Shown piece by piece: positions 1-64,000 of a stretch of DNA of 64,000 nucleotides; position 1 is the first letter of the stretch; every line of letters begins with the position of its first letter. The DNA lies in contig NC_092671.1 in assembly GCF_964355755.1 (NCBI RefSeq), forward strand, positions 33,800,304 through 33,864,303, in the 5' to 3' direction. The position numbers and the translations under genes were made by a program. Under the pieces are notes generated by a model, which had not been told where the DNA came from, did not search any database, and saw only the letters and a list, made by a program, of their open reading frames with translations. The DNA comes from Antedon mediterranea. Taxonomy: Eukaryota; Animalia; Echinodermata.

Positions 1-3000
1 ACCGAGGAAGAAATAATTAGAAAACAAGTTGATTTAACAGACAGCGTTTTAACACATAGAGAAAAAGAAGATTTGTATAAAACCTTACAACAAAACAGAA
101 ACGCATTTTCACTTTATGGTGAACTATCTAGCTGCCCAAACTTCAAAGCTGACATACACCTCTCTAACGATGAACCATTTTTTATTCGACCATACTTCGC
201 GACAGACAAAGACAAACATGTTATTGAGGCCGAATTGAACAAATTAGTCAAATTAGGAATCTTAGCAGTAGGACACCAATCGTATACTTCCCCTGTCCTT
301 CTTGTTTCAAAGAAAAATTCAAAAGATAAAAGAGTTGTCACAGACTTTCGCTATCTAAATTCCAGGATAAAACGTATTAATCACCCATTCCCATTAATTG
401 CCGAAACTTTGAAAACAATAGGTAACGCTAATGCACAGATTCTTAGCGTAATTGATTTGAAATCAGCGTTCCACTGTGTACCATTAGCCGAACATGCCCA
501 ACAATACACAGGTATAGCTTCATATCATGGTGGAAAACATTATTATTATAAGAGATTAGCACAAGGATTAAACGTTTCGCCAGGTATATTTCAAGCAAAG
601 ATTGACGAAATTTTAAATGAAATCCCAAATTCTAGAGAATTCTGTATCGCCCATCACGATGATATTATTTTATTTAGCCAAGACAAATTTGCTCATAAGC
701 AGCACCTCGTTTCCGTTTTACAAGCCCTACAATTAAATGGTTTTAGAATTTGTCCAAAGAAATGTAAGTTATTCAAGAATAAAGTGCAATATATGGGACA
801 CACCATCCTGATTAATTCTTCAGGACACGCATGCATCACACCATTAGGCGACAGGTGTGCAGCTATCCAAAATTTGCCAGTCCCACGAACCCATAAAGAA
901 ACTAAACGATTTATTGGTGCAGTAAATTATGTATCCTATTTTTTCCCTCAAATACAATCAATTTTACGTCCGTTACATACACTCGCAAGTAAACGCCGAA
1001 AATTTGTTTGGTCTACTGAACACCAGAAAGCATTTGACGAAATTAAACAATTAATGGTTAAACGACCTACTCTTCAAATGCCTAGAAAAGAAGGTAGATT
1101 TACGCTATATAGCGACACTTCAAGAACCGCAACAGGTTCATATTTAACACAAACAGTAAACGGTAAAGAACACATAATAGGTTATTATTCCAAAATCTTA
1201 CCACAAGCCTGTCAACGATATAGCGTCACAGAATTAGAGTTATTTGGACTTTACATTAACGTTTCAGCATTTCGACACTTACTAAAGGGTTGCGAATTTG
1301 ATGCATTCGTAGACCACTCAGCAATTGTACAAATTTGGAATTCAAAAGATCAGCCATGTACACCCCGTTTACAGAAACTAATATTACGATTGTCCGGATA
1401 CATTTTCCAAATTGGTTATAAGAAAGGAACTGAATTAGTTTTAGCAGATTTCCTCTCCCGAGCCCCTCGTGATGACGATTCCGAAATTGATCAAGTTGTA
1501 CCCATTGCATGTAATATTACAGAGACTGAATCTCTTAACCCGATTACAAACACATCTACTTGCAGACCAGTAACAAGGTCATACGTCAAGAAAATGGGAA
1601 TAAATATACCTGAACTACATAAACCCAAACCAGTACAAACACCTGTCATTAATCAAAATCCAGTGACAACAAACACGCGACCTACACCTCAACCTACCGC
1701 TACACCACAGATAATCACGAGACAACAAACAAACGATCACCGCCTATCATAACGCCACCTATCGTAACACCACCCCCAATACGTAATGTAAACATTCGAC
1801 AACCTCCAGAGGAACGACTAGTAGACAAAAATAAGCAAAGCAAAGACACTACACATCGAAATGTACCAGTTGAATTGTATACATCGCCCAAACCACTAGT
1901 ACCCAACATAACTGAATTTAAATCAGCACACATCCCAAATCAACAAGACTTAGATAGATTAATGGATGTTATTCAAAGAAAGATAATTAGAGATTATAAC
2001 CTCCCAGTAGATGTTAAACAATTACGTGTTGAACAAGAAACTTCACCATTTTTTAAGCCAGTTTACGATTATTTAGCTCATGATATCCTTCCAGCTGATA
2101 AGAAAGCAGCTCGTGCAGTTCAGAATAAGTCAGAGCAGTACATATTGTGCAACGGTTTACTATTCCGTTTATTTTTCCAAGATAAAGGTGGAGAATTTGT
2201 ATTGCAATTAGCTGTTCCTGAAAACTTAGCCGAGACTGTTATTTCTCAGTATCACGACAATTTGTTAAGTAGCCACCAAGGTACGATGCGTACTTACCTT
2301 ACTATTAGGAAATTATTTTACATGCCTCTTATGTTCGAGAAAGTCAACAATTATACCCAAGCGTGTCTTAGATGTCAATAATTTCGTCCCAAAACCGATA
2401 AATTACGTCCTTTACACGATAGAGTACCAGCAACTTACCGTCCCTTTCATACACTCAGTCTAGATTTTAAGAGTATGCCAACATCGCCTTCAGGTTTTAA
2501 ACATATTATGGTAGTATGTGATGAGATAACTAGATTTTTGATTTGTGTACCCTTGAAATCCATTGATGCCGAAACAATTTGTGAAGCACTAATTCAAAAG
2601 GTAATCAGTATTTTTGGACCCCCATCTCGTCTTATTTCAGATGCAGCAACCTCCCTTACAGGAAAATTATTAACACTATTATGTAACACCCTTAATATTG
2701 ATAGGAAAATCATCAGCGTCCACAATCACGGTAGTTTACAAGTTGAACGTCATATCCGCACCGTATCGGACCTGTTAAAGGTCAACCTTAACCAATTCGG
2801 AACAGATTGGGTTAGATTTGTATCAACAACATGTTATGCTTATAACTCGTTTTCATCCCCACATCTAGGAAACCACTCCCCTTACGAATTAGTTTTTGGG
2901 CGACAACCTCCAAGTTTGACCTCATTAGCATTTAACCCTATTTCAGGATTGTCTCATTCCTATGAAGAATACTTTGAACACCTCAAGAAGAAATTTCAAA

Positions 3001-3875
3001 ACATTTCACAGACAATGCTACAATTACAGCGAACACAACAAAACGTCCAAAACTCAAAAATTTCCCAACGCTTAGAAAAAAGTCCAATTTACTCAGTAGG
3101 ACAACTCGTATATTTATACAAGCCAACATCATCATCACTAACGGCAAATTCAAAGAAAATCGCCGCAGAATGGGTCGGACCATTAGTAATTCATGAAGTA
3201 CTAGACAGAACACACTACATCCTAGCGACGATTAAAGGAGAAATACTTCGCGACGTATTCAATTATAACAGACTGAAACCCTGTTTTATGAGAACGCCTA
3301 AAGAACGCAAAAATTTTACACATCTACAAAAACTTAAACAATTGTTGAATGAACCCACTGATGATAATGACGAGAAAATCCAAAACACCATTAATGTAGT
3401 AAATGACGAAACCAATGTTGAATTTGTAGACGAACATGATAGGACACCCACCCAATTGCAATCAGATACCCTTACACATCCAACTAAAGTAGAACCCATT
3501 AACTTACAACCTTACTTTGACTGTGTAGAGAATAACATGGGATTAGCAGCCCCATTCCAAATGAAAGAAGAACAAATAAAGGAACAAACTAATCTAATTA
3601 TGACAGCACCTAATGATTCAAGTATGAAATTAAACCGAGGTAGATTTAAAGCAGGACATTTCCAAGTTTTAGTTTCATATTCTAAACCGACTTCAGCCAA
3701 ACGCAACACTGATAAAACAAAACACGAATCTAATGATCGCAAATTTTGGTGGAATATTGACAGATATAACGATACAGATAAATTGATTAAAGAGATCATT
3801 AATGATAAACAGATACCGATAAGTGGATCGCCAAAACGATTCATAAAACGTTTGTATAATGCAACGAATTACTGA
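1..3875 (+). pseudogene. pol: Gypsy pol (RT, RNase H, Pro-rich linker, integrase), disrupted
   Basis: RT motifs SPVLLV/DFRYLN/IDLKSAF/QGL..SP/HHDD; RNase H YSDTS, ELE, VDH, LADFLSR; integrase HHCC (YH..SH..CLRC), LSLD, ISD, VER and a GPY/F-like WVGP. There is a frameshift near 1740-1760 and an in-frame TAA at 2379-2381. Confidence 0.92.
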
Positions 3876-4746
3876 TTTAATTTTTTTTGCAAGATTATTT
3901 TTAAATTACGACATTTGCTAAATTAATGATAGCATAGTCTACGTATTTGATGAGATTTGTTTAGTAATGATGTGATTTCAGTTAAAAGAGAATTGAATTT
4001 ATGTTTAAGTATTGATTTTGTAACGAGTTTTTTGATAAAGATTAATTTTGAATTTTGAATGATCGATATATTGAGATATTGAAAAGAACGACAATCATGT
4101 TGTAACAAATATTTTGTTTAACCTTTGAGTCGTTAATCTCAAGCATTAATACAAAAACAGGAGATTTTCTTAGTACTTTTAATTGTAATTTTTTTTGACA
4201 TTGAGTACAAAAGTCGAATTTGTCGACCGATTGAAATCGTAATTACCTGTAAATATAAATGCTTAAATCGATAAAGTTGTGACGATAACGATATATTGTG
4301 GATAAGTTTGTGTCAACGGGACACACACATTTGTTTCTTTTAAAGTTTTAAGTGATTAAGTTTGATATTTTGATTTTAGGCTAATCAGCCACAGTTTCTT
4401 GAGTTTTATGTTTTGAATTGATTGATTTATATTTGAAGACCATTAGAACGCGATGAGTGTATGTTCAATGTAACATACTATTTTTAGGTTTTGTATTTTT
4501 ATTTTCAACTGATTTATGTTTGATTTACGCGAATTTTTATACCAAATTCATTTTTAATTTCATTTTTTAAAAGAGAGAGAAGAGAGAGAGAGAAGAGAGA
4601 GAGTGAAAGTGATAAGGTTACACTTCAGAGTCAATGGTTTTGGCTAACTCAATTTTTGCTTATATGTATAATAATGTTTTTTTTCTTTTATATAACTTTA
4701 ATTTTGCATGCCACTATTATAACCATTTTTATATTAAAAATAGATT

Positions 4747-4774
4747 AGAAGAAAAAAAAAGGGAAACAGAGGGA
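4747..4774 (+). promoter_or_regulatory. Polypurine tract of the Gypsy element
   Basis: agaagaaaaaaaaagggaaacagaggga lies immediately 5' of the LTR TG. Confidence 0.85.
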
Positions 4775-5431
4775 TGTAATATAACGATATACTTTTATAT
4801 TTAAGAAATTGACCTTTGTATCAGAATTCAAATAGGTTCACAAACTTGACCCAGAAAGTCCAGAGGAGAGTTTGTCCAGATGTTTTAATGACCATTTAGT
4901 TTATAATAGAATCCCTAAAGAAAACACTTAGCTTAACTTTGTGACTGTTCCCATCGTAAAACAATTAGATATTGACAGTTTTAAGCAGAGATTCGACAGG
5001 GCCAATTCATCATTGTAACCTCCCCAGATAAGATCAATCATTCCCACTTAAACACCCCTGGATCAACTTAGGACCAATCATTAGCTCCATAAATGATGTA
5101 ATGACATTATGCAAATGAACTGAGCCAATATACTCCCAAGTTTCTAAAGAGCCCAGACACACCTCACAGCCACTTCTTCAGAAGAACATCTACACCTCAC
5201 AGCCACTTCTTCAGAAGAACATCTACACCTTACAGCCACTTCTCCAGAAGCAGACCTACACACTTCACACCTCACCGACAGCATCACTGATCCTCTGTAT
5301 CCTTATCCTAATGGTATATTGTACCGAATCATTATTGTACTGAAGTATTATACTGAATAAACAATATATGTGTTACGACAGTCAAGCGAGTAAGAGTCTT
5401 CATTAGTACCTCAACACAACATTATATTACA
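4775..5431 (+). repeat. 3' LTR (657 bp)
   Basis: 10-bp terminal inverted repeat TGTAATATAA...TTATATTACA. Contains CCAAT boxes, ATGCAAAT near 5110, a ~33-bp unit repeated 3 times at ~5157-5262, and AATAAA near 5356. Confidence 0.9.
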
Positions 5432-7275
5432 TTATGTTGACCGGGCCAGTGACAGGACGATCGACTGTACTACCATAAGTCCTCTAGGTGGATACAATTT
5501 ATTTCTTGTCTACAAAGTGTACAGTAGTATGCTAAGTAGGTAGTTGGAGTAGTTTGGAGAGAAACATCTATTTATAAGAGAGTACTGTATATATCAAACT
5601 ATCTGTGTTGACCGCCTTTGTATTTTTAGATATTAATACCAATAGGTACCATGTATTGGGATGCAATTTAACAGTTATGAATAACAAATCTCTATATGAT
5701 GCTTTAGTGCATTTTTCAGCTGTGAAATATAAAATTGTTAATTGAAAAAGAAAATTTAGGGTGATCATCCCAGTTTTTACATTCTAAATTTGATACTTTA
5801 TGCAACAATAGGCATAAACGATTTTTAAATTAACAGGTATAAAAGCAAATTGAAAGCCCTACGTACTCTGTATTTGGAGGAAATAAGCATAAGAACAAAT
5901 AAAGCCTTGACCACAGGGTGTAATTCACTATTTTGAATCGGTAGTACGACTACTGTACTTATGTGTTGGACCATACTGTAATGTGGTCCAGGTTGACGGG
6001 CCAGGAATGATGGTAGTGCCAGTATATCGTTTACTGTAGTTTAGCCTCAAGGCAATACCATGTAGCTGGAGTACCTTGGAGAAATACAGTAGAGATTTAT
6101 GAGACTTGGTGTGTGATGATTCAGTATGATAATTGTTGAACTATGAAGAAAATATTGTAAAATATAACAAGGAAATTATACTATAGTATAATTAAGGGGT
6201 AACCGTATAATATATAATTATAATAAATGCAATGGCAATTACTAATATAATTATGTATACAAATACAATATTACATTTAAATTCATATATTATTTTATTA
6301 TGATAAGGAAATCTGTTTTAGAATGAGAAAAAGCCGCCCCAACCCAGCTATCAATAAAGCTACAGTATAAACAGAATGAATAGACCATTATGGTAACCGG
6401 TCTGGGTATAGCATAGACCTATTCTACTCTAGGCCTAGTAAGATTAGCTAGAAGGATACAGGTCAACACGTACACATGCCAACAACGTACCCAAATTTTG
6501 GTCTACTCATACCCAAAATGTTGGCCCACTCCTGCACATCATGGGCTGGCTCGTACTCATCACGGGCTGGCCTCTACCCATGTTTAATGCTATTAAAAGT
6601 ACATTTATATTACATACGGGTTGGTTTGGGTACGGGTTGACCAGCACACCCTAGCTAGAATACGGGTCAACCCGTACCATGGCTGCCAACTCGTACCCAT
6701 CAGGCATCATGGATGGGCTAGAATACTACTTACAAGTTAGGTTAGCCTAGCTGGGCTAACCTACCTCACCTCTCTCGAAAATGCGACCGCCCAAATTACT
6801 GAAGCCCAGGCCTAACTAGAGCAACCAACCAACCAACCAGGCCTAGGACTTAATTTAAAATTTACTCTATAGGCCTAGGCTAGCTAGCCCTGGGCCTAGA
6901 TAGATTAATTAGTGATCCGTAGTAGTGGGCTAACACCTTTGGCTCTACTACGAGGCCTTTTTATGCTCATAGGATAGCTTTTTTTGCGGCGTACCTAATG
7001 TAGGCCTATGCCTATCTAGGCCAGATTTCGCATTCTCGCAGGACTATAGCCTATGCTCTAGTAGGGCTAGTGGGTGTACCCTGGTCGACTCGTACCCATG
7101 CCAACTCGTACTTAACTTCCTACCCACCCCCTCATACCACCCAAATAATTGGTTGATTTCACGCTAGTAGGCCTAGCCTAGCTACGATATTCATATGCCC
7201 TGCTAAAAAGGTAGATGAGCTACTAAACTAATTACGTAATTCGTACAATAATTGACTAGGCTAGGCCTAGGCTAG
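5432..7275. mobile_element. Diverged single arm of the foldback family seen at 29588-35296
   Basis: 5432-5520 matches 31190-31280 (reverse). 5530-6500 is colinear with 33345-34470, then degrades into TAGGCCTA-rich sequence. Confidence 0.75.
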
Positions 7276-7769
7276 GCCTTTCTTGCATGGCAATACCATA
7301 ACCTGCTACTATTCTGGTTGCCGAGTGGATTTTATATTGAATATAGTCTATAACGTTACAAATTGTCTCCAGATAGGAACCTAATGACAGCGATATCGTG
7401 TATTAAAAGTACTTAATACAGTCAGATAGGTCTCTGGTAGACTTTCGACAGTCTTCCACGTTGAGTGTAATAACAGCTACAGAATCGGGTGTTTGGATGC
7501 ACTTCTTTTATTATGTTTCCTGTTTTCAAATGATATATTATCAGCATTCCATCAGAAACAGATACATTTTGCTTCTTGTTAAAAGGCATTGATATAATGT
7601 GAAATTATATTTTTTATTGTTATAAGGGGATATTAGGGATTACCGGGAAAAAAAGTTGAGCAGGGTTCAATTATACCAAACGCTGGTTTGCGACGAAGGC
7701 GTACTCTCATACCTCAGGTAGGTTTACTATTGGAATTATAACTTGACTTTATGTACAGGTTTAACTTAC

Positions 7770-8214
7770 TTTCAGCGTTTATTTTCTTAAGAGGTCCTGA
7801 AACAATTAAACAAAAACATAGGAACATTTTGAAATTGATATTCATGTTAACATTAGGATCAGTAAAAAATTATTAGGTTTGCGGGTTTGGTTATCAAATG
7901 TTATCTACTTTTTAGCTAGTTCATTATCCCGAACGAGCTGTTATAATCTGAAAAGGAGTCAGTAATTAGGTATTTTACAGGAGTATTGATTGTAGTTGAA
8001 CATGGTGCATACGACTTTCATTATTATAGTTCATGTTGTGTTTTGACTTATTTTTGTTTGAATTAAGATATTGTGATTTATGTGACACATCCTTTCAAGA
8101 GTTTCTTCTTTCTTGTGGACATACTTCGGTTTGGTTTTTATTACTGTACTTAGATAATATTATATGCGTATTTGTGTAACTTACTTCCACCGTTTATTTC
8201 CATAATAGAAGACT
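7770..8214 (-). CDS. Two tandem phase-1 microexons (30 nt at 8185-8214, 27 nt at 7770-7796)
   Basis: ttacag|AGTCTTCTATTATGGAAATAAACGGTGGAA|gtaagt and tttcag|GACCTCTTAAGAAAATAAACGCTGAAA|gtaagt translate as xSSIMEINGG-RPLKKINAE. The flanking intron blocks are homologous (7891 vs 8270), with an inverted third copy at ~8640-8820. Confidence 0.55.
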
Positions 8215-10544
8215 CTGTAACAAAGATTAGAAGGAAACATAAAGAATACATTTTCATTTTCAAATTTAATTATCAAATGTGTTTTCCTTTTAGTTAGTTC
8301 AACATCTAGAAGGATATTTTGGATTAAAAAAGAAGTTATCAACGTTTTCCGAATATGTGAGGTCCGAATACGGGAGGATCGATATACAATCTGTGCTGAT
8401 CAGAGTTCAATTAGAAACAAATTTATATAGAGACGACACGAGACAAATTAGAAACATTAATTACCATCACTTTATCATTAAATTTATTATCATTACATAT
8501 CGTCACTTTTCTGTTAGGTAGAACTAATTACCGTACCACACGGCACGTGATCTTAATTCGAACAAAAATACAACCAATTGCATTGTTTGTGTAACATGTT
8601 CCATTATAACCATTGGCATACATTCTTACATTAGTAGTCTACTTTGATTAATTTCTCTTTGGATTAAACAAATCCTTCAAGATGTTGAACTAAACTAAAA
8701 GTAGATAACACATTTGATAAACACGGTTACAAACATCAACTTATCTGTTACATGAATATACATTTCAAAGTGTTCATGCTTTTTGTCTGATCAGTTTCAG
8801 AACCTCATAATGGGATAATAGTATTCATAAAATATAAAAATACTTTAGACGAAAGTTAATAATCACAATGATAAAGGATAATCATTGCTTTGATAATGTA
8901 TGATTTTCAACATTGTAATACCATGTAATATAATTATGTATTATATATTTCTTTTTATGTTCAATGTACAGTAATAATTATATTTATTCGCAAATTTAAT
9001 ACACATTAATATAATATAAACGATACCGGTATGGAACCACATATTAAGTTTATAAAGTGATAATGAATTTAAATACACACTATAATCAATCTTAAGCATA
9101 AACTTTACCTCAGTTAACACAAAACACTAACATTCAATGTTTCAATGCAATATCCTTGCTATTAATCACTCGTTATTAATATGTTATGTTATTTCAGTTC
9201 ATGACAGAGTTTATTTATATACTGTGTTTTACTTATCATCTTTTTCTATTTGATTTTAGACGATCAAAGTCTGTTTTAAGTCATACATTGGTGTAGGCTA
9301 ATACTTAAAGAACATTTTACAGTAACATGTTTGTCTACAGTAATGTCTGTTAATGAATTTTTAAATAACTTGTCCTCCGAAAATATTTCTTTTGATCATG
9401 CTTTCAATTCAATTCAACTCAAAATAACATTTATTTACTTCCTTTTAAAATTAAAAAGACACAGCATTGTTTGTCATCAGTTGAAGATGTATTCCGTATG
9501 TTTATGGGAACATAGACATATAATCTCAACCAGATGTTTCTATATTAAATCATCTGTACATAATTTTTTTTTTGCATTTAGTATTACAATAGTATCATTG
9601 TTATTGTTATATTATACTTTTATTTCTTATTACATAGGGTATGCCGTACAATACAGGTATATAAACAGAAACAACTAATAGTTATAACTGTTTTTTTTTA
9701 TTTCTGTGTTGCCATCATATATATGTATTTTGTACCTACGTTTTCGTCTGTCTGCCTGTCTTGTATTTATCTTGAACTAGACTGGATTACATAGTGATAA
9801 CCCATAACCCATTATCTTAAACACCCATTACCAGATGTGAAATACTTATTGTGTTTCCGCATAGAGATAATCTTTGAAGAATATTTGTGGTTTGTGGGGA
9901 AACTAATTCCCATATAGCAACGTTTCATTTTTTAGATGGAGTTTTTCACTTACACAACGTTTATTTTCTGTTTTATAACTTTTTATATTTGCATATTTTT
10001 CCGTGGAAACACAGTTACCGTAACATTGTTTCTTGTTTATTTATAGCGAGTTGACAAATGACATGCGACAGCCCATCGTCAAATCCCTTAAGTTTTGTTA
10101 CGTCGTTGTGTTGCGTCTCTAGTGAGAACCAAATATTATGCAAAATAACTAAACATTTTGTACTAAAAACAGCTACATGCTTTATTTATTTGCAATTGTC
10201 AGTATTATATATATATAATAATTGCAATTGCATATATATGTATTCGAATATCAGCAATTAATAGAGTGTTTATACTTTTAAATGTATACGGTAGTTTAAG
10301 TGTTTAATTATGTTTATATTGTTTATAAAATGAGGATAATATACTTACTAAAATGTATACTGTGGTTATCTCTCGAAGTTTTTCCATGCGTTGATAATAT
10401 TCGATTATGTAAATATTTCTACGGATAATTAACCGTACTGTTTACTATACTTTTTTCTCCTCGATATATTTTCTGATTTATTTTGTTTCACGTTTTTATG
10501 CATTAGGATTACCAATAGTAAATTAATAATTTAATCACTGTCTA

Positions 10545-11118
10545 TCAGATAGATGGCAATCTCCTGACACTGCTATTTTGTGAATTAGTCCAGCTGGGTA
10601 ATACCCCACTAATCTCGAATGATAAACTGCGTTCGGTCGGGAAAAGTGTGTACTCTGGACCTAAATTATATTCCTTATCCGAGAAGACTTGTTCCACCAC
10701 CAGAACCCATGACGCATGACGATATTCGGCCATTTACCAGAGAATTCTTCTCTGTTTACCACTTTTATCACCTACCTTTACACCTGTCATTTTATATAAT
10801 CTTATAATCAATTTGAGCCAAAGTACTTTCTTGTGCATAGTGAAATGACCACAACGCTCTGGTCCATATTTACTGCGATACCTTAGATGCAGTGGAAGAC
10901 ACAGTTAGTATAATTCGTATCAAACATTTGACTCCACCGGTCTCTTGCACAAACCACTATATTATTTCCTTCCTACCCCAGGGTAAAGACGCTTTAATTC
11001 ACATTTTAAAACGTCTGTAAGTTACCGAAGTTGGTTCTTGAAAAATATCTTTTGTAGCGGATTTATCTTTAGTCAAAATCGTAAAGTTATCGCTAACAAT
11101 GTTAACCCTCTTACTCAT
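10545..11118 (-). pseudogene. Heavily decayed Penelope-like element 3' region (linker/GIY-YIG side)
   Basis: Translates NIVSDNFTILTKDKSATKDIFQEPTSVTYRR, which resembles the Penelope IL..D...IF..PP..AYRR motif. A YPAGL (PxGLN-like) motif lies near the end. Many stops and frameshifts. Confidence 0.45.
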
Positions 11119-13879
11119 TTAAGGCCATGGAAAAGCGGTGCAGAGTCTATCTATAAAAAACCTACCCATTTTGAGATTTCAATACAAAACGATCAAAACA
11201 CTTTAAAATATTAAATGCTTGTTCAAAATATAAAAAGTATGTATTTTGCAATTATTTAAGTCGTTTCCATTGAAAATCTTTTTTTGTTCACTAAAAATAG
11301 ATATTCGTCAAAGCGCTTTTGTAAACAAACCGCTAACCCAAATGACGTCATGTTTGGTACCTATATCTGTTCAAAAGTAATAATTTATGTCAGCTACAAT
11401 AATTGTTAACAACCTCTTTACCTTTTTAAAAATAAATGTAGCCAGTGGAAATTGGTATGGTGTTAGGTTGCTAACATTTCTACCAAGATAAAAACACGCT
11501 CCTTGATTACAAACAGCAAGGCTTCCACTGTAGTTTGAACTTCTCAACATTTTGTGAATATTTGAGAATTTAATCGTTATTTTCTTCATTTATTTAAAGA
11601 AAAAAAGATACAATATAATATTATGTACCGCATAGTGTAAATATTTTCAAGTTATTGAGTAAATGGCGACTTTTGTCAGCAGACACGTTGATTGGGAAGG
11701 CTACGGTAGGCCCAGCTAATCGGCGTCGCTATTTCATTGTTAATTTTCTAAAGATAAAAAAAATCCACATTTATTTCTTAAGTTAAGTTATTTTCTTATT
11801 TTTAGTGCATGCATCATAGTAAATGTAAATCATGTTACACAGTAATCAAATTCACTTTGTATTATGGACGGCGTTCTCTACCAGAGATTGATGTTCGGAG
11901 TCACAACGTGCTATTACTTGACTGGCATTTGAAATGAACAACCGTGCTTTGAACAGTTCATAATTTATGCCATATGATCTTTTATCGCGTGTTTTATAAC
12001 GAAGACTTATACAAAGGCATCATTGCTACATTCACACCATATTACAGCACGTTAAACAAAGGAAAATCATAACAACAACTGAACGTCTTCCATTCCGTGA
12101 AACGGAACAAGTGTGAATGTAGCTTTATAAACATGTATATGCCTATAAAATGTTCTTTGATGCAATAATAATCAGTATAAGAAAATCTTAACTAATGATG
12201 ATGGAATTGCGAGTACAGCATATGAAAATAAAGATATATATACTGTAGCTACAGAAGCATTTTAATTGTCAATTAATATAACACTATTAATAAACAACAA
12301 CAAGCATGATTATGTTATTATTTCTAGTTGGTTTGGCAACAAATGACTATTAAAATTAAATTACATTTAAAAAACATTGGTTGAATCTACAAAAATGAAC
12401 GCTCGGAAAGTTACACCACTATAAAACCGCTATATATCGAAAACAAAATGTATATGCTTAAACCATTGTTTTCTTTAGAATTTTAAATGACAAAAATGTA
12501 ATAGGAATTTAAAAGAATTATTGTACTCTGATACCAGTGTTATAGCCAGGGATGTGCATAACTGCATAGAACGAATACAGAGAGACACAATTATTATTAC
12601 TATTAACTACAGTATCTTTTGAGTTTATTATTCAGTTTCTTTTGTAATATTTATTATATTGTATCATATGTATACTATAATGTGAGTGGAAAACAATAAA
12701 GTAAATCAAACAAAATAAATGACAAAATGTTAATGTAAACAATGCGCTTATCGTCAATTGTTTACCTAAAGATAAAGAGATTTATCTACGAATGATTCAA
12801 TGTAAGTCAACTCCTTAGTAACCATCTAAAAATACAAGTGAAACATCAATTAATTGATTGATACAAAGAGTAGAAAAGAGAAAAGATTGGTTTGGTTAAG
12901 TTTATAATTCAGTGTAATAACTACTATTAACATAGGCCTAACTGTTGGTTATAATCACCTTCTTGCTTACTGCTTATGTCATGATCTGAAATAAAATAAT
13001 TAGAGTATCAACAACGTATTCAGTAATTTGTGAGCAGATCTTGGTCCTCCAATCCCGCTAACCACCAATCGTTCCCAGTAAAACACAAACATTGACATAC
13101 ATAAACGTAAAACAGTATAGTTTTTAGATTACTTATTATTATTCTATATAATATAAACATTTTCTAGTTGGCCTGTTGGCTTCTGATTAAAAAATAAATT
13201 GATATCAATCAATTTACCTCAGACTCTGTAATTTATATCAACAAAAAGTATGGAAGTCAATGAGTTTTTGGTTGATTTTTTTTGTTTATTTTGTTTTTAT
13301 TTTTTTATGGACGTGATTAAATTATTGAAATTGCGAAATGGTATATTCTTTTAAATTTTTGTTAATCTTCATTTTCATGTTTTTGGGGAACAATACATCT
13401 TTAACCTTAGAACATAAGCACAGCAAAATGGCAGTTTTTGTCTTGAGTAAGTCCCACTTATAAATTGTCCGGTCTATCTCTACTAACCTTCATCTCGACG
13501 AATTCTGCTGCGATGCTCTGAAATGTAATAAAATAAGAATATCTAATAATTACTTTGGTGAAATATAATAGTCATGGGAGATGAATATAAGAGGATGACC
13601 TAGTGTTGTAATTTTAGAAATTAACAATAATTTAAACACATCGTAAAATCTATGAGAATAATTATGATTAATACAGTTATGAACAAAAATATATAGCTGA
13701 TAAGTATTGGTATCTTTAAGTGACATTAGATTAAATTCCTTACAAAAGGACCCATATTAGCTTTAAAAGAAGATTTTAAATTACTAGTGGGTGTACCCGA
13801 ATGGTCCTCGAAAACATGACCAACGCCTCTGGAAATTGAAGCCCGGGTGACACCTATGCATATGACTGATGAGTAATTG

Positions 13880-14120
13880 GTACTAATCATAAGAATATAA
13901 GATGCAAATAATATAATTGTAAAGAACAGTATGGTTAAGAACCATCACATCCTTAGGGTTATGTAAAATCAGAACTTCATAGGAAGTATGTTCAGCAAAA
14001 CGCTATTATGTAAATGGTTTTTAACTCAATGCAGGGCCCCAATGGAAATCAGTTTTTAACTGTTTGGGCTAACCCTGAGTAAACAAAGTAATAATAATAA
14101 TATTATATTATTATATTATC
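13880..14120 (+). mobile_element. LINE (L2/CR1-group) 3' tail fragment inside the Helitron
   Basis: cagggcccc...atcag...ctg...aaccctg stem-loop followed by (AAT)n; similar to the tail at 43437-43520. Confidence 0.5.
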
Positions 14121-15024
14121 TGAAAAGTTACACACAAGAGGAAGCCGTTAATAGGGGTCATCAATCACTGAAACAGTCTCTAGCGTGACCGTGCCAAGAG
14201 ATTAAAAGCATAGTATATCAAAAAAGTGGGTGACAGTGAGCGGGGCTTTAACATTTGTATCACAATATATCATGACAAAAGCATCTTCTTAATTTTTTAA
14301 TAACAAACTGATCAAATAACAACTTCCGTAGCCTACTTATATATCGGTCGTAGTAGACACCATTTATAATTATAAATAGAGCAAGCAACAGAAATAATCG
14401 ATAATATAAACAGTAAATATGTTTCCCTGGTAGGCCTACCAGGGCTCCTATAGTAACATTTAATCGCACCTAAATTTCATTAAATGGTTAATAAATAGCA
14501 TAAATAATTAGTTCAATTAGCCTCCTATAGTAACATTGAATCGCACCTAAATTTGATAAAATGATTATTAAAAGCATAAATATTTAGTAAAATTAAAATT
14601 ACTAAAACAAATTGTATTTCACGTAAAGTAAATGCCTTTAATCAATATAATTGATTAGTTGAATATCTAAAAAAAATTAAATTGCAGTAGGCCTAGTTCA
14701 CGATACGTTGAACCACTAAAATATTTGTATTTAATATTGAATGTCGCCACCAACGGCCATTTGCCGGAAGTGACGGACCCGGAAGCAAGTTGAACAACAG
14801 CGCGAGTGTGTAAAAGTAACCCTGTGATATCCACAAATTTCGATAGGTAACGCGAAATGTTGTCGTTGTAAAAGAAAACAATGGAACAATAGCGTAGTAC
14901 TGAAAACTAATGTTATCAAATCTACGTTTCGCGGTACATCTGAGATAGATAAGGTAGGTATCCAAGGCGGAGATTTATACCGAAGTGTTTCCATTGTGCT
15001 CGCCTATGTCAGAAATAACCATAA

Positions 15025-16507
15025 TTAGGTTATATGCATGATATGCATATAACCTCTTGATTCTGTCAGAATCTTTATTTATTTATTTATTTATTTATTT
15101 ATTCTTTCCTTAGCACTATTTGTCCGTCAATTATCTTGATATCAGTTTCATGTAACTAAGTCAATTTTTCAGAGTATATTCCTTATGGCCAGGAATCGAT
15201 GTGGTTATGTTTTCACGGTGCGCAATCAAACATTACGTGGTCTACGCGCGATTTAATGAAATCACGTTTGTAATCATAACTTCACAAGCATGAATCATTT
15301 TTAAACAAAATTTGGTACTCATAAATTTCAGGTTATATTTCATCATATGGCAATACAATTACGTGCGTAGCGCATATAACGCATGCGTACGCGCACTTAA
15401 AATGTTCAAAATTGTCAGAATTTATTTTCGATGAAATTAGAGTACGTTTCAGGCAATTTTAAGCGTTTAAAAAATTACCATGAGTGCGCAGATTTTTGCA
15501 CGCGCACTGCGCGTCAAACGTTAATGCGCACTTTTTTTGTCCGATTACTGTTGTATAACCTTTCTTTAATAATATCATCAAATTTTATTCACTTTTCAAC
15601 GCCAAACAGCGTTATACGAGCACGTCTAAAGTGACAGGCTACGCACGTGTAAGTTAACAAAATGGTGAAAATATGCTAAATTTTAAAATTAATATATATC
15701 GTTAGAATGCTCGGGAACACCTATTTTTTATTTCATTTTCTTGAAGTGTATGTATCATATGTATGATTTATTATGAAATTAGGAGAAAAAAAGTTGATTA
15801 AGTCATCATTAATGGCATATTAAATTTAAAAAAATTAATTATGACAATCAATCAAATTATAACATTTTCTTAGGCCGAAATAACAAACTTAACATTAACT
15901 TTCTTCCTTCAAAAGTTCATATATTAAAGTTAAAAGTATGTAGTTTGACAGTGCATCATTTGTTTACATTTTAAAGATGTCATCATAGTAAAAAATTATA
16001 ATTCATTTCGGTATGTAATAATCTATTTGCATCAAAGTGGTTACTGCATAGTAAATACTCGGAGGAATGTTTCTACAACTTTTAGTCAGTTGTGTATGGC
16101 TCGATGGTCTGTGCTCGTGTCTATGGCATTCAAGGTACCGAGATCGAGTCTCACCTTGGGAAACGAAATAAGATTTTTTTTTATTATCCGTATTGTTTGT
16201 TCAAATTTATTTCTTAGTGTATAGATTATACACATGATTTATAATGAAATCTAGATAAAAATTAACTTATGTCTTTATTATTATGTAACAACAAATGTGG
16301 TTTATGACATTATACGCATATGGATCTTTGATCGGATTGTGATACCGGCTATGGTGTTCGCGTTAGCAAGGTCCTATCATATATTATAAATAATTAAAGA
16401 TTCTGAGAAAATCAATCAATCAATATATCTTTTAAAAATCAATTATCTTTATTTAAAAATCAATGCATATAACCTATAATTCGTCATAGTGACGAATTAA
16501 ATCTAGT
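15025..16507 (+). mobile_element. Helentron-associated element (HINE/DINE-1-like), family 2
   Basis: 5' hairpin aggttatatgcat-gat-atgcatataacct, 3' subTIR atgcatataacct (16463), hairpin aattcgtca-tag-tgacgaatt, then CTAG. Inserted in TT and carries (TTTA)n. Confidence 0.8.
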
Positions 16508-16519
16508 TTATATATAGAT

Positions 16520-16850
16520 ACGTATGATTCTTTATTGAAGCAATGTTAATTTAGTGAGATTTGATTGAAAAGTATTACCCCAGACTACATTAGAATGTGA
16601 AAAATAAGGAAGAACAAGATAATTATTTAAAATACGAAGAATAATAATTTACAGGAACTAAACGTTTAATTCTGTTGATTATTCCTTTAGATATTTTAGT
16701 CACCAAATCATTGATATTGCATTTCCAAGTTAACTGAACATCAATGAAAACACCGAGAAATGTTGTTTGTTCTACACTTTGAATGTCATCATTGTTAAGG
16801 ACAATTTTAAAATTATCTACATCATCAGCCTTTTTCTTCTTATTACTAAA
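16520..16850 (-). pseudogene. LINE RT C-terminal relic in the tandem unit (continues 13530-13783; also ~19000-19560 and ~20920-21480)
   Basis: Translates VEQTTFLGVFID.QLTWK...SNVVWGN...LQ.RIIR...NYNTRSS, typical of L2/CR1-group ORF2 ends. Confidence 0.8.
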
Positions 16851-17706
16851 ATAATAGAATATAATTACATTTCTTTGAATTTAATGTAATATGTTATTAA
16901 TATAATGTAATTGGTTGTTATAATGTAATTGGGTGTTAATAATGTAATTGATTTTCAATAACGATCGAAAGTTAAATGTTTAAACAATGTTATTAACTTT
17001 AATTATTTAATTATCTATTTCAAAACAATATATTAGAAAGAAATTTCATTTATGTTGGTTATGATATTATTATACAATTCAATTAGAATCACAAAGAAGA
17101 TCTAGAAGTCTGCAGAGAGCAGACGAACATTTCAATGAACGTAAATTTTAGTGTTGTGATCGAAATTTAAATGTTATGACAAAGAGTAGAAAAGAGAAAA
17201 GATTGGTTTGGTTAAGTTCATAACTCTGTGTAATAACTACTATCAACATAACTGTTGGTTATAATCACCTTCTTGCTTACTGCTTATGTCATGATCTGAA
17301 ATAAAACAATTAGAGTATCAAAAACGTATACAGTAATTTGTGAGCAGATCTTGGTCCTCCAATTCCGCTAACCACCAATCGTTCCAAGTAAAACACAAAC
17401 ATTGACATACATAAACGTAAAACAATATAGTATTTAGATTACATATTATTATTCTATATAATATAAACATTTTGTAGTTGGCCTGTTGGCCTCTGATTTA
17501 AAAATAAATTGATATCAATCATAGGGCTGGAACAAGAATTATAGATGAATACAAAGGTATATTTACTCACCTGCCATTTGCCCAAAAACAATTTATAAGA
17601 ATAAAATAAAACATTACTATAAACAGTTACTACTAATGTGCTCATCACAACACATACCTTCTTGAATGTTGTGTTATACACCTATTCTAAAAGTAGCCGT
17701 TAAAAA

Positions 17707-18508
17707 ACAAGGCCAACAGCCATTAAGTCGCGTGCTACAATGCATAGTGATACCGGACCGACAGACAAACAGACCGACAGACAGACAGACCGACAGACAG
17801 ACGGACCGACCGACATAGTGAACTATACTGACCGAAATTACTGAACATGTTTAAAAATGTTGAAATGTTTAAAAACATTTATATTTTTTTAATTTACACG
17901 TGCGTAGCGTGTCACTTTTGACGTGCTCGTATAACGTAATTTCGAGTTGAAAAGTAAGTCAAGAAAACAGAAATCGGGCAAAAAGAGTGCGCAATAACAT
18001 TTAACGCGCAGTGCGCGCGCAAAAATCTGCGCACTCATGGCAATTTTGTAAGCGCTTAAAATTGCCTGAAACGTACTCTTATTTCATCGAAAATAAATTT
18101 TGAAAATTTTAAGCGCGCGTACGCATGCGTTACATGCGCTACGCACGTAATTGTATTGCCATATGATGATTTATGCCCTGAAATTTATGAGTACCAAATT
18201 TTATTTAATTGTGAATTCATGGTTGTTAAGATATGATTACAAACGTGATTTCGTTAAATCGTACGTAGACCGCGTAATTTTTTATTGCGCACCGTGAAAA
18301 CATAACCACATCGATTCCTGGCCATAAGGAATATTCTGTGAAAAATTGACTTAGCTAGATTAAACTGATATCAAGATAAGGTCATAAAGCGATAAAACGC
18401 ATAGTGATACCGGACCGACAGACAGACAGACAGACAGACCGACAGACAGACCGACAGACAGACCGACCGACCGACATAGTGAACTATAGAGTCGCTTCCA
18501 CGCGACTA
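17707..18508 (-). mobile_element. HINE/DINE-1-like element, family 1, copy 1
   Basis: SubTIRs agtcgcgtg/cacgcgact, terminal hairpin agtcgc-gtggaa-gcgact and two (GTCY)n tracts. Inserted in an A/T run; the empty site is at 20431-20460. Confidence 0.88.
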
Positions 18509-18644
18509 AAAACAAGGACAAATCACGTGTCTTTCTAAACTAGCAATTCAATCAATCAATTCTAACAAAAAAATCCAGAAATATAATGAGATAATAGTAA
18601 TCATTAAATGGAGTTTGTCGATTTGTTCCTAAAATATTATTTAC

Positions 18645-20322
18645 CTCAAAATCTGTAATTTATATCAACAAAAAGTATAGAAGTCAATGAGTTTTTGGTT
18701 TATTTTTTTGTTTATTTTGTTTTCTTTTATTATGAACGTAATTAAATGATTGAAACTGCGAAATGGTATATTCTTTTTTTTTTATTAATCTTCATTTTCA
18801 TGTTTTTTGGGGGACAATTCATCTTTACCTTAGAACATAAGAACAGCAAAATGTCTGTTTTTGTCTTGAGTAAGTCCCATTTTATGTAGAAAAATTCTGG
18901 TCGGTAAACTTTTAAATTGTCTGGTCTATCTCTACTAACCTTCATCTCGACGAATTCTGCTTCCACGCTCTGAAATGTAATAAAATAATAATATCTGATA
19001 GTTACTTTGGTGAAATATAGTGTTTTGGGAGATGACTATAAGAGGATGACCTAGTGTTGTAATTATAGAAATTAACAATAATTTAAACATACCGTAAAAT
19101 CTATGAGGATAATTATGATTAATACAGTTATTAACAAAAATATATAGCTGATAAGTATTGATATCTTTAAGGGACATAAGATTAAGTTCCTTACAGAAGG
19201 ACCCGTATTAGCTTTAAAAGAAGATTTTGAAATTATACGTATGATTCTTTATTGAAGCAATGTTAATTTAGTGACATTTTGATTGAAAAGCATTACCCCA
19301 GACTACATTAGAATGTGAAAAATAAGGAAGAACAAGAGAATTATATAAAGTACGAAGAATAATAATTTACAGGAACTAAATATTTAATTCTGTTGATTAT
19401 TCCTTTAGATATTTTAGTCACCAAATCATTGATATTGTATTTCCAAGTTAACTGATCATCATGAAAACACCGAGACATTTTGTTTGTTCTACTCTTTGGA
19501 TGTCATCATTGTTAAGTACAATTTTAAAATTATCTACATCATCAGCCTTATTCTTCTTATTACTAAATATAATATAATTACATTACTTTGAATTTAATGA
19601 TAATCTATTTATAGCCTTAAACCATTCACAAATATAATGTAATTGGTTATTAATATTATGTAATTGGTTGTTATAATGCAATTGGGTGTTAAATGTAATT
19701 GATTTTCAATAACGATCGAAAGTTAAATGTTTAAACAATGTTGTTAACTTTAATTATTTAATTATCTATTTCAAAACAATATATTAGAAAGAAATTTCAT
19801 TTCTGTTGGTTTTGATATTATTATACAATTCAATTAGAATCACACAGAAGATCTAGAAGTCTGCAGAGAGCAGACAAACATTTCAATGAACGTACATTTT
19901 AGTGTTGTGATCGTAATTTAAATGTTATGACAAAGAGTAGAAAAGAGAAAAGATTGGTTTGGTTAAGTTTATAACTCTATGTAATAACTACTATCAACAT
20001 AACTGTTGGTTATAATCACCTTCTTGCTTACTGCTTATGTCATGATCTGAAATAAAACAATTAGAGTATCAACAACGTATACAGTAATTTGTGAGCAGAT
20101 CTTGGTCCTCCAATCCCGCTAACCACAAATCGTTCCAAGTAAAACACAAACATTGACAAACATAAACCTAAAATAGTATAGTTTTTAGATTACATATTAT
20201 TATTCTATATAATATAAACATTTTCTAGTTGGCCTGTTGGTTTCTGATTAAAAAATAAATTGATATCAATCATATGGCCGGAACACGAATTATAGATGAA
20301 TACAAAAGTATATTTACTCACC
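18645..20322 (-). pseudogene. Representative microexon set of the tandem unit: signal-peptide-like exon end (20322), 15 nt (20032-20046), 30 nt (18940-18969), 8 nt (18645-18652)
   Basis: The 15-, 30- and 8-nt exons all have canonical AG/GT sites and compatible phases, giving ...FGQMA-DHDIS-KRGSRIRRDE-DFE. The signal-like exon carries different indels in each copy. Confidence 0.6.
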
Positions 20323-23300
20323 TGCCATTTGCCCAAAAACAATTTAAGAATAAAATAAAATATTATTAAAAACACTTATTCATCACAACACATACCTTCT
20401 TGAATGTTGTGTTATACACCTATTCTAAAAGTAGCCGTTAAAAAAAACAAGGACAAATCCCGTGTCTTTCTAAACTAGCGATTCAATCAATCAATTCTCC
20501 AAAAAAATTCCAGAAATATAATGAGATAATAGTAATCATTGTTCCTAAAATATTATTTACCTCAAAATCTGTAATTTATATCAACAAAAAGTATGGAAGT
20601 CAATGAGTTTTTGGTTGATTTTTTTTGTTTATTTTGTTTTTTTTTATTATGGACGTAATTAAATTATTGAAACTGCGAAATGGTATATTCTTTTTTTTGT
20701 ATTAATCTTCATTTTCATGTTTTTTGGGGGACAATTCATCTTTACCTTAGAACATAAGAACAGCAAAATGTCTGTTTTTGTCTTGAGTAAGTCCCATTTT
20801 ATGTAGAAAAATTCTAGTCGGTAAACTTATAAATTGTCTGGTCTATCTCTACTAACCTTCATCTCGACGAATTCTGCTGCCACGCTCTGAAATGTAATAA
20901 AATAATAATATCTGATAGTTACTTTGGTGAAATATAGTGTTTTGGGAGATGACTATAAGAGGATGACCTAGTGTTGTAATTATAGAAATTAACATTAATT
21001 TAAACATACCGTAAAATCTATGAGGATAATTATGATTAATACAGTTATTAACAAAAATATATAGCTGATAAGTATTGATATCTTTAAGTGACATAAGATT
21101 AAGTTCCTTACAGAAGGACCCGTATTAGCTTTAAAAGAAGATTTTGAAATTATACGTATGATTCTTTATTGAAGCAATGTTAATTTAGTGACATTTGATT
21201 GAAAAGCATTACCCCAGACTACATTAGAATGTGAAAAATAAGGAAGAACAAGAGAATTATATAAAGTACGAAGAATAATAATTTACAGGAACTAAAAGTT
21301 TAATTCTGTTGATTATTCCTTTAGATATTTTAGTCACCAAATCATTGATATTGTATTTTCAAGTTAACTGATCATCATGAAAACACCGAGACATTTTGTT
21401 TGTTCTACTCTTTGGATGTCATCATTGTTAAGTACAATTTTAAAATTATCTACATCATCAGTCTTCTTCTTCTTATTACTAAATATAATATAATTACATT
21501 ACCTTGAATTTAATGATAATCTATTTATAGCCTTAAACCATTCACAAATATAATGTAATTGGTTATTAATATTATGTAATTGGTTGTTATAATGTAATTG
21601 GGTGTTAATAATGTAGTTGATTTTCAATACCTATTGAAAGTTAAATGTTGTTTAAACAATGTTATTTACTTTAATTATTTAATTATCTATTTCAAAACAA
21701 TATATTTGAAAGAAATTTCATTTCTGTTGGTTATGATATTATTATAAAATTCAATTAGAATCACACAGAAGATCTAGAAGTCTGCAGAGAGCAGACGAAC
21801 AGTTCAATGAACGTACATTTTAGTGTTGTGATCGAAATTTAAATGTTATGACAAAGAGTAGAAAAGAGAAAAGATTGGTTTGGTTAAGTTTATAACTCTG
21901 TGTAATAACTACTATCAACATAACTGTTGGTTATAATCACCTTCTTGCTTACTGCTTATGTCATGATCTGAAATAAAACAATTAGAGTATCAACAACGTA
22001 TACAGTAATTTGTGAGCAGATCTTGGTCCTCCAATCCCGCTAACCACCAATCGTTCCAAGTAAAACACAAACATTGACATACATAAACCTAAAATAGTAT
22101 AGTTTTTAGATTACATATTATTATTCTATATTATATATAAACATTTTCTAGTTGGCCTGTTGGTTTCTGATTAAAAAATAAATTGATATCAATCATAGGG
22201 CCGGAACACGAATTATAGATGAATACAAACGTATATTTACTCACCTGCCATTTGCCCAAAAACAATTTCAGAATAAAATAAAATATTATTAAAAACACTT
22301 ACTCATCACAACACATACCTTCTTGATATTGTTTTATACACCTATTCTAAAAGTAGCCGTAAAAAAAAAAAAACAAGGACAAATCACGTGTCTTTCTAAA
22401 CTGGCGATTCAATCAATCAATTCTCAAAAAAAATCCAGAAATATAATGAGATAATAGTAATCAGTAAATGGAGTTTGTCGATTTGTTCCTAATAGTTCTT
22501 TTGCTTTGCTACTACAGACAGATAAAACATGGTTTAAAAACACCGCAATTATGTAGCTATTCGTATATAGACAGACTCGCAGTAGCTAGATAGCTTGCGA
22601 TAGTCAGTTAGACTCTATCTACTTACAGCTGCACAATTACTGATTTAATTGTTTTAACCTCATACCAGAGTGGCTATATTCAATGTTTTGTTGAACACGC
22701 CATTTTAATGTAATATAATAGTTATTTATTTTCCCTGATTTGACAAATCGAAAAATGGATCGAAAAAAAATATTTACATCAAAATATGTAATTTATATCA
22801 ACAAAAAGTATGGAATTCAATGCGTTTTTGTTTAATTTATTTGTTTATATTTTTGTTTTTATTTTTGATTAATTTATTAAAACTGCGAAATGGTATATTC
22901 TTTTTTTTTTTATTAATCTTCATTTTCATGTGCCCCACCTCATTGATTACGTAGTGTATGGGTGTGGAGTGTACATTTAAGACATAAAGAAAATAGAGAT
23001 ACGATACATCATTTGTCATCTTTGTATTTTAGTTCTTATTATTATATTGACCAAAACATGGACCAAAGCAAAACTTTTACGCTGTTTTAAAATGTCTGTA
23101 TGTATTACATTTTCAGTGAATACATTTATTTTATTTCAAAACAGAAGTGTTAACATACAAATACAGTAACGGATACAAATACAATAAATAATTGAACCAT
23201 ACATTTGAAATATTATTTCAGCACATACGCAATTTATCAAAATTAGGCCTATTTACTACAATATGTACGGGAGTTACACACATTCATCCCGACGATTTCT

Positions 23301-23438
23301 GTTACGAGCTGAAAAAGTATACATGATAACTTTACGTGAAAGATGGGGCCTATAAATCACTCAAGATTATAAACGTATCTTGATATTTTATTCGCATATT
23401 TTTCTTGAAAAGATGAATTTGTAAGAAATTTTACTTAA

Positions 23439-24004
23439 AGCTCAGGTACAGACATGAATTTTAAAACTGGTTAATTGTACATAAATCAAATATTTGTAAC
23501 ATAAATCAAGACGAAAAAAACATGAATTTCCCTTAATATGGTCAAACACAACATTTTGCAAAATTCTGCCATAAAAAACCAGGAAGACTTTTTTCCAGTA
23601 GTTAGGTAGTTTAACCTAATGTAATAACATGTCTGGTGACTCCCTAGAAGGTGAAAAAAGATGGTGGATATATGGTGGATAATTTTTAATATAGCATGAA
23701 AATAAAAATCTGACGTTGAATAAAAATTCCAGAAATGTAAAATTCAAGTTATATTACTTATATTAGTCCTCTGATAACATTTTTTACCACAGCCGTTTAC
23801 TTTTCATAGCTTTCTAAAATGCCTATCTATTTACAAAATTTGTGTACAAAAGAATAAAGATGTTACTGTGTAATTTTAACTATCCTCCCACTGATAAGAA
23901 AGCGCTTATGTTCAACACAACAATTATGAAACATAGGGGAAACTATAGATCGATAATTATTGGAATGTATGATCAATAGAATTTTTTTTGCGCACACCTG
24001 GCCT
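23439..24004. mobile_element. Possible non-autonomous Kolobok-type DNA transposon
   Basis: TTAA|AGCTCAGGT...ACCTGGCCT|TTAA: imperfect TIR with TTAA on both sides. Confidence 0.45.
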
Positions 24005-24991
24005 TTAAAATTAGTTAAGATCTTATCGATAATATTTTGCATAAACAGGATTCGACAAAATATTTAAAGAAAAATCATCCCCTGAAAAAAATTATAAACA
24101 ATTTTGGTTTTGTTTATGCTGTTTTTGTCACATAATATTTATTCATTTCGACCAAAATATGGGTTGGATAAAAATCATTTACCTCTAAACAAACTGTAAT
24201 TTAAAGCAAAACCAATGGGTTTTTGGTTGAATTTACTTTGTTTATTTATAGATGAACAATGTTGGTGTGTTTTTTCTACGGAAGTGAATAACTTGATTAA
24301 AAATTAAAAAATGGCACCTTAGAAGTCTGATTTTAATCTTCATTTTTCATGGGGATAATACATCTTATAATTTACATAAATAATGTTACAACAAAGAAGA
24401 ATACTATTATACCTGGAGGGTTTTTAGATTTACTACAGTTATTCGCTTATTCCAAAAAAATATATTGACAAAATGTCGCTGGATTTAACAAGAAGTCCAA
24501 TGGCTTCCAGTTGAATATTTTTCTTTGAATTACTGTTTTAGGCCTATAGGCCTATGTAATCAATAACTTATAGTAATAAATTGTAAATCAAAAAGATTAG
24601 TACATTTGATACTAACTTACCATCGTTATCTTGGCACTGTCCAAATTCAGCCTGAAATAAAAATAAGACTAGAAACACAACGACCAACGTTTGCATTCTC
24701 CTGTAAAAAAGGGTATATTCGTTGTTATTGAAAAAGTTTCAACCTGGATCGAATGTGATAATTGTGAAAATGAAAATATTTATTAAGACACATTTTCTAT
24801 TATTACTTTGATGTTGCTATTGCTATTGCTATATATGCAGTTGCCCTAACCATTAGACCACTGGGGCTTTCATGGTATTGTTCAAACTCGATTGGATAGC
24901 GACTCTTTAACATTCTCGGCGTGGTACGGCGGAACAGCACTGGTCCTCAGTTGTACGCACGCGCAACAGAGATCAAATTGATACGCCCTCA

Positions 24992-26159
24992 TCTATTATC
25001 TATATATAAATTTACGTAAGGTCAAAATTCGGTAAATCGCGCCTTACATCTAGAATTTTTACTCGATGGTATATAAAGTTGGTTCGTACTTTCGGTACTG
25101 ATTGTAACCACCTGATGTAACCCTGTTTACTAATTAAATGAAGTTAGATAATTAGTTATTGACGATTAAAACGAATTTAGGTTCAACGATTTGCCCCAAA
25201 TAGGGGTGTTTTCCGATCGTGGTATACACTGTCTAATGGATGTCCATCTTGAAAAATACCAGCCAGAAAAATGCGAGGAGGCTTCGCATTTTCCTATCTC
25301 CTCCTACGATAATTGTTTTTAATAGCTGAAAACCGGTTGAACAGCTAGAGTACAGCATCATAATGTTGAAGACAGGCCGATTTTCTTTAAAAAATACTAT
25401 TTTGATAAATTTAATATACGATTATACAAATGTATTGATTTGCGATGAATGGAACATCCCAATCTCTCACTCTGCCAGAGTTTGGTTTAACACAAGTAGG
25501 TAAATTTATGAGCCCTTGGTTTAACACATACGGTAGGTAAATATATGGGCCCTTTGAGAATAAACTTGCAATAATTTGACAATACTGTAAATTAAATACC
25601 TATTAACTATTTGTTGTCCTCATTTGAATCGAGCATTTCTTACTGTGAATGTTCGTACTGTTAGATGTAATATAAAAATATACAAATAAACTTTATTACT
25701 GAGATTGTGGATAGGCTCTACTGTTAGATATACAAATAAACTTTATACTGACAAATGTTTTACTGTATTTAGAGGTATATTATTTATAGGCCTATAAAAC
25801 ATGAAAAAAATATTTCGTTACTGAGTGGATAAAGAATATATTTAAAAATTGTTCCTCTTTGTACCTATCCGCTTTCCCATCCCTCAACCCTAATGTTACA
25901 TACAAAACACAAATTCAAAAATTTGGACTCATTTTGTGGTAAGTTTCTCCTTCGGAAGTAATTCCCAGGGTGCTAATTTTAGTTGACTACATAAATCATC
26001 GTGTCTATTTATTCGTTTCTGTAAACGACTATGTATTATAGTCCCGCGGTACGTACATTTGAAATCGCCAGTTTTGTTACGCTGAAATTACTGTGTATTC
26101 GAGAACCATCTGTGGGCACGACCTAGATGGTACGCGAGCGAAGCGAGCGTACCATCTAG
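24992..26159 (+). mobile_element. Non-autonomous Helitron in gene B intron 1
   Basis: A|TC(TATTA)TCTATATATAAA start and a terminal hairpin ctagatggtacgc-gagcgaagcga-gcgtaccatCTAG|T. A related internal copy lies at 57760-58765 (minus). Confidence 0.8.
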
Positions 26160-26169
26160 TAATATATAA

Positions 26170-26420
26170 TTACTAAAAAAAAATCCTAAATAGCACATAG
26201 CGACACCACCTAAACGGTCGACCAACAAGTAGGCCAAATTTATAAAAGTAAACCACCAAATTCCTTGTGTATAGACTTAAGTAAACCTAATTCTTCATGT
26301 TAGAACAAGTGCTCTTGTATACACATTATATCAAAAATGAACTTATTTATTTCACTAACTCTAAGTTTAAGCGATTTACAGTTATATGAAATACATCGTA
26401 AGTGATTGGTCTCATTTCCA
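26170..26420 (-). pseudogene. LINE apurinic endonuclease N-terminal relic
   Basis: LRCISYNCKSL...DIMCIQEH...GRP..GGVA motifs. Confidence 0.6.
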
Positions 26421-27379
26421 TTCATTATTGCCATCTGTCTTTCCAACTTTCGAATAAACGCACCATCAGGCCACAGCAGAGCATTAGTTAACGTTGTTAT
26501 TAATGTTGGTGTTGGTGTTATATATATCATTATAATTAACTTGTTAAACTGATTTGAAAAAAATATTCGACGGGACGGTAACACAATAGGCCTAAGTGGA
26601 GCAAACCGGGACAATGTCTGCACCATCGCAAAACCACCCAGATGGCAAAAGTTTCTTGCTAGAATTTCGTAGACAGACTAATCATATCTAGTTGGCCTAG
26701 CAATTTAAAAAAAAATTATACAATGAATATCAAGACACGTTTTTACCTGAAAAGTATTACTTATGTCTAAATAAGTTGCAATAAAATGCGTCCTCTCATT
26801 ATATTACCCATCGGCCTTTTCCCGCATACGTCTTGTGAAGTTAAGGAGGGAATAATTTCTATTCACGTACAACTTATCTTGTGTTTTTTAACGCAACATA
26901 CTATCATGCAATAATAGTGTAAAGTACTTACAGTTTAGCAGCCATGGTGATAGTGAACATCAATTAGTCTAAGTACGACTGGTTGGTGTATCTTTTTGAA
27001 AGACACTTTTATTTTATTTAAAAGGATAAATTAACATAAACATAAGATATAACACATGTTTTAAACATTATGCTTATATATAAAAAAAATCAATTTTGTA
27101 ATTGTCCTTATTCATATTATTTAGAATAATTCATTTAAATAGTGCTTAGTCTATAATTTAAATGTATAATTATAGTTTAAGTGGCTTTATTGTTAGTGTA
27201 TGCACAAAACAATTCTTTAGAAAAACAGTTTTATATGTGCAATGTTGCAATAATCCTTATTGTTATTATTCTAATATAATTAAATGAAATGATGCTTACG
27301 TGTGGTTTTTATATGTATATTGTGTGTGAAATGAGATTAATTATTATTATTATTATTATTATTACTATTAATACACACC

Positions 27380-28230
27380 TGTTGCAAGGATGTTTGTTTC
27401 CAAATATATATTAAATACATGCACAGAATGTATACTTCACTACATTGGTAATTGTTTCCATTACATTATGTAATACGGCGAACTTGGCTGGTCGCCTATT
27501 TCTGTTGTACAGGATAAACTTTTTCAATCGTATTTTATTGATGGATCACAATCGATGGCCAAAACTATTACTTACTTCTTTGCTTGACTTAAACTGTAAT
27601 TTTGATCTATTAAGTTATAAGATTGTAAATCACTTAGAAAACCTATTTACTAAAGGTAATGCAAATGATATATTTGAAAAATCGTAAAAACAAAGAAATT
27701 GTTAATTCACATTGAGTGTGCTCTCTTAAACAATCTCTCTTTGATTTATCAATTGCTAATTGGAGCCAAGAGTTAAATACAAAATCATCACTCAACGAAT
27801 ACAAATCTTAAAAAAAAACCTTGTCTTGAAACTTACCTTCTGGACAAAACAGATTTTATAGAAAACGTAACACACTTCCTATTTGAATGTCCTGCTTACG
27901 ACGACATTAGAAAAGAAGAAACCATGAGATTAAAACTACAATTGCAATCTTCTAACCTTAATCATATTATTTGGCACTTATTCATAAACTCTAATACTGA
28001 TGTTAAAATACACCTAACACTTGGAAGTGACTATCATGTATTCAGTAAAGAAACCCATCTAATACTTGATAAATTTTGCAAAATATATGCCAAAAGAGCA
28101 TTGAAAAAGCGCTCCGCAATTATCAATTAATAGATCTAGAGATTGTACCAGATTTCAGTTCTGTATTGCAGAGTAAGACCTGCATAGTGTAAATTTATGT
28201 TGTTGTTGTTTTTGTTTTGTTTTTTTTTAA
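27380..28230 (+). pseudogene. LINE ORF2 C-terminal/3' end relic
   Basis: RILLMDHNRWPK, LETYL, ENVTHFLFECPAYDDIR (cysteine-knuckle remnant); multiple stops. Confidence 0.65.
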
Positions 28231-28674
28231 CTGTAGGCCTATTAGTTGATTTTAAAATGCCTTGTAATTCATTTATTTCTTATGTTTAACTTTATAATGT
28301 AATTTGTTAATTTTGCAAATGTAATTTCTGTTCATTTTAGGCCTTTTATTTATATCTGTATTTTGTATCATCATTGTAAACAACACTTAACTGCTGCATG
28401 GAGACTTTAAATTTATATTTACAAAACTTTAAAAACACAATTAAATCAGGATTATAATTTGAGGTAAAATTGGTTAATAAAACACTAAAAATAAGATTAA
28501 ATATTAAAATTAGGAAAATCGAAATAATAATAAAAAATAATACTACTTTAAGTAAATAACAAATAAAGATCATAACTCATAACATAATTAAATGATATAC
28601 AGTATTAACAAGAACATAAATACTAAAATAATAATAAACAATATAATACAGTATTTAAATTAAATGACATTTTT

Positions 28675-29486
28675 TGTCGCGTGGAAGCGACTCTATAGTT
28701 CACTATGTCGGTCGGTCGGTCTGTCTGTCTGTCTGTCTGTCGGTCTGTCTGTCGGTCTGTCTGTCTGTCTGTCTGTCGGTCCGGTATCACTATGCGTTTT
28801 ATCGCTTTATGACCTTATCTTGATATCAGTTTAATCTAGCTAAGTCAATTTTTCACAGAATATTCCTTATGGCCAGGAATCGATGTGGTTATGTTTTCAC
28901 GGTGTGCAATAAAAAATTACGCGGTCTACGCACGATTTAACGAAATCACGTTTGTAATCATATCTTAACAACCATGAATCACAATTAAATAAAATTTGGT
29001 ACTCATAAATTTCAGGGCATAAATCATCATATGGCAATACAATTACGTGCGTAGCGCATGTAACGCATGCGTAAGCGCGCTTAAAATTTTCAAAATTTAT
29101 TTTCGATGAAATAAGAGTACGTTTCAGGCAATTTTAAGCGTTTACAAAATTGCCATGAGTGCGCAGATTTTTGCGCGCGCACTGCGCGTTAAATGTTATT
29201 GCGCACTCTTCTTGCCCGATTTCTGTTTTCTTGACTTACTTTTCAACTCGAAATTACGTTATACGAGCACGTCAAAAGTGACAGGCTACGCACGTGTAAA
29301 TTAAAAAAATATAAATGTTTTTAAACATTTCAACATTTTTAAACATGTTCAGTAATTTCGGTCAGTATAGTTCACTATGTGGGTCGGTCCGTCTGTCTGT
29401 CGGTCTGTCTGTCTGTCGGTCTGTTTGTCTGTCGGTCCGGTATCACTATGCATTGTAGCACACGACTTAATGGCTGTTGGCCTTGT
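28675..29486 (+). mobile_element. HINE family 1, copy 2
   Basis: Near-identical reverse complement of 17707-18508, inserted in a T run. Confidence 0.88.
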
Positions 29487-29587
29487 TAATAATATGTCTA
29501 ATAATATTTTCTTTAAAAATAACATATTAATAACATTGATAATAATACTAATAATAAATAATAACACTCCATCAATGTTACGTATTG

Positions 29588-30376
29588 TTATGGCAAGCCT
29601 CAGCTGTCTGAAGTATTCAAAATATTATATTATTATATCATTTTTTTATTATATTATATATTTTATTGTAATGAATTATACGTTTTGCATTATATTACTT
29701 GGTTTTAGCATTATATTATATCTATTTCTAATATATTATGTGAAAAATGTAACAAATTACTGACTTTTTGTATTATATTATTTGGTTTTGGCATTATATT
29801 ATGAACATTTACTATTATATTATTAATAAAATACATTATATTATAATATAATTGTATTATATTAAACGCATTTACCTTACTTTATAACATACAACATTAT
29901 TATATTATACGGATTCGTTAGTTATATTATTATTTTGTATGATGTTTATTATACGTCACGGCTTATTTCACTTCTTCTAACTCTTGCTCTCCCTCCCCCT
30001 GTTCACTAGCAATCAGCGGCAGAATCTGAATTGTGTGACTGTTGAAGAATAATTAATTATCTTTACTACGTACTAGGCCTAGGCCTAGGCCTACTAGGGG
30101 ATCTAGCATAGACGTAGCTAGTTAGACAAGTGACCAAGGACCACCGGACAGCTACAACTAATACTACAATACAATAATATTACTACAATAACTACTACTG
30201 CTACTACCTAGGCCTAGCTAGCAGAGTACTAGCTACTAGCTAGGTAGCTACTACTAGGCGCTAGGGCGTATGTGTGATATTAACTACTACTAGGCCTACT
30301 AGTACTAGGCCTAGGCTAAGCCTAGACTTAAGTTGTAGTAGGTAGGCTAGGGCCGGGCCTGCTGCCTTAGGCTAGG

Positions 30377-30415
<39 letters not shown>

Positions 30416-33400
30416 GGCAGCCAGCCCATAAGCCAAAATGTTGGATTTTTAAGTAAACCAAAATTTGGGTACAACAAGCGAGTTGGCATGGCATGGCCCG
30501 GGTACAGGTTGACCTGTATCCTTCTAGCTAATCGTACTAGGCCTAGTCCTCAAGTAAGTCTACGCTACCCAGTCCGGCTACAATATGGTCTATTTTGTTT
30601 TATAGCTTTATTAATACCAAGTCTCATAAATCTCTACTGTATTTGTCCAAGCTACTCCAGCTACATGGTATTGCCTTGAGGCTAAACTACACGGTATACT
30701 GGCACTACCATCATTCCTGGCTCGTCAACCTGGACCACATAAGCACAGTTTCAGTTTATTACCATTTCAATTTCTGAACATAAGAGATGAACAACTTATA
30801 TGGATGGATAACCGTAAGAGCGAAGCTCGTTTACCGGTCAACCGTTAGTGCAGGACATGTCTACACTTGTGTTTGCAACCCCTTGGATAAAATAATATTA
30901 TTTATATAAAGGAGAAAGTTAGATATTATAATATTTCTTTTCGAGCATACAATGATAATTTTAAAATTACTTCCTAAGAAGTCATACTACTGATTCAAAA
31001 TAGTGACTTACACCCTGTGGTCAAGGCTTTATTTTATATTATGCTTATTTCCTCCAACATACAGAGTACATAGGACTTTCCACACAGATAGTTCCATATA
31101 TACAGTACTCTTTTATAAATAGATGTATCTCTCCAAACTACTCCCAACTACCTAATCTAATAATAGTACTATTAGCATACTATATACTATACACTTTGTA
31201 GACAATAAATAAATTGTATACACCTAGAGGACTTATGGTAGTACAGTCGATCGCCCTCTCACTGGCCCGGTCAACATAATCTATACCTAAATTATTACAG
31301 TAATTAAAGTACATTATTACTGAGATATATTTTTTTTTTCAGAAGTCAAAGTTATGTGTATAGAAAGCAGTACTCGTATTAAAAACTAAGCATTTTGCAG
31401 GTCACTTGAACGCAAACTGGCAGGATATTTTTTATTGTTGAAATGAATTGAATCCTAACTTATTTTCTACGAACTGGAGACAAAGACATATTATGACCTT
31501 TTTATTTAAATGTATTTGAATAGACCTCCATGTAAAGTCATTAAAGGCCACATGATTGTTTTATATTTTAATATGTGATACTAATAGTAGAAAATTATTG
31601 TGTATAATGAGGACTAAGAATCTGATATTCACTTTCATTCTCATCTTTTTAAAATGTTATTTATAATGCTGGTAATGAGTTTAAAATTTAATTATATTGA
31701 CTAGTTTTGATAATCATTATGTCCATATAAATTAATTTATATTTCTGTTGTGTAATATAGTTCATATATTATGTATTAAATAAATTGGTAAGGCCCTATA
31801 CTGTTATTATTTAAAGAAAGTTTATATACACTTATTTTATGCCTACCAATATTAGTATAATTGTTTATATAAATATTTTGTCTAATTGCCTTTATTTTTT
31901 GTATAGGCCAATGGCATCAATGTTTTTCTCAAAGCAAATTAGCCTAATAATGCCATACTTAGACACATGATTCATTGATTTCTGATATTCTGTACTTGTG
32001 TATGCATTACTAAAATAACCTAGTAGTTAATATATTTCATTTGTAATGTATGTATAAACATTCAGTTTTTTTCACATTTTTAAATTTAAACATACATACA
32101 TATATTACTCATTAATTAATAATAATTATTAATAAATTAATAGAAAACTAGAGAGGGCACTTTTCGACAAGAAAATGAATGTTTTTTTATGTGCGTTATT
32201 TTTCCGCTCGAGTTTATTCAATGTACTGTAATATACACTGCTATACTATTTTATTGGAAAGTAATTATTTTTGTGTGAATCTTCTTGGAGTTGTTTGAAA
32301 GCGTATCCGCTTACTTCTTTTCTTCAGAAAACATCTAATTTAGGTCTTAAAGTGACAACTATACACCTCACACCACCAACTTCCAACACACTAGTTTCTG
32401 CCCACACACACTTCATCTCCTGAACTAACATAGTACAGTATAAGTCAAATTAATTGTTTTAATTTTTTTTTTATTGCTGCCTCAAAAAATATTATATAAT
32501 AGTAACAATATCAGAAAGGTAGATAGGTATTGTAATAATTTTTAAATTTAAAAATGTTTAAAGAAATATGAATATATGTTTATACATACATTATAAAATA
32601 ATATTAACTACTATTTTAGTAATGCATACACAAGTACAGAATATCAGAAATCAATGAATCATGTATCTAAATATGGCATTATTAGGCTAATTTGCGTTGA
32701 GAAAAACATTGATGCCATTGGCCTATACAAAAAATCAAGACAATTAGACAAAATATTTACATAAACAATTAATACTAATATTGGTAGGCATTTAAATAAT
32801 AGTGTATATAAACTTTCCTTAAATAATAACAGTATAGGGCCTTACCAATTTAATTAATACATAATATATGAACTATATTACACAAAAGAAATATAAATGA
32901 ATTTATAAGGACATGATGATTATCAAAAATAGTCAATATAATTAAATTTTAAACTCATTACCAGCATTATAAATAATAATTTAAAAAGATGAGAATGCAA
33001 GTAAATATCAGATTCATAGTCCTTATTATACACAATGATTTTCTACTATCACATATTAAAATATAAAACAATCATGTAGCCTTTAATGACTTTACATGGA
33101 GGTCTATTCAAATGAATTTAAATAAAAGGGTCATAATATGTCTTCGTCTCCAGTTCGTAGAAAATTAAGTTAGGATTCAATTCATTTCAACAATAAAAAA
33201 TATCCTGCCAGTTTGCGTTCAAGACCTGGAACCTGCTTAGTTTTTAATACGAGTACTGCTTTCTATACACATAACTTTGAATTCTGCAAAAAAAAAAAAA
33301 ATCTCTGTAATAATGTACTTTAATGACTGTAATAATTAGATTAGGTAGTTGGGAGTAGTTTGGAGAGATACATCTATTTATAAAAGAGTACTGTATATAT

Positions 33401-35296
33401 GGAACTATCTGTGTTAGCCGCCTTTGTATTTTTAGATATAATACCAATAGGTACTATATATTGGGAAACAATTCAACAGTTATGAATAAAAAAGTCCTAT
33501 GTACTCTGTATGTTGGAGGAAATAAGCATAAGAGCAAATAAAGCCTTGACCAAAGGGTGTAAGTCACTACAGTATTTTGAATCAGTAGTATTACTTCTTA
33601 AGAAGTAATTTAAGAATTATCATTGTATGATCAAAAAGAAATATTATAATATCTAACTTTCTAATTTTATCCAAAGGGTTGCAAACACAAGTGTTCACAT
33701 GTCTTGTTATGTATTGCACCTTTGTCCTGTCTTTATGTTGTCTGTAATGCCACTGCACTAACGGGTGACCGGTAAACGAGCTTCGCTCTTACGGTTATCC
33801 ATCCATATAAGTTGTTCATCTCTTATGTTCATAAATTGAAATGGTAAATAAACGGAAACTGAAACTGCGCTTATGTGGTCCAGGTTGACGAGCCAGGAAT
33901 GATGGTAGTGCCAGTATACCGTGTAGTTTAGCCTCAAGGCAATACCATGTAGTTGGAGTAGCTTGGACAAACACAGTAGAGATTTATGAGACTTGGTGTG
34001 TGATGATTCAGTATGATAAATTTGTGCTGTGAAAGACAAAATTATAGAATTATGAAGAAAATATTGTAAAATATAACAAGGAAATTATACTATACCGGTA
34101 GTATAATTAAGGGGTAACCGTATAATATATAATTAATAATAATAAATGCAATGTCAATTAGGGCCTACTTATATTATGTATACATTACAATATTACAAAT
34201 AAATTCATATATTATTTTATTATGATAAGGAAATCTGTTTTAGAATGAGAAAAAGCCGTCCCAACCCAGATTTGAACCCAGCTATCAATAAAGCTATAAA
34301 ACAAAATAGACCATATTGTAGCCGGACTGGGTAGCGTAGACTTACTTGAGGACTAGTACGATTAGCTAGAATGATACAGGTCAACCCGTACCAATGCCAA
34401 CTCGCTCATACCCAAATTTTGGTTTACTTATATCCAAAATTTTGGCTTACTCGTACCCATCATGGGCTGGCTGCCTAGTAGTAGTAGTAGTAGCCTAGCC
34501 TAAGGCAGCAGGCCCGGCTCTAGCCTACTACAACTTAAGTCTAGGCCTAGCTTAGTACTAGTAGGCCTAGCCTAGGCCTAGTACTAGTAGTTAATATCAT
34601 ACATACGCCCTACGAGCCTAGTAGTAGCTACCGGATCCGTAGCTACCTACTCTACTAGCTAGGCCTAGGTAGTAGCAGTAGTAGTTATTGTTTGTAGTAG
34701 TATTATTGTATTGTAGTATTAGTTGTAGCTGTCCGGTGGTCCTTGGTCACTTGTCTAACTAGCTACGTCTAGGCTAGATCCCCTGGTAGGCCTAGGCCCT
34801 AGGCTAGGCCTAGTACGTAGTAAAGATAATAGTTATTCTTCGACAGTCACACAATTCAGATTCTGCCGCTGATTGCTAGTGAACAGGGGGAGGGAGAGAA
34901 AGAGTTAGAAGAACTGAAATAAGCCGTGACGTATAATAAACATCATACAAAATAATAATATAACTAACGAATCCGTATAATATAATAATGTTGTATGTTA
35001 TAAAGTAAGGTAAATGCGTTTAATATAATACAATTATATTATAATATAAGGTATTTTATTAATAATATAATAGTAAATGTTCATAATATAATGCCAAAAC
35101 CGAATAATATAATACAAAAAGTCCATAATTTGTTACATTTTTCACATAATATATTATAAATAGATATAATATAATGCTAAAACCAAGTAATATAACGCAA
35201 AACGTAAAATTCATTACAATACAATATATAATATAATAAAAAATGATATAATAATATAATATTTTGAATACTTCAGACAGCTGAGGCTTGCCATAA
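29588..35296. mobile_element. Foldback-type element / 5.7-kb inverted repeat (arms ~29588-32090 and ~32541-35296, spacer ~450 bp)
   Basis: The ends ttatggcaagcctcagctgtctgaag and cttcagacagctgaggcttgccataa are reverse complements, and the arms are colinear with small indels. No clear TSD or coding capacity. Confidence 0.85.
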
Positions 35297-35642
35297 ACGT
35301 GTGCCGCCGATTTAAAGGCGTATGTTCAATAAAGTTATTATTATTATTATGTTTTGATACGATAACCAATTAGTATTCTTTCTTTCTTCAGGATTTGGCA
35401 TTCCACTGCAGAACGTACCCCTCCTCCCAAAATCCCCATTTACTTCTCTCTTATATGCAAATCTCAACCAGATGTTTTTATATTTCAATCATCTGTACAT
35501 CATTTTTTTTTTGCATTTAGTATTACAATAGTATCATTGTTATTTTCATATTATACTTTTATTTCTTATTAGATAGGGTATGCCGTACAATACAGGTATA
35601 TAAACAGAAACAACTAATAGTTATAACTGTTTGTATTTCTGT

Positions 35643-37340
35643 GTGACCTGCTCTGGCAAAGTAAAACAAAAGTCGAAAATTTAAATTTTTCAGATTTGTA
35701 TTCTATCTGGTAGGAAATGTTATATCCTTTACAATGATACCAAACTTAATATTTAACATGAAGGGGATCCTGAGATATTGTATGTTAAGTCGAAGCATAA
35801 AGAAATATACAAATAACAGTTTTGAGAAAATCATGATTGAATGTCAATGTTATTTTATAAAACAACAACACAAATTAATGTTTGTTAATCTAATAGTGTA
35901 TACTTTCTAAGTATCACACATTCACAAAATACGATACAATGAAATGTTTTTTGGTAGAATATTGATTACTGTCACAATGCATACAAAAAAATATTTCCAC
36001 ATTCTATGTTAAGTACATACTTGTGTTTCTTTTAAGCACTTACTTAAAATGGTAAAAAAGGAGGTAAATTAATGTTTTTACACTAAAAAAACTGTATTAT
36101 TCTTTAAAAATTAATTAAATGTATACAATAAATTAAGTTATATAACATTGAATACCATTTCTTGAACGACTGGATTTAAGTACGTTCTTAAAAGTGTACT
36201 TACATAATTTAAATTTTACTTGTGTAGTGCCTGCTAATTAGATAACAAATACAACTTAAATAACATGTTGCCTATGATTGCTTTAATCAATTAAATAATG
36301 GATATGTTAAGCACATACTAATGTATTAAGTTTGTTTTAAGCATTTACTTAAAATTGTGTAATGTTTATGAAATTATGTTGGTGTAAGTGCATAATAATA
36401 GCCTACAATAACATGAATTAATACAATACTTATTATGTAAAAACAATAAATATGGTAGGCCTATGTGGTATGTAGGCAAATAACAGTGCCACCTAGGCCT
36501 AGCCTACCTATCCTAGCTAGGCCTATTTGACCTGCTACTAACCTACCTAGCTAGCCGGCCTAGCTAGGCCTAGCTATTCTAGTCTAGGCCTAGACCTGCT
36601 ACTCTAGGCTAGGATAGGTAGGCCTAGAAGGACCCAGCCTGGAGTCCAAAGGACTACTTAGTAGGCCTAGGCTAGTCACTACACTGGCTGTAATAATTTA
36701 ATATCATAGGTCCTTTGCTACTCTCATTATTTTGGTGTTTTTTAGTCATTGTATTTGGCCTAGGACTAGGCCTAGACTAGATCCATCGATTATCCTTAAT
36801 CTGAATTGTTTACACTCTCCTCTCCGCGTAGAAAGTAAACAGGTCAAACGTCATTTTTAGGATAAGCCAATTACAGTAGTACTGTATTTCTACTACGCGC
36901 TAGCCATTACGTGGCGTATCCTTGACAACAGATTTCTGTTGTTTAAAAATCACGTCAAATAAGCTTCTTACCTCCTCTAATTCCCGCTGAAGAAGCCAAA
37001 TATATTGAAAACCACTTGAAATACCCACTGAATATGGCTTATGAATATTTAAATTTTCAGACTTTACCATGTTTTTAAAGGTAGCTATACAAATATTTTC
37101 ATAAACTGCACAGTTTTCTAACAGTGTTTCATGCACTTTATTTCATTTTTTGCCACAAAATGAAATCAAGACAAAAAAGGTACTCATTAAAATCACTTAT
37201 TTAGCCCCTTTTTAAACTTAATTCACACAAAATGAAACTTGATCTTGATTCTTAAATAGTTGTAGATTCCAAAAAGGGGAACATCCTATTTTCACCAAGA
37301 TAGTGATTTTAACGTAAATATTACTTCTATGGGTCATTAC
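35643..37340. mobile_element. Probable non-autonomous DNA transposon starting TGTGACC
   Basis: Begins where homology to 9520-9710 breaks off. Only a weak right end (gggtcat near 37331). Family not assigned. Confidence 0.3.
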
Positions 37341-38312
37341 ACTGAATACACCAGCCCTAGGCCTTCTAGGCGGGCTGGGCCTGGGCATAATTAATAATAA
37401 ATGAATCATTTAATCTAATAAATTCACCCAATAGATGTATGATTCCTTCAGTGCATTCATTAAACGCCATTTTTACTCTGATTTCTCTCTCGAAGGGACG
37501 GACGGGACATTCTAGCCACGCCTCATCTCCTCCTCTCTGATTCAAGATTAAATTTAATTTGTCAATTAAAATGGAAATAATATGAGTACATTTTCAAAAT
37601 GTTATAATGTATATTAATAAAAGTATTACTATTAACAATATTTATATTATTTAAAACAATCAATATATTAAAAACAGACTTGAATACTACACATAACAGG
37701 GATACAACATTTTAAAAGCAACAAGAACATCAAAAATACTATAAACATTACATTATACAGGTTCCAATAATTAGTTAAAATATGCGATAAAACTGGCTAA
37801 AAGAATAAATAAAAATTCTGACTTTACTATGCTTAAGAGAGATGCGCGATGTGTAAAAACTCAACACGTGCGATGTGTAAAAACTCAACACGCGCGATGA
37901 CGTGTATAAACTCGATTCGCGCGATGTGTAAAAACTCAACACGCGCGATGTGTAAAAACTCAACACGCGCGATGTGTAAAAACTCAACACGAGAGCGATG
38001 TCAACATAACTCGCCATTTACACTAGATACGATAACGACACGATAACGACACGGTGACGACACGATAAATTGGGTTCCGTGTTGTAGAATATAAACGTTT
38101 ACATTAGAACCGTCTCCGACAACCGTGTCGTGTACGGGAAAAAATCGGTCGTACTGAATGGGTTTACAACCCATTTTTCACGACACGACACACGACACGA
38201 TTTTATAATAGCCAATCAGGATGGACCTGTAATGTCAAAGTTCAAAATAACAGCGCTTAAAAATCAAAACCACAGACGACGTCACTTGGTTTGTGCACCG
38301 CGACGTTTAAAA

Positions 38313-40336
38313 ATGGTACGTAAATTGAGCAACAAATTTAATAGAATACACAGTTTATTAACCTTAATTGAACCAATATCTTACGTGCTATCATCTTATG
38401 AAAAAGTCATTGGTTTAGATACGCTATTTATAAAAGCCTGACCTAGCTAGGCCTAGGCTAGATAGAAAGGAGTAGGCTAGCCAAGGCCCAGCTAGGCCTA
38501 GTAGGCCTATGCCTAGGCCCTAGGCCTACCTAGACTAGGCCTAGGTCTAGGCTAGACCTAAGCGCGCCTAGACTGGGGCCTAGTAAATGTATACCTATAT
38601 ATGCATTACATTGACTGACGATGGATATGGCTAGCAAGCAGCAGCAGGCCTGTGATATGCTACATTTGGTAGTAGGCCTCCTAGCTAGGCTAGTGGTGGG
38701 GGCTTAACTAGCTATAGGCTTAGGCCTATATATAAACTGTTATATGGTACAGTACTACTATTACTAGGCCTGTAGGCTAATACTATATTATTATATAGTA
38801 GTATTGTTATTAGCCTAGCTAGGTCTAGGCCAGCTATACAATTAAATAATAATACTATTAAGCCTAGCTTGGGCCTAGATAGAGGCTACGCCTATAGATT
38901 AGGCCTAATATGTGTATTATTTAAAATATCTAAAGTAGTAGTAGGCTAGGCCCAAGTAGGGCACAGGCTATGTAATGCCAATAAAATACATTTTAATTTG
39001 TTTTTTTAGAACATCGAACAATTAATTTTGCTTGTGCAGCAGAATAAAATATTGTACGACAAAAGTAGTAATGAGTATACTGTAAGCAAGACAAACAAAA
39101 AGCAGATGTCTGGAAAGCTATTGGGGACGAGGTTGGCGTAGATGGTTTAATTTAATTTGTTTAAACTTTATTTCGTCCACATAGGAAAATATTTTGAGTG
39201 CTTTTCACAAAATTGTACAAAAATTTATAAAAACGTTTCATATAAAAAAAATTAATTACAATATTTAAAAACACTATATATTATTTAACAATGTACAAGT
39301 ATGAACATAAGACTACAATTAACTAAATAAAAAATAAAAAGCTGCAATACATCAAAAATTTCAAAAATTATGCAAAATCATTTAACAGTCTAATAGAATA
39401 CGGAACAAAAGAATTAAAATATCGCATAAGTAAGTAAGTAAGTAAGTAAGTAAGTCAACAACTAATATGCCTATATCAAGGCATAACAATATGCCTTGCG
39501 TGAGGCATGATGGAGTGAGGCAAGTAATTGCTAAATCATAAAAAGTTATGTTATGTAATAACAATATGATGACTCTATAATATTTGACATATGTATATTG
39601 TTGTATCACAGGTGAATCGGCAAAGAAACAAGGCCAACAGCCATTAAGTCGCGTGCTACAATGCATAGTGATACCGGACCGACAGACAAACAGACCGACA
39701 GACAGACAGACCGACAGACAGACGGACCGACCGACATAGTGAACTATACTGGCCGAAATTACTGAACATGTTTAAAAATGTTGAAATGTTTAAAAACATT
39801 TATATTTTTTTAATTTACACGTGCGTAGCCTGTCACTTTTGACGTGCTCGTATAACGTAATTTCGAGTTGAAAAGTAAGTCAAGAAAACAGAAATCGGGC
39901 AAAAAGAGTGCGCAATAACATTTAACGCGTAGTGCGCGCGCAAAAATCTGCGCACTCATGGCAATTTTGTAAACGCTTAAAATTGCCTGAAACGTACTCT
40001 TATTTCATCGAAAATAAATTTTGAAAATTTTAGGCGCGCGTACGCATGCGTTACATGCGCTACGCACGTAATTGTATTGCCATATGATGATTTATGCCCT
40101 GAAATTTATGAGTACCAAATTTTATTTAATTGTGATTCATGGTTGTTAAGATATGATTACAAACGTGATTTCGTTAAATCGTGCGTAGACCGCGTAATTT
40201 TTTATTGCGCACCGTGAAAACATAACCACATCGATTCCTCGCCATAAGGAATATTCTGTGAAAAATTGATTTAGCTAGATTAAACTGATATCAAGATAAG
40301 GTCATAAAGCGATAAAACGCATAGTGATACCGGACC

Positions 40337-40371
<35 letters not shown>

Positions 40372-40384
40372 CGACAGACAGACC

Positions 40385-40423
<39 letters not shown>

Positions 40424-41249
40424 CGACCGACCGACATAGTGAACTATAGAGTCGCTTCCACGCGACTAAAAATGGATCAATCTCCGGGATTCCCTTCAGA
40501 GAACCATAAAAAATAATTCAACTAAAAGTGGTGATGCTGGTGGTGGGGGAGTTAAAAAATATAAATGGGCTGATCAGATGAATTTTTTAGTTCCATATCT
40601 TGAACCAAGACAGTAAGTTTTTATGATTAATATTATAATAATTATTATTAATTAAGTTGCCATTCGATTGAAGAACTAGCCTTCCTCCTAGGCCTGCCAA
40701 GTTACTAGTATTAATTATAATCGATGTAATAATAGTAAAACTGGCTTTTCTATACTACGCACATACCTATAGGCCCTAATACGGAAATAATAGCTTTTTT
40801 CAATGACCCTAATACGGTTACTGAAAATAAATAACGTTAATCTTTAATACAATTAAAACTTTTTTTCTTACATAAGTTCAAGCTCTTTAGATCTTTTTTT
40901 AAATTTGATGATGGACGATCAGGTTTTATTCACAGAAGAACTGGGTTTAGAGGACACTACTGAAGAGTCAATTGTAGTAGCACCAAAAAGATCTGCCCCT
41001 TCAAAACCTGCATCATCATCGTCATCTAAAGCCCCAAAATATGAAAACGTAGGCCTAAAAATTGTTGATTATCTAGAATCAAAAGAAATAAACAAAACTC
41101 CTAAAAAAAATAAGGACGCATTAGAACTTTTTTTCGAATCAACATTTCAAACTGTCAAATCGTTTCCAAAGATCAAACAAATTCAAGTTAAAAAGGCTAT
41201 AACATCTCTTGTTCTCGACATAGAAGAGGAAATCGCTAATGAAGAATAA
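38313..41249 (+). pseudogene. Harbinger MADF (Myb/SANT-like)-BESS DNA-binding protein; exons 38313-38315, 39010-39144, 39612-40612 (HINE-interrupted), ~40877-41249
   Basis: M-NIEQLILLVQQNKILYDKSSNEY/KQDKQKADVWKAIGDEVGVDG-ESAKK/KWINLRDS...KYKWADQMNFLVPYL and a BESS-like DALELFFESTFQTVKSFP.IKQIQVKKAI. Broken by a 5-bp insertion and a HINE. Confidence 0.82.
39628..40468 (-). mobile_element. HINE family 1, copy 3, inserted in the MADF exon
   Basis: Near-identical to 17707-18508; splits the AAA AAA TGG (KKW) codons. Confidence 0.88.
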
Positions 41250-41539
41250 TTCAATAAACAAAAATGTATAATCAATTAATTAGACTCGAAGTACTTTTGG
41301 TTGAATAAATAGTTTTTATTTTTTATTCATAACTTTGAAACTGTTGGTGCAATTTTAATATTTTGAAATTAAAATAATAAAACATATACAGTATGCTGAA
41401 ATTTAAATAGTGGAATAGTCATATCAATTTGTTGTCTCAGAATACGTTTGTTTACCTACATTTATAACCGGATAAATTTTGGTGGAAATACATAGTATAA
41501 ACGAATGACATTTATATAAATATACTACATATAGTTAAT

Positions 41540-42541
41540 TTACTTTGGCAATAGTGTAGCTACACCGAATGTTTTCTGGACCTGCCATGAAACACTGCCA
41601 GCATCAGAACTGAAGTAGCGCTTAAACTTATCTCTGATATCGAGAGCGCTCGCTGCGCTGTGGTGCCCTCTTCGACTTTCTACAGCTTGCAGTCCTTCTG
41701 CTTCCATTAAGTTATTACTTAACATGTTCTGTTCATCTAGACCAATTTCAAAATGTTTACATCTTGAAGTCTTCCGAATGTAATTGTACAGCACACATGT
41801 TACCTTCACAATTTTCTCTGCATTTTCTGCTAAAAGGGCGATTTTCCTGTGGTACAGTCGGAACTTGCTTGCGAGTATTCCGAAAGCATTCTCGGACACT
41901 CGCCGTGCCCTTGAATGCCGGTAGTTGTAAACACGCATTTCCCTCGTTAACTCTTTTCCAGGGTATGGCCGCATTAGGTTTTTTTTAAGAGGAAAAGCCT
42001 CATCCTCCACAACTACCAGCGGTATTCTCCCCAGGTCGGGGCTACCTGGAAGTTCTCTTGGTTGAGGAATGCCAAGGAGTCCTTTGTCAACTCCTTGACA
42101 TAGGGTACTTTGTGCGAAAATACCTCCATCACTATTGGAACCGTAGTTACCAACATCTACGTAGATAAAGTTATATTCGGCATCTATCATTGCCATAAGC
42201 ACAAGAGAAAAGTGTCCCTTATAGTTAAAATACATTGAACCGCTGTTCGCAGGTGCTTGAATCTGAACGTGTTTGCCGTCTATGGCCCCGATTGCATTTG
42301 GAAAGTTCCAACGTACCCGAAATTGTTCGGCTATTCTCTGCCAGTCGTTTGTCTTTGGAAGCGGCATAAATCTCTGCTGAAGGTTATTCCAAATGGATTC
42401 GGTTTGATATGTTTGATATGAACCTTGCGTTTTTCTATGTTTGTAAATGTCGTGTACCCATTCTCTTTTTCTTTTCTTATGTTGTTGATAAGCAACATAT
42501 AGGAGAAGCATCTCATCGTCACTGGAATCACTATCCGCCAT
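41540..42541 (-). CDS. Harbinger (HARBI1-like) DDE transposase, with apparent in-frame loss of the N-terminal HTH region
   Basis: FPNAIGAIDGKHV, YFNYKG.FS, DGGIF, VEDEAFPL..NLMRPYP, YNYRHSRARRVSENAFGIL. WVH...G.Y joins almost directly to IWNNLQ. Confidence 0.88.
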   Translation of the reverse strand: MADSDSSDDEMLLLYVAYQQHKKRKREWVHDIYKHRKTQGSYQTYQTESIWNNLQQRFMPLPKTNDWQRIAEQFRVRWNFPNAIGAIDGKHVQIQAPANSGSMYFNYKGHFSLVLMAMIDAEYNFIYVDVGNYGSNSDGGIFAQSTLCQGVDKGLLGIPQPRELPGSPDLGRIPLVVVEDEAFPLKKNLMRPYPGKELTREMRVYNYRHSRARRVSENAFGILASKFRLYHRKIALLAENAEKIVKVTCVLYNYIRKTSRCKHFEIGLDEQNMLSNNLMEAEGLQAVESRRGHHSAASALDIRDKFKRYFSSDAGSVSWQVQKTFGVATLLPK

Positions 42542-43099
42542 TATTGATTGATTGATTAATTAATTGATTATGTGACCTCAAGTATTTTTAATTAAAATTC
42601 AAAATAAAGTGGCAACTTAACATTTGCGAAAATCAAAAACTAATTTATAAATATGTGAGCACATAAATTCTAATATTTTAAGTTTAAGTCTCCATCTTTA
42701 AAAAAAAAATTGGCAACATTATTGTATAAATTACAAATTATCAATTTGTAACATTGCATAGTAACGTAGTAAGCGTATCACAGTCAACGTCATCACCTTC
42801 ACGACAATCGTTACCAAATCGTTCAAATGTAAACGCGGACCTGTTACGACGACGACACGACAACGACATTCGTGTCGTTATCGTGTCGTTATCGTATCTA
42901 GTGTAAATGGCGCTTAACACGAGCGATGTGTAAACTCAACTCGAGCGATGTGTAAACTCAACTCGCGCGATGTCTCCATAACACGAGCGATGTGTAAACT
43001 CAACTCGAGCGATTTCTATATAACACGAGCGAGGTCAACTTGACATAGTTATGTCCGTCCTGGCGTGCCATAAGGACTCAGCCCGGAGGTCGACCAACT

Positions 43100-43520
43100 A
43101 CCAGATCCATCTCTAATTGTAATTATATTATTCCTCGACCTTCATTAGAGATTTTTGAACAATGTTTCAATTATAAAGCGCCTATGTATTTTAATAGGAT
43201 TCCTAAAATCATTCGACAATCTGAAAATATTATTTCCTTTAAACGTGAACTTAAAGAATTTATTTCCAGTTAATATTGTTTGTACTATGTATATATATAT
43301 ATATATTATCTGTCAACAATTTTAACTTCTATATGAATTTTATATAATCATTGTAAATGTATAGGCCTATTATATATATTTTGACGTCATTTGAATATTT
43401 AATATTGTATGTGTTGTACTGTATGTATGTTTTATCGAGGGCCCTGAATGATCAGTTCTATTTGGAACTGGATAGGCTACCCTCAGTAAAGATGGTAATA
43501 AAATTAAAAAATTTAAAAAA
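43100..43520 (+). mobile_element. LINE 3' end (L2/CR1-group)
   Basis: FNRIPKIIRQSENIISFKRELK followed by the tail gagggccctgaatgatcag...ctg...accctcagtaaa and an A-rich end. Confidence 0.65.
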
Positions 43521-45619
43521 CTAGACTGGATTACATAGTGATAACCCATAACCCATTATCTTAAACACCCATTACCAGATGTGAAATACTTATTGTGTTT
43601 CCATATAGAGATAATCTTTGAAGAATATTTGTGGTTTGTGGGGAAACGTAACTAATTCCCGTATGGCAACGTTTCATTTTTTAGATGGAGTTTTTCACTT
43701 ACACAACGTTTATTTTCTGTTTTATAACTTTTTATATTTGCATATTTTTCCGTGCAAACACAGTTACCGTAACATTGTTTCTTGTTTCTTTAGTATCTAG
43801 CTTTGAAGGACATAATCGTGGGTGAATGTTTTATATCTGCTGGCAAGTCATTCCATATTTTTCCGCCTGCAACTTTAAAAGACGAATCCATTTTGCTACG
43901 GGTATAATGAAGTATAACAACATTTAAGTTGTCTACTCCACGCGTTGAATGGGTGTGTACATTCCCAATTAGTTCAATTTCATCTGTCAATCTGGTTGGA
44001 GCAAGGCCGTGGATACATTTATACATTAGACTAGCTAGATAAAAATCTCTTCTCTCTTCAAATGTTTTCCAGGAAAGATCCTGAATTATGTCATCACCCC
44101 TCACGTTAACATAATCAAAATTGTGGGGAAAAATGCGAGCCGCTCTTCTATGAAGACGCTTCAAGATATTCTTGTTTTGCTCAGAGGTATTTCTCCAAAC
44201 AGTTATCGTATAGTCACTACAAGGTTGTATGGTACTCTTAAACAACGTTTCTAATAATGATTTATTTAGACATCCCGCCATTTTACTCAACATTGACATT
44301 TTATACCCAATATTTTTAGACGTGACTGGGTATTCTGTTTCCACGTTAACATTTCATCTATAATAATAGTATAACTCCCAGATATATTATGCTATCAACT
44401 TGTTCAATTTTGGTGGGCCCAATTTTAATATCCAGTTGGATACTGAACGACTGTTTCTGAGTAACATGACCTTAGTTTTGTCTTTATTGATTGAGAGGTG
44501 GTTTCTATTATACCATTCACTAACATTATTCATGATTATTTGTAGTAGAGTAGAACTAATGCAAAAAAGCGGCCAACCTCAAAAAATTGCAACAAAAGGT
44601 TTTTCAACGGATTTTGGTAGTATTGGGTGTACTAAACAACAGAAAAAAGTCTCAAGAATTTCGACCCCCGGAAAGTGTTTTTTTTTCAAGATGGCCACCA
44701 AAATTGATAAAAAGTGAAAATGGCCATACCTCCTAAACTACTTGGTCTATTGATATAATTTTGGTACCAACATACTCAGAACATACATATTTATATTCGC
44801 TATAATAGAACATTTTGGCCAAAATTGACCGGAAATACCATTTCTGACAATTTGAGCTTTGACCTTGATATGTTGTATCTTGGTAATAACTGACCGTTGG
44901 GAAACAAATGATGGCTCAAATTGTTCAGAATGTACATATTTACATTTATTGTAATGAGACATTTTGTCAAAAAATGGTTGGAAGTAAAGGTTATTGACCT
45001 TTAACCTTTATCTATGTAGAATTTCCATATCTCGGCAACTATGTGTGATAGAGATTTAAAATTGGGCTCTAAATACTGAGAATATACTTATTTATATTTA
45101 CTCTAATGAAACAGTTTGGCAAAAAATGACCAGAAACGACATTTGTTTACCATTGACCTTGATATGCTATATTTCGATAATGACTGACTGAGATACACTA
45201 TTTATGGCTCAATTTGTTCAGAATATAATTATTTTTATTTCGTATAATGGTCTAATCTACCCATGGAATTAAGAGCTTTCCTGGGAATCTTATGGTCATT
45301 TTATTTTTTTAACTGATTTTTTCAAATTTTTTAATGTTTTGTATAAATTTTTGTATTTTTTTTAATGTTTCTGTTTCCATTATTTATATATATATTTTTG
45401 TAAATCAACAATTTCAGCCTTCGGGCTGCATGTTTTTTATTGTATAAACCTGAATAAAAATAAAAAAAATCGAGTAACTGTAATATTTTACATTTATTAT
45501 ATTATATTTAGAATATGAGTTCAAGTTCAAATTGTTCAGAACATTATATACTGTATACATTCTTAATAATAATAGTGAATAAAAAACCCGAAAAGTAAAC
45601 AAAAACAAATATATTAATA

Positions 45620-46240
45620 ATTTTAAATTTCTAATTACGGTATAGCAGCAGTTGATTGGATATTGTGCATGTATTTAGTACGGCATCCTAAACAACTGTT
45701 CCAACTTCGTCTTCATCATCGTCATCAATATCTCTATCTACGTTGTTCCATTCTTCTAGTTGACACACTCAACAAACTGAAGCACATGCCAATCCATAGC
45801 ATCTACAACTGCAACATACAGTTTTACATCCAGTAGTACAGTTACAATGGATGATTTTCAAAAGTTCTTCTGAAGAAGCAATTTCAATCGTCATTATTGG
45901 CACAAATGTTTTATTAAAAACTTCCCCGACTTGGCAGCATCCATGGTATTATCTTTCTTTATCCATTGCATGATTTGATAGTATACTCTAAGACTGTGAC
46001 ATTTTGTAGCAGATGAGGTTGGTGGTAGTAGTTGTTGAGGTTTGATAAATTATTTACCCTCAGCAACTTTCTTATTAAACAGCTTGCATCTGTAGCTATT
46101 TAGGAAATCCAGTGACTTGGCTCCAAAAAGAATAGACATGGCCTTTAATCCAAACTCCTCGATAGTTTGAAGTTTCTGATGCGGTTGAGTGAAAATATCG
46201 GCACACATCAGTGTCATATTCTAGGTTACTTTCTATCAAT
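45620..46240 (-). pseudogene. Inverted duplicate of the Academ transposase 3' end
   Basis: Reverse complement of ~47010-47600. It retains HSLRVYYQ and CNCTTGCKTVCC segments deleted in the forward copy. Confidence 0.85.
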
Positions 46241-46344
46241 GTATTGGTTTATTTGCCTTCCTAAAGATGTCTTTGGCTTCGAAGAGTGAGGGTGGAAACG
46301 GACTTAGTTCATATTTCATTACATCGTCTAGAGAGATTTGTCCT

Positions 46345-47530
46345 AACTGAATTTGATGGAAAGAAAGAAGAATTCCTGTCAAGGCATGAGAATAAACACA
46401 AATTTATCAACATGCTTTCATATGAGCTACAGAAAAAAGAATGTCCTGTACGACATGCAGCCAACGAGTTATGGTTATGATGCTTGGCTACCACTCCAAG
46501 GGTCCTGAGTTCAAGCCCCATCACATGTCAGGATTTTTTCTAAGGACCAAATTACTCCACTCCCAAAGACTTGTAATAAGACTTTGTTTTGTAGAGCATC
46601 TTGTGTATATGTTTGTCTTGTGAACCTCTGAGGGTCCCTAATGATCAGCAATAGCTGCATGGATCACCCTCATTAAATATGGTTTAAAAAAAACAACAAC
46701 AAAAACAATGCCGATGTTGACATTGCTCTGGCAACAGTTGAAGTCTCTGAACATAATACAGTAACTTTGATTGGAGAAGACACGGACTTACTGGTACTTT
46801 TACTGTATCATGTAAATACAACAAACCGAGAAGTGTACTTCAGATTAGACAAAGGAAAAGATGGGCCTACTAAAGTGATTAATGTAACCAGATTGAAATC
46901 TGTTTTAGGATATAAAATGTGAAATGCATTACCCATAGTGCATGCATTCACTGGTTGTGATTCGACGTCTAGGAGTTTCGGAATCGGCAAGAAAGCGGCA
47001 TTTAATAAATTGATTGAAAGTAACCCAGAATATGACATGTGTGCCGATATTTTCACTCAACCGCATCAGAAACTTTAAACTATCGAGGAGTTTGGACTTA
47101 AGACATGTCTATTCTTTTTGGAGCGAAGTCACTGGATTCCCTGAATAGCTACAGATGCAAGCTGTTTAATAAAAAAGTTGTTGAGGGTAAATCATTTATC
47201 AAACCTAGCCTCAACAACTACCACCAACGTCATCTGCTACAGAATGTCAGTCAAATCATGCAATGGCTATAGAAAGATAATACCATGGATGCTACCAAGT
47301 GGGTATGGAAAGTTTGTAATAAAACATTTGTGCCAATAATGACGATGGAAACTGCTGCTCCAGAAGAACTTTGAAAATCATCCATTGTAACTACTGGATG
47401 TAGGTTGCAGTTGTAGACGCTATGGATTGACATGTACTTCAGTTTGTGGAGTGTGTCAACTAGAAGAATGGGACAACGTAGATAGAAAGATTGATGACGA
47501 TGATGAAGACGAAGTTGGAACAGTGGTTTA
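46345..47530 (+). pseudogene. Academ transposase C-terminal half (XPG/PIN-like plus Cys-rich zinc finger)
   Basis: KEEFLS..ENKHKFINML...HAANADVDI...GEDTDLLVLLLYH...HAFTGCDSTS..FGIGKK...LPPT...APEELLKIIHCN..CSC. Contains stops, frameshifts and a SINE insertion. Confidence 0.85.
46465..46708 (+). mobile_element. tRNA-derived SINE with LINE-like 3' tail
   Basis: A-box-like tggtta, B-box gagttcaagcc, tail gagggtccc..gatcag..ctg..accctca..aaata plus an A-rich end. Interrupts the GCC AAT codons. Confidence 0.75.
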
Positions 47531-47931
47531 AGATGCCGTACTAAATACATGCACAATATCTAATCAATTGCTGCTATACCGTAATTAGAAATTTAAAAGT
47601 TATAATTAAATTCTGAACAAATTTAGCCATAAATGGTGTATCTCAGTCAGTCATTATCGAAATATAGCATATCAAGGTCAATGGTTAAACATGTCGTTTC
47701 TGGTCATTTTCTGTCAAACTGTTTCATTAGAGTAAATATAAATAAGTATATTCTCAGTATTTAGAGCCCAATTTTAAATCTCTACCACACATAGTTGCCG
47801 AGATATGGAAATTCTACATAGATAAAGGTTAAAGGTCAATAACATTTACTTCTAACCATTTTTTGACAAAATGTCTCATTACAATAAATGTAAATATGTA
47901 CATTCTGAACAATTTGAGCCATCATTTGTTT

Positions 47932-50812
47932 TAGATGAGTGGAAATAGACTTTTCAGTCAAACAAATTGCAACAGTTTGTTTTTTTGCTGAAACATGCTC
48001 AACTATATGTAGATATTATCATATCCAAAATCTACCCTGATCTGCCTATTATAAATTACCTAATTTTCATAAAATCAAAATGGCTGCCATTTTACAACTT
48101 TGATCCCAATTATCTCTTAAACCATAAAGAATTTGGTATAAGAATGTATTGAACACAAATATAAACATGACCCCAAAGATTCAGAATAATATATTTGATT
48201 TGTCTTTGGGGTCAAGGTCAAAGGTCATTTCAGTTTGGCATCTAAAATATGCTAATTATCTCTTAATCTCTTAGGTATTTTGAATAAGAATGTATAAGTA
48301 CAAATATAAATGTGACCCTAAAGATTTAAAATAATGTATTTGATTTGTCTTTGGGGTCAAGGTTAAAGGTCATTCCAGTATGGCCTCTAAAATATGCTAA
48401 TTATCTCTTAATCCATTAGGTATTTTGAATAAGAATGTATAACTATAAGTACAAATATAGGCCTAAACATGACGCTAACGGTTTAGAATAATGTACAGTA
48501 ATTGAGTTGTATTAGGGTTCAAGGTTCAAAAGGTCATCTAATTACACTATATAAAATTTGAAAATAACTCTCAAAACATCAGGTATTTTTAACAAGAATG
48601 TATTTAATATATGACCCTAAATATTCAGAATGATGCAATTGAGTTGTATATGGGGTCAAAGTCAAATGTCATATAATTATGCCATATAAAATATGCTAAT
48701 TTTCTCTCAAAACATCAGGTATTTTTAACAAGAATGTATTTAATATAAATATGACCCTAAATATTCAGAAAGATGCAATTGAGTTGTATAGGGTCAAATG
48801 TCATCTAATTATGCCATATAAAATATACTAATTATCTCTCAAAACATCAGGTATTTTGAACAAGAATGTATTTAATAGAAATATACAGTAATATGTTCTT
48901 ATGATTTGCATTTGATTTGTATTGGGTCAAGATAAAATGTCATTATCTTACAATATAAAATACTCTAATTATGAAGTGAATTCATTTCAATTTGGATGAT
49001 GTACCTATGAACAAATCATATCTATTTTGAAAAGCTCATTTGAGTTAACTTCAGGGATCAGACTATTAGGAAAGGTGTTTTAATTGTAAGGAATTACATT
49101 TATTATATATGTTTTTTTTTTTTAGATTATAGTACACTATGCTAAAATATGTCGCACAAAAACTGTCAATCCTGGCTGGTTGTGTGAAGTGTTTAAATTA
49201 TGGGAAAGTGTGGAAACACTTTTACCCTTACAAAATTTGTAACTGTGAAAATGGAGGTCATGTGGTTCAAACAGTAACCGACCACTTTTTAAACAGTAAA
49301 ACCTGACCCTAACATTGGGAAAAGTTAAGTTGTACTAACCAAAGTGGGTGCAGTAGTGAAAGATGACATATTCTGTGTATTAAGAATACAGAGACTATGT
49401 GAACTAAAAATATTTAGAACAAGTGTCTATAGTTTACTTTAGTATAAGAACGAGTCCTCTGCTCTCAAATGACACAAATACAGAAAATATAGAGATACAT
49501 TTAAAAAAAAATAGAATCTTTCGTAACACCCTAAATTTTTAAGTTTGAGATGAATGAAAATTTTAAAAAATCCAGCCATTAAAAACAAGTGTAGTTTGTA
49601 TTCATATTTAAATACCCTTAGTGTATGTTAAAATTTATCACAAACATTTTAAAGTATCAGTATATATTAGGATTAAGTAACAGTATTTATTAATACTTTT
49701 ATTAGCAAAATGATGCTTCAATCGAGAATGATTACAGTAAGACATTAATTTCATTGTGATACTTACTAAAGTATATACTTTAACAAAACTAGTTCTTTGC
49801 AACTGTTGTTACTTAGTTTATAGTTGTAGATAATTTGATTTAAAAAAAAATTATAGATGATAATTTAAATTACTAATTATCAGAAAGCTATGTTTTTTGG
49901 TCTACTCTGACGTAATTTTACTGAATTCTCAGTGCAGCGAGAACATCTTAAAAAGTAACTCCATTGACGATCGAGTCCGACCCAAAAGTTATTTAGACAT
50001 TTTTGTGACCAATGTTTCAGAAATGTATGGTTATAAGCTCATAGGCCTACTAAAGTAGGTATGCCTAAATGTAAAAGTAAATGTCAAAATAAGCTATACT
50101 GTATGGTATAAAGTAAATTACCTACTGATCCCATGTCAATTTTGTAGTTATAATATTTATAAATAAACAATTTTTTCAAAATGTTTAAGGTAAAATCATT
50201 GACCTAGTAATCTCTGGGTGGGAGGGGTGTGGGCGCAGTGTGCAGACATCAATCTGCTGCAATGTCTGTACTGTATATGCTGTGTTTTTAGTAGTAGTAA
50301 GACTAACTATGCAAATTGATTTAAAGGATAATTTGAATTTTTTATATTGTGACCTTTGACCCAGTGACCCCAGGGTAAGATCAAAAATCAAATGTGCTAT
50401 TCTGAATCTTAAGGGTCATGTTTATATTTGTACTTATACATTCTTATTCAAAATACTTAATGGATTAAGAGATAATTAGCATAATTTAGATGTCAAACTG
50501 GAATGACCTTTGACCTTGACCCCCAAAGACAAATCAAATATATTATTCTGAATCTTTGGGGTCATGTTTATATTTGTGTTCAATACATTCTTATACCAAA
50601 TTCTTTATGGTTTAAGAGATAATTGGGATCAAAGTTGTAAAATGGCAGCCATTTTGATTTTATGCAAATTAGGTAATTTATAATGGGCAGATCAGGGTAG
50701 ATTTTGGATATGATAATATCTACAATTATAGTTGAGCATGTTTCAGCAAAAAAACAAACTGTTGCAATTTGTTTGACTCAACGCCTATTTTTGATCTATT
50801 TCCACTCATCTA
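47932..50812. mobile_element. Non-autonomous Academ-type element nested in the Academ
   Basis: TAGATGAGTGGAAATAGA...TCTATTTCCACTCATCTA, ~500-bp inverted arms with ~120-bp subrepeats, and a TTT TSD. The empty site is visible in the mirror arm at 44891-44915. Confidence 0.88.
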
Positions 50813-51469
50813 TTTCCCAACGGTCAGTGGTTACCAAGATACAACATATCAAGTTCAAAGGTCAAATTGTCAGAAATGGTATTTCCGGTCAATTTTGGCC
50901 AAAATGTTCTATTATAGCGAATATAAATATGTATGTTCTGAGTATGTTGGTACCAAAAGTATATCAATAGACCAAGTAGTTTAGGAGGTATGGCCATTTT
51001 CACTTTTTATCTATTTTGGCGGCCATCTTGAAAAAAAAACACTTTCCGGGGGTCGAAATTCTTGAGACTTTTTTTCTGTTGTTTAGTACACCTAATACTA
51101 CCAAAATCCGTTGAAAAACCTTTTGTTGCAATTTTTTTGAGGTGAAACCTTATTTCTACTCTACTATTGTAGAAAATCGTTTACACACTTAGTTGAATTA
51201 CCAGTAGTATACAAAAAAACATCATCAGCAAAAATGCTGCAAGTTCCACTTATAACAGACTGCGAAATATCATTATCAGGACACTTCCTTGCGGAACACC
51301 AATGTTAATATCTCTCAGTTTAGATTTTCTATTGTTGCAGTATACAAACTGTTTTCTGTTTTTCAGATAATTTACAAACCAATTAAAAACATTTTCACGA
51401 ATACATATAATTTAAAATGTTTTGTGTTATAAAGTAAGGTAATATGCGTTTAATATTATACAAATAGAC

Positions 51470-52115
51470 CTAATGAATGTTTATGAGTGTAATGGTACAA
51501 ATAATGGCATGAGGTGAATGATAAAAGGTTATATTTCAACGAGGCGCGAGCCGAGCTGAACTATAACCTTTCATCATTCAACAAATGCCATTATTTGTAC
51601 CATTACACTAATATAAAACAATTCATTATTTGTTTTGTATAACATATAAATAGATTCCTGTCATTTGAATCAAATAAAAGATAGGCCTAGCCAAGGCCTA
51701 TATTTGATTCACATTGATTAAAAGAGTAACATTTGGTTTTTAATAATTATATTAAAAATTATTATGTATATGGATTTTATAAACGCACCTACTGTAGTGT
51801 TAATTATGTCAACAAACGACCAAACAATCCTAGGCCTATCGAGGCTAAAACGCCGAGGCCTAGCCTAAATACTAACAAAAATCTGCTGCTGGTGTTTACA
51901 AACGAAACTGAGGCCAGACGACAGGAGGTACTGTTGTATTTCACAGTAATGTGTATACAGTACTAGATTTATTTGCATCTGCATTTTATCGTACACAAAA
52001 AATGTTTAAAAAAGTACTACTAAACGATCGTTTAATATTGTGTACTATTGCACGCCATGTTACCCACAATCGTCCAATCAAATGACAGGAATTTATTTAG
52101 GTGTTATATAAAATA
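51470..52115. mobile_element. Palindromic MITE/HINE-like element
   Basis: ~120-bp hairpin (tgtaatggtacaaataatggca...tgccattatttgtaccattaca) with a GAGGCG..GCCGAG core, plus an inverted pair at 51650 and 52078. A second partial copy lies at 55176-55400. Confidence 0.65.
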
Positions 52116-52152
52116 TGAATGAATTTTATTGATAATATAATAGCAAATTCAC

Positions 52153-55100
52153 CAGCACTATCAGGAGAGTCTTTTATAGCGATATTTTTTGCTTTTTGAC
52201 AATCCGCCAGGATAGTGTTCTGCGCTTTTTCTCTGCTTGTTGTTGTTCTATGTAATATATGCTTTTTGTATTGTTTTTGTATTATTTTTTCTGGATAATA
52301 AATGAATATGAATATGAATATGAATAGCAAATGTTCATAATATCATGCTAAAACCAAATAATATAATACAAAACGTAAATAGTGTGTTACACTTTTCACA
52401 TAATATATTAGAAATATATAAAATATAAAATATTTTGCTACATTAATGTTTAAGACCATACACTTTTATTATATTTAGAATGAAACACGCAAGCAGTCTG
52501 TATATTTTTTTATTTATTTTTCAACAATGAGTAAACACAACAAAAGCATTAACCTTTATAATTTACGATATATTCACGTTATACCTTGTCTTCCGATACG
52601 AATCTGTTAGTGACAATGATAACATGAAAAAGTATATAATAATTTAGACTTGTATCTCATTGCCTTGCAATAATCAGTTAATATATATCTAGTGACAGCT
52701 GCAGACTCCGATTCCAATTGTTGAATAGTATTGAACGCATACATCGAGAAGTTAACACTAAAATAATACAATAATGTTATAGAAGAAGAAGAAGAATTAG
52801 TAAGTGCCTTGTTTCGGTAGTTAATTCATGTGAAGTTTGTGAAGTAAGGGCTATGACGTAATACTATTGACAGCAACCATTAACACATCTTCTACCATGA
52901 CAACCGGCTTCTGAATTGCAGGCGTGACAGATGATAGTATCCGGTGGTACTAAACATAAACATTATTAATACGTTATCTATGATATATCATGGAATTATA
53001 ATAGATGGGTGTGGAGTAAAGGTGTGTTAAACCATTATCGCCAATACATGAAATCACTCACGTAAAATACAACACACTCATACTGTAGTACGTTACAAAT
53101 ATAATTATTTGTAATTATCAACATTATTAATGTCACAGACGATATATCAAAAAAGGAAGGAAAGAGAGTAAGATCAACATAATAAATAAAAGGAGAAATT
53201 AAACAAGTCTGTATTTTTGGGTTTTGGGTATGGGTTTTGTAATTAGTTCGATTCAGTCTGTCAATGTAAATATAAACATTCCAAAAAAGTGGCACATTTG
53301 TCTTTTTTTTTTACCCAGTTAGTTATACGGAAACATTAAGTGTATACAATTAATCATAATAAGCTTATAATAAAGAATGTCCTCATAATAATTGAATACT
53401 ACCCGTGGTTCTTACCTTGCTCTCCAGATGATTCTTCGAAGTCTATATAAAAAAAAAACGCCCATACAATTTTACATTACTTTTACTGTAACATATTTCG
53501 TATAAATTTTCATTTATATATTAGAAGATAATAATGAATAATAACTTTGAAATATAAATTATAGGTCGAAACAAGTTTGTTCTTGCACAGCAAACTATTA
53601 GCCATTATCGGACCGAGTTTTTGGTTTTAGCTATCCGGCAAAACCTCTGGTCTAATAGCCACAGGTCCAGTGCGCATATTTTCCGTACTCGTGTGCGGAT
53701 ATAATTGCACCCATATTGCAAAGTGCAAGTCAGTGGTGCGAGAAGATTTAAATGTTCGTAAACAATTATTTTAAGCGGCGGATCGAGCTACTCGAGGAAG
53801 AAGATGCAATTCGTGCCGAATAAGTTAGTATAGAAACGCTTTTCATTGAATAACAAAATACCTCCCATTGACTATGTCGATTGCAATCCTCGCATCATAC
53901 AATAATTGATTTAATCTTGGCCTAGGTCGTCTTAGGCCACTTTTTTGTAGATAAACTATAAATAAATACTATAAGTAATATTTCTGTGCAGAATATAAAT
54001 ATCTGCTAAAACGCAGCATTCACTTTTAGTTAAGGAATTTAATGGCAACAGATTTATATAAAAGTTTTATATGGATTTATTGTCAAATAATCATTTAGTA
54101 TTGTATTACTGCACATTAATGACTATATTAATGTATAATACCCGATTTCTTGACTTTACTGTACCTTTTTCGAAAACTGAAAAAAGAAAGAAAAACAAAG
54201 TTAAATTATTTTGATTGTAAACTATTTCCCATCTTTTTCGACTTCTAAATTGACGTTTCAGAAACATTTATGTATAGGCTTTGTTGTATCATATTACACA
54301 TTTTATGTAAATACGAGAACGTGATTTTTCAAAATGGCAACACGTAACTAGCCGATTATCCAAAATGTTAAAATTGTTATAATATTACACCTCTATGCAA
54401 TATCTGTATAATAAATGATGTACAAAAATAGTTTAAACTGTGATGTGGATGTATAACAGCTGTAAACCAGTGTAATTATGCATAAAATAAAAAGTTATTT
54501 ATAAGCAAATATTACCACCAATAGTCTATGTCCTAGACGGATATTTTGGTAAACATGGCGTATCATACCTATACGGGAATATTTCTCGTTACAACAAATA
54601 ATAAATATGTTCGGAACTCTAAAAACGTTAAAAAACAATAACTACAGATAGGGCCGTGTTTCCTCAGCCAAAAATGAACCGTTAATTAACCGATACAAAT
54701 TAACTGATAATTAACCGATGACATTCTTGTGAAAACGGGGTTAACCTATTCCGCTCGAGAAAAATTAACCGATAATATTTCATTCAAACCAGATAATTAT
54801 CGGATAAATGTGTTAACCTTTGACCTGAAGGACAAATTGTGGCGTTGTGATCGGTCACTTGGTTATTCAGTAATGTTTGATCATGCGCGCTATATTTATT
54901 TTAATTAATATCTGATTGGTTAAAAAATTAACCGATCACTTTGTTATGGCTGGGGAGAAACACGGCATAAATTATTGGAAAATCTGAAAACCTACTTTTG
55001 TCGGTATTCGCATCTACAGAAATTAGTACCATAGCGACAACAAGGAGAACAGCAATTGTAATCTTCATGTTTCTAAAATAAACAAAAACAAGTTTTACTT

Positions 55101-58100
55101 TTGTATGAACAAGAACATAAATCAGATTATGATGAACAGTAATCTACTGTAGAGTCGAGTTGAGTATTATACAAGTAATGAATGTTTGTGTGTGTAATGG
55201 TACAAATAATGGCATTTGGTGAATGAGGAAAGGTTATATATCAACTCGTCTTCGCCTCGTTGATATATAACCTTTAATCATTCACCAAATGCCATCATTT
55301 GTACCATTCAACGAATATAAAAACATTTATTATTTCTTTTATATAACATCTAATAGATTCCTGTCATTTTAATTAAATAAAAGGTAGGCCTAGAAACGTT
55401 TATTTTAAGTAATTTAACATGCTATAAATACTTCATTCACTACAGGTATTGTACCTACCCAATAAAAAATCGCAAAAGTTATTCCAGTTTTTAAAAATGG
55501 AAACCCTATCAATAATTATATACCTATTTACATTTTTCGAAAACAATAAACTTTTGGTAAGCTCATTTCTTGACTTATCTAAAGCGTTTGATGTGACGAA
55601 TCATTTAATATTACTAGATAAACTCTATGGCATTAGAGGCATTGCACTTGAATGGTTTAAGATTTATTTTAGTGAATACATGAACATCTAAATTGGACAG
55701 GTCATCAAAATTATATAGCAAATACGATTTGCAATAGTATTGATGTAATAAATAAACTCCCTCACAATAGTTTAATACAACTTTATAACACACTTGTACT
55801 CCCCCACCTACCATCTTGATAACGTTTATTATTTCTAAACCAGAATCTAAGGCAAAATATTATGTTAAAATGTATGTTAAATAAAATATATATATATTTA
55901 TATAATATATACAATATTTTTTCAGATTACGCCATTATTAGTAGGCCTAGGAGCAGTAATATCGTCCGTTACAAACGGGCCTTAAGAAAATGGTGATACT
56001 TACCGTGTGTTCGAGCCAACGAATTCAGTGGAATGAAGCTTAGTTTGTTTATGAAACAGTATAATTGTTTTTCAGATAGGAAGAGTTTTTTTTTATTATA
56101 CACACCTAATTTCCGAAAACAATTTGCCAAGCCTTTATGTATAGCTGTACTTTTAAAATTTCCATCATAGTTTATGAAATACTGTAATCTTTGTCATCAC
56201 ATTATAGCCTACGTATTATAATTAAATAAAGAAAATGATGAAAACGATGCGAAGCTTGTGATAAATCAAAAATATTCAAATTTCGAACAAAAACGGACAC
56301 TAAATATCATAGGTAGTTTTCGCACGAGCAATTTAACGGATGGCGTCAACATTCTACTCATTTGCATATTAGCGTACTTCAGTCTTTTTTATTTCGCTTA
56401 ATTAAAAACATAAATTCAAATTGAAAATTTGTTTTCTTAATCATATTGCAAGAATTTAATTATTCTTTTTTTGTTTTTCGTAATGCCTGCGCACGCGCAG
56501 ATCGATTTAAAGTGGTGGGAGATTGTACGTTGCATTTTGGAAATAGCGTTAAAGTTAACGTTTACGTGCTAGTAACTCGTAACTCCCTCTTTATTAATCT
56601 TCTAAAGTAAACGGCTTCCATCTGAAATCAATTTCGAATCAATGGGAATTCAAAAAGGATTCTCGAATTTTGGGACCACATGGTAGAAAAGTTATAGACG
56701 GAGGACACTATGATGTATAACTTTATCAGAATCAGAAAACACTGACCGTGCTATAGAATCATTTACTAGAACATTATATAGAACTTGTACCATGTAATAG
56801 CACAATTATTGAACGACACGTGGTACAAACTTAATCCATCACATTATAAGGATACACGTCACTGTCAGGGGTGGATTGCTATAAAACAGTCTTAACTGGT
56901 GGTCTTAACTCCCCGATTAAAGCCGGCTTTATCAGATAGACGGTCTTATTAAAGTCTCTCCTGATAGACCATTGCTATAAAACAGTCTTGGATAAGACCA
57001 CGTAAAGTAACAAATTGAGGGCGTACTTTGCGCGTAGAATACCAAATAAGTTAATGTTCGTCACGCTTGTTCAATTCACAATCATAAACAGTACGTACAT
57101 TTCTACGCGAGAAAATCCATTCTAGGCCTATATAAGAATAAAATCACCGTAATTTTTTGATTTAACACTTAAAACTCGTTCAATTGGTTGTCTTTGACGA
57201 TACATATACGTAAAAGCAACAAAAAGAGAGGTTTAAGACTGTTTTAAGACTCGAGTAGGCTTTAATTTTAAAGACCGTTTACAGGTTAGACCGCGGCATA
57301 GCAATGGTCTATAAATAAAGACTACTTGCTACGTCACGAATTATAGCCGGCTAAGCGCTAAGACCGTTTATAGACCGCTTATAGCAATCCGCCCCAGGTG
57401 TGTTATAACTGGTCATGTAATACATAAGATGATGGTAACTTAATGTACGCTAATAGTCAGCTAAATGTTTACACAAACATGTTTGAACTGTGTTCGCCTA
57501 TCTCATAATTAAACATAATGTGTATGTAGATGATGGCGTATTACGTTGATTGCTATTTGTTATTAGTAATTAGACTGTTCCCTTAAAATTAATGATCCAC
57601 TGTGGTTTGTTGAGCATTTTCTAATGCCAATATTATATCATGTAAGTCATGTATATTTTGCAGAAGTCATTAGAAAAAAAATAAACACACCTAATTTCCG
57701 AATAATATTTATGATGAAGTGCTTAAAATTTTAAATAAGATTTGTAAAAGAGCATAATTATATGTGCCCACAGATGGTTCTCGAATACGCAGTAATTTCA
57801 GCGTAAACAAAAATGTTTTTTTTTAATGTACGTAGGCCTACCGCAGGAGTGTACCGTACTATAATAGTTATTGTCGTTTACAAAAACGAATAAATACACA
57901 CGATGATTTGTGTAGTCAACTAAAATTAGCACCATGGGAATTACTTCCGAAAGTTGTCACAAAATGAGTCAACATTTTTGATTTGGACTCATTTAAACAA
58001 ACCCAATTTGTGTTTTGTGTTTAACATTAGGGTTGAGGGATAGGGAAGAGGATATTGGTACAAAGAAGAACAATTTTTAAATATATTTTTTATCTACTCA

Positions 58101-59839
58101 GTAACGAATCTTTTTCATGTTTTATAGGCCTATAATTAATATACCACTTGATACAGTAACACATTTGCGATATAATACTTTGTTAAAACTGTCACTGTCA
58201 TAGTAGATTGAAATAGCATAGCACATGTAACGATACACCACTACAACGTTTATATTTTTGTAATTATTAATTAATACAAACGTTGAGAAGCACCTGTTAG
58301 TAATACATTTTATTTGTATATTGTGCGTTTATATATCTAACAGTAGGGCCTACTCACACTAACACAAATACGTTTATTTATACATGTGTGTTATATCTAA
58401 CAGTAGCCTACCGAAAAATTTCGATTAAAATGGCGACCTAAAATGTTTAATACGTATTTATACAGTAATGTCCAAGTATTGCAATACTATATCTATATAG
58501 ATTTTAGGTTAATTCCCCAATGGCCAATACATTTACCGACAGCTGGTGGTACTTGTGTTAAACGAAATAGTTATATTGGAATGTTCCATTCATCGGAAAT
58601 CAATACATTTGTATAAACGTATATTAAATCTATCAAATTAGTATTTTTTTAAAGAAAATCGGCCAGTCTTCAACATTATGATGCTGTACTCGAGCTGTTT
58701 AACCGGTTTCAGCTATTAAAAACAATTATTGTAGGAGGAGATAGGCAAATTCGAAGCATCCTCGTATTATTGTGTGTGGGTGTGGAACCAAGCAGATTTG
58801 GGTTTCTATATAATTATATAATAAGTTGATAGTGCGTATGATTTATGTAACTTACTTTCAACGTGTATACCCTTCGGAGGTCCTGCAACAAAGATCAGAA
58901 GGGCATGAACGGTTTATAATTATTTATTCAAATTTAGATTTGCTAGTTCATCATATTATTGACAATTTTTCCATAACAGTGGTTTGGTTAGATTTTCACG
59001 TCGATTAAGTGTCCACTGCTACCCTACTACGTCATATTAATGATATGTGCATGCACTAGGCGACTGGTACGTCGACTGGCAAATTTGAGCGCTTGTTCAG
59101 TGACATTTTGACGTTCTCTCTGGACACGAGTACCAATGGATGTATGACGTCATAACACTGAAAAAGTTTATCCAAAAACCGTGGCCGAGAATCTCACGAT
59201 GGTTTTCTGATTTTCAGCCAAATATATTTGCAAACTGTGAATTATTGATTTGTATTGGTTAATTTAAATAAAGCTTTTAATATACAGGTTATAGCCTTAA
59301 CATCTAAAAGTCCCTATTATTACTGTGGTCCAGAATTGACGGATTTTTTTTTTTTGCAATTGGTTGCAATGCAAAACATAGACGACAGTATTAATTTTTT
59401 TGATATTAGTTATTGATATATTTAAGGTAGACTTTTAGCAATTGTGGCATAAGATACGTCATAAATGCTGATTTAAAAGATGATGCAATTAATTAATGTT
59501 CGGACGTGGACCAAAGGGGCAGTTATTGTATTAATTTAGTATCAAAATTGAGATCTAGGCCTAATGGACATCATTAGGCCTAGAATAGTCGCTCTTCTTG
59601 ATCAATAAGAAGCTCCAACTTTTAGATTAAAAAAAAGTGTAAAGAATGTGAAATATGGATAGTACCGTAATGTCTTAAACTAAAAAATAATAATTTAAAA
59701 TCTTTCTAGATTTGTAAACAAAATGTGTACAATAATGTACTGTAAATGTTTTTCTTGGTGGGATGATGTAATATTCTTTTACCGAATGTGAGATCATAAG
59801 CTTAATGCAGCAATACTTTACTTACAATTTACTTGACAT
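52153..59839 (-). CDS. Secreted-precursor gene A (microexon family); exons 59839-59826, 55072-54996, 53442-53416, 52603-52585, 52247-52153; 3' end not found
   Basis: Splices in frame to [77 protein letters not shown](G). All splice sites are AG/GT, the signal peptide ends VDA, and there is an RxxR site. Confidence 0.68.
54652..54967. mobile_element. Harbinger/Tourist-like MITE
   Basis: TIR gccgtgtttc/gaaacacggc with internal ttaaccg repeats; flanked by TAG and TAA. Confidence 0.55.
55490..55680 (+). pseudogene. LINE RT fragment
   Basis: [35 protein letters not shown]. Confidence 0.75.
56869..57394. mobile_element. Harbinger-type MITE with CAG target duplication
   Basis: CAG|gggtggattgctataa...ttatagcaatccgccc|CAG. 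Confidence 0.75.
57760..58765 (-). mobile_element. Truncated Helitron copy related to 24992-26159
   Basis: Reverse-complement similarity to 25270-26120. Confidence 0.75.
58856..58882 (-). other. Orphan 27-nt microexon homologous to 7770-7796
   Basis: ttgcag|GACCTCCGAAGGGTATACACGTTGAAA|gtaagt; the flanks resemble 8151-8184 and 7911-7930. Confidence 0.5.
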
Positions 59840-60914
59840 GGTAATATAATACCGCCAATAGCCAATACTACAGTTGAAGAGAACGATTGATTTATATCAA
59901 ATAAACTAAAGCATCAACTCGTGTAATACTAACTGTGAATGGTCAATTACTCTATACTAGATTGAAAGTACCTAGAGAAAATTGGGATTGTTCACTGTAG
60001 GGATTCAGAATTTGAAAATTATGATAATATAATGATGTTGATAATAGTTTTAGAGTAATGGCTGAGTAATGAGTAATTTAACAATAATAGTAATAATAAA
60101 TAATCTTTAATCGAAAATCAACTTAGTTTTTTAATCAGCGATCATATTATTTTTCCTTTTAAATATGGGCCTATTATTAATAAACAATACAAAACAAATT
60201 ATTTTTCGGCTGCAGCTGAGGCTCTGTTTGGTACAAAGCTTCAATCAAAATTGTTGACACACATGATTTAGCTCAACTAACGCTTTTTTTACCCGAATCC
60301 ATAAAATGTCTATATCGTTTTCTAGTTCATATAACGCTATTACTCTTGTTAACCAAACCATTACCATAAATCATTATCAGGCATTTGTGTTCTCCATTGT
60401 AGACAATTCTACCAAAGTTGTTATATTAACAGTAACAAGACCATACCAAATAAAGGTTAAACATCTGGAGATGTTCACTTCATTTATTTATTAATTTATT
60501 TTTAACAACAAGATAGAAAGGATAACATTTAAATTAACTGCTATCAATAATAATTAATCAGTAGTATTATTGGTTTTTATTTATACGATATAACAATATT
60601 AAAAATATCACAAAAACAACGCCGTAAACTTATTGTTTCCTTTTAAAATCATTAACAGATAATTCTGCCAAAGACAATACCATTTTAAAAATCTTAAACA
60701 TGTGGATATATTCACTTCATTAATTCATATATATTTAATAACACACAGAAAGGATAACATTTGCATTAATATTAATATTCATACTAATCTAATGTGTAAA
60801 CAATTAAATATGTAGTTGTATTTGTTTTTTTATAGTAGGCATAACAAGATTAATTTATAACGTATTTTAGTATTTTTTTAAATAGCTGTTATTGAGATGC
60901 TGTGAAAGTTTCAA

Positions 60915-62391
60915 TCTATATATAAATTATGGTTAACATTAGTTTTCACGTCGACGCTATTGTTCCATATTTCTATCTTAGGAAGATATTATAAAGGGTT
61001 TTATAAGAAATTTTCTGATTTCAATCGGCAAATTTTAACTCTACGCGCGGTAGAAGTAATTTCCGGGTTCACGGCAATGTGTTGGTTTCAACCAGGGAGT
61101 TGTAAAACAACTACCTGTTTCAACTAAGTTGGCCGTTGGTGCTTTGGTGGCGATAGCCATTTTGTTTTTTTGTTTATTTTCGGACCGCGCGTGTGAAGGT
61201 ATATAATACCCCTTTCACACCAAAACTCCGGAGTGTCTCTGGAGACACCCCGGGGTTTATGACCATTCAAAACGTCGAGAAACTCGGGAGATACCCCTTT
61301 CACACCAACCTAGCAACACCGGGGTTTATAAAATAAAATTGTAAATGTCGCCCTGTATGATCATTAGAATAATTTTAATTAATAATATTTTAAATTTAAT
61401 AATTTCTTTCAAAAGTCTCAGAAGTAATATAATGTTATATTTATACTACTTATTATTTTCTAGACCCGCTATATATTTTTTACAAATATTATAGTGTTTT
61501 AAAATAAAACTAAAATAATTGATTGCGAGGATAACCTTTTGACCCGAAACACTCCGGAGTTTGATGTTGGTACATTTCACACCAAAACACCGGGGTGTCC
61601 CCGCAGTTCGCTCTCCGGAGAATGTTCAGCTGTTCAACCTCGCAGTTTTAAACTCCGGAGTTGCTTGATTTTACCTTTCACACCAAACAGCGGGTCGTCA
61701 ACTCCGGGGTGTCTCCGGAGTGTCTCCGGAGTTTTGCTTTTGGTGTGAAAGGGGTATAATAGTAGTACATAAACCCCGATAGCCGAGTTGTTGAGTAAGC
61801 TGCCAAGACTTTATGTATACTGTGCGCTATCTGTGTCCCGCCAGGACCCTGGGATACTTCTGCCCATGTTGCAAGCCGTCTAAAACGTCTTTCTTCTTAG
61901 GCCACTGTGTCGCGGAATAATGTATTAATTATACCAATTAGGATGGTATTTATTTGAATAAACGCCCGGAACACCTCCCCAATAAAACATCAATTAAAAT
62001 AATTATCTCGCTACTCAACCCCACCCCAAATACATCTAATAAACGCCCATCCACAATATTATATTTATAACACAATTATACTATTTTTAGTAGATTTCTT
62101 CGGACGGTTATCTACAATTTACCAAGCATTTGTTATTCTTTTTTACCACTGTTCATATCTACAATAAACACTTATACGCCTAAAACGCTATTAATCATCT
62201 AAGACACTTAGGTTAGTGAGTACGTTTAGTTTTACGAATATCAAAAGCATTTAAATAATGGTAACCGACCGAAATTGTCCAGGCCAGAATGTCCTTCTAA
62301 AACTGTTTACGTCCCGAGTCATTATCATTCCGAGAACCATCGTCTACACTTCCTAGAGGGGAAGCGAGCGAAGCGAGCTCACACCCTCTAG
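60915..62391 (+). mobile_element. Non-autonomous Helitron containing a MITE
   Basis: A|TCTATATATAAATTATGGTT start (same as the 13784-16518 element) and a 3' hairpin with gcgagcgaagcgagc followed by CTAG|T. Confidence 0.7.
61207..61756. mobile_element. Harbinger/Tourist-like MITE (550 bp)
   Basis: TAA|tacccctttcacacca...tggtgtgaaaggggta|TAA with internal ctccggag repeats. Confidence 0.85.
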
Positions 62392-62921
62392 TACACTATA
62401 ATTACTCTATTAACAAATATTGTGTATACAATTAACACAATCAAATATTATTATTGTCAGTTCTTTTTGTGTGAAAATCAAATTACCAGTTTCATACAAC
62501 GTGTGGTACCAGAAAAAAAATTATTATAAATATATATAATTATATATCTATAATAATAAGAAAACTATCACAACACATCAATATTGGTTATTGAATTGAA
62601 TTTATCACTGATATGTCTGTTCGGGTCAAATTCAGAGTACCATTAATTATTAACTGCCATTGTCTTGTCAAATTGCTCTGGTATTGTAAAAGACAACGAA
62701 ATAATCTGTCCAGCTTTATTTATGTTTATCTATTTTGTAATTTGAATCAATAATAATTGTTTTGCGTGTTAATTTACAGGCATAGAAAAAAACTCTACAG
62801 AGATTTAAATTAAAATTCTTTATTACAAGGTAAGCATTGTTGAATTGACATAAGTGATATGTACTAGATATTATTAATTAACTGTTATACATTCAAATTA
62901 ATAAAATAATAACAGGCTATA

Positions 62922-63402
62922 TGTTATGTTAACAACAGTCTGTAATGAACTGCTTGTTGTAATAAATTACCATTCCCTAACATATAGAGTAACATAGTAT
63001 TTACATGAACATTCTAGAATTAGATGTTTTGATTTAAGAAACCATGTATAATTAATAAGAACAATCAAGAACATTCCAGAAGTGCTATTAATAGAAACTG
63101 TAATCATGTAATAATGAGAAGTATAAAGAATGATCTAGAAGGATAGGAGCATCTTGTATATAAGGGATGTAAACTATTGTAAGGTTGATGGATTAGAGGT
63201 TGGATATCATATTGTAAAGTCATTGTGAAGCTGTTGTTTAAAGTGCTTACTGGATTGTTAAAAGTTGAAGTTGATTGAAATTAAAGCTTTGTTTTTGAGT
63301 TATTTTACAACTTTGTGGATTGTGTGTATACTTTTATGTCACAAGGAAGTTCCTAAAGTATTTTCAACCGCTCGGAAACATACGTGAGAGGAGTTCGTGA
63401 CA
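62922..63402 (+). repeat. 5' LTR of a second LTR retrotransposon (5' boundary approximate)
   Basis: TGTTATG...CGTGACA with a TATAA near 63158 and ATTAAA near 63280, followed by the PBS. Confidence 0.7.
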
Positions 63403-63407
63403 TAATT

Positions 63408-63420
63408 TGGTGGCAGCGGT
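63408..63420 (+). promoter_or_regulatory. Primer-binding site complementary to the tRNA-Leu 3' end
   Basis: TGGTGGCAGCGGT is the reverse complement of ACCGCTGCCA-CCA. Confidence 0.85.
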
Positions 63421-63734
63421 TATTTCGATCTACTGTTCGACTTAACTGTGTATTTATCTACGGTTGTGATATTTTGTGGTAGCAGTTTGATCTACTGTAT
63501 TTTGCCATAGATTGGTGGCTGTTTTAGCATCAACTGTACTTTATTGATATTTTGTGAAAGCGGTACTTACGATACTGTGATATTTTACGGAAGCCGCGGT
63601 GCTACGTTTTGTTTAATCGTAAGTACACAAACATTGTTTTAAGAACACTACATTATTTATTTGGAACAGTAGACTTGTGAACGTCTCGGTAACTACGATT
63701 AACTAGTAACAAGACCCTCATCCAGATTTAAAAT

Positions 63735-64000
63735 ATGGCTGATAAACAATCAACAACAAGATCCGGTAGAGAATACAGCGGCGGCGATGAATCTGATTCT
63801 GAGGTAGAATCGGTTCAGTCATTACAACCTGAACAACAGGCAGAAGAGTCTGGACCAACCAGTGGACATAACCCTACAGGGGCTTACTCATCTTCAAAAA
63901 ATGTTTGGTTGTTGATGCAGCAGAACCTTATGATGCAGCAGCAAATGCAGCAAAAACTGCAACAGCAGAATCTTATGATGCGGCAGATGATAGAACATTT
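63735..64000 (+). CDS. gag: gag N-terminus (runs off the window end)
   Basis: MADKQSTTRSGREYSGGDESDSE...LMQQNLMMQQQMQQKLQQQNLMMRQM: an open frame downstream of the PBS with a TRSG motif and Q/M-rich coil. Confidence 0.75.
   Translation, partial: MADKQSTTRSGREYSGGDESDSEVESVQSLQPEQQAEESGPTSGHNPTGAYSSSKNVWLLMQQNLMMQQQMQQKLQQQNLMMRQMIEH

What the first reader, a model, noticed from the sequence alone, without database searches (positions are those of the whole stretch)
7400..59839. Hidden cluster of microexon-built secreted-precursor genes threaded between transposons
Seen: two minus-strand loci 33 kb apart share one architecture. Each has a 14-nt first coding exon (ATGTCAAGTAAATT|gtaagt = MSSKL; ATGGCTGCTAAACT|gtaagt = MAAKL), a phase-2 intron, a 77-80 nt signal-peptide exon ending in phase 1, and then short exons. 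A third set in the tandem array has a signal-like exon sharing M.TLVV...FGQ with gene B. The ORF track does not show these spliced models. Established: R-X-(K/R)-R and RxxR are furin/PC sites, and microexon families of secreted proteins exist (schistosome MEGs). Inference: this is a fast-evolving, lineage-specific family of secreted peptides (immune, toxin, gamete or biomineral function) with conserved exon phases and divergent mature regions. I do not recognise any homologue.
Basis: partly seen in the sequence, partly recalled or inferred. Interest (0 to 1): 0.88.

Follow-up and report, generated by a model that had tools for sequence, protein, structure and literature searches.

The report
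Feather-star microexon secreted peptide genes
Two neighbouring feather-star genes are spliced from very short exons: one, which our database searches did not find, encodes a predicted secreted six-cysteine peptide that likely serves in defence, and the other, already listed as an uncharacterised protein, repeats two tiny exons to make a precursor that would be cut into several short charged peptides.

Summary
Two real minus-strand genes, not a three-gene family. Gene B (26960-12815) matches RefSeq Antedon mediterranea XP_071941526-529 letter for letter: first exon, signal exon, seven alternating 27- and 30-nt phase-1 exons, three R-x-R-R sites. The run holds three variants. No homologue was found. 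Junction 54996/53442 is not direct, and 59826/55072 is unconfirmed. A and B share exon phases and a similar first exon (14 of 25, p about 0.003), but their signal exons show no similarity, so common descent is open. Best reading: A is a defence-type prepro cysteine-rich peptide; B works like a schistosome micro-exon gene (MEG) and is likely convertase-cut. Function is inferred, not shown.

The parts
59826..59839 (-). Gene A: candidate first coding exon (M-S-S-K-L, phase 2); splice to 55072 unconfirmed
   Evidence: In sequence; 14 of 25 flanking letters shared with gene B's first exon, p=0.0033, the best of 10 pairs; no X1 cover
56004..56070 (-). Gene A: rival non-coding first exon (GTAAGT donor after 56004; 5' end approximate)
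   Evidence: Ends in G, as the one X1 contig crossing the 55072 acceptor implies; X1 depth 0 in this bin too; unresolved
54996..55072 (-). Gene A: 77-nt signal-peptide exon with its own in-frame ATG at 55068
   Evidence: Covered and spliced in X1; hydrophobic 20-residue leader, GRAVY 2.31
54165..54176 (-). Gene A: 12-nt phase-1 microexon (start of the acidic spacer)
   Evidence: Its letters stand between the two sides of joint 53444/54996 in X1, depth 135; an 18-nt version stands in another contig, depth 277.5
53416..53442 (-). Gene A: 27-nt phase-1 microexon (acidic, F-E-E-S-S-G-E)
   Evidence: Joints on both sides in X1; strong splice sites
52507..52949 (-). Gene A: terminal exon; coding part 52949-52864 gives C-x2-C-x5-C-x4-C-x3-CC and a stop; AATAAA at 52518
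   Evidence: GT..AG joint 52949/53416 in 2 X1 contigs, depth 138.8; a 447-nt X1 contig lies on 52507-52951; X1 depth 0 in the intron bins 52976-53339; translation
26932..26960 (-).
   Evidence: 10 of 10 residues match P0046; exact chain
24621..24700 (-). Gene B: 80-nt signal-peptide exon
   Evidence: 26 of 26 residues match RefSeq
21941..21967 (-). Gene B: 27-nt microexon H, copy 1 (H-D-I-S-S-K-Q-E)
   Evidence: Exact exon chain of P0048; 0 of 27 columns vary among 4 copies against 37 of 303 in flanks, p=0.035
20857..20886 (-). Gene B: 30-nt microexon R, copy 1 (carries R-I-R-R)
20020..20046 (-). Gene B: microexon H, copy 2
18940..18969 (-). Gene B: microexon R, copy 2
17269..17295 (-). Gene B: microexon H, copy 3; skipped alone in isoform X2
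   Evidence: P0047 has a single exact chain, which lacks this exon
13488..13517 (-). Gene B: microexon R, copy 3 (variant)
12959..12985 (-). Gene B: microexon H, copy 4
12629..12825 (-). Gene B: terminal exon (D-G-Y, stop ending at 12815; AATAAA at 12655 and 12629)
   Evidence: All four RefSeq isoforms end here
12863..22492 (.). Tandem array of about 2-kb units (one H exon, one R exon and LINE relics), 87-96% identical; lies inside gene B
   Evidence: Self-comparison, exon mapping
23282..23308 (-). Older copy of exon R with a weak GTGTGT donor; not used in the RefSeq isoforms
   Evidence: in none of the exact chains
58856..58882 (-). Orphan 27-nt exon-like cassette inside gene A's presumed first intron
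   Evidence: Homologous to the cassettes at 8214 and 7796 (0 of 200 shuffles reach the scores); joined to 59826 it gives a stop
8185..8214 (-). Orphan 30-nt exon-like cassette, downstream of gene B's end
7770..7796 (-). Orphan 27-nt exon-like cassette, downstream of gene B's end
   Evidence: 20 of 27 letters identical to 58882-58856

Best explanation
These are two separate spliced feather-star genes for predicted secreted precursors: gene A encodes a six-cysteine peptide that likely acts in defence, and gene B encodes a charged repeat protein that would be cut by furin-type enzymes into several short peptides. Gene A. Shown: the exon chain from the signal exon to the last exon, the cysteine spacing, and three transcript variants in one run. 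Inferred: a 20-residue signal peptide is removed; a 17-residue acidic spacer built from the end of the signal exon and two microexons serves as a pro-region and is trimmed by a non-furin protease, or stays on; the last 28 residues fold with three disulfides round a small beta-hairpin, like the disulfide-directed hairpin core of knottins; the peptide binds a target on microbes or predators, such as a protease or an ion channel. It probably does not lyse membranes, because it is not cationic. Gene B. Shown as a RefSeq model that matches the window exactly: ten coding exons and four isoforms. Inferred: tandem duplication of a 2-kb two-exon unit added one R-x-R-R site and one 19-residue peptide each time, and exon skipping changes how many are made. 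Phase-1 symmetric exons let both genes gain, lose or resize modules without shifting the frame. Odds: gene structures about 0.9; defence role of A about 0.45; convertase processing of B about 0.65; common ancestry of A and B about 0.45.
For: GT-AG joints and exon-only cover in X1, with none of these joints in the DNA-like run X3, which covers 30 of 30 bins. Exact match of 4 of 4 RefSeq isoforms to window exon chains. Peptide properties: spacer 6 acidic against 2 basic residues; Cys spacing 2,5,4,3,0. Single-sequence AlphaFold2 model: pLDDT 74-81 over the cysteine part, with a bridge, a short helical turn and a two-strand hairpin. Variation sits in the spacer and just before the first cysteine: 12-nt and 18-nt versions of one microexon, and a last exon three codons shorter that keeps C-x-x-C. 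Eight listed X1 differences on the last exon all fall in the 3' UTR (8 of its 10 were listed). The same layout (signal, 16-residue prosequence, six cysteines) is described for sea-urchin strongylocin (PMC4805251, passages), and signal, pro-region and hypervariable six-cysteine exon for mussel MgCRP-I (PMC4558851, passages). Gene B's mature part is 60% charged, has three R-x-R-R sites and is predicted to be coil throughout.
Against: No call tests function. Gene A's cysteine domain is net neutral (2 acidic, 2 basic, 2 His; whole mature pI 4.8), unlike the cationic echinoderm antimicrobial peptides in PMC4805251. It has no dibasic site at the spacer's end. Its spacing fails the knottin consensus at 2 of 5 loops, and disulfide pairing was not read from the model (pTM 0.34; the query held two intron-derived cysteines). 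No homologue supports any role. The RNA evidence is one run, kept as contigs, whose RNA status the tool calls a guess; tissue unknown. Gene B was not tested with reads here. Isoforms X3 and X4 each fit several exon chains and could be mapping artefacts of identical repeats. B's predicted peptides lack amidation signals and look like spacers. Conservation of exon R against its flanks is not significant (p=0.14).
Confidence: 0.5

Rival explanations
1. One family: A and B descend from one secreted-precursor gene, kept the first exon and the phase 2/1/1 skeleton, and replaced the rest.
For: First exons share 14 of 25 flanking letters, p=0.0033, the only low value among 10 pairs, and read I-T-M-x-x-K-L in both. 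Both signal exons go from phase 2 to phase 1 and are 77 and 80 nt. The genes are neighbours on one strand.
Against: Signal exons show no DNA similarity (174 of 200 shuffles as high) and no protein alignment. In a wider local test the first exons are only borderline (14 of 200 shuffles as high). The 59826/55072 splice is unconfirmed and one contig argues against it. The third member does not exist.
Confidence: 0.45
2. Signalling peptides: B is a multi-copy neuropeptide or hormone precursor (its C-terminal acidic D-G-Y could be sulfated, from recalled knowledge of sulfation motifs), and A is a cystine-rich hormone or pheromone.
For: B meets the two criteria used for predicted crinoid neuropeptide precursors, a signal peptide and peptides bounded by dibasic sites (PMC9793003, section 36).
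Against: Neither gene is among the precursors in that paper's main text or its 7 supplements held as text (0 hits for six motifs in the supplements; three of the motifs also 0 in the main text). No amidation glycine precedes B's cleavage sites. Several divergent variants of A in one run fit a conserved receptor ligand less well.
Confidence: 0.22
3. Material role: B stays uncut as a disordered block-charged protein in mucus, adhesive, secretory granules or calcite, and A is a metal-binding or cross-linking matrix peptide.
For: B is 60% charged with alternating acidic and basic blocks and is predicted disordered. A has C-x-x-C plus two histidines and an acidic, serine-containing spacer.
Against: B's basic blocks are exact R-x-R-R motifs, kept in all three copies and as R-N-R-R in the older copy at 23308. 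An even number of cysteines behind a signal peptide usually forms disulfides (established knowledge).
Confidence: 0.2
4. Artefact: chance splice-like motifs and transposon debris in an AT-rich genome.
For: The window is rich in repeats, and the array units contain LINE relics. The third gene and one junction did fail.
Against: Shuffle control, spliced contigs, exact RefSeq models.
Confidence: 0.02

Closest known systems
RefSeq XP_071941526-XP_071941529, uncharacterized protein, Antedon mediterranea (isoforms X1-X4)
   Same: Gene B itself: every isoform is reproduced exactly by window exons.
   Different: No function or processing is given by the source. Gene A was not found among proteins of 25-83 residues or among 50%-identity representatives.
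Schistosome micro-exon genes (MEGs; PMC4350168 and bioRxiv 10.1101/2023.06.21.545858, passages read)
   Same: Gene B: signal peptide, most of the coding sequence in tiny symmetric exons, isoforms by exon skipping, predicted disorder, transposon-rich setting.
   Different: MEGs are reported as restricted to flatworms; no sequence link was found. B's microexons are only two kinds, multiplied by recent 2-kb tandem duplication, and carry furin-type sites. Gene A has only 20% of its coding sequence in microexons.
Mussel MgCRP-I cysteine-rich peptides (PMC4558851, passages read)
   Same: Gene A: signal, short pro-region, six-cysteine domain and 3' UTR on the last exon, variable mature part.
   Different: MgCRP-I has C-C-CC-C-C, a dibasic pro-site and four exons without microexons; gene A has C-C-C-C-CC, no dibasic pro-site, and a pro-region built largely of microexons.
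Sea-urchin strongylocins (PMC4805251, passages read)
   Same: Echinoderm; signal of about 20 residues, prosequence of 16-17, six cysteines.
   Different: Strongylocins are cationic and 5.6-5.8 kDa (EeStrongylocin 2 carries bromo-tryptophan); gene A's domain is neutral, 2.9 kDa and has no Trp. No sequence match was found.
Conotoxin as25a, cysteine framework XXV (PMC4278219, passage read); knottin and disulfide-directed hairpin folds (PMC4942781, passages read)
   Same: Same order of cysteines, C-C-C-C-CC; a predicted small disulfide-held hairpin.
   Different: No sequence similarity found (0 Pfam families for gene A's exons); spacing fails the knottin consensus; no venom apparatus is known in feather stars (recalled). 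At most a convergent resemblance.

Membership tests
Schistosome MEG superfamily | Most of the coding region in very small symmetric exons | tested here: met
   Gene B: 198 of 318 coding nt (62%) in symmetric 27/30-nt exons, 75% in exons of 36 nt or less. Gene A does not meet it: 39 of 198 nt, 20%.
Schistosome MEG superfamily | Alternative splicing of microexons gives near-identical isoforms | tested here: inconclusive
   RefSeq X2 skips one exon with a single exact chain; X3 and X4 fit 4 and 2 chains. No reads were laid on gene B.
Schistosome MEG superfamily | Signal peptide | tested here: inconclusive
   Hydrophobic leaders (best 11-residue mean 3.47 and 3.67; helix 2-29 in the model). SignalP is not available here.
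Schistosome MEG superfamily | Flatworm lineage and sequence homology to MEG families | tested here: not met
   The only 2 hits among 10 candidates were the Antedon isoforms; no Pfam family reached its cut-off. B works like a MEG but is not a member.
Inhibitor cystine knot (ICK) | Spacing CX3-7CX3-8CX0-7CX1-4CX4-13C (PMC4942781) | tested here: not met
   Gene A spacing is 2,5,4,3,0: the first and last loops are too short.
Inhibitor cystine knot (ICK) | Disulfides C1-C4, C2-C5, C3-C6 forming a knot | not testable with these tools
   The model output gives no disulfide list; fold searches returned 0 matches for this very small model.
MgCRP-I | Cysteine array C-C-CC-C-C | tested here: not met
   C-C-C-C-CC in gene A.
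MgCRP-I | Dibasic convertase site ending the pro-region | tested here: not met
   The only dibasic pair in gene A is inside the cysteine domain.
Strongylocins | Signal peptide, short prosequence, six cysteines | tested here: met
   20 + 17 + 28 residues with six Cys; both boundaries are my placement.
Strongylocins | Cationic mature peptide of 5.6-5.8 kDa, with homology | tested here: not met
   pI 6.9 and 2.9 kDa for the Cys domain, pI 4.8 and 4.9 kDa with the spacer; no homologue.
Conotoxin framework XXV | Cysteine order C-C-C-C-CC | tested here: met
   against PMC4278219. The order alone is a descriptor and does not show homology.
Conotoxin framework XXV | Conotoxin superfamily signal sequence or homology; activity on animal receptors | tested here: not met
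   0 Pfam families for the signal and Cys exons. Activity was not tested.
[quoted passage not shown] | Signal peptide plus peptides bounded by dibasic sites | tested here: met
   Gene B has three R-x-R-R sites. Gene A does not meet it.
[quoted passage not shown] | Identity with a listed precursor | tested here: not met

The most novel reading that the evidence does not exclude
Gene A founds an undescribed crinoid family of defence peptides with a new six-cysteine scaffold, and it shares one ancestral secretion cassette with gene B. Feather stars would then have evolved, independently of blood flukes, a MEG-like system in which phase-1 microexons are duplicated, resized and skipped to diversify secreted effectors.
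Probability: 0.25. Interest if true: 0.72.

Novelty: new variant of a known kind. Interest (0 to 1): 0.5.

Why it matters
A 2025 review counts 17 echinoderm antimicrobial peptides from sea stars, sea urchins and sea cucumbers, and lists none from crinoids (PMC12466427, passage in section 3.5). Gene A is a spliced candidate missing from the protein collections searched, 28 residues long in its cysteine domain and so easy to synthesise and test. Its cysteine spacing was not found in print by one search. MEG architecture is described as restricted to flatworms (PMC4350168); gene B shows the same build in a free-living deuterostome and preserves how it arose, by tandem copying of a two-exon unit. 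If function turns out ordinary, what remains is an annotation gain: one missed small gene and one uncharacterised repeat precursor.

Tried and rejected
No whole genome is held, so the genome-wide paralogue scan could not be run. The run search listed no holder on record as RNA. My first reading, that all four runs were DNA, was wrong: repeat-derived rows hid X1's joints, which one search showed. Both are repeat proteins whose scores sum over 19 and 13 stretches: an apparent translated tandem repeat, and a 4398-residue cysteine-repeat protein with PF11617 that looks bacterial. I rejected both as homologues, though the second shows that C-x2-C-x5-C-x4-C is a recurring small module. Atlas hits for the Cys exon were all under 0.9 (best 0.87; cyclotide and toxin clusters at 0.83-0.77), leads only. 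Pfam 0 of 3, PDB sequences 0, Foldseek 0, VIA-align 0: uninformative at this size. For gene B, four Pfam rows were far below cut-off and three PDB rows had E of about 3: rejected. My own models of gene B that included exon 23308 or ran on to 8214, 7796 and 7519 are not in RefSeq and were dropped. The reading frame at 7425-7604 had no usable Atlas hit. Reading the introns upstream of 8214 and 7796 as signal peptides is not persuasive: the intron above validated exon 20886 also reads open and hydrophobic, and the shared CTAAT-like letters fit a branch point. The Gypsy protein search gave only a marine-invertebrate hint. The metagenome locus search could not take so short a query.

Full report
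Setting. The window is AT-rich animal DNA (24-41% GC per kb) full of repeats: a Gypsy element at 1-3875, a Harbinger-like transposase frame at 41540-42559, an element with long inverted ends at 44576-51143, and LINE relics (element names from my reading of the translations). No whole genome is held. Earlier scan notes called this genome a feather star (unchecked). Exact identity of gene B with RefSeq proteins named Antedon mediterranea confirms that species or a very close one.

Is the signal more than chance? With generic splice-site matrices of my own, 8 of 9 strong minus-strand exon candidates of 9-45 nt were symmetric and open in phase 1. Thirty block shuffles gave a mean of 0.37 and a maximum of 2, and the plus strand gave 0 of 1. 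Three of the eight are copies of one exon; six independent ones still exceed every shuffle. The ATG-N11-GTRAG pattern alone is unremarkable (5 minus, 2 plus).

Run X1, which the tool marks as RNA only by guess, was laid on 52430-55155 beside the DNA-like run X3. X1 has depth 113 along 52507-52951, 0 in the four intron bins 52976-53339, and joints that X3 lacks. One joint is 52949/53416 with GT-AG ends (2 contigs, depth 138.8). Another is 53444/54996 with ten letters between, which are the 12-nt exon 54176-54165 less the two letters it shares with the acceptor (depth 135). X3 covers all 30 bins. So the chain signal exon, 12 nt, 27 nt, cysteine exon is spliced. This is one run of one study, held as contigs: it gives no strand, level or tissue, and 15 of 18 joints and 12 of 181 loose ends were shown.

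X1 also holds variants: a contig at depth 277.5 with an 18-nt version of the first microexon, a loose end showing a last exon three codons shorter before an intact C-x-x-C, and a third form at depth 4.2. DNA runs carry a second version of this region about 7-8% different: 25 differences in 342 letters at depth 150.6 in X2, against 273-364 for five other X2 pieces in unique-looking parts (two further X2 pieces lie in repeats at depth 2010 and 3894), and 23 differences with 18 gaps at depth 10.1 beside an identical piece at 13.8 in X3. That looks like a divergent allele more than an extra locus, but the tool warns that depth is no copy number, so allele versus paralogue stays open.

The first exon of A is unresolved. 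The signal exon has its own in-frame ATG with A at -3. Against it, the only contig seen to cross the acceptor aligns one letter further, to a G, while that exon ends in T; a GTAAGT donor after 56004 ends in G. That contig is shallow and 6 letters in 74 different, so it may be another copy. A 27-nt exon-like cassette at 58882-58856 also lies in between and would close the M-S-S-K-L frame with a stop.

Predicted product of A from the internal ATG: 65 residues, namely a 20-residue hydrophobic leader, a 17-residue acidic spacer (6 D/E, 2 K) and a 28-residue cysteine domain with net charge near zero; there is no R-x-x-R site. A single-sequence AlphaFold2 model of the last-exon frame gave pLDDT 74-81 over the cysteine part, with a bridge, a short helical turn and a two-strand hairpin closing on the final cysteines (pTM 0.34; two intron-derived cysteines were in the query). 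That arrangement recalls the disulfide-directed hairpin core of knottins (my inference), but the spacing fails the knottin consensus in PMC4942781 at two of five loops. No homologue was found: 2 repeat-inflated hits among 1.84 billion representatives, no candidate for the signal-exon frame among proteins of 25-83 residues, Pfam 0 of 3, PDB 0, Atlas best 0.87. These were searches with single exons of 25-32 real residues, so remote relatives could be missed.

Gene B. A search with the signal-exon frame returned 2 hits among 10 candidates, both RefSeq A. mediterranea uncharacterised proteins; their clusters hold four isoforms. Trying all subsets of eight candidate internal exons, X1 (105 residues) is reproduced by exactly one chain: 26960-26932, 24700-24621, then 21967, 20886, 20046, 18969, 17295, 13517, 12985, and a last exon at 12825. 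X2 has one chain, which skips 17295; X3 and X4 fit 4 and 2 chains. The tandem array of about 2-kb units is therefore the inside of gene B. Of 318 coding letters, 62% lie in symmetric 27- and 30-nt exons and 75% in exons of 36 nt or less. The 27-nt exon is invariant in 4 copies against 37 of 303 variable flank columns (p=0.035); the 30-nt exon is not significantly conserved (3 of 30 against 94 of 481, p=0.14). The mature part is 60% charged, has three R-x-R-R sites that would release pieces of 23, 19, 19 and 14 residues, and is predicted to be coil. I laid no reads here; support for B is the RefSeq model, whose own evidence I did not see.

The third gene. The block before the GTGAGT donors at 22245, 20322 and 17571 reads M-S-T-L-V-V in one copy only, owing to an 11-letter insertion. 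F-G-Q is in a different frame with stops upstream in all three, and no fitting acceptor was found. Rejected. What remains unexplained are three homologous exon-like cassettes at 58882, 8214 and 7796 (0 of 200 shuffles reach their scores). They have good splice sites but belong to neither confirmed chain; they may be 5' UTR exons, exons of a further gene, or relics.

Are A and B one family? They share strand, neighbourhood, the phase pattern and perhaps the first exon. Their signal exons do not align as DNA (174 of 200 shuffles as high) or as protein, and their mature parts have nothing in common. I put common descent at about 0.45.

How it most likely works. Shown: splicing of A from the signal exon onward, and the identity of B with the RefSeq models. 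Inferred: both enter the secretory path; A yields a three-disulfide peptide behind an acidic pro-region and acts on microbes or predators by binding a target, since it is not cationic; B is cut by furin-type convertases (motif from established knowledge) into repeated charged peptides whose number is set by duplication and skipping. Symmetric phase-1 exons keep the frame through these changes. Rivals are signalling peptides (0.22) and a material role (0.2).

Comparison with print. Passages read: MgCRP-I (PMC4558851), strongylocins and centrocins (PMC4805251), the echinoderm section of a 2025 review (PMC12466427), ICK and hairpin folds (PMC4942781; bioRxiv 10.1101/485722), MEGs (PMC4350168; bioRxiv 10.1101/2023.06.21.545858), conotoxin framework XXV (PMC4278219). 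For crinoid neuropeptides (PMC9793003) I read section 36 whole and passages, and searched the 7 supplements held as text: 0 hits for six motifs; figures are not held, long cells are cut, and one store of files gave no answer. Ten library searches turned up no description of either gene. No paper held all of micro-exon, echinoderm, secreted, alternative splicing and tandem. The exact cysteine spacing was in none of the 20 listed of 30 papers. The library lacks most subscription journals, and bioRxiv supplements were closed.

Verdict. Real, partly as described. Gene A is an unannotated, spliced precursor of a cysteine-rich peptide with a spacing I could not match. Gene B is an annotated but uncharacterised gene that works like a MEG without being one. 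New variant of known kinds; interest 0.5.

Noticed in passing
window 58856-58882, 8185-8214, 7770-7796 (minus): Three homologous exon-like cassettes with branch-point-like motif, acceptor and GTAAGT donor, 50 kb apart, in neither confirmed gene; the frames upstream of the two at 8.2 and 7.8 kb also read as Met-led hydrophobic stretches.
   Followed up: partly
window 53177-53477 and 54822-55165: DNA runs hold a second version 7-8% different from the window at about half depth around gene A's coding exons, while a 774-letter piece at 59232-60006 differs by about 1%: possibly old, divergent alleles.
   Followed up: partly
window 22245, 20322, 17571 (minus): Each array unit has a T-rich tract ending in CAG followed at once by GTGAGT, 74-87 letters below a GTATGT donor; could be a short intron, a recursive splice site or a decayed exon.
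   Followed up: no
window 9522-10043, 35460-35644, 43519-43792: A 520-letter segment has a 94-96% identical second copy split in two, about 8 kb apart, with transposon sequence between.
   Followed up: no
window 44576-51143: A 6.5-kb element with about 340-letter inverted ends (96% identical), internal inverted duplications and decayed cysteine-rich transposase-like frames, inserted into a LINE fragment.
   Followed up: no
window 37846-43035: Harbinger-like element: transposase frame at 41540-42559 (minus), partner frame on the plus strand near 40857-41249, subterminal 22-24-letter repeats at both ends.
   Followed up: no
window 29588-35296: Large inverted duplication (about 2.5-kb arms, 81-91% identical) built of LTR-like pieces related to 5428-6551.
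   Followed up: no
window 1-3875 (plus): Gypsy pol in three successive frames with a long Pro/Thr-rich insert between RNase H and integrase; named relatives are from a limpet and a sea cucumber.
   Followed up: partly
window 36972-36986 (minus): A 15-nt symmetric exon candidate with strong splice sites, open in phase 1, in what looks like transposon sequence; probably chance.
   Followed up: no
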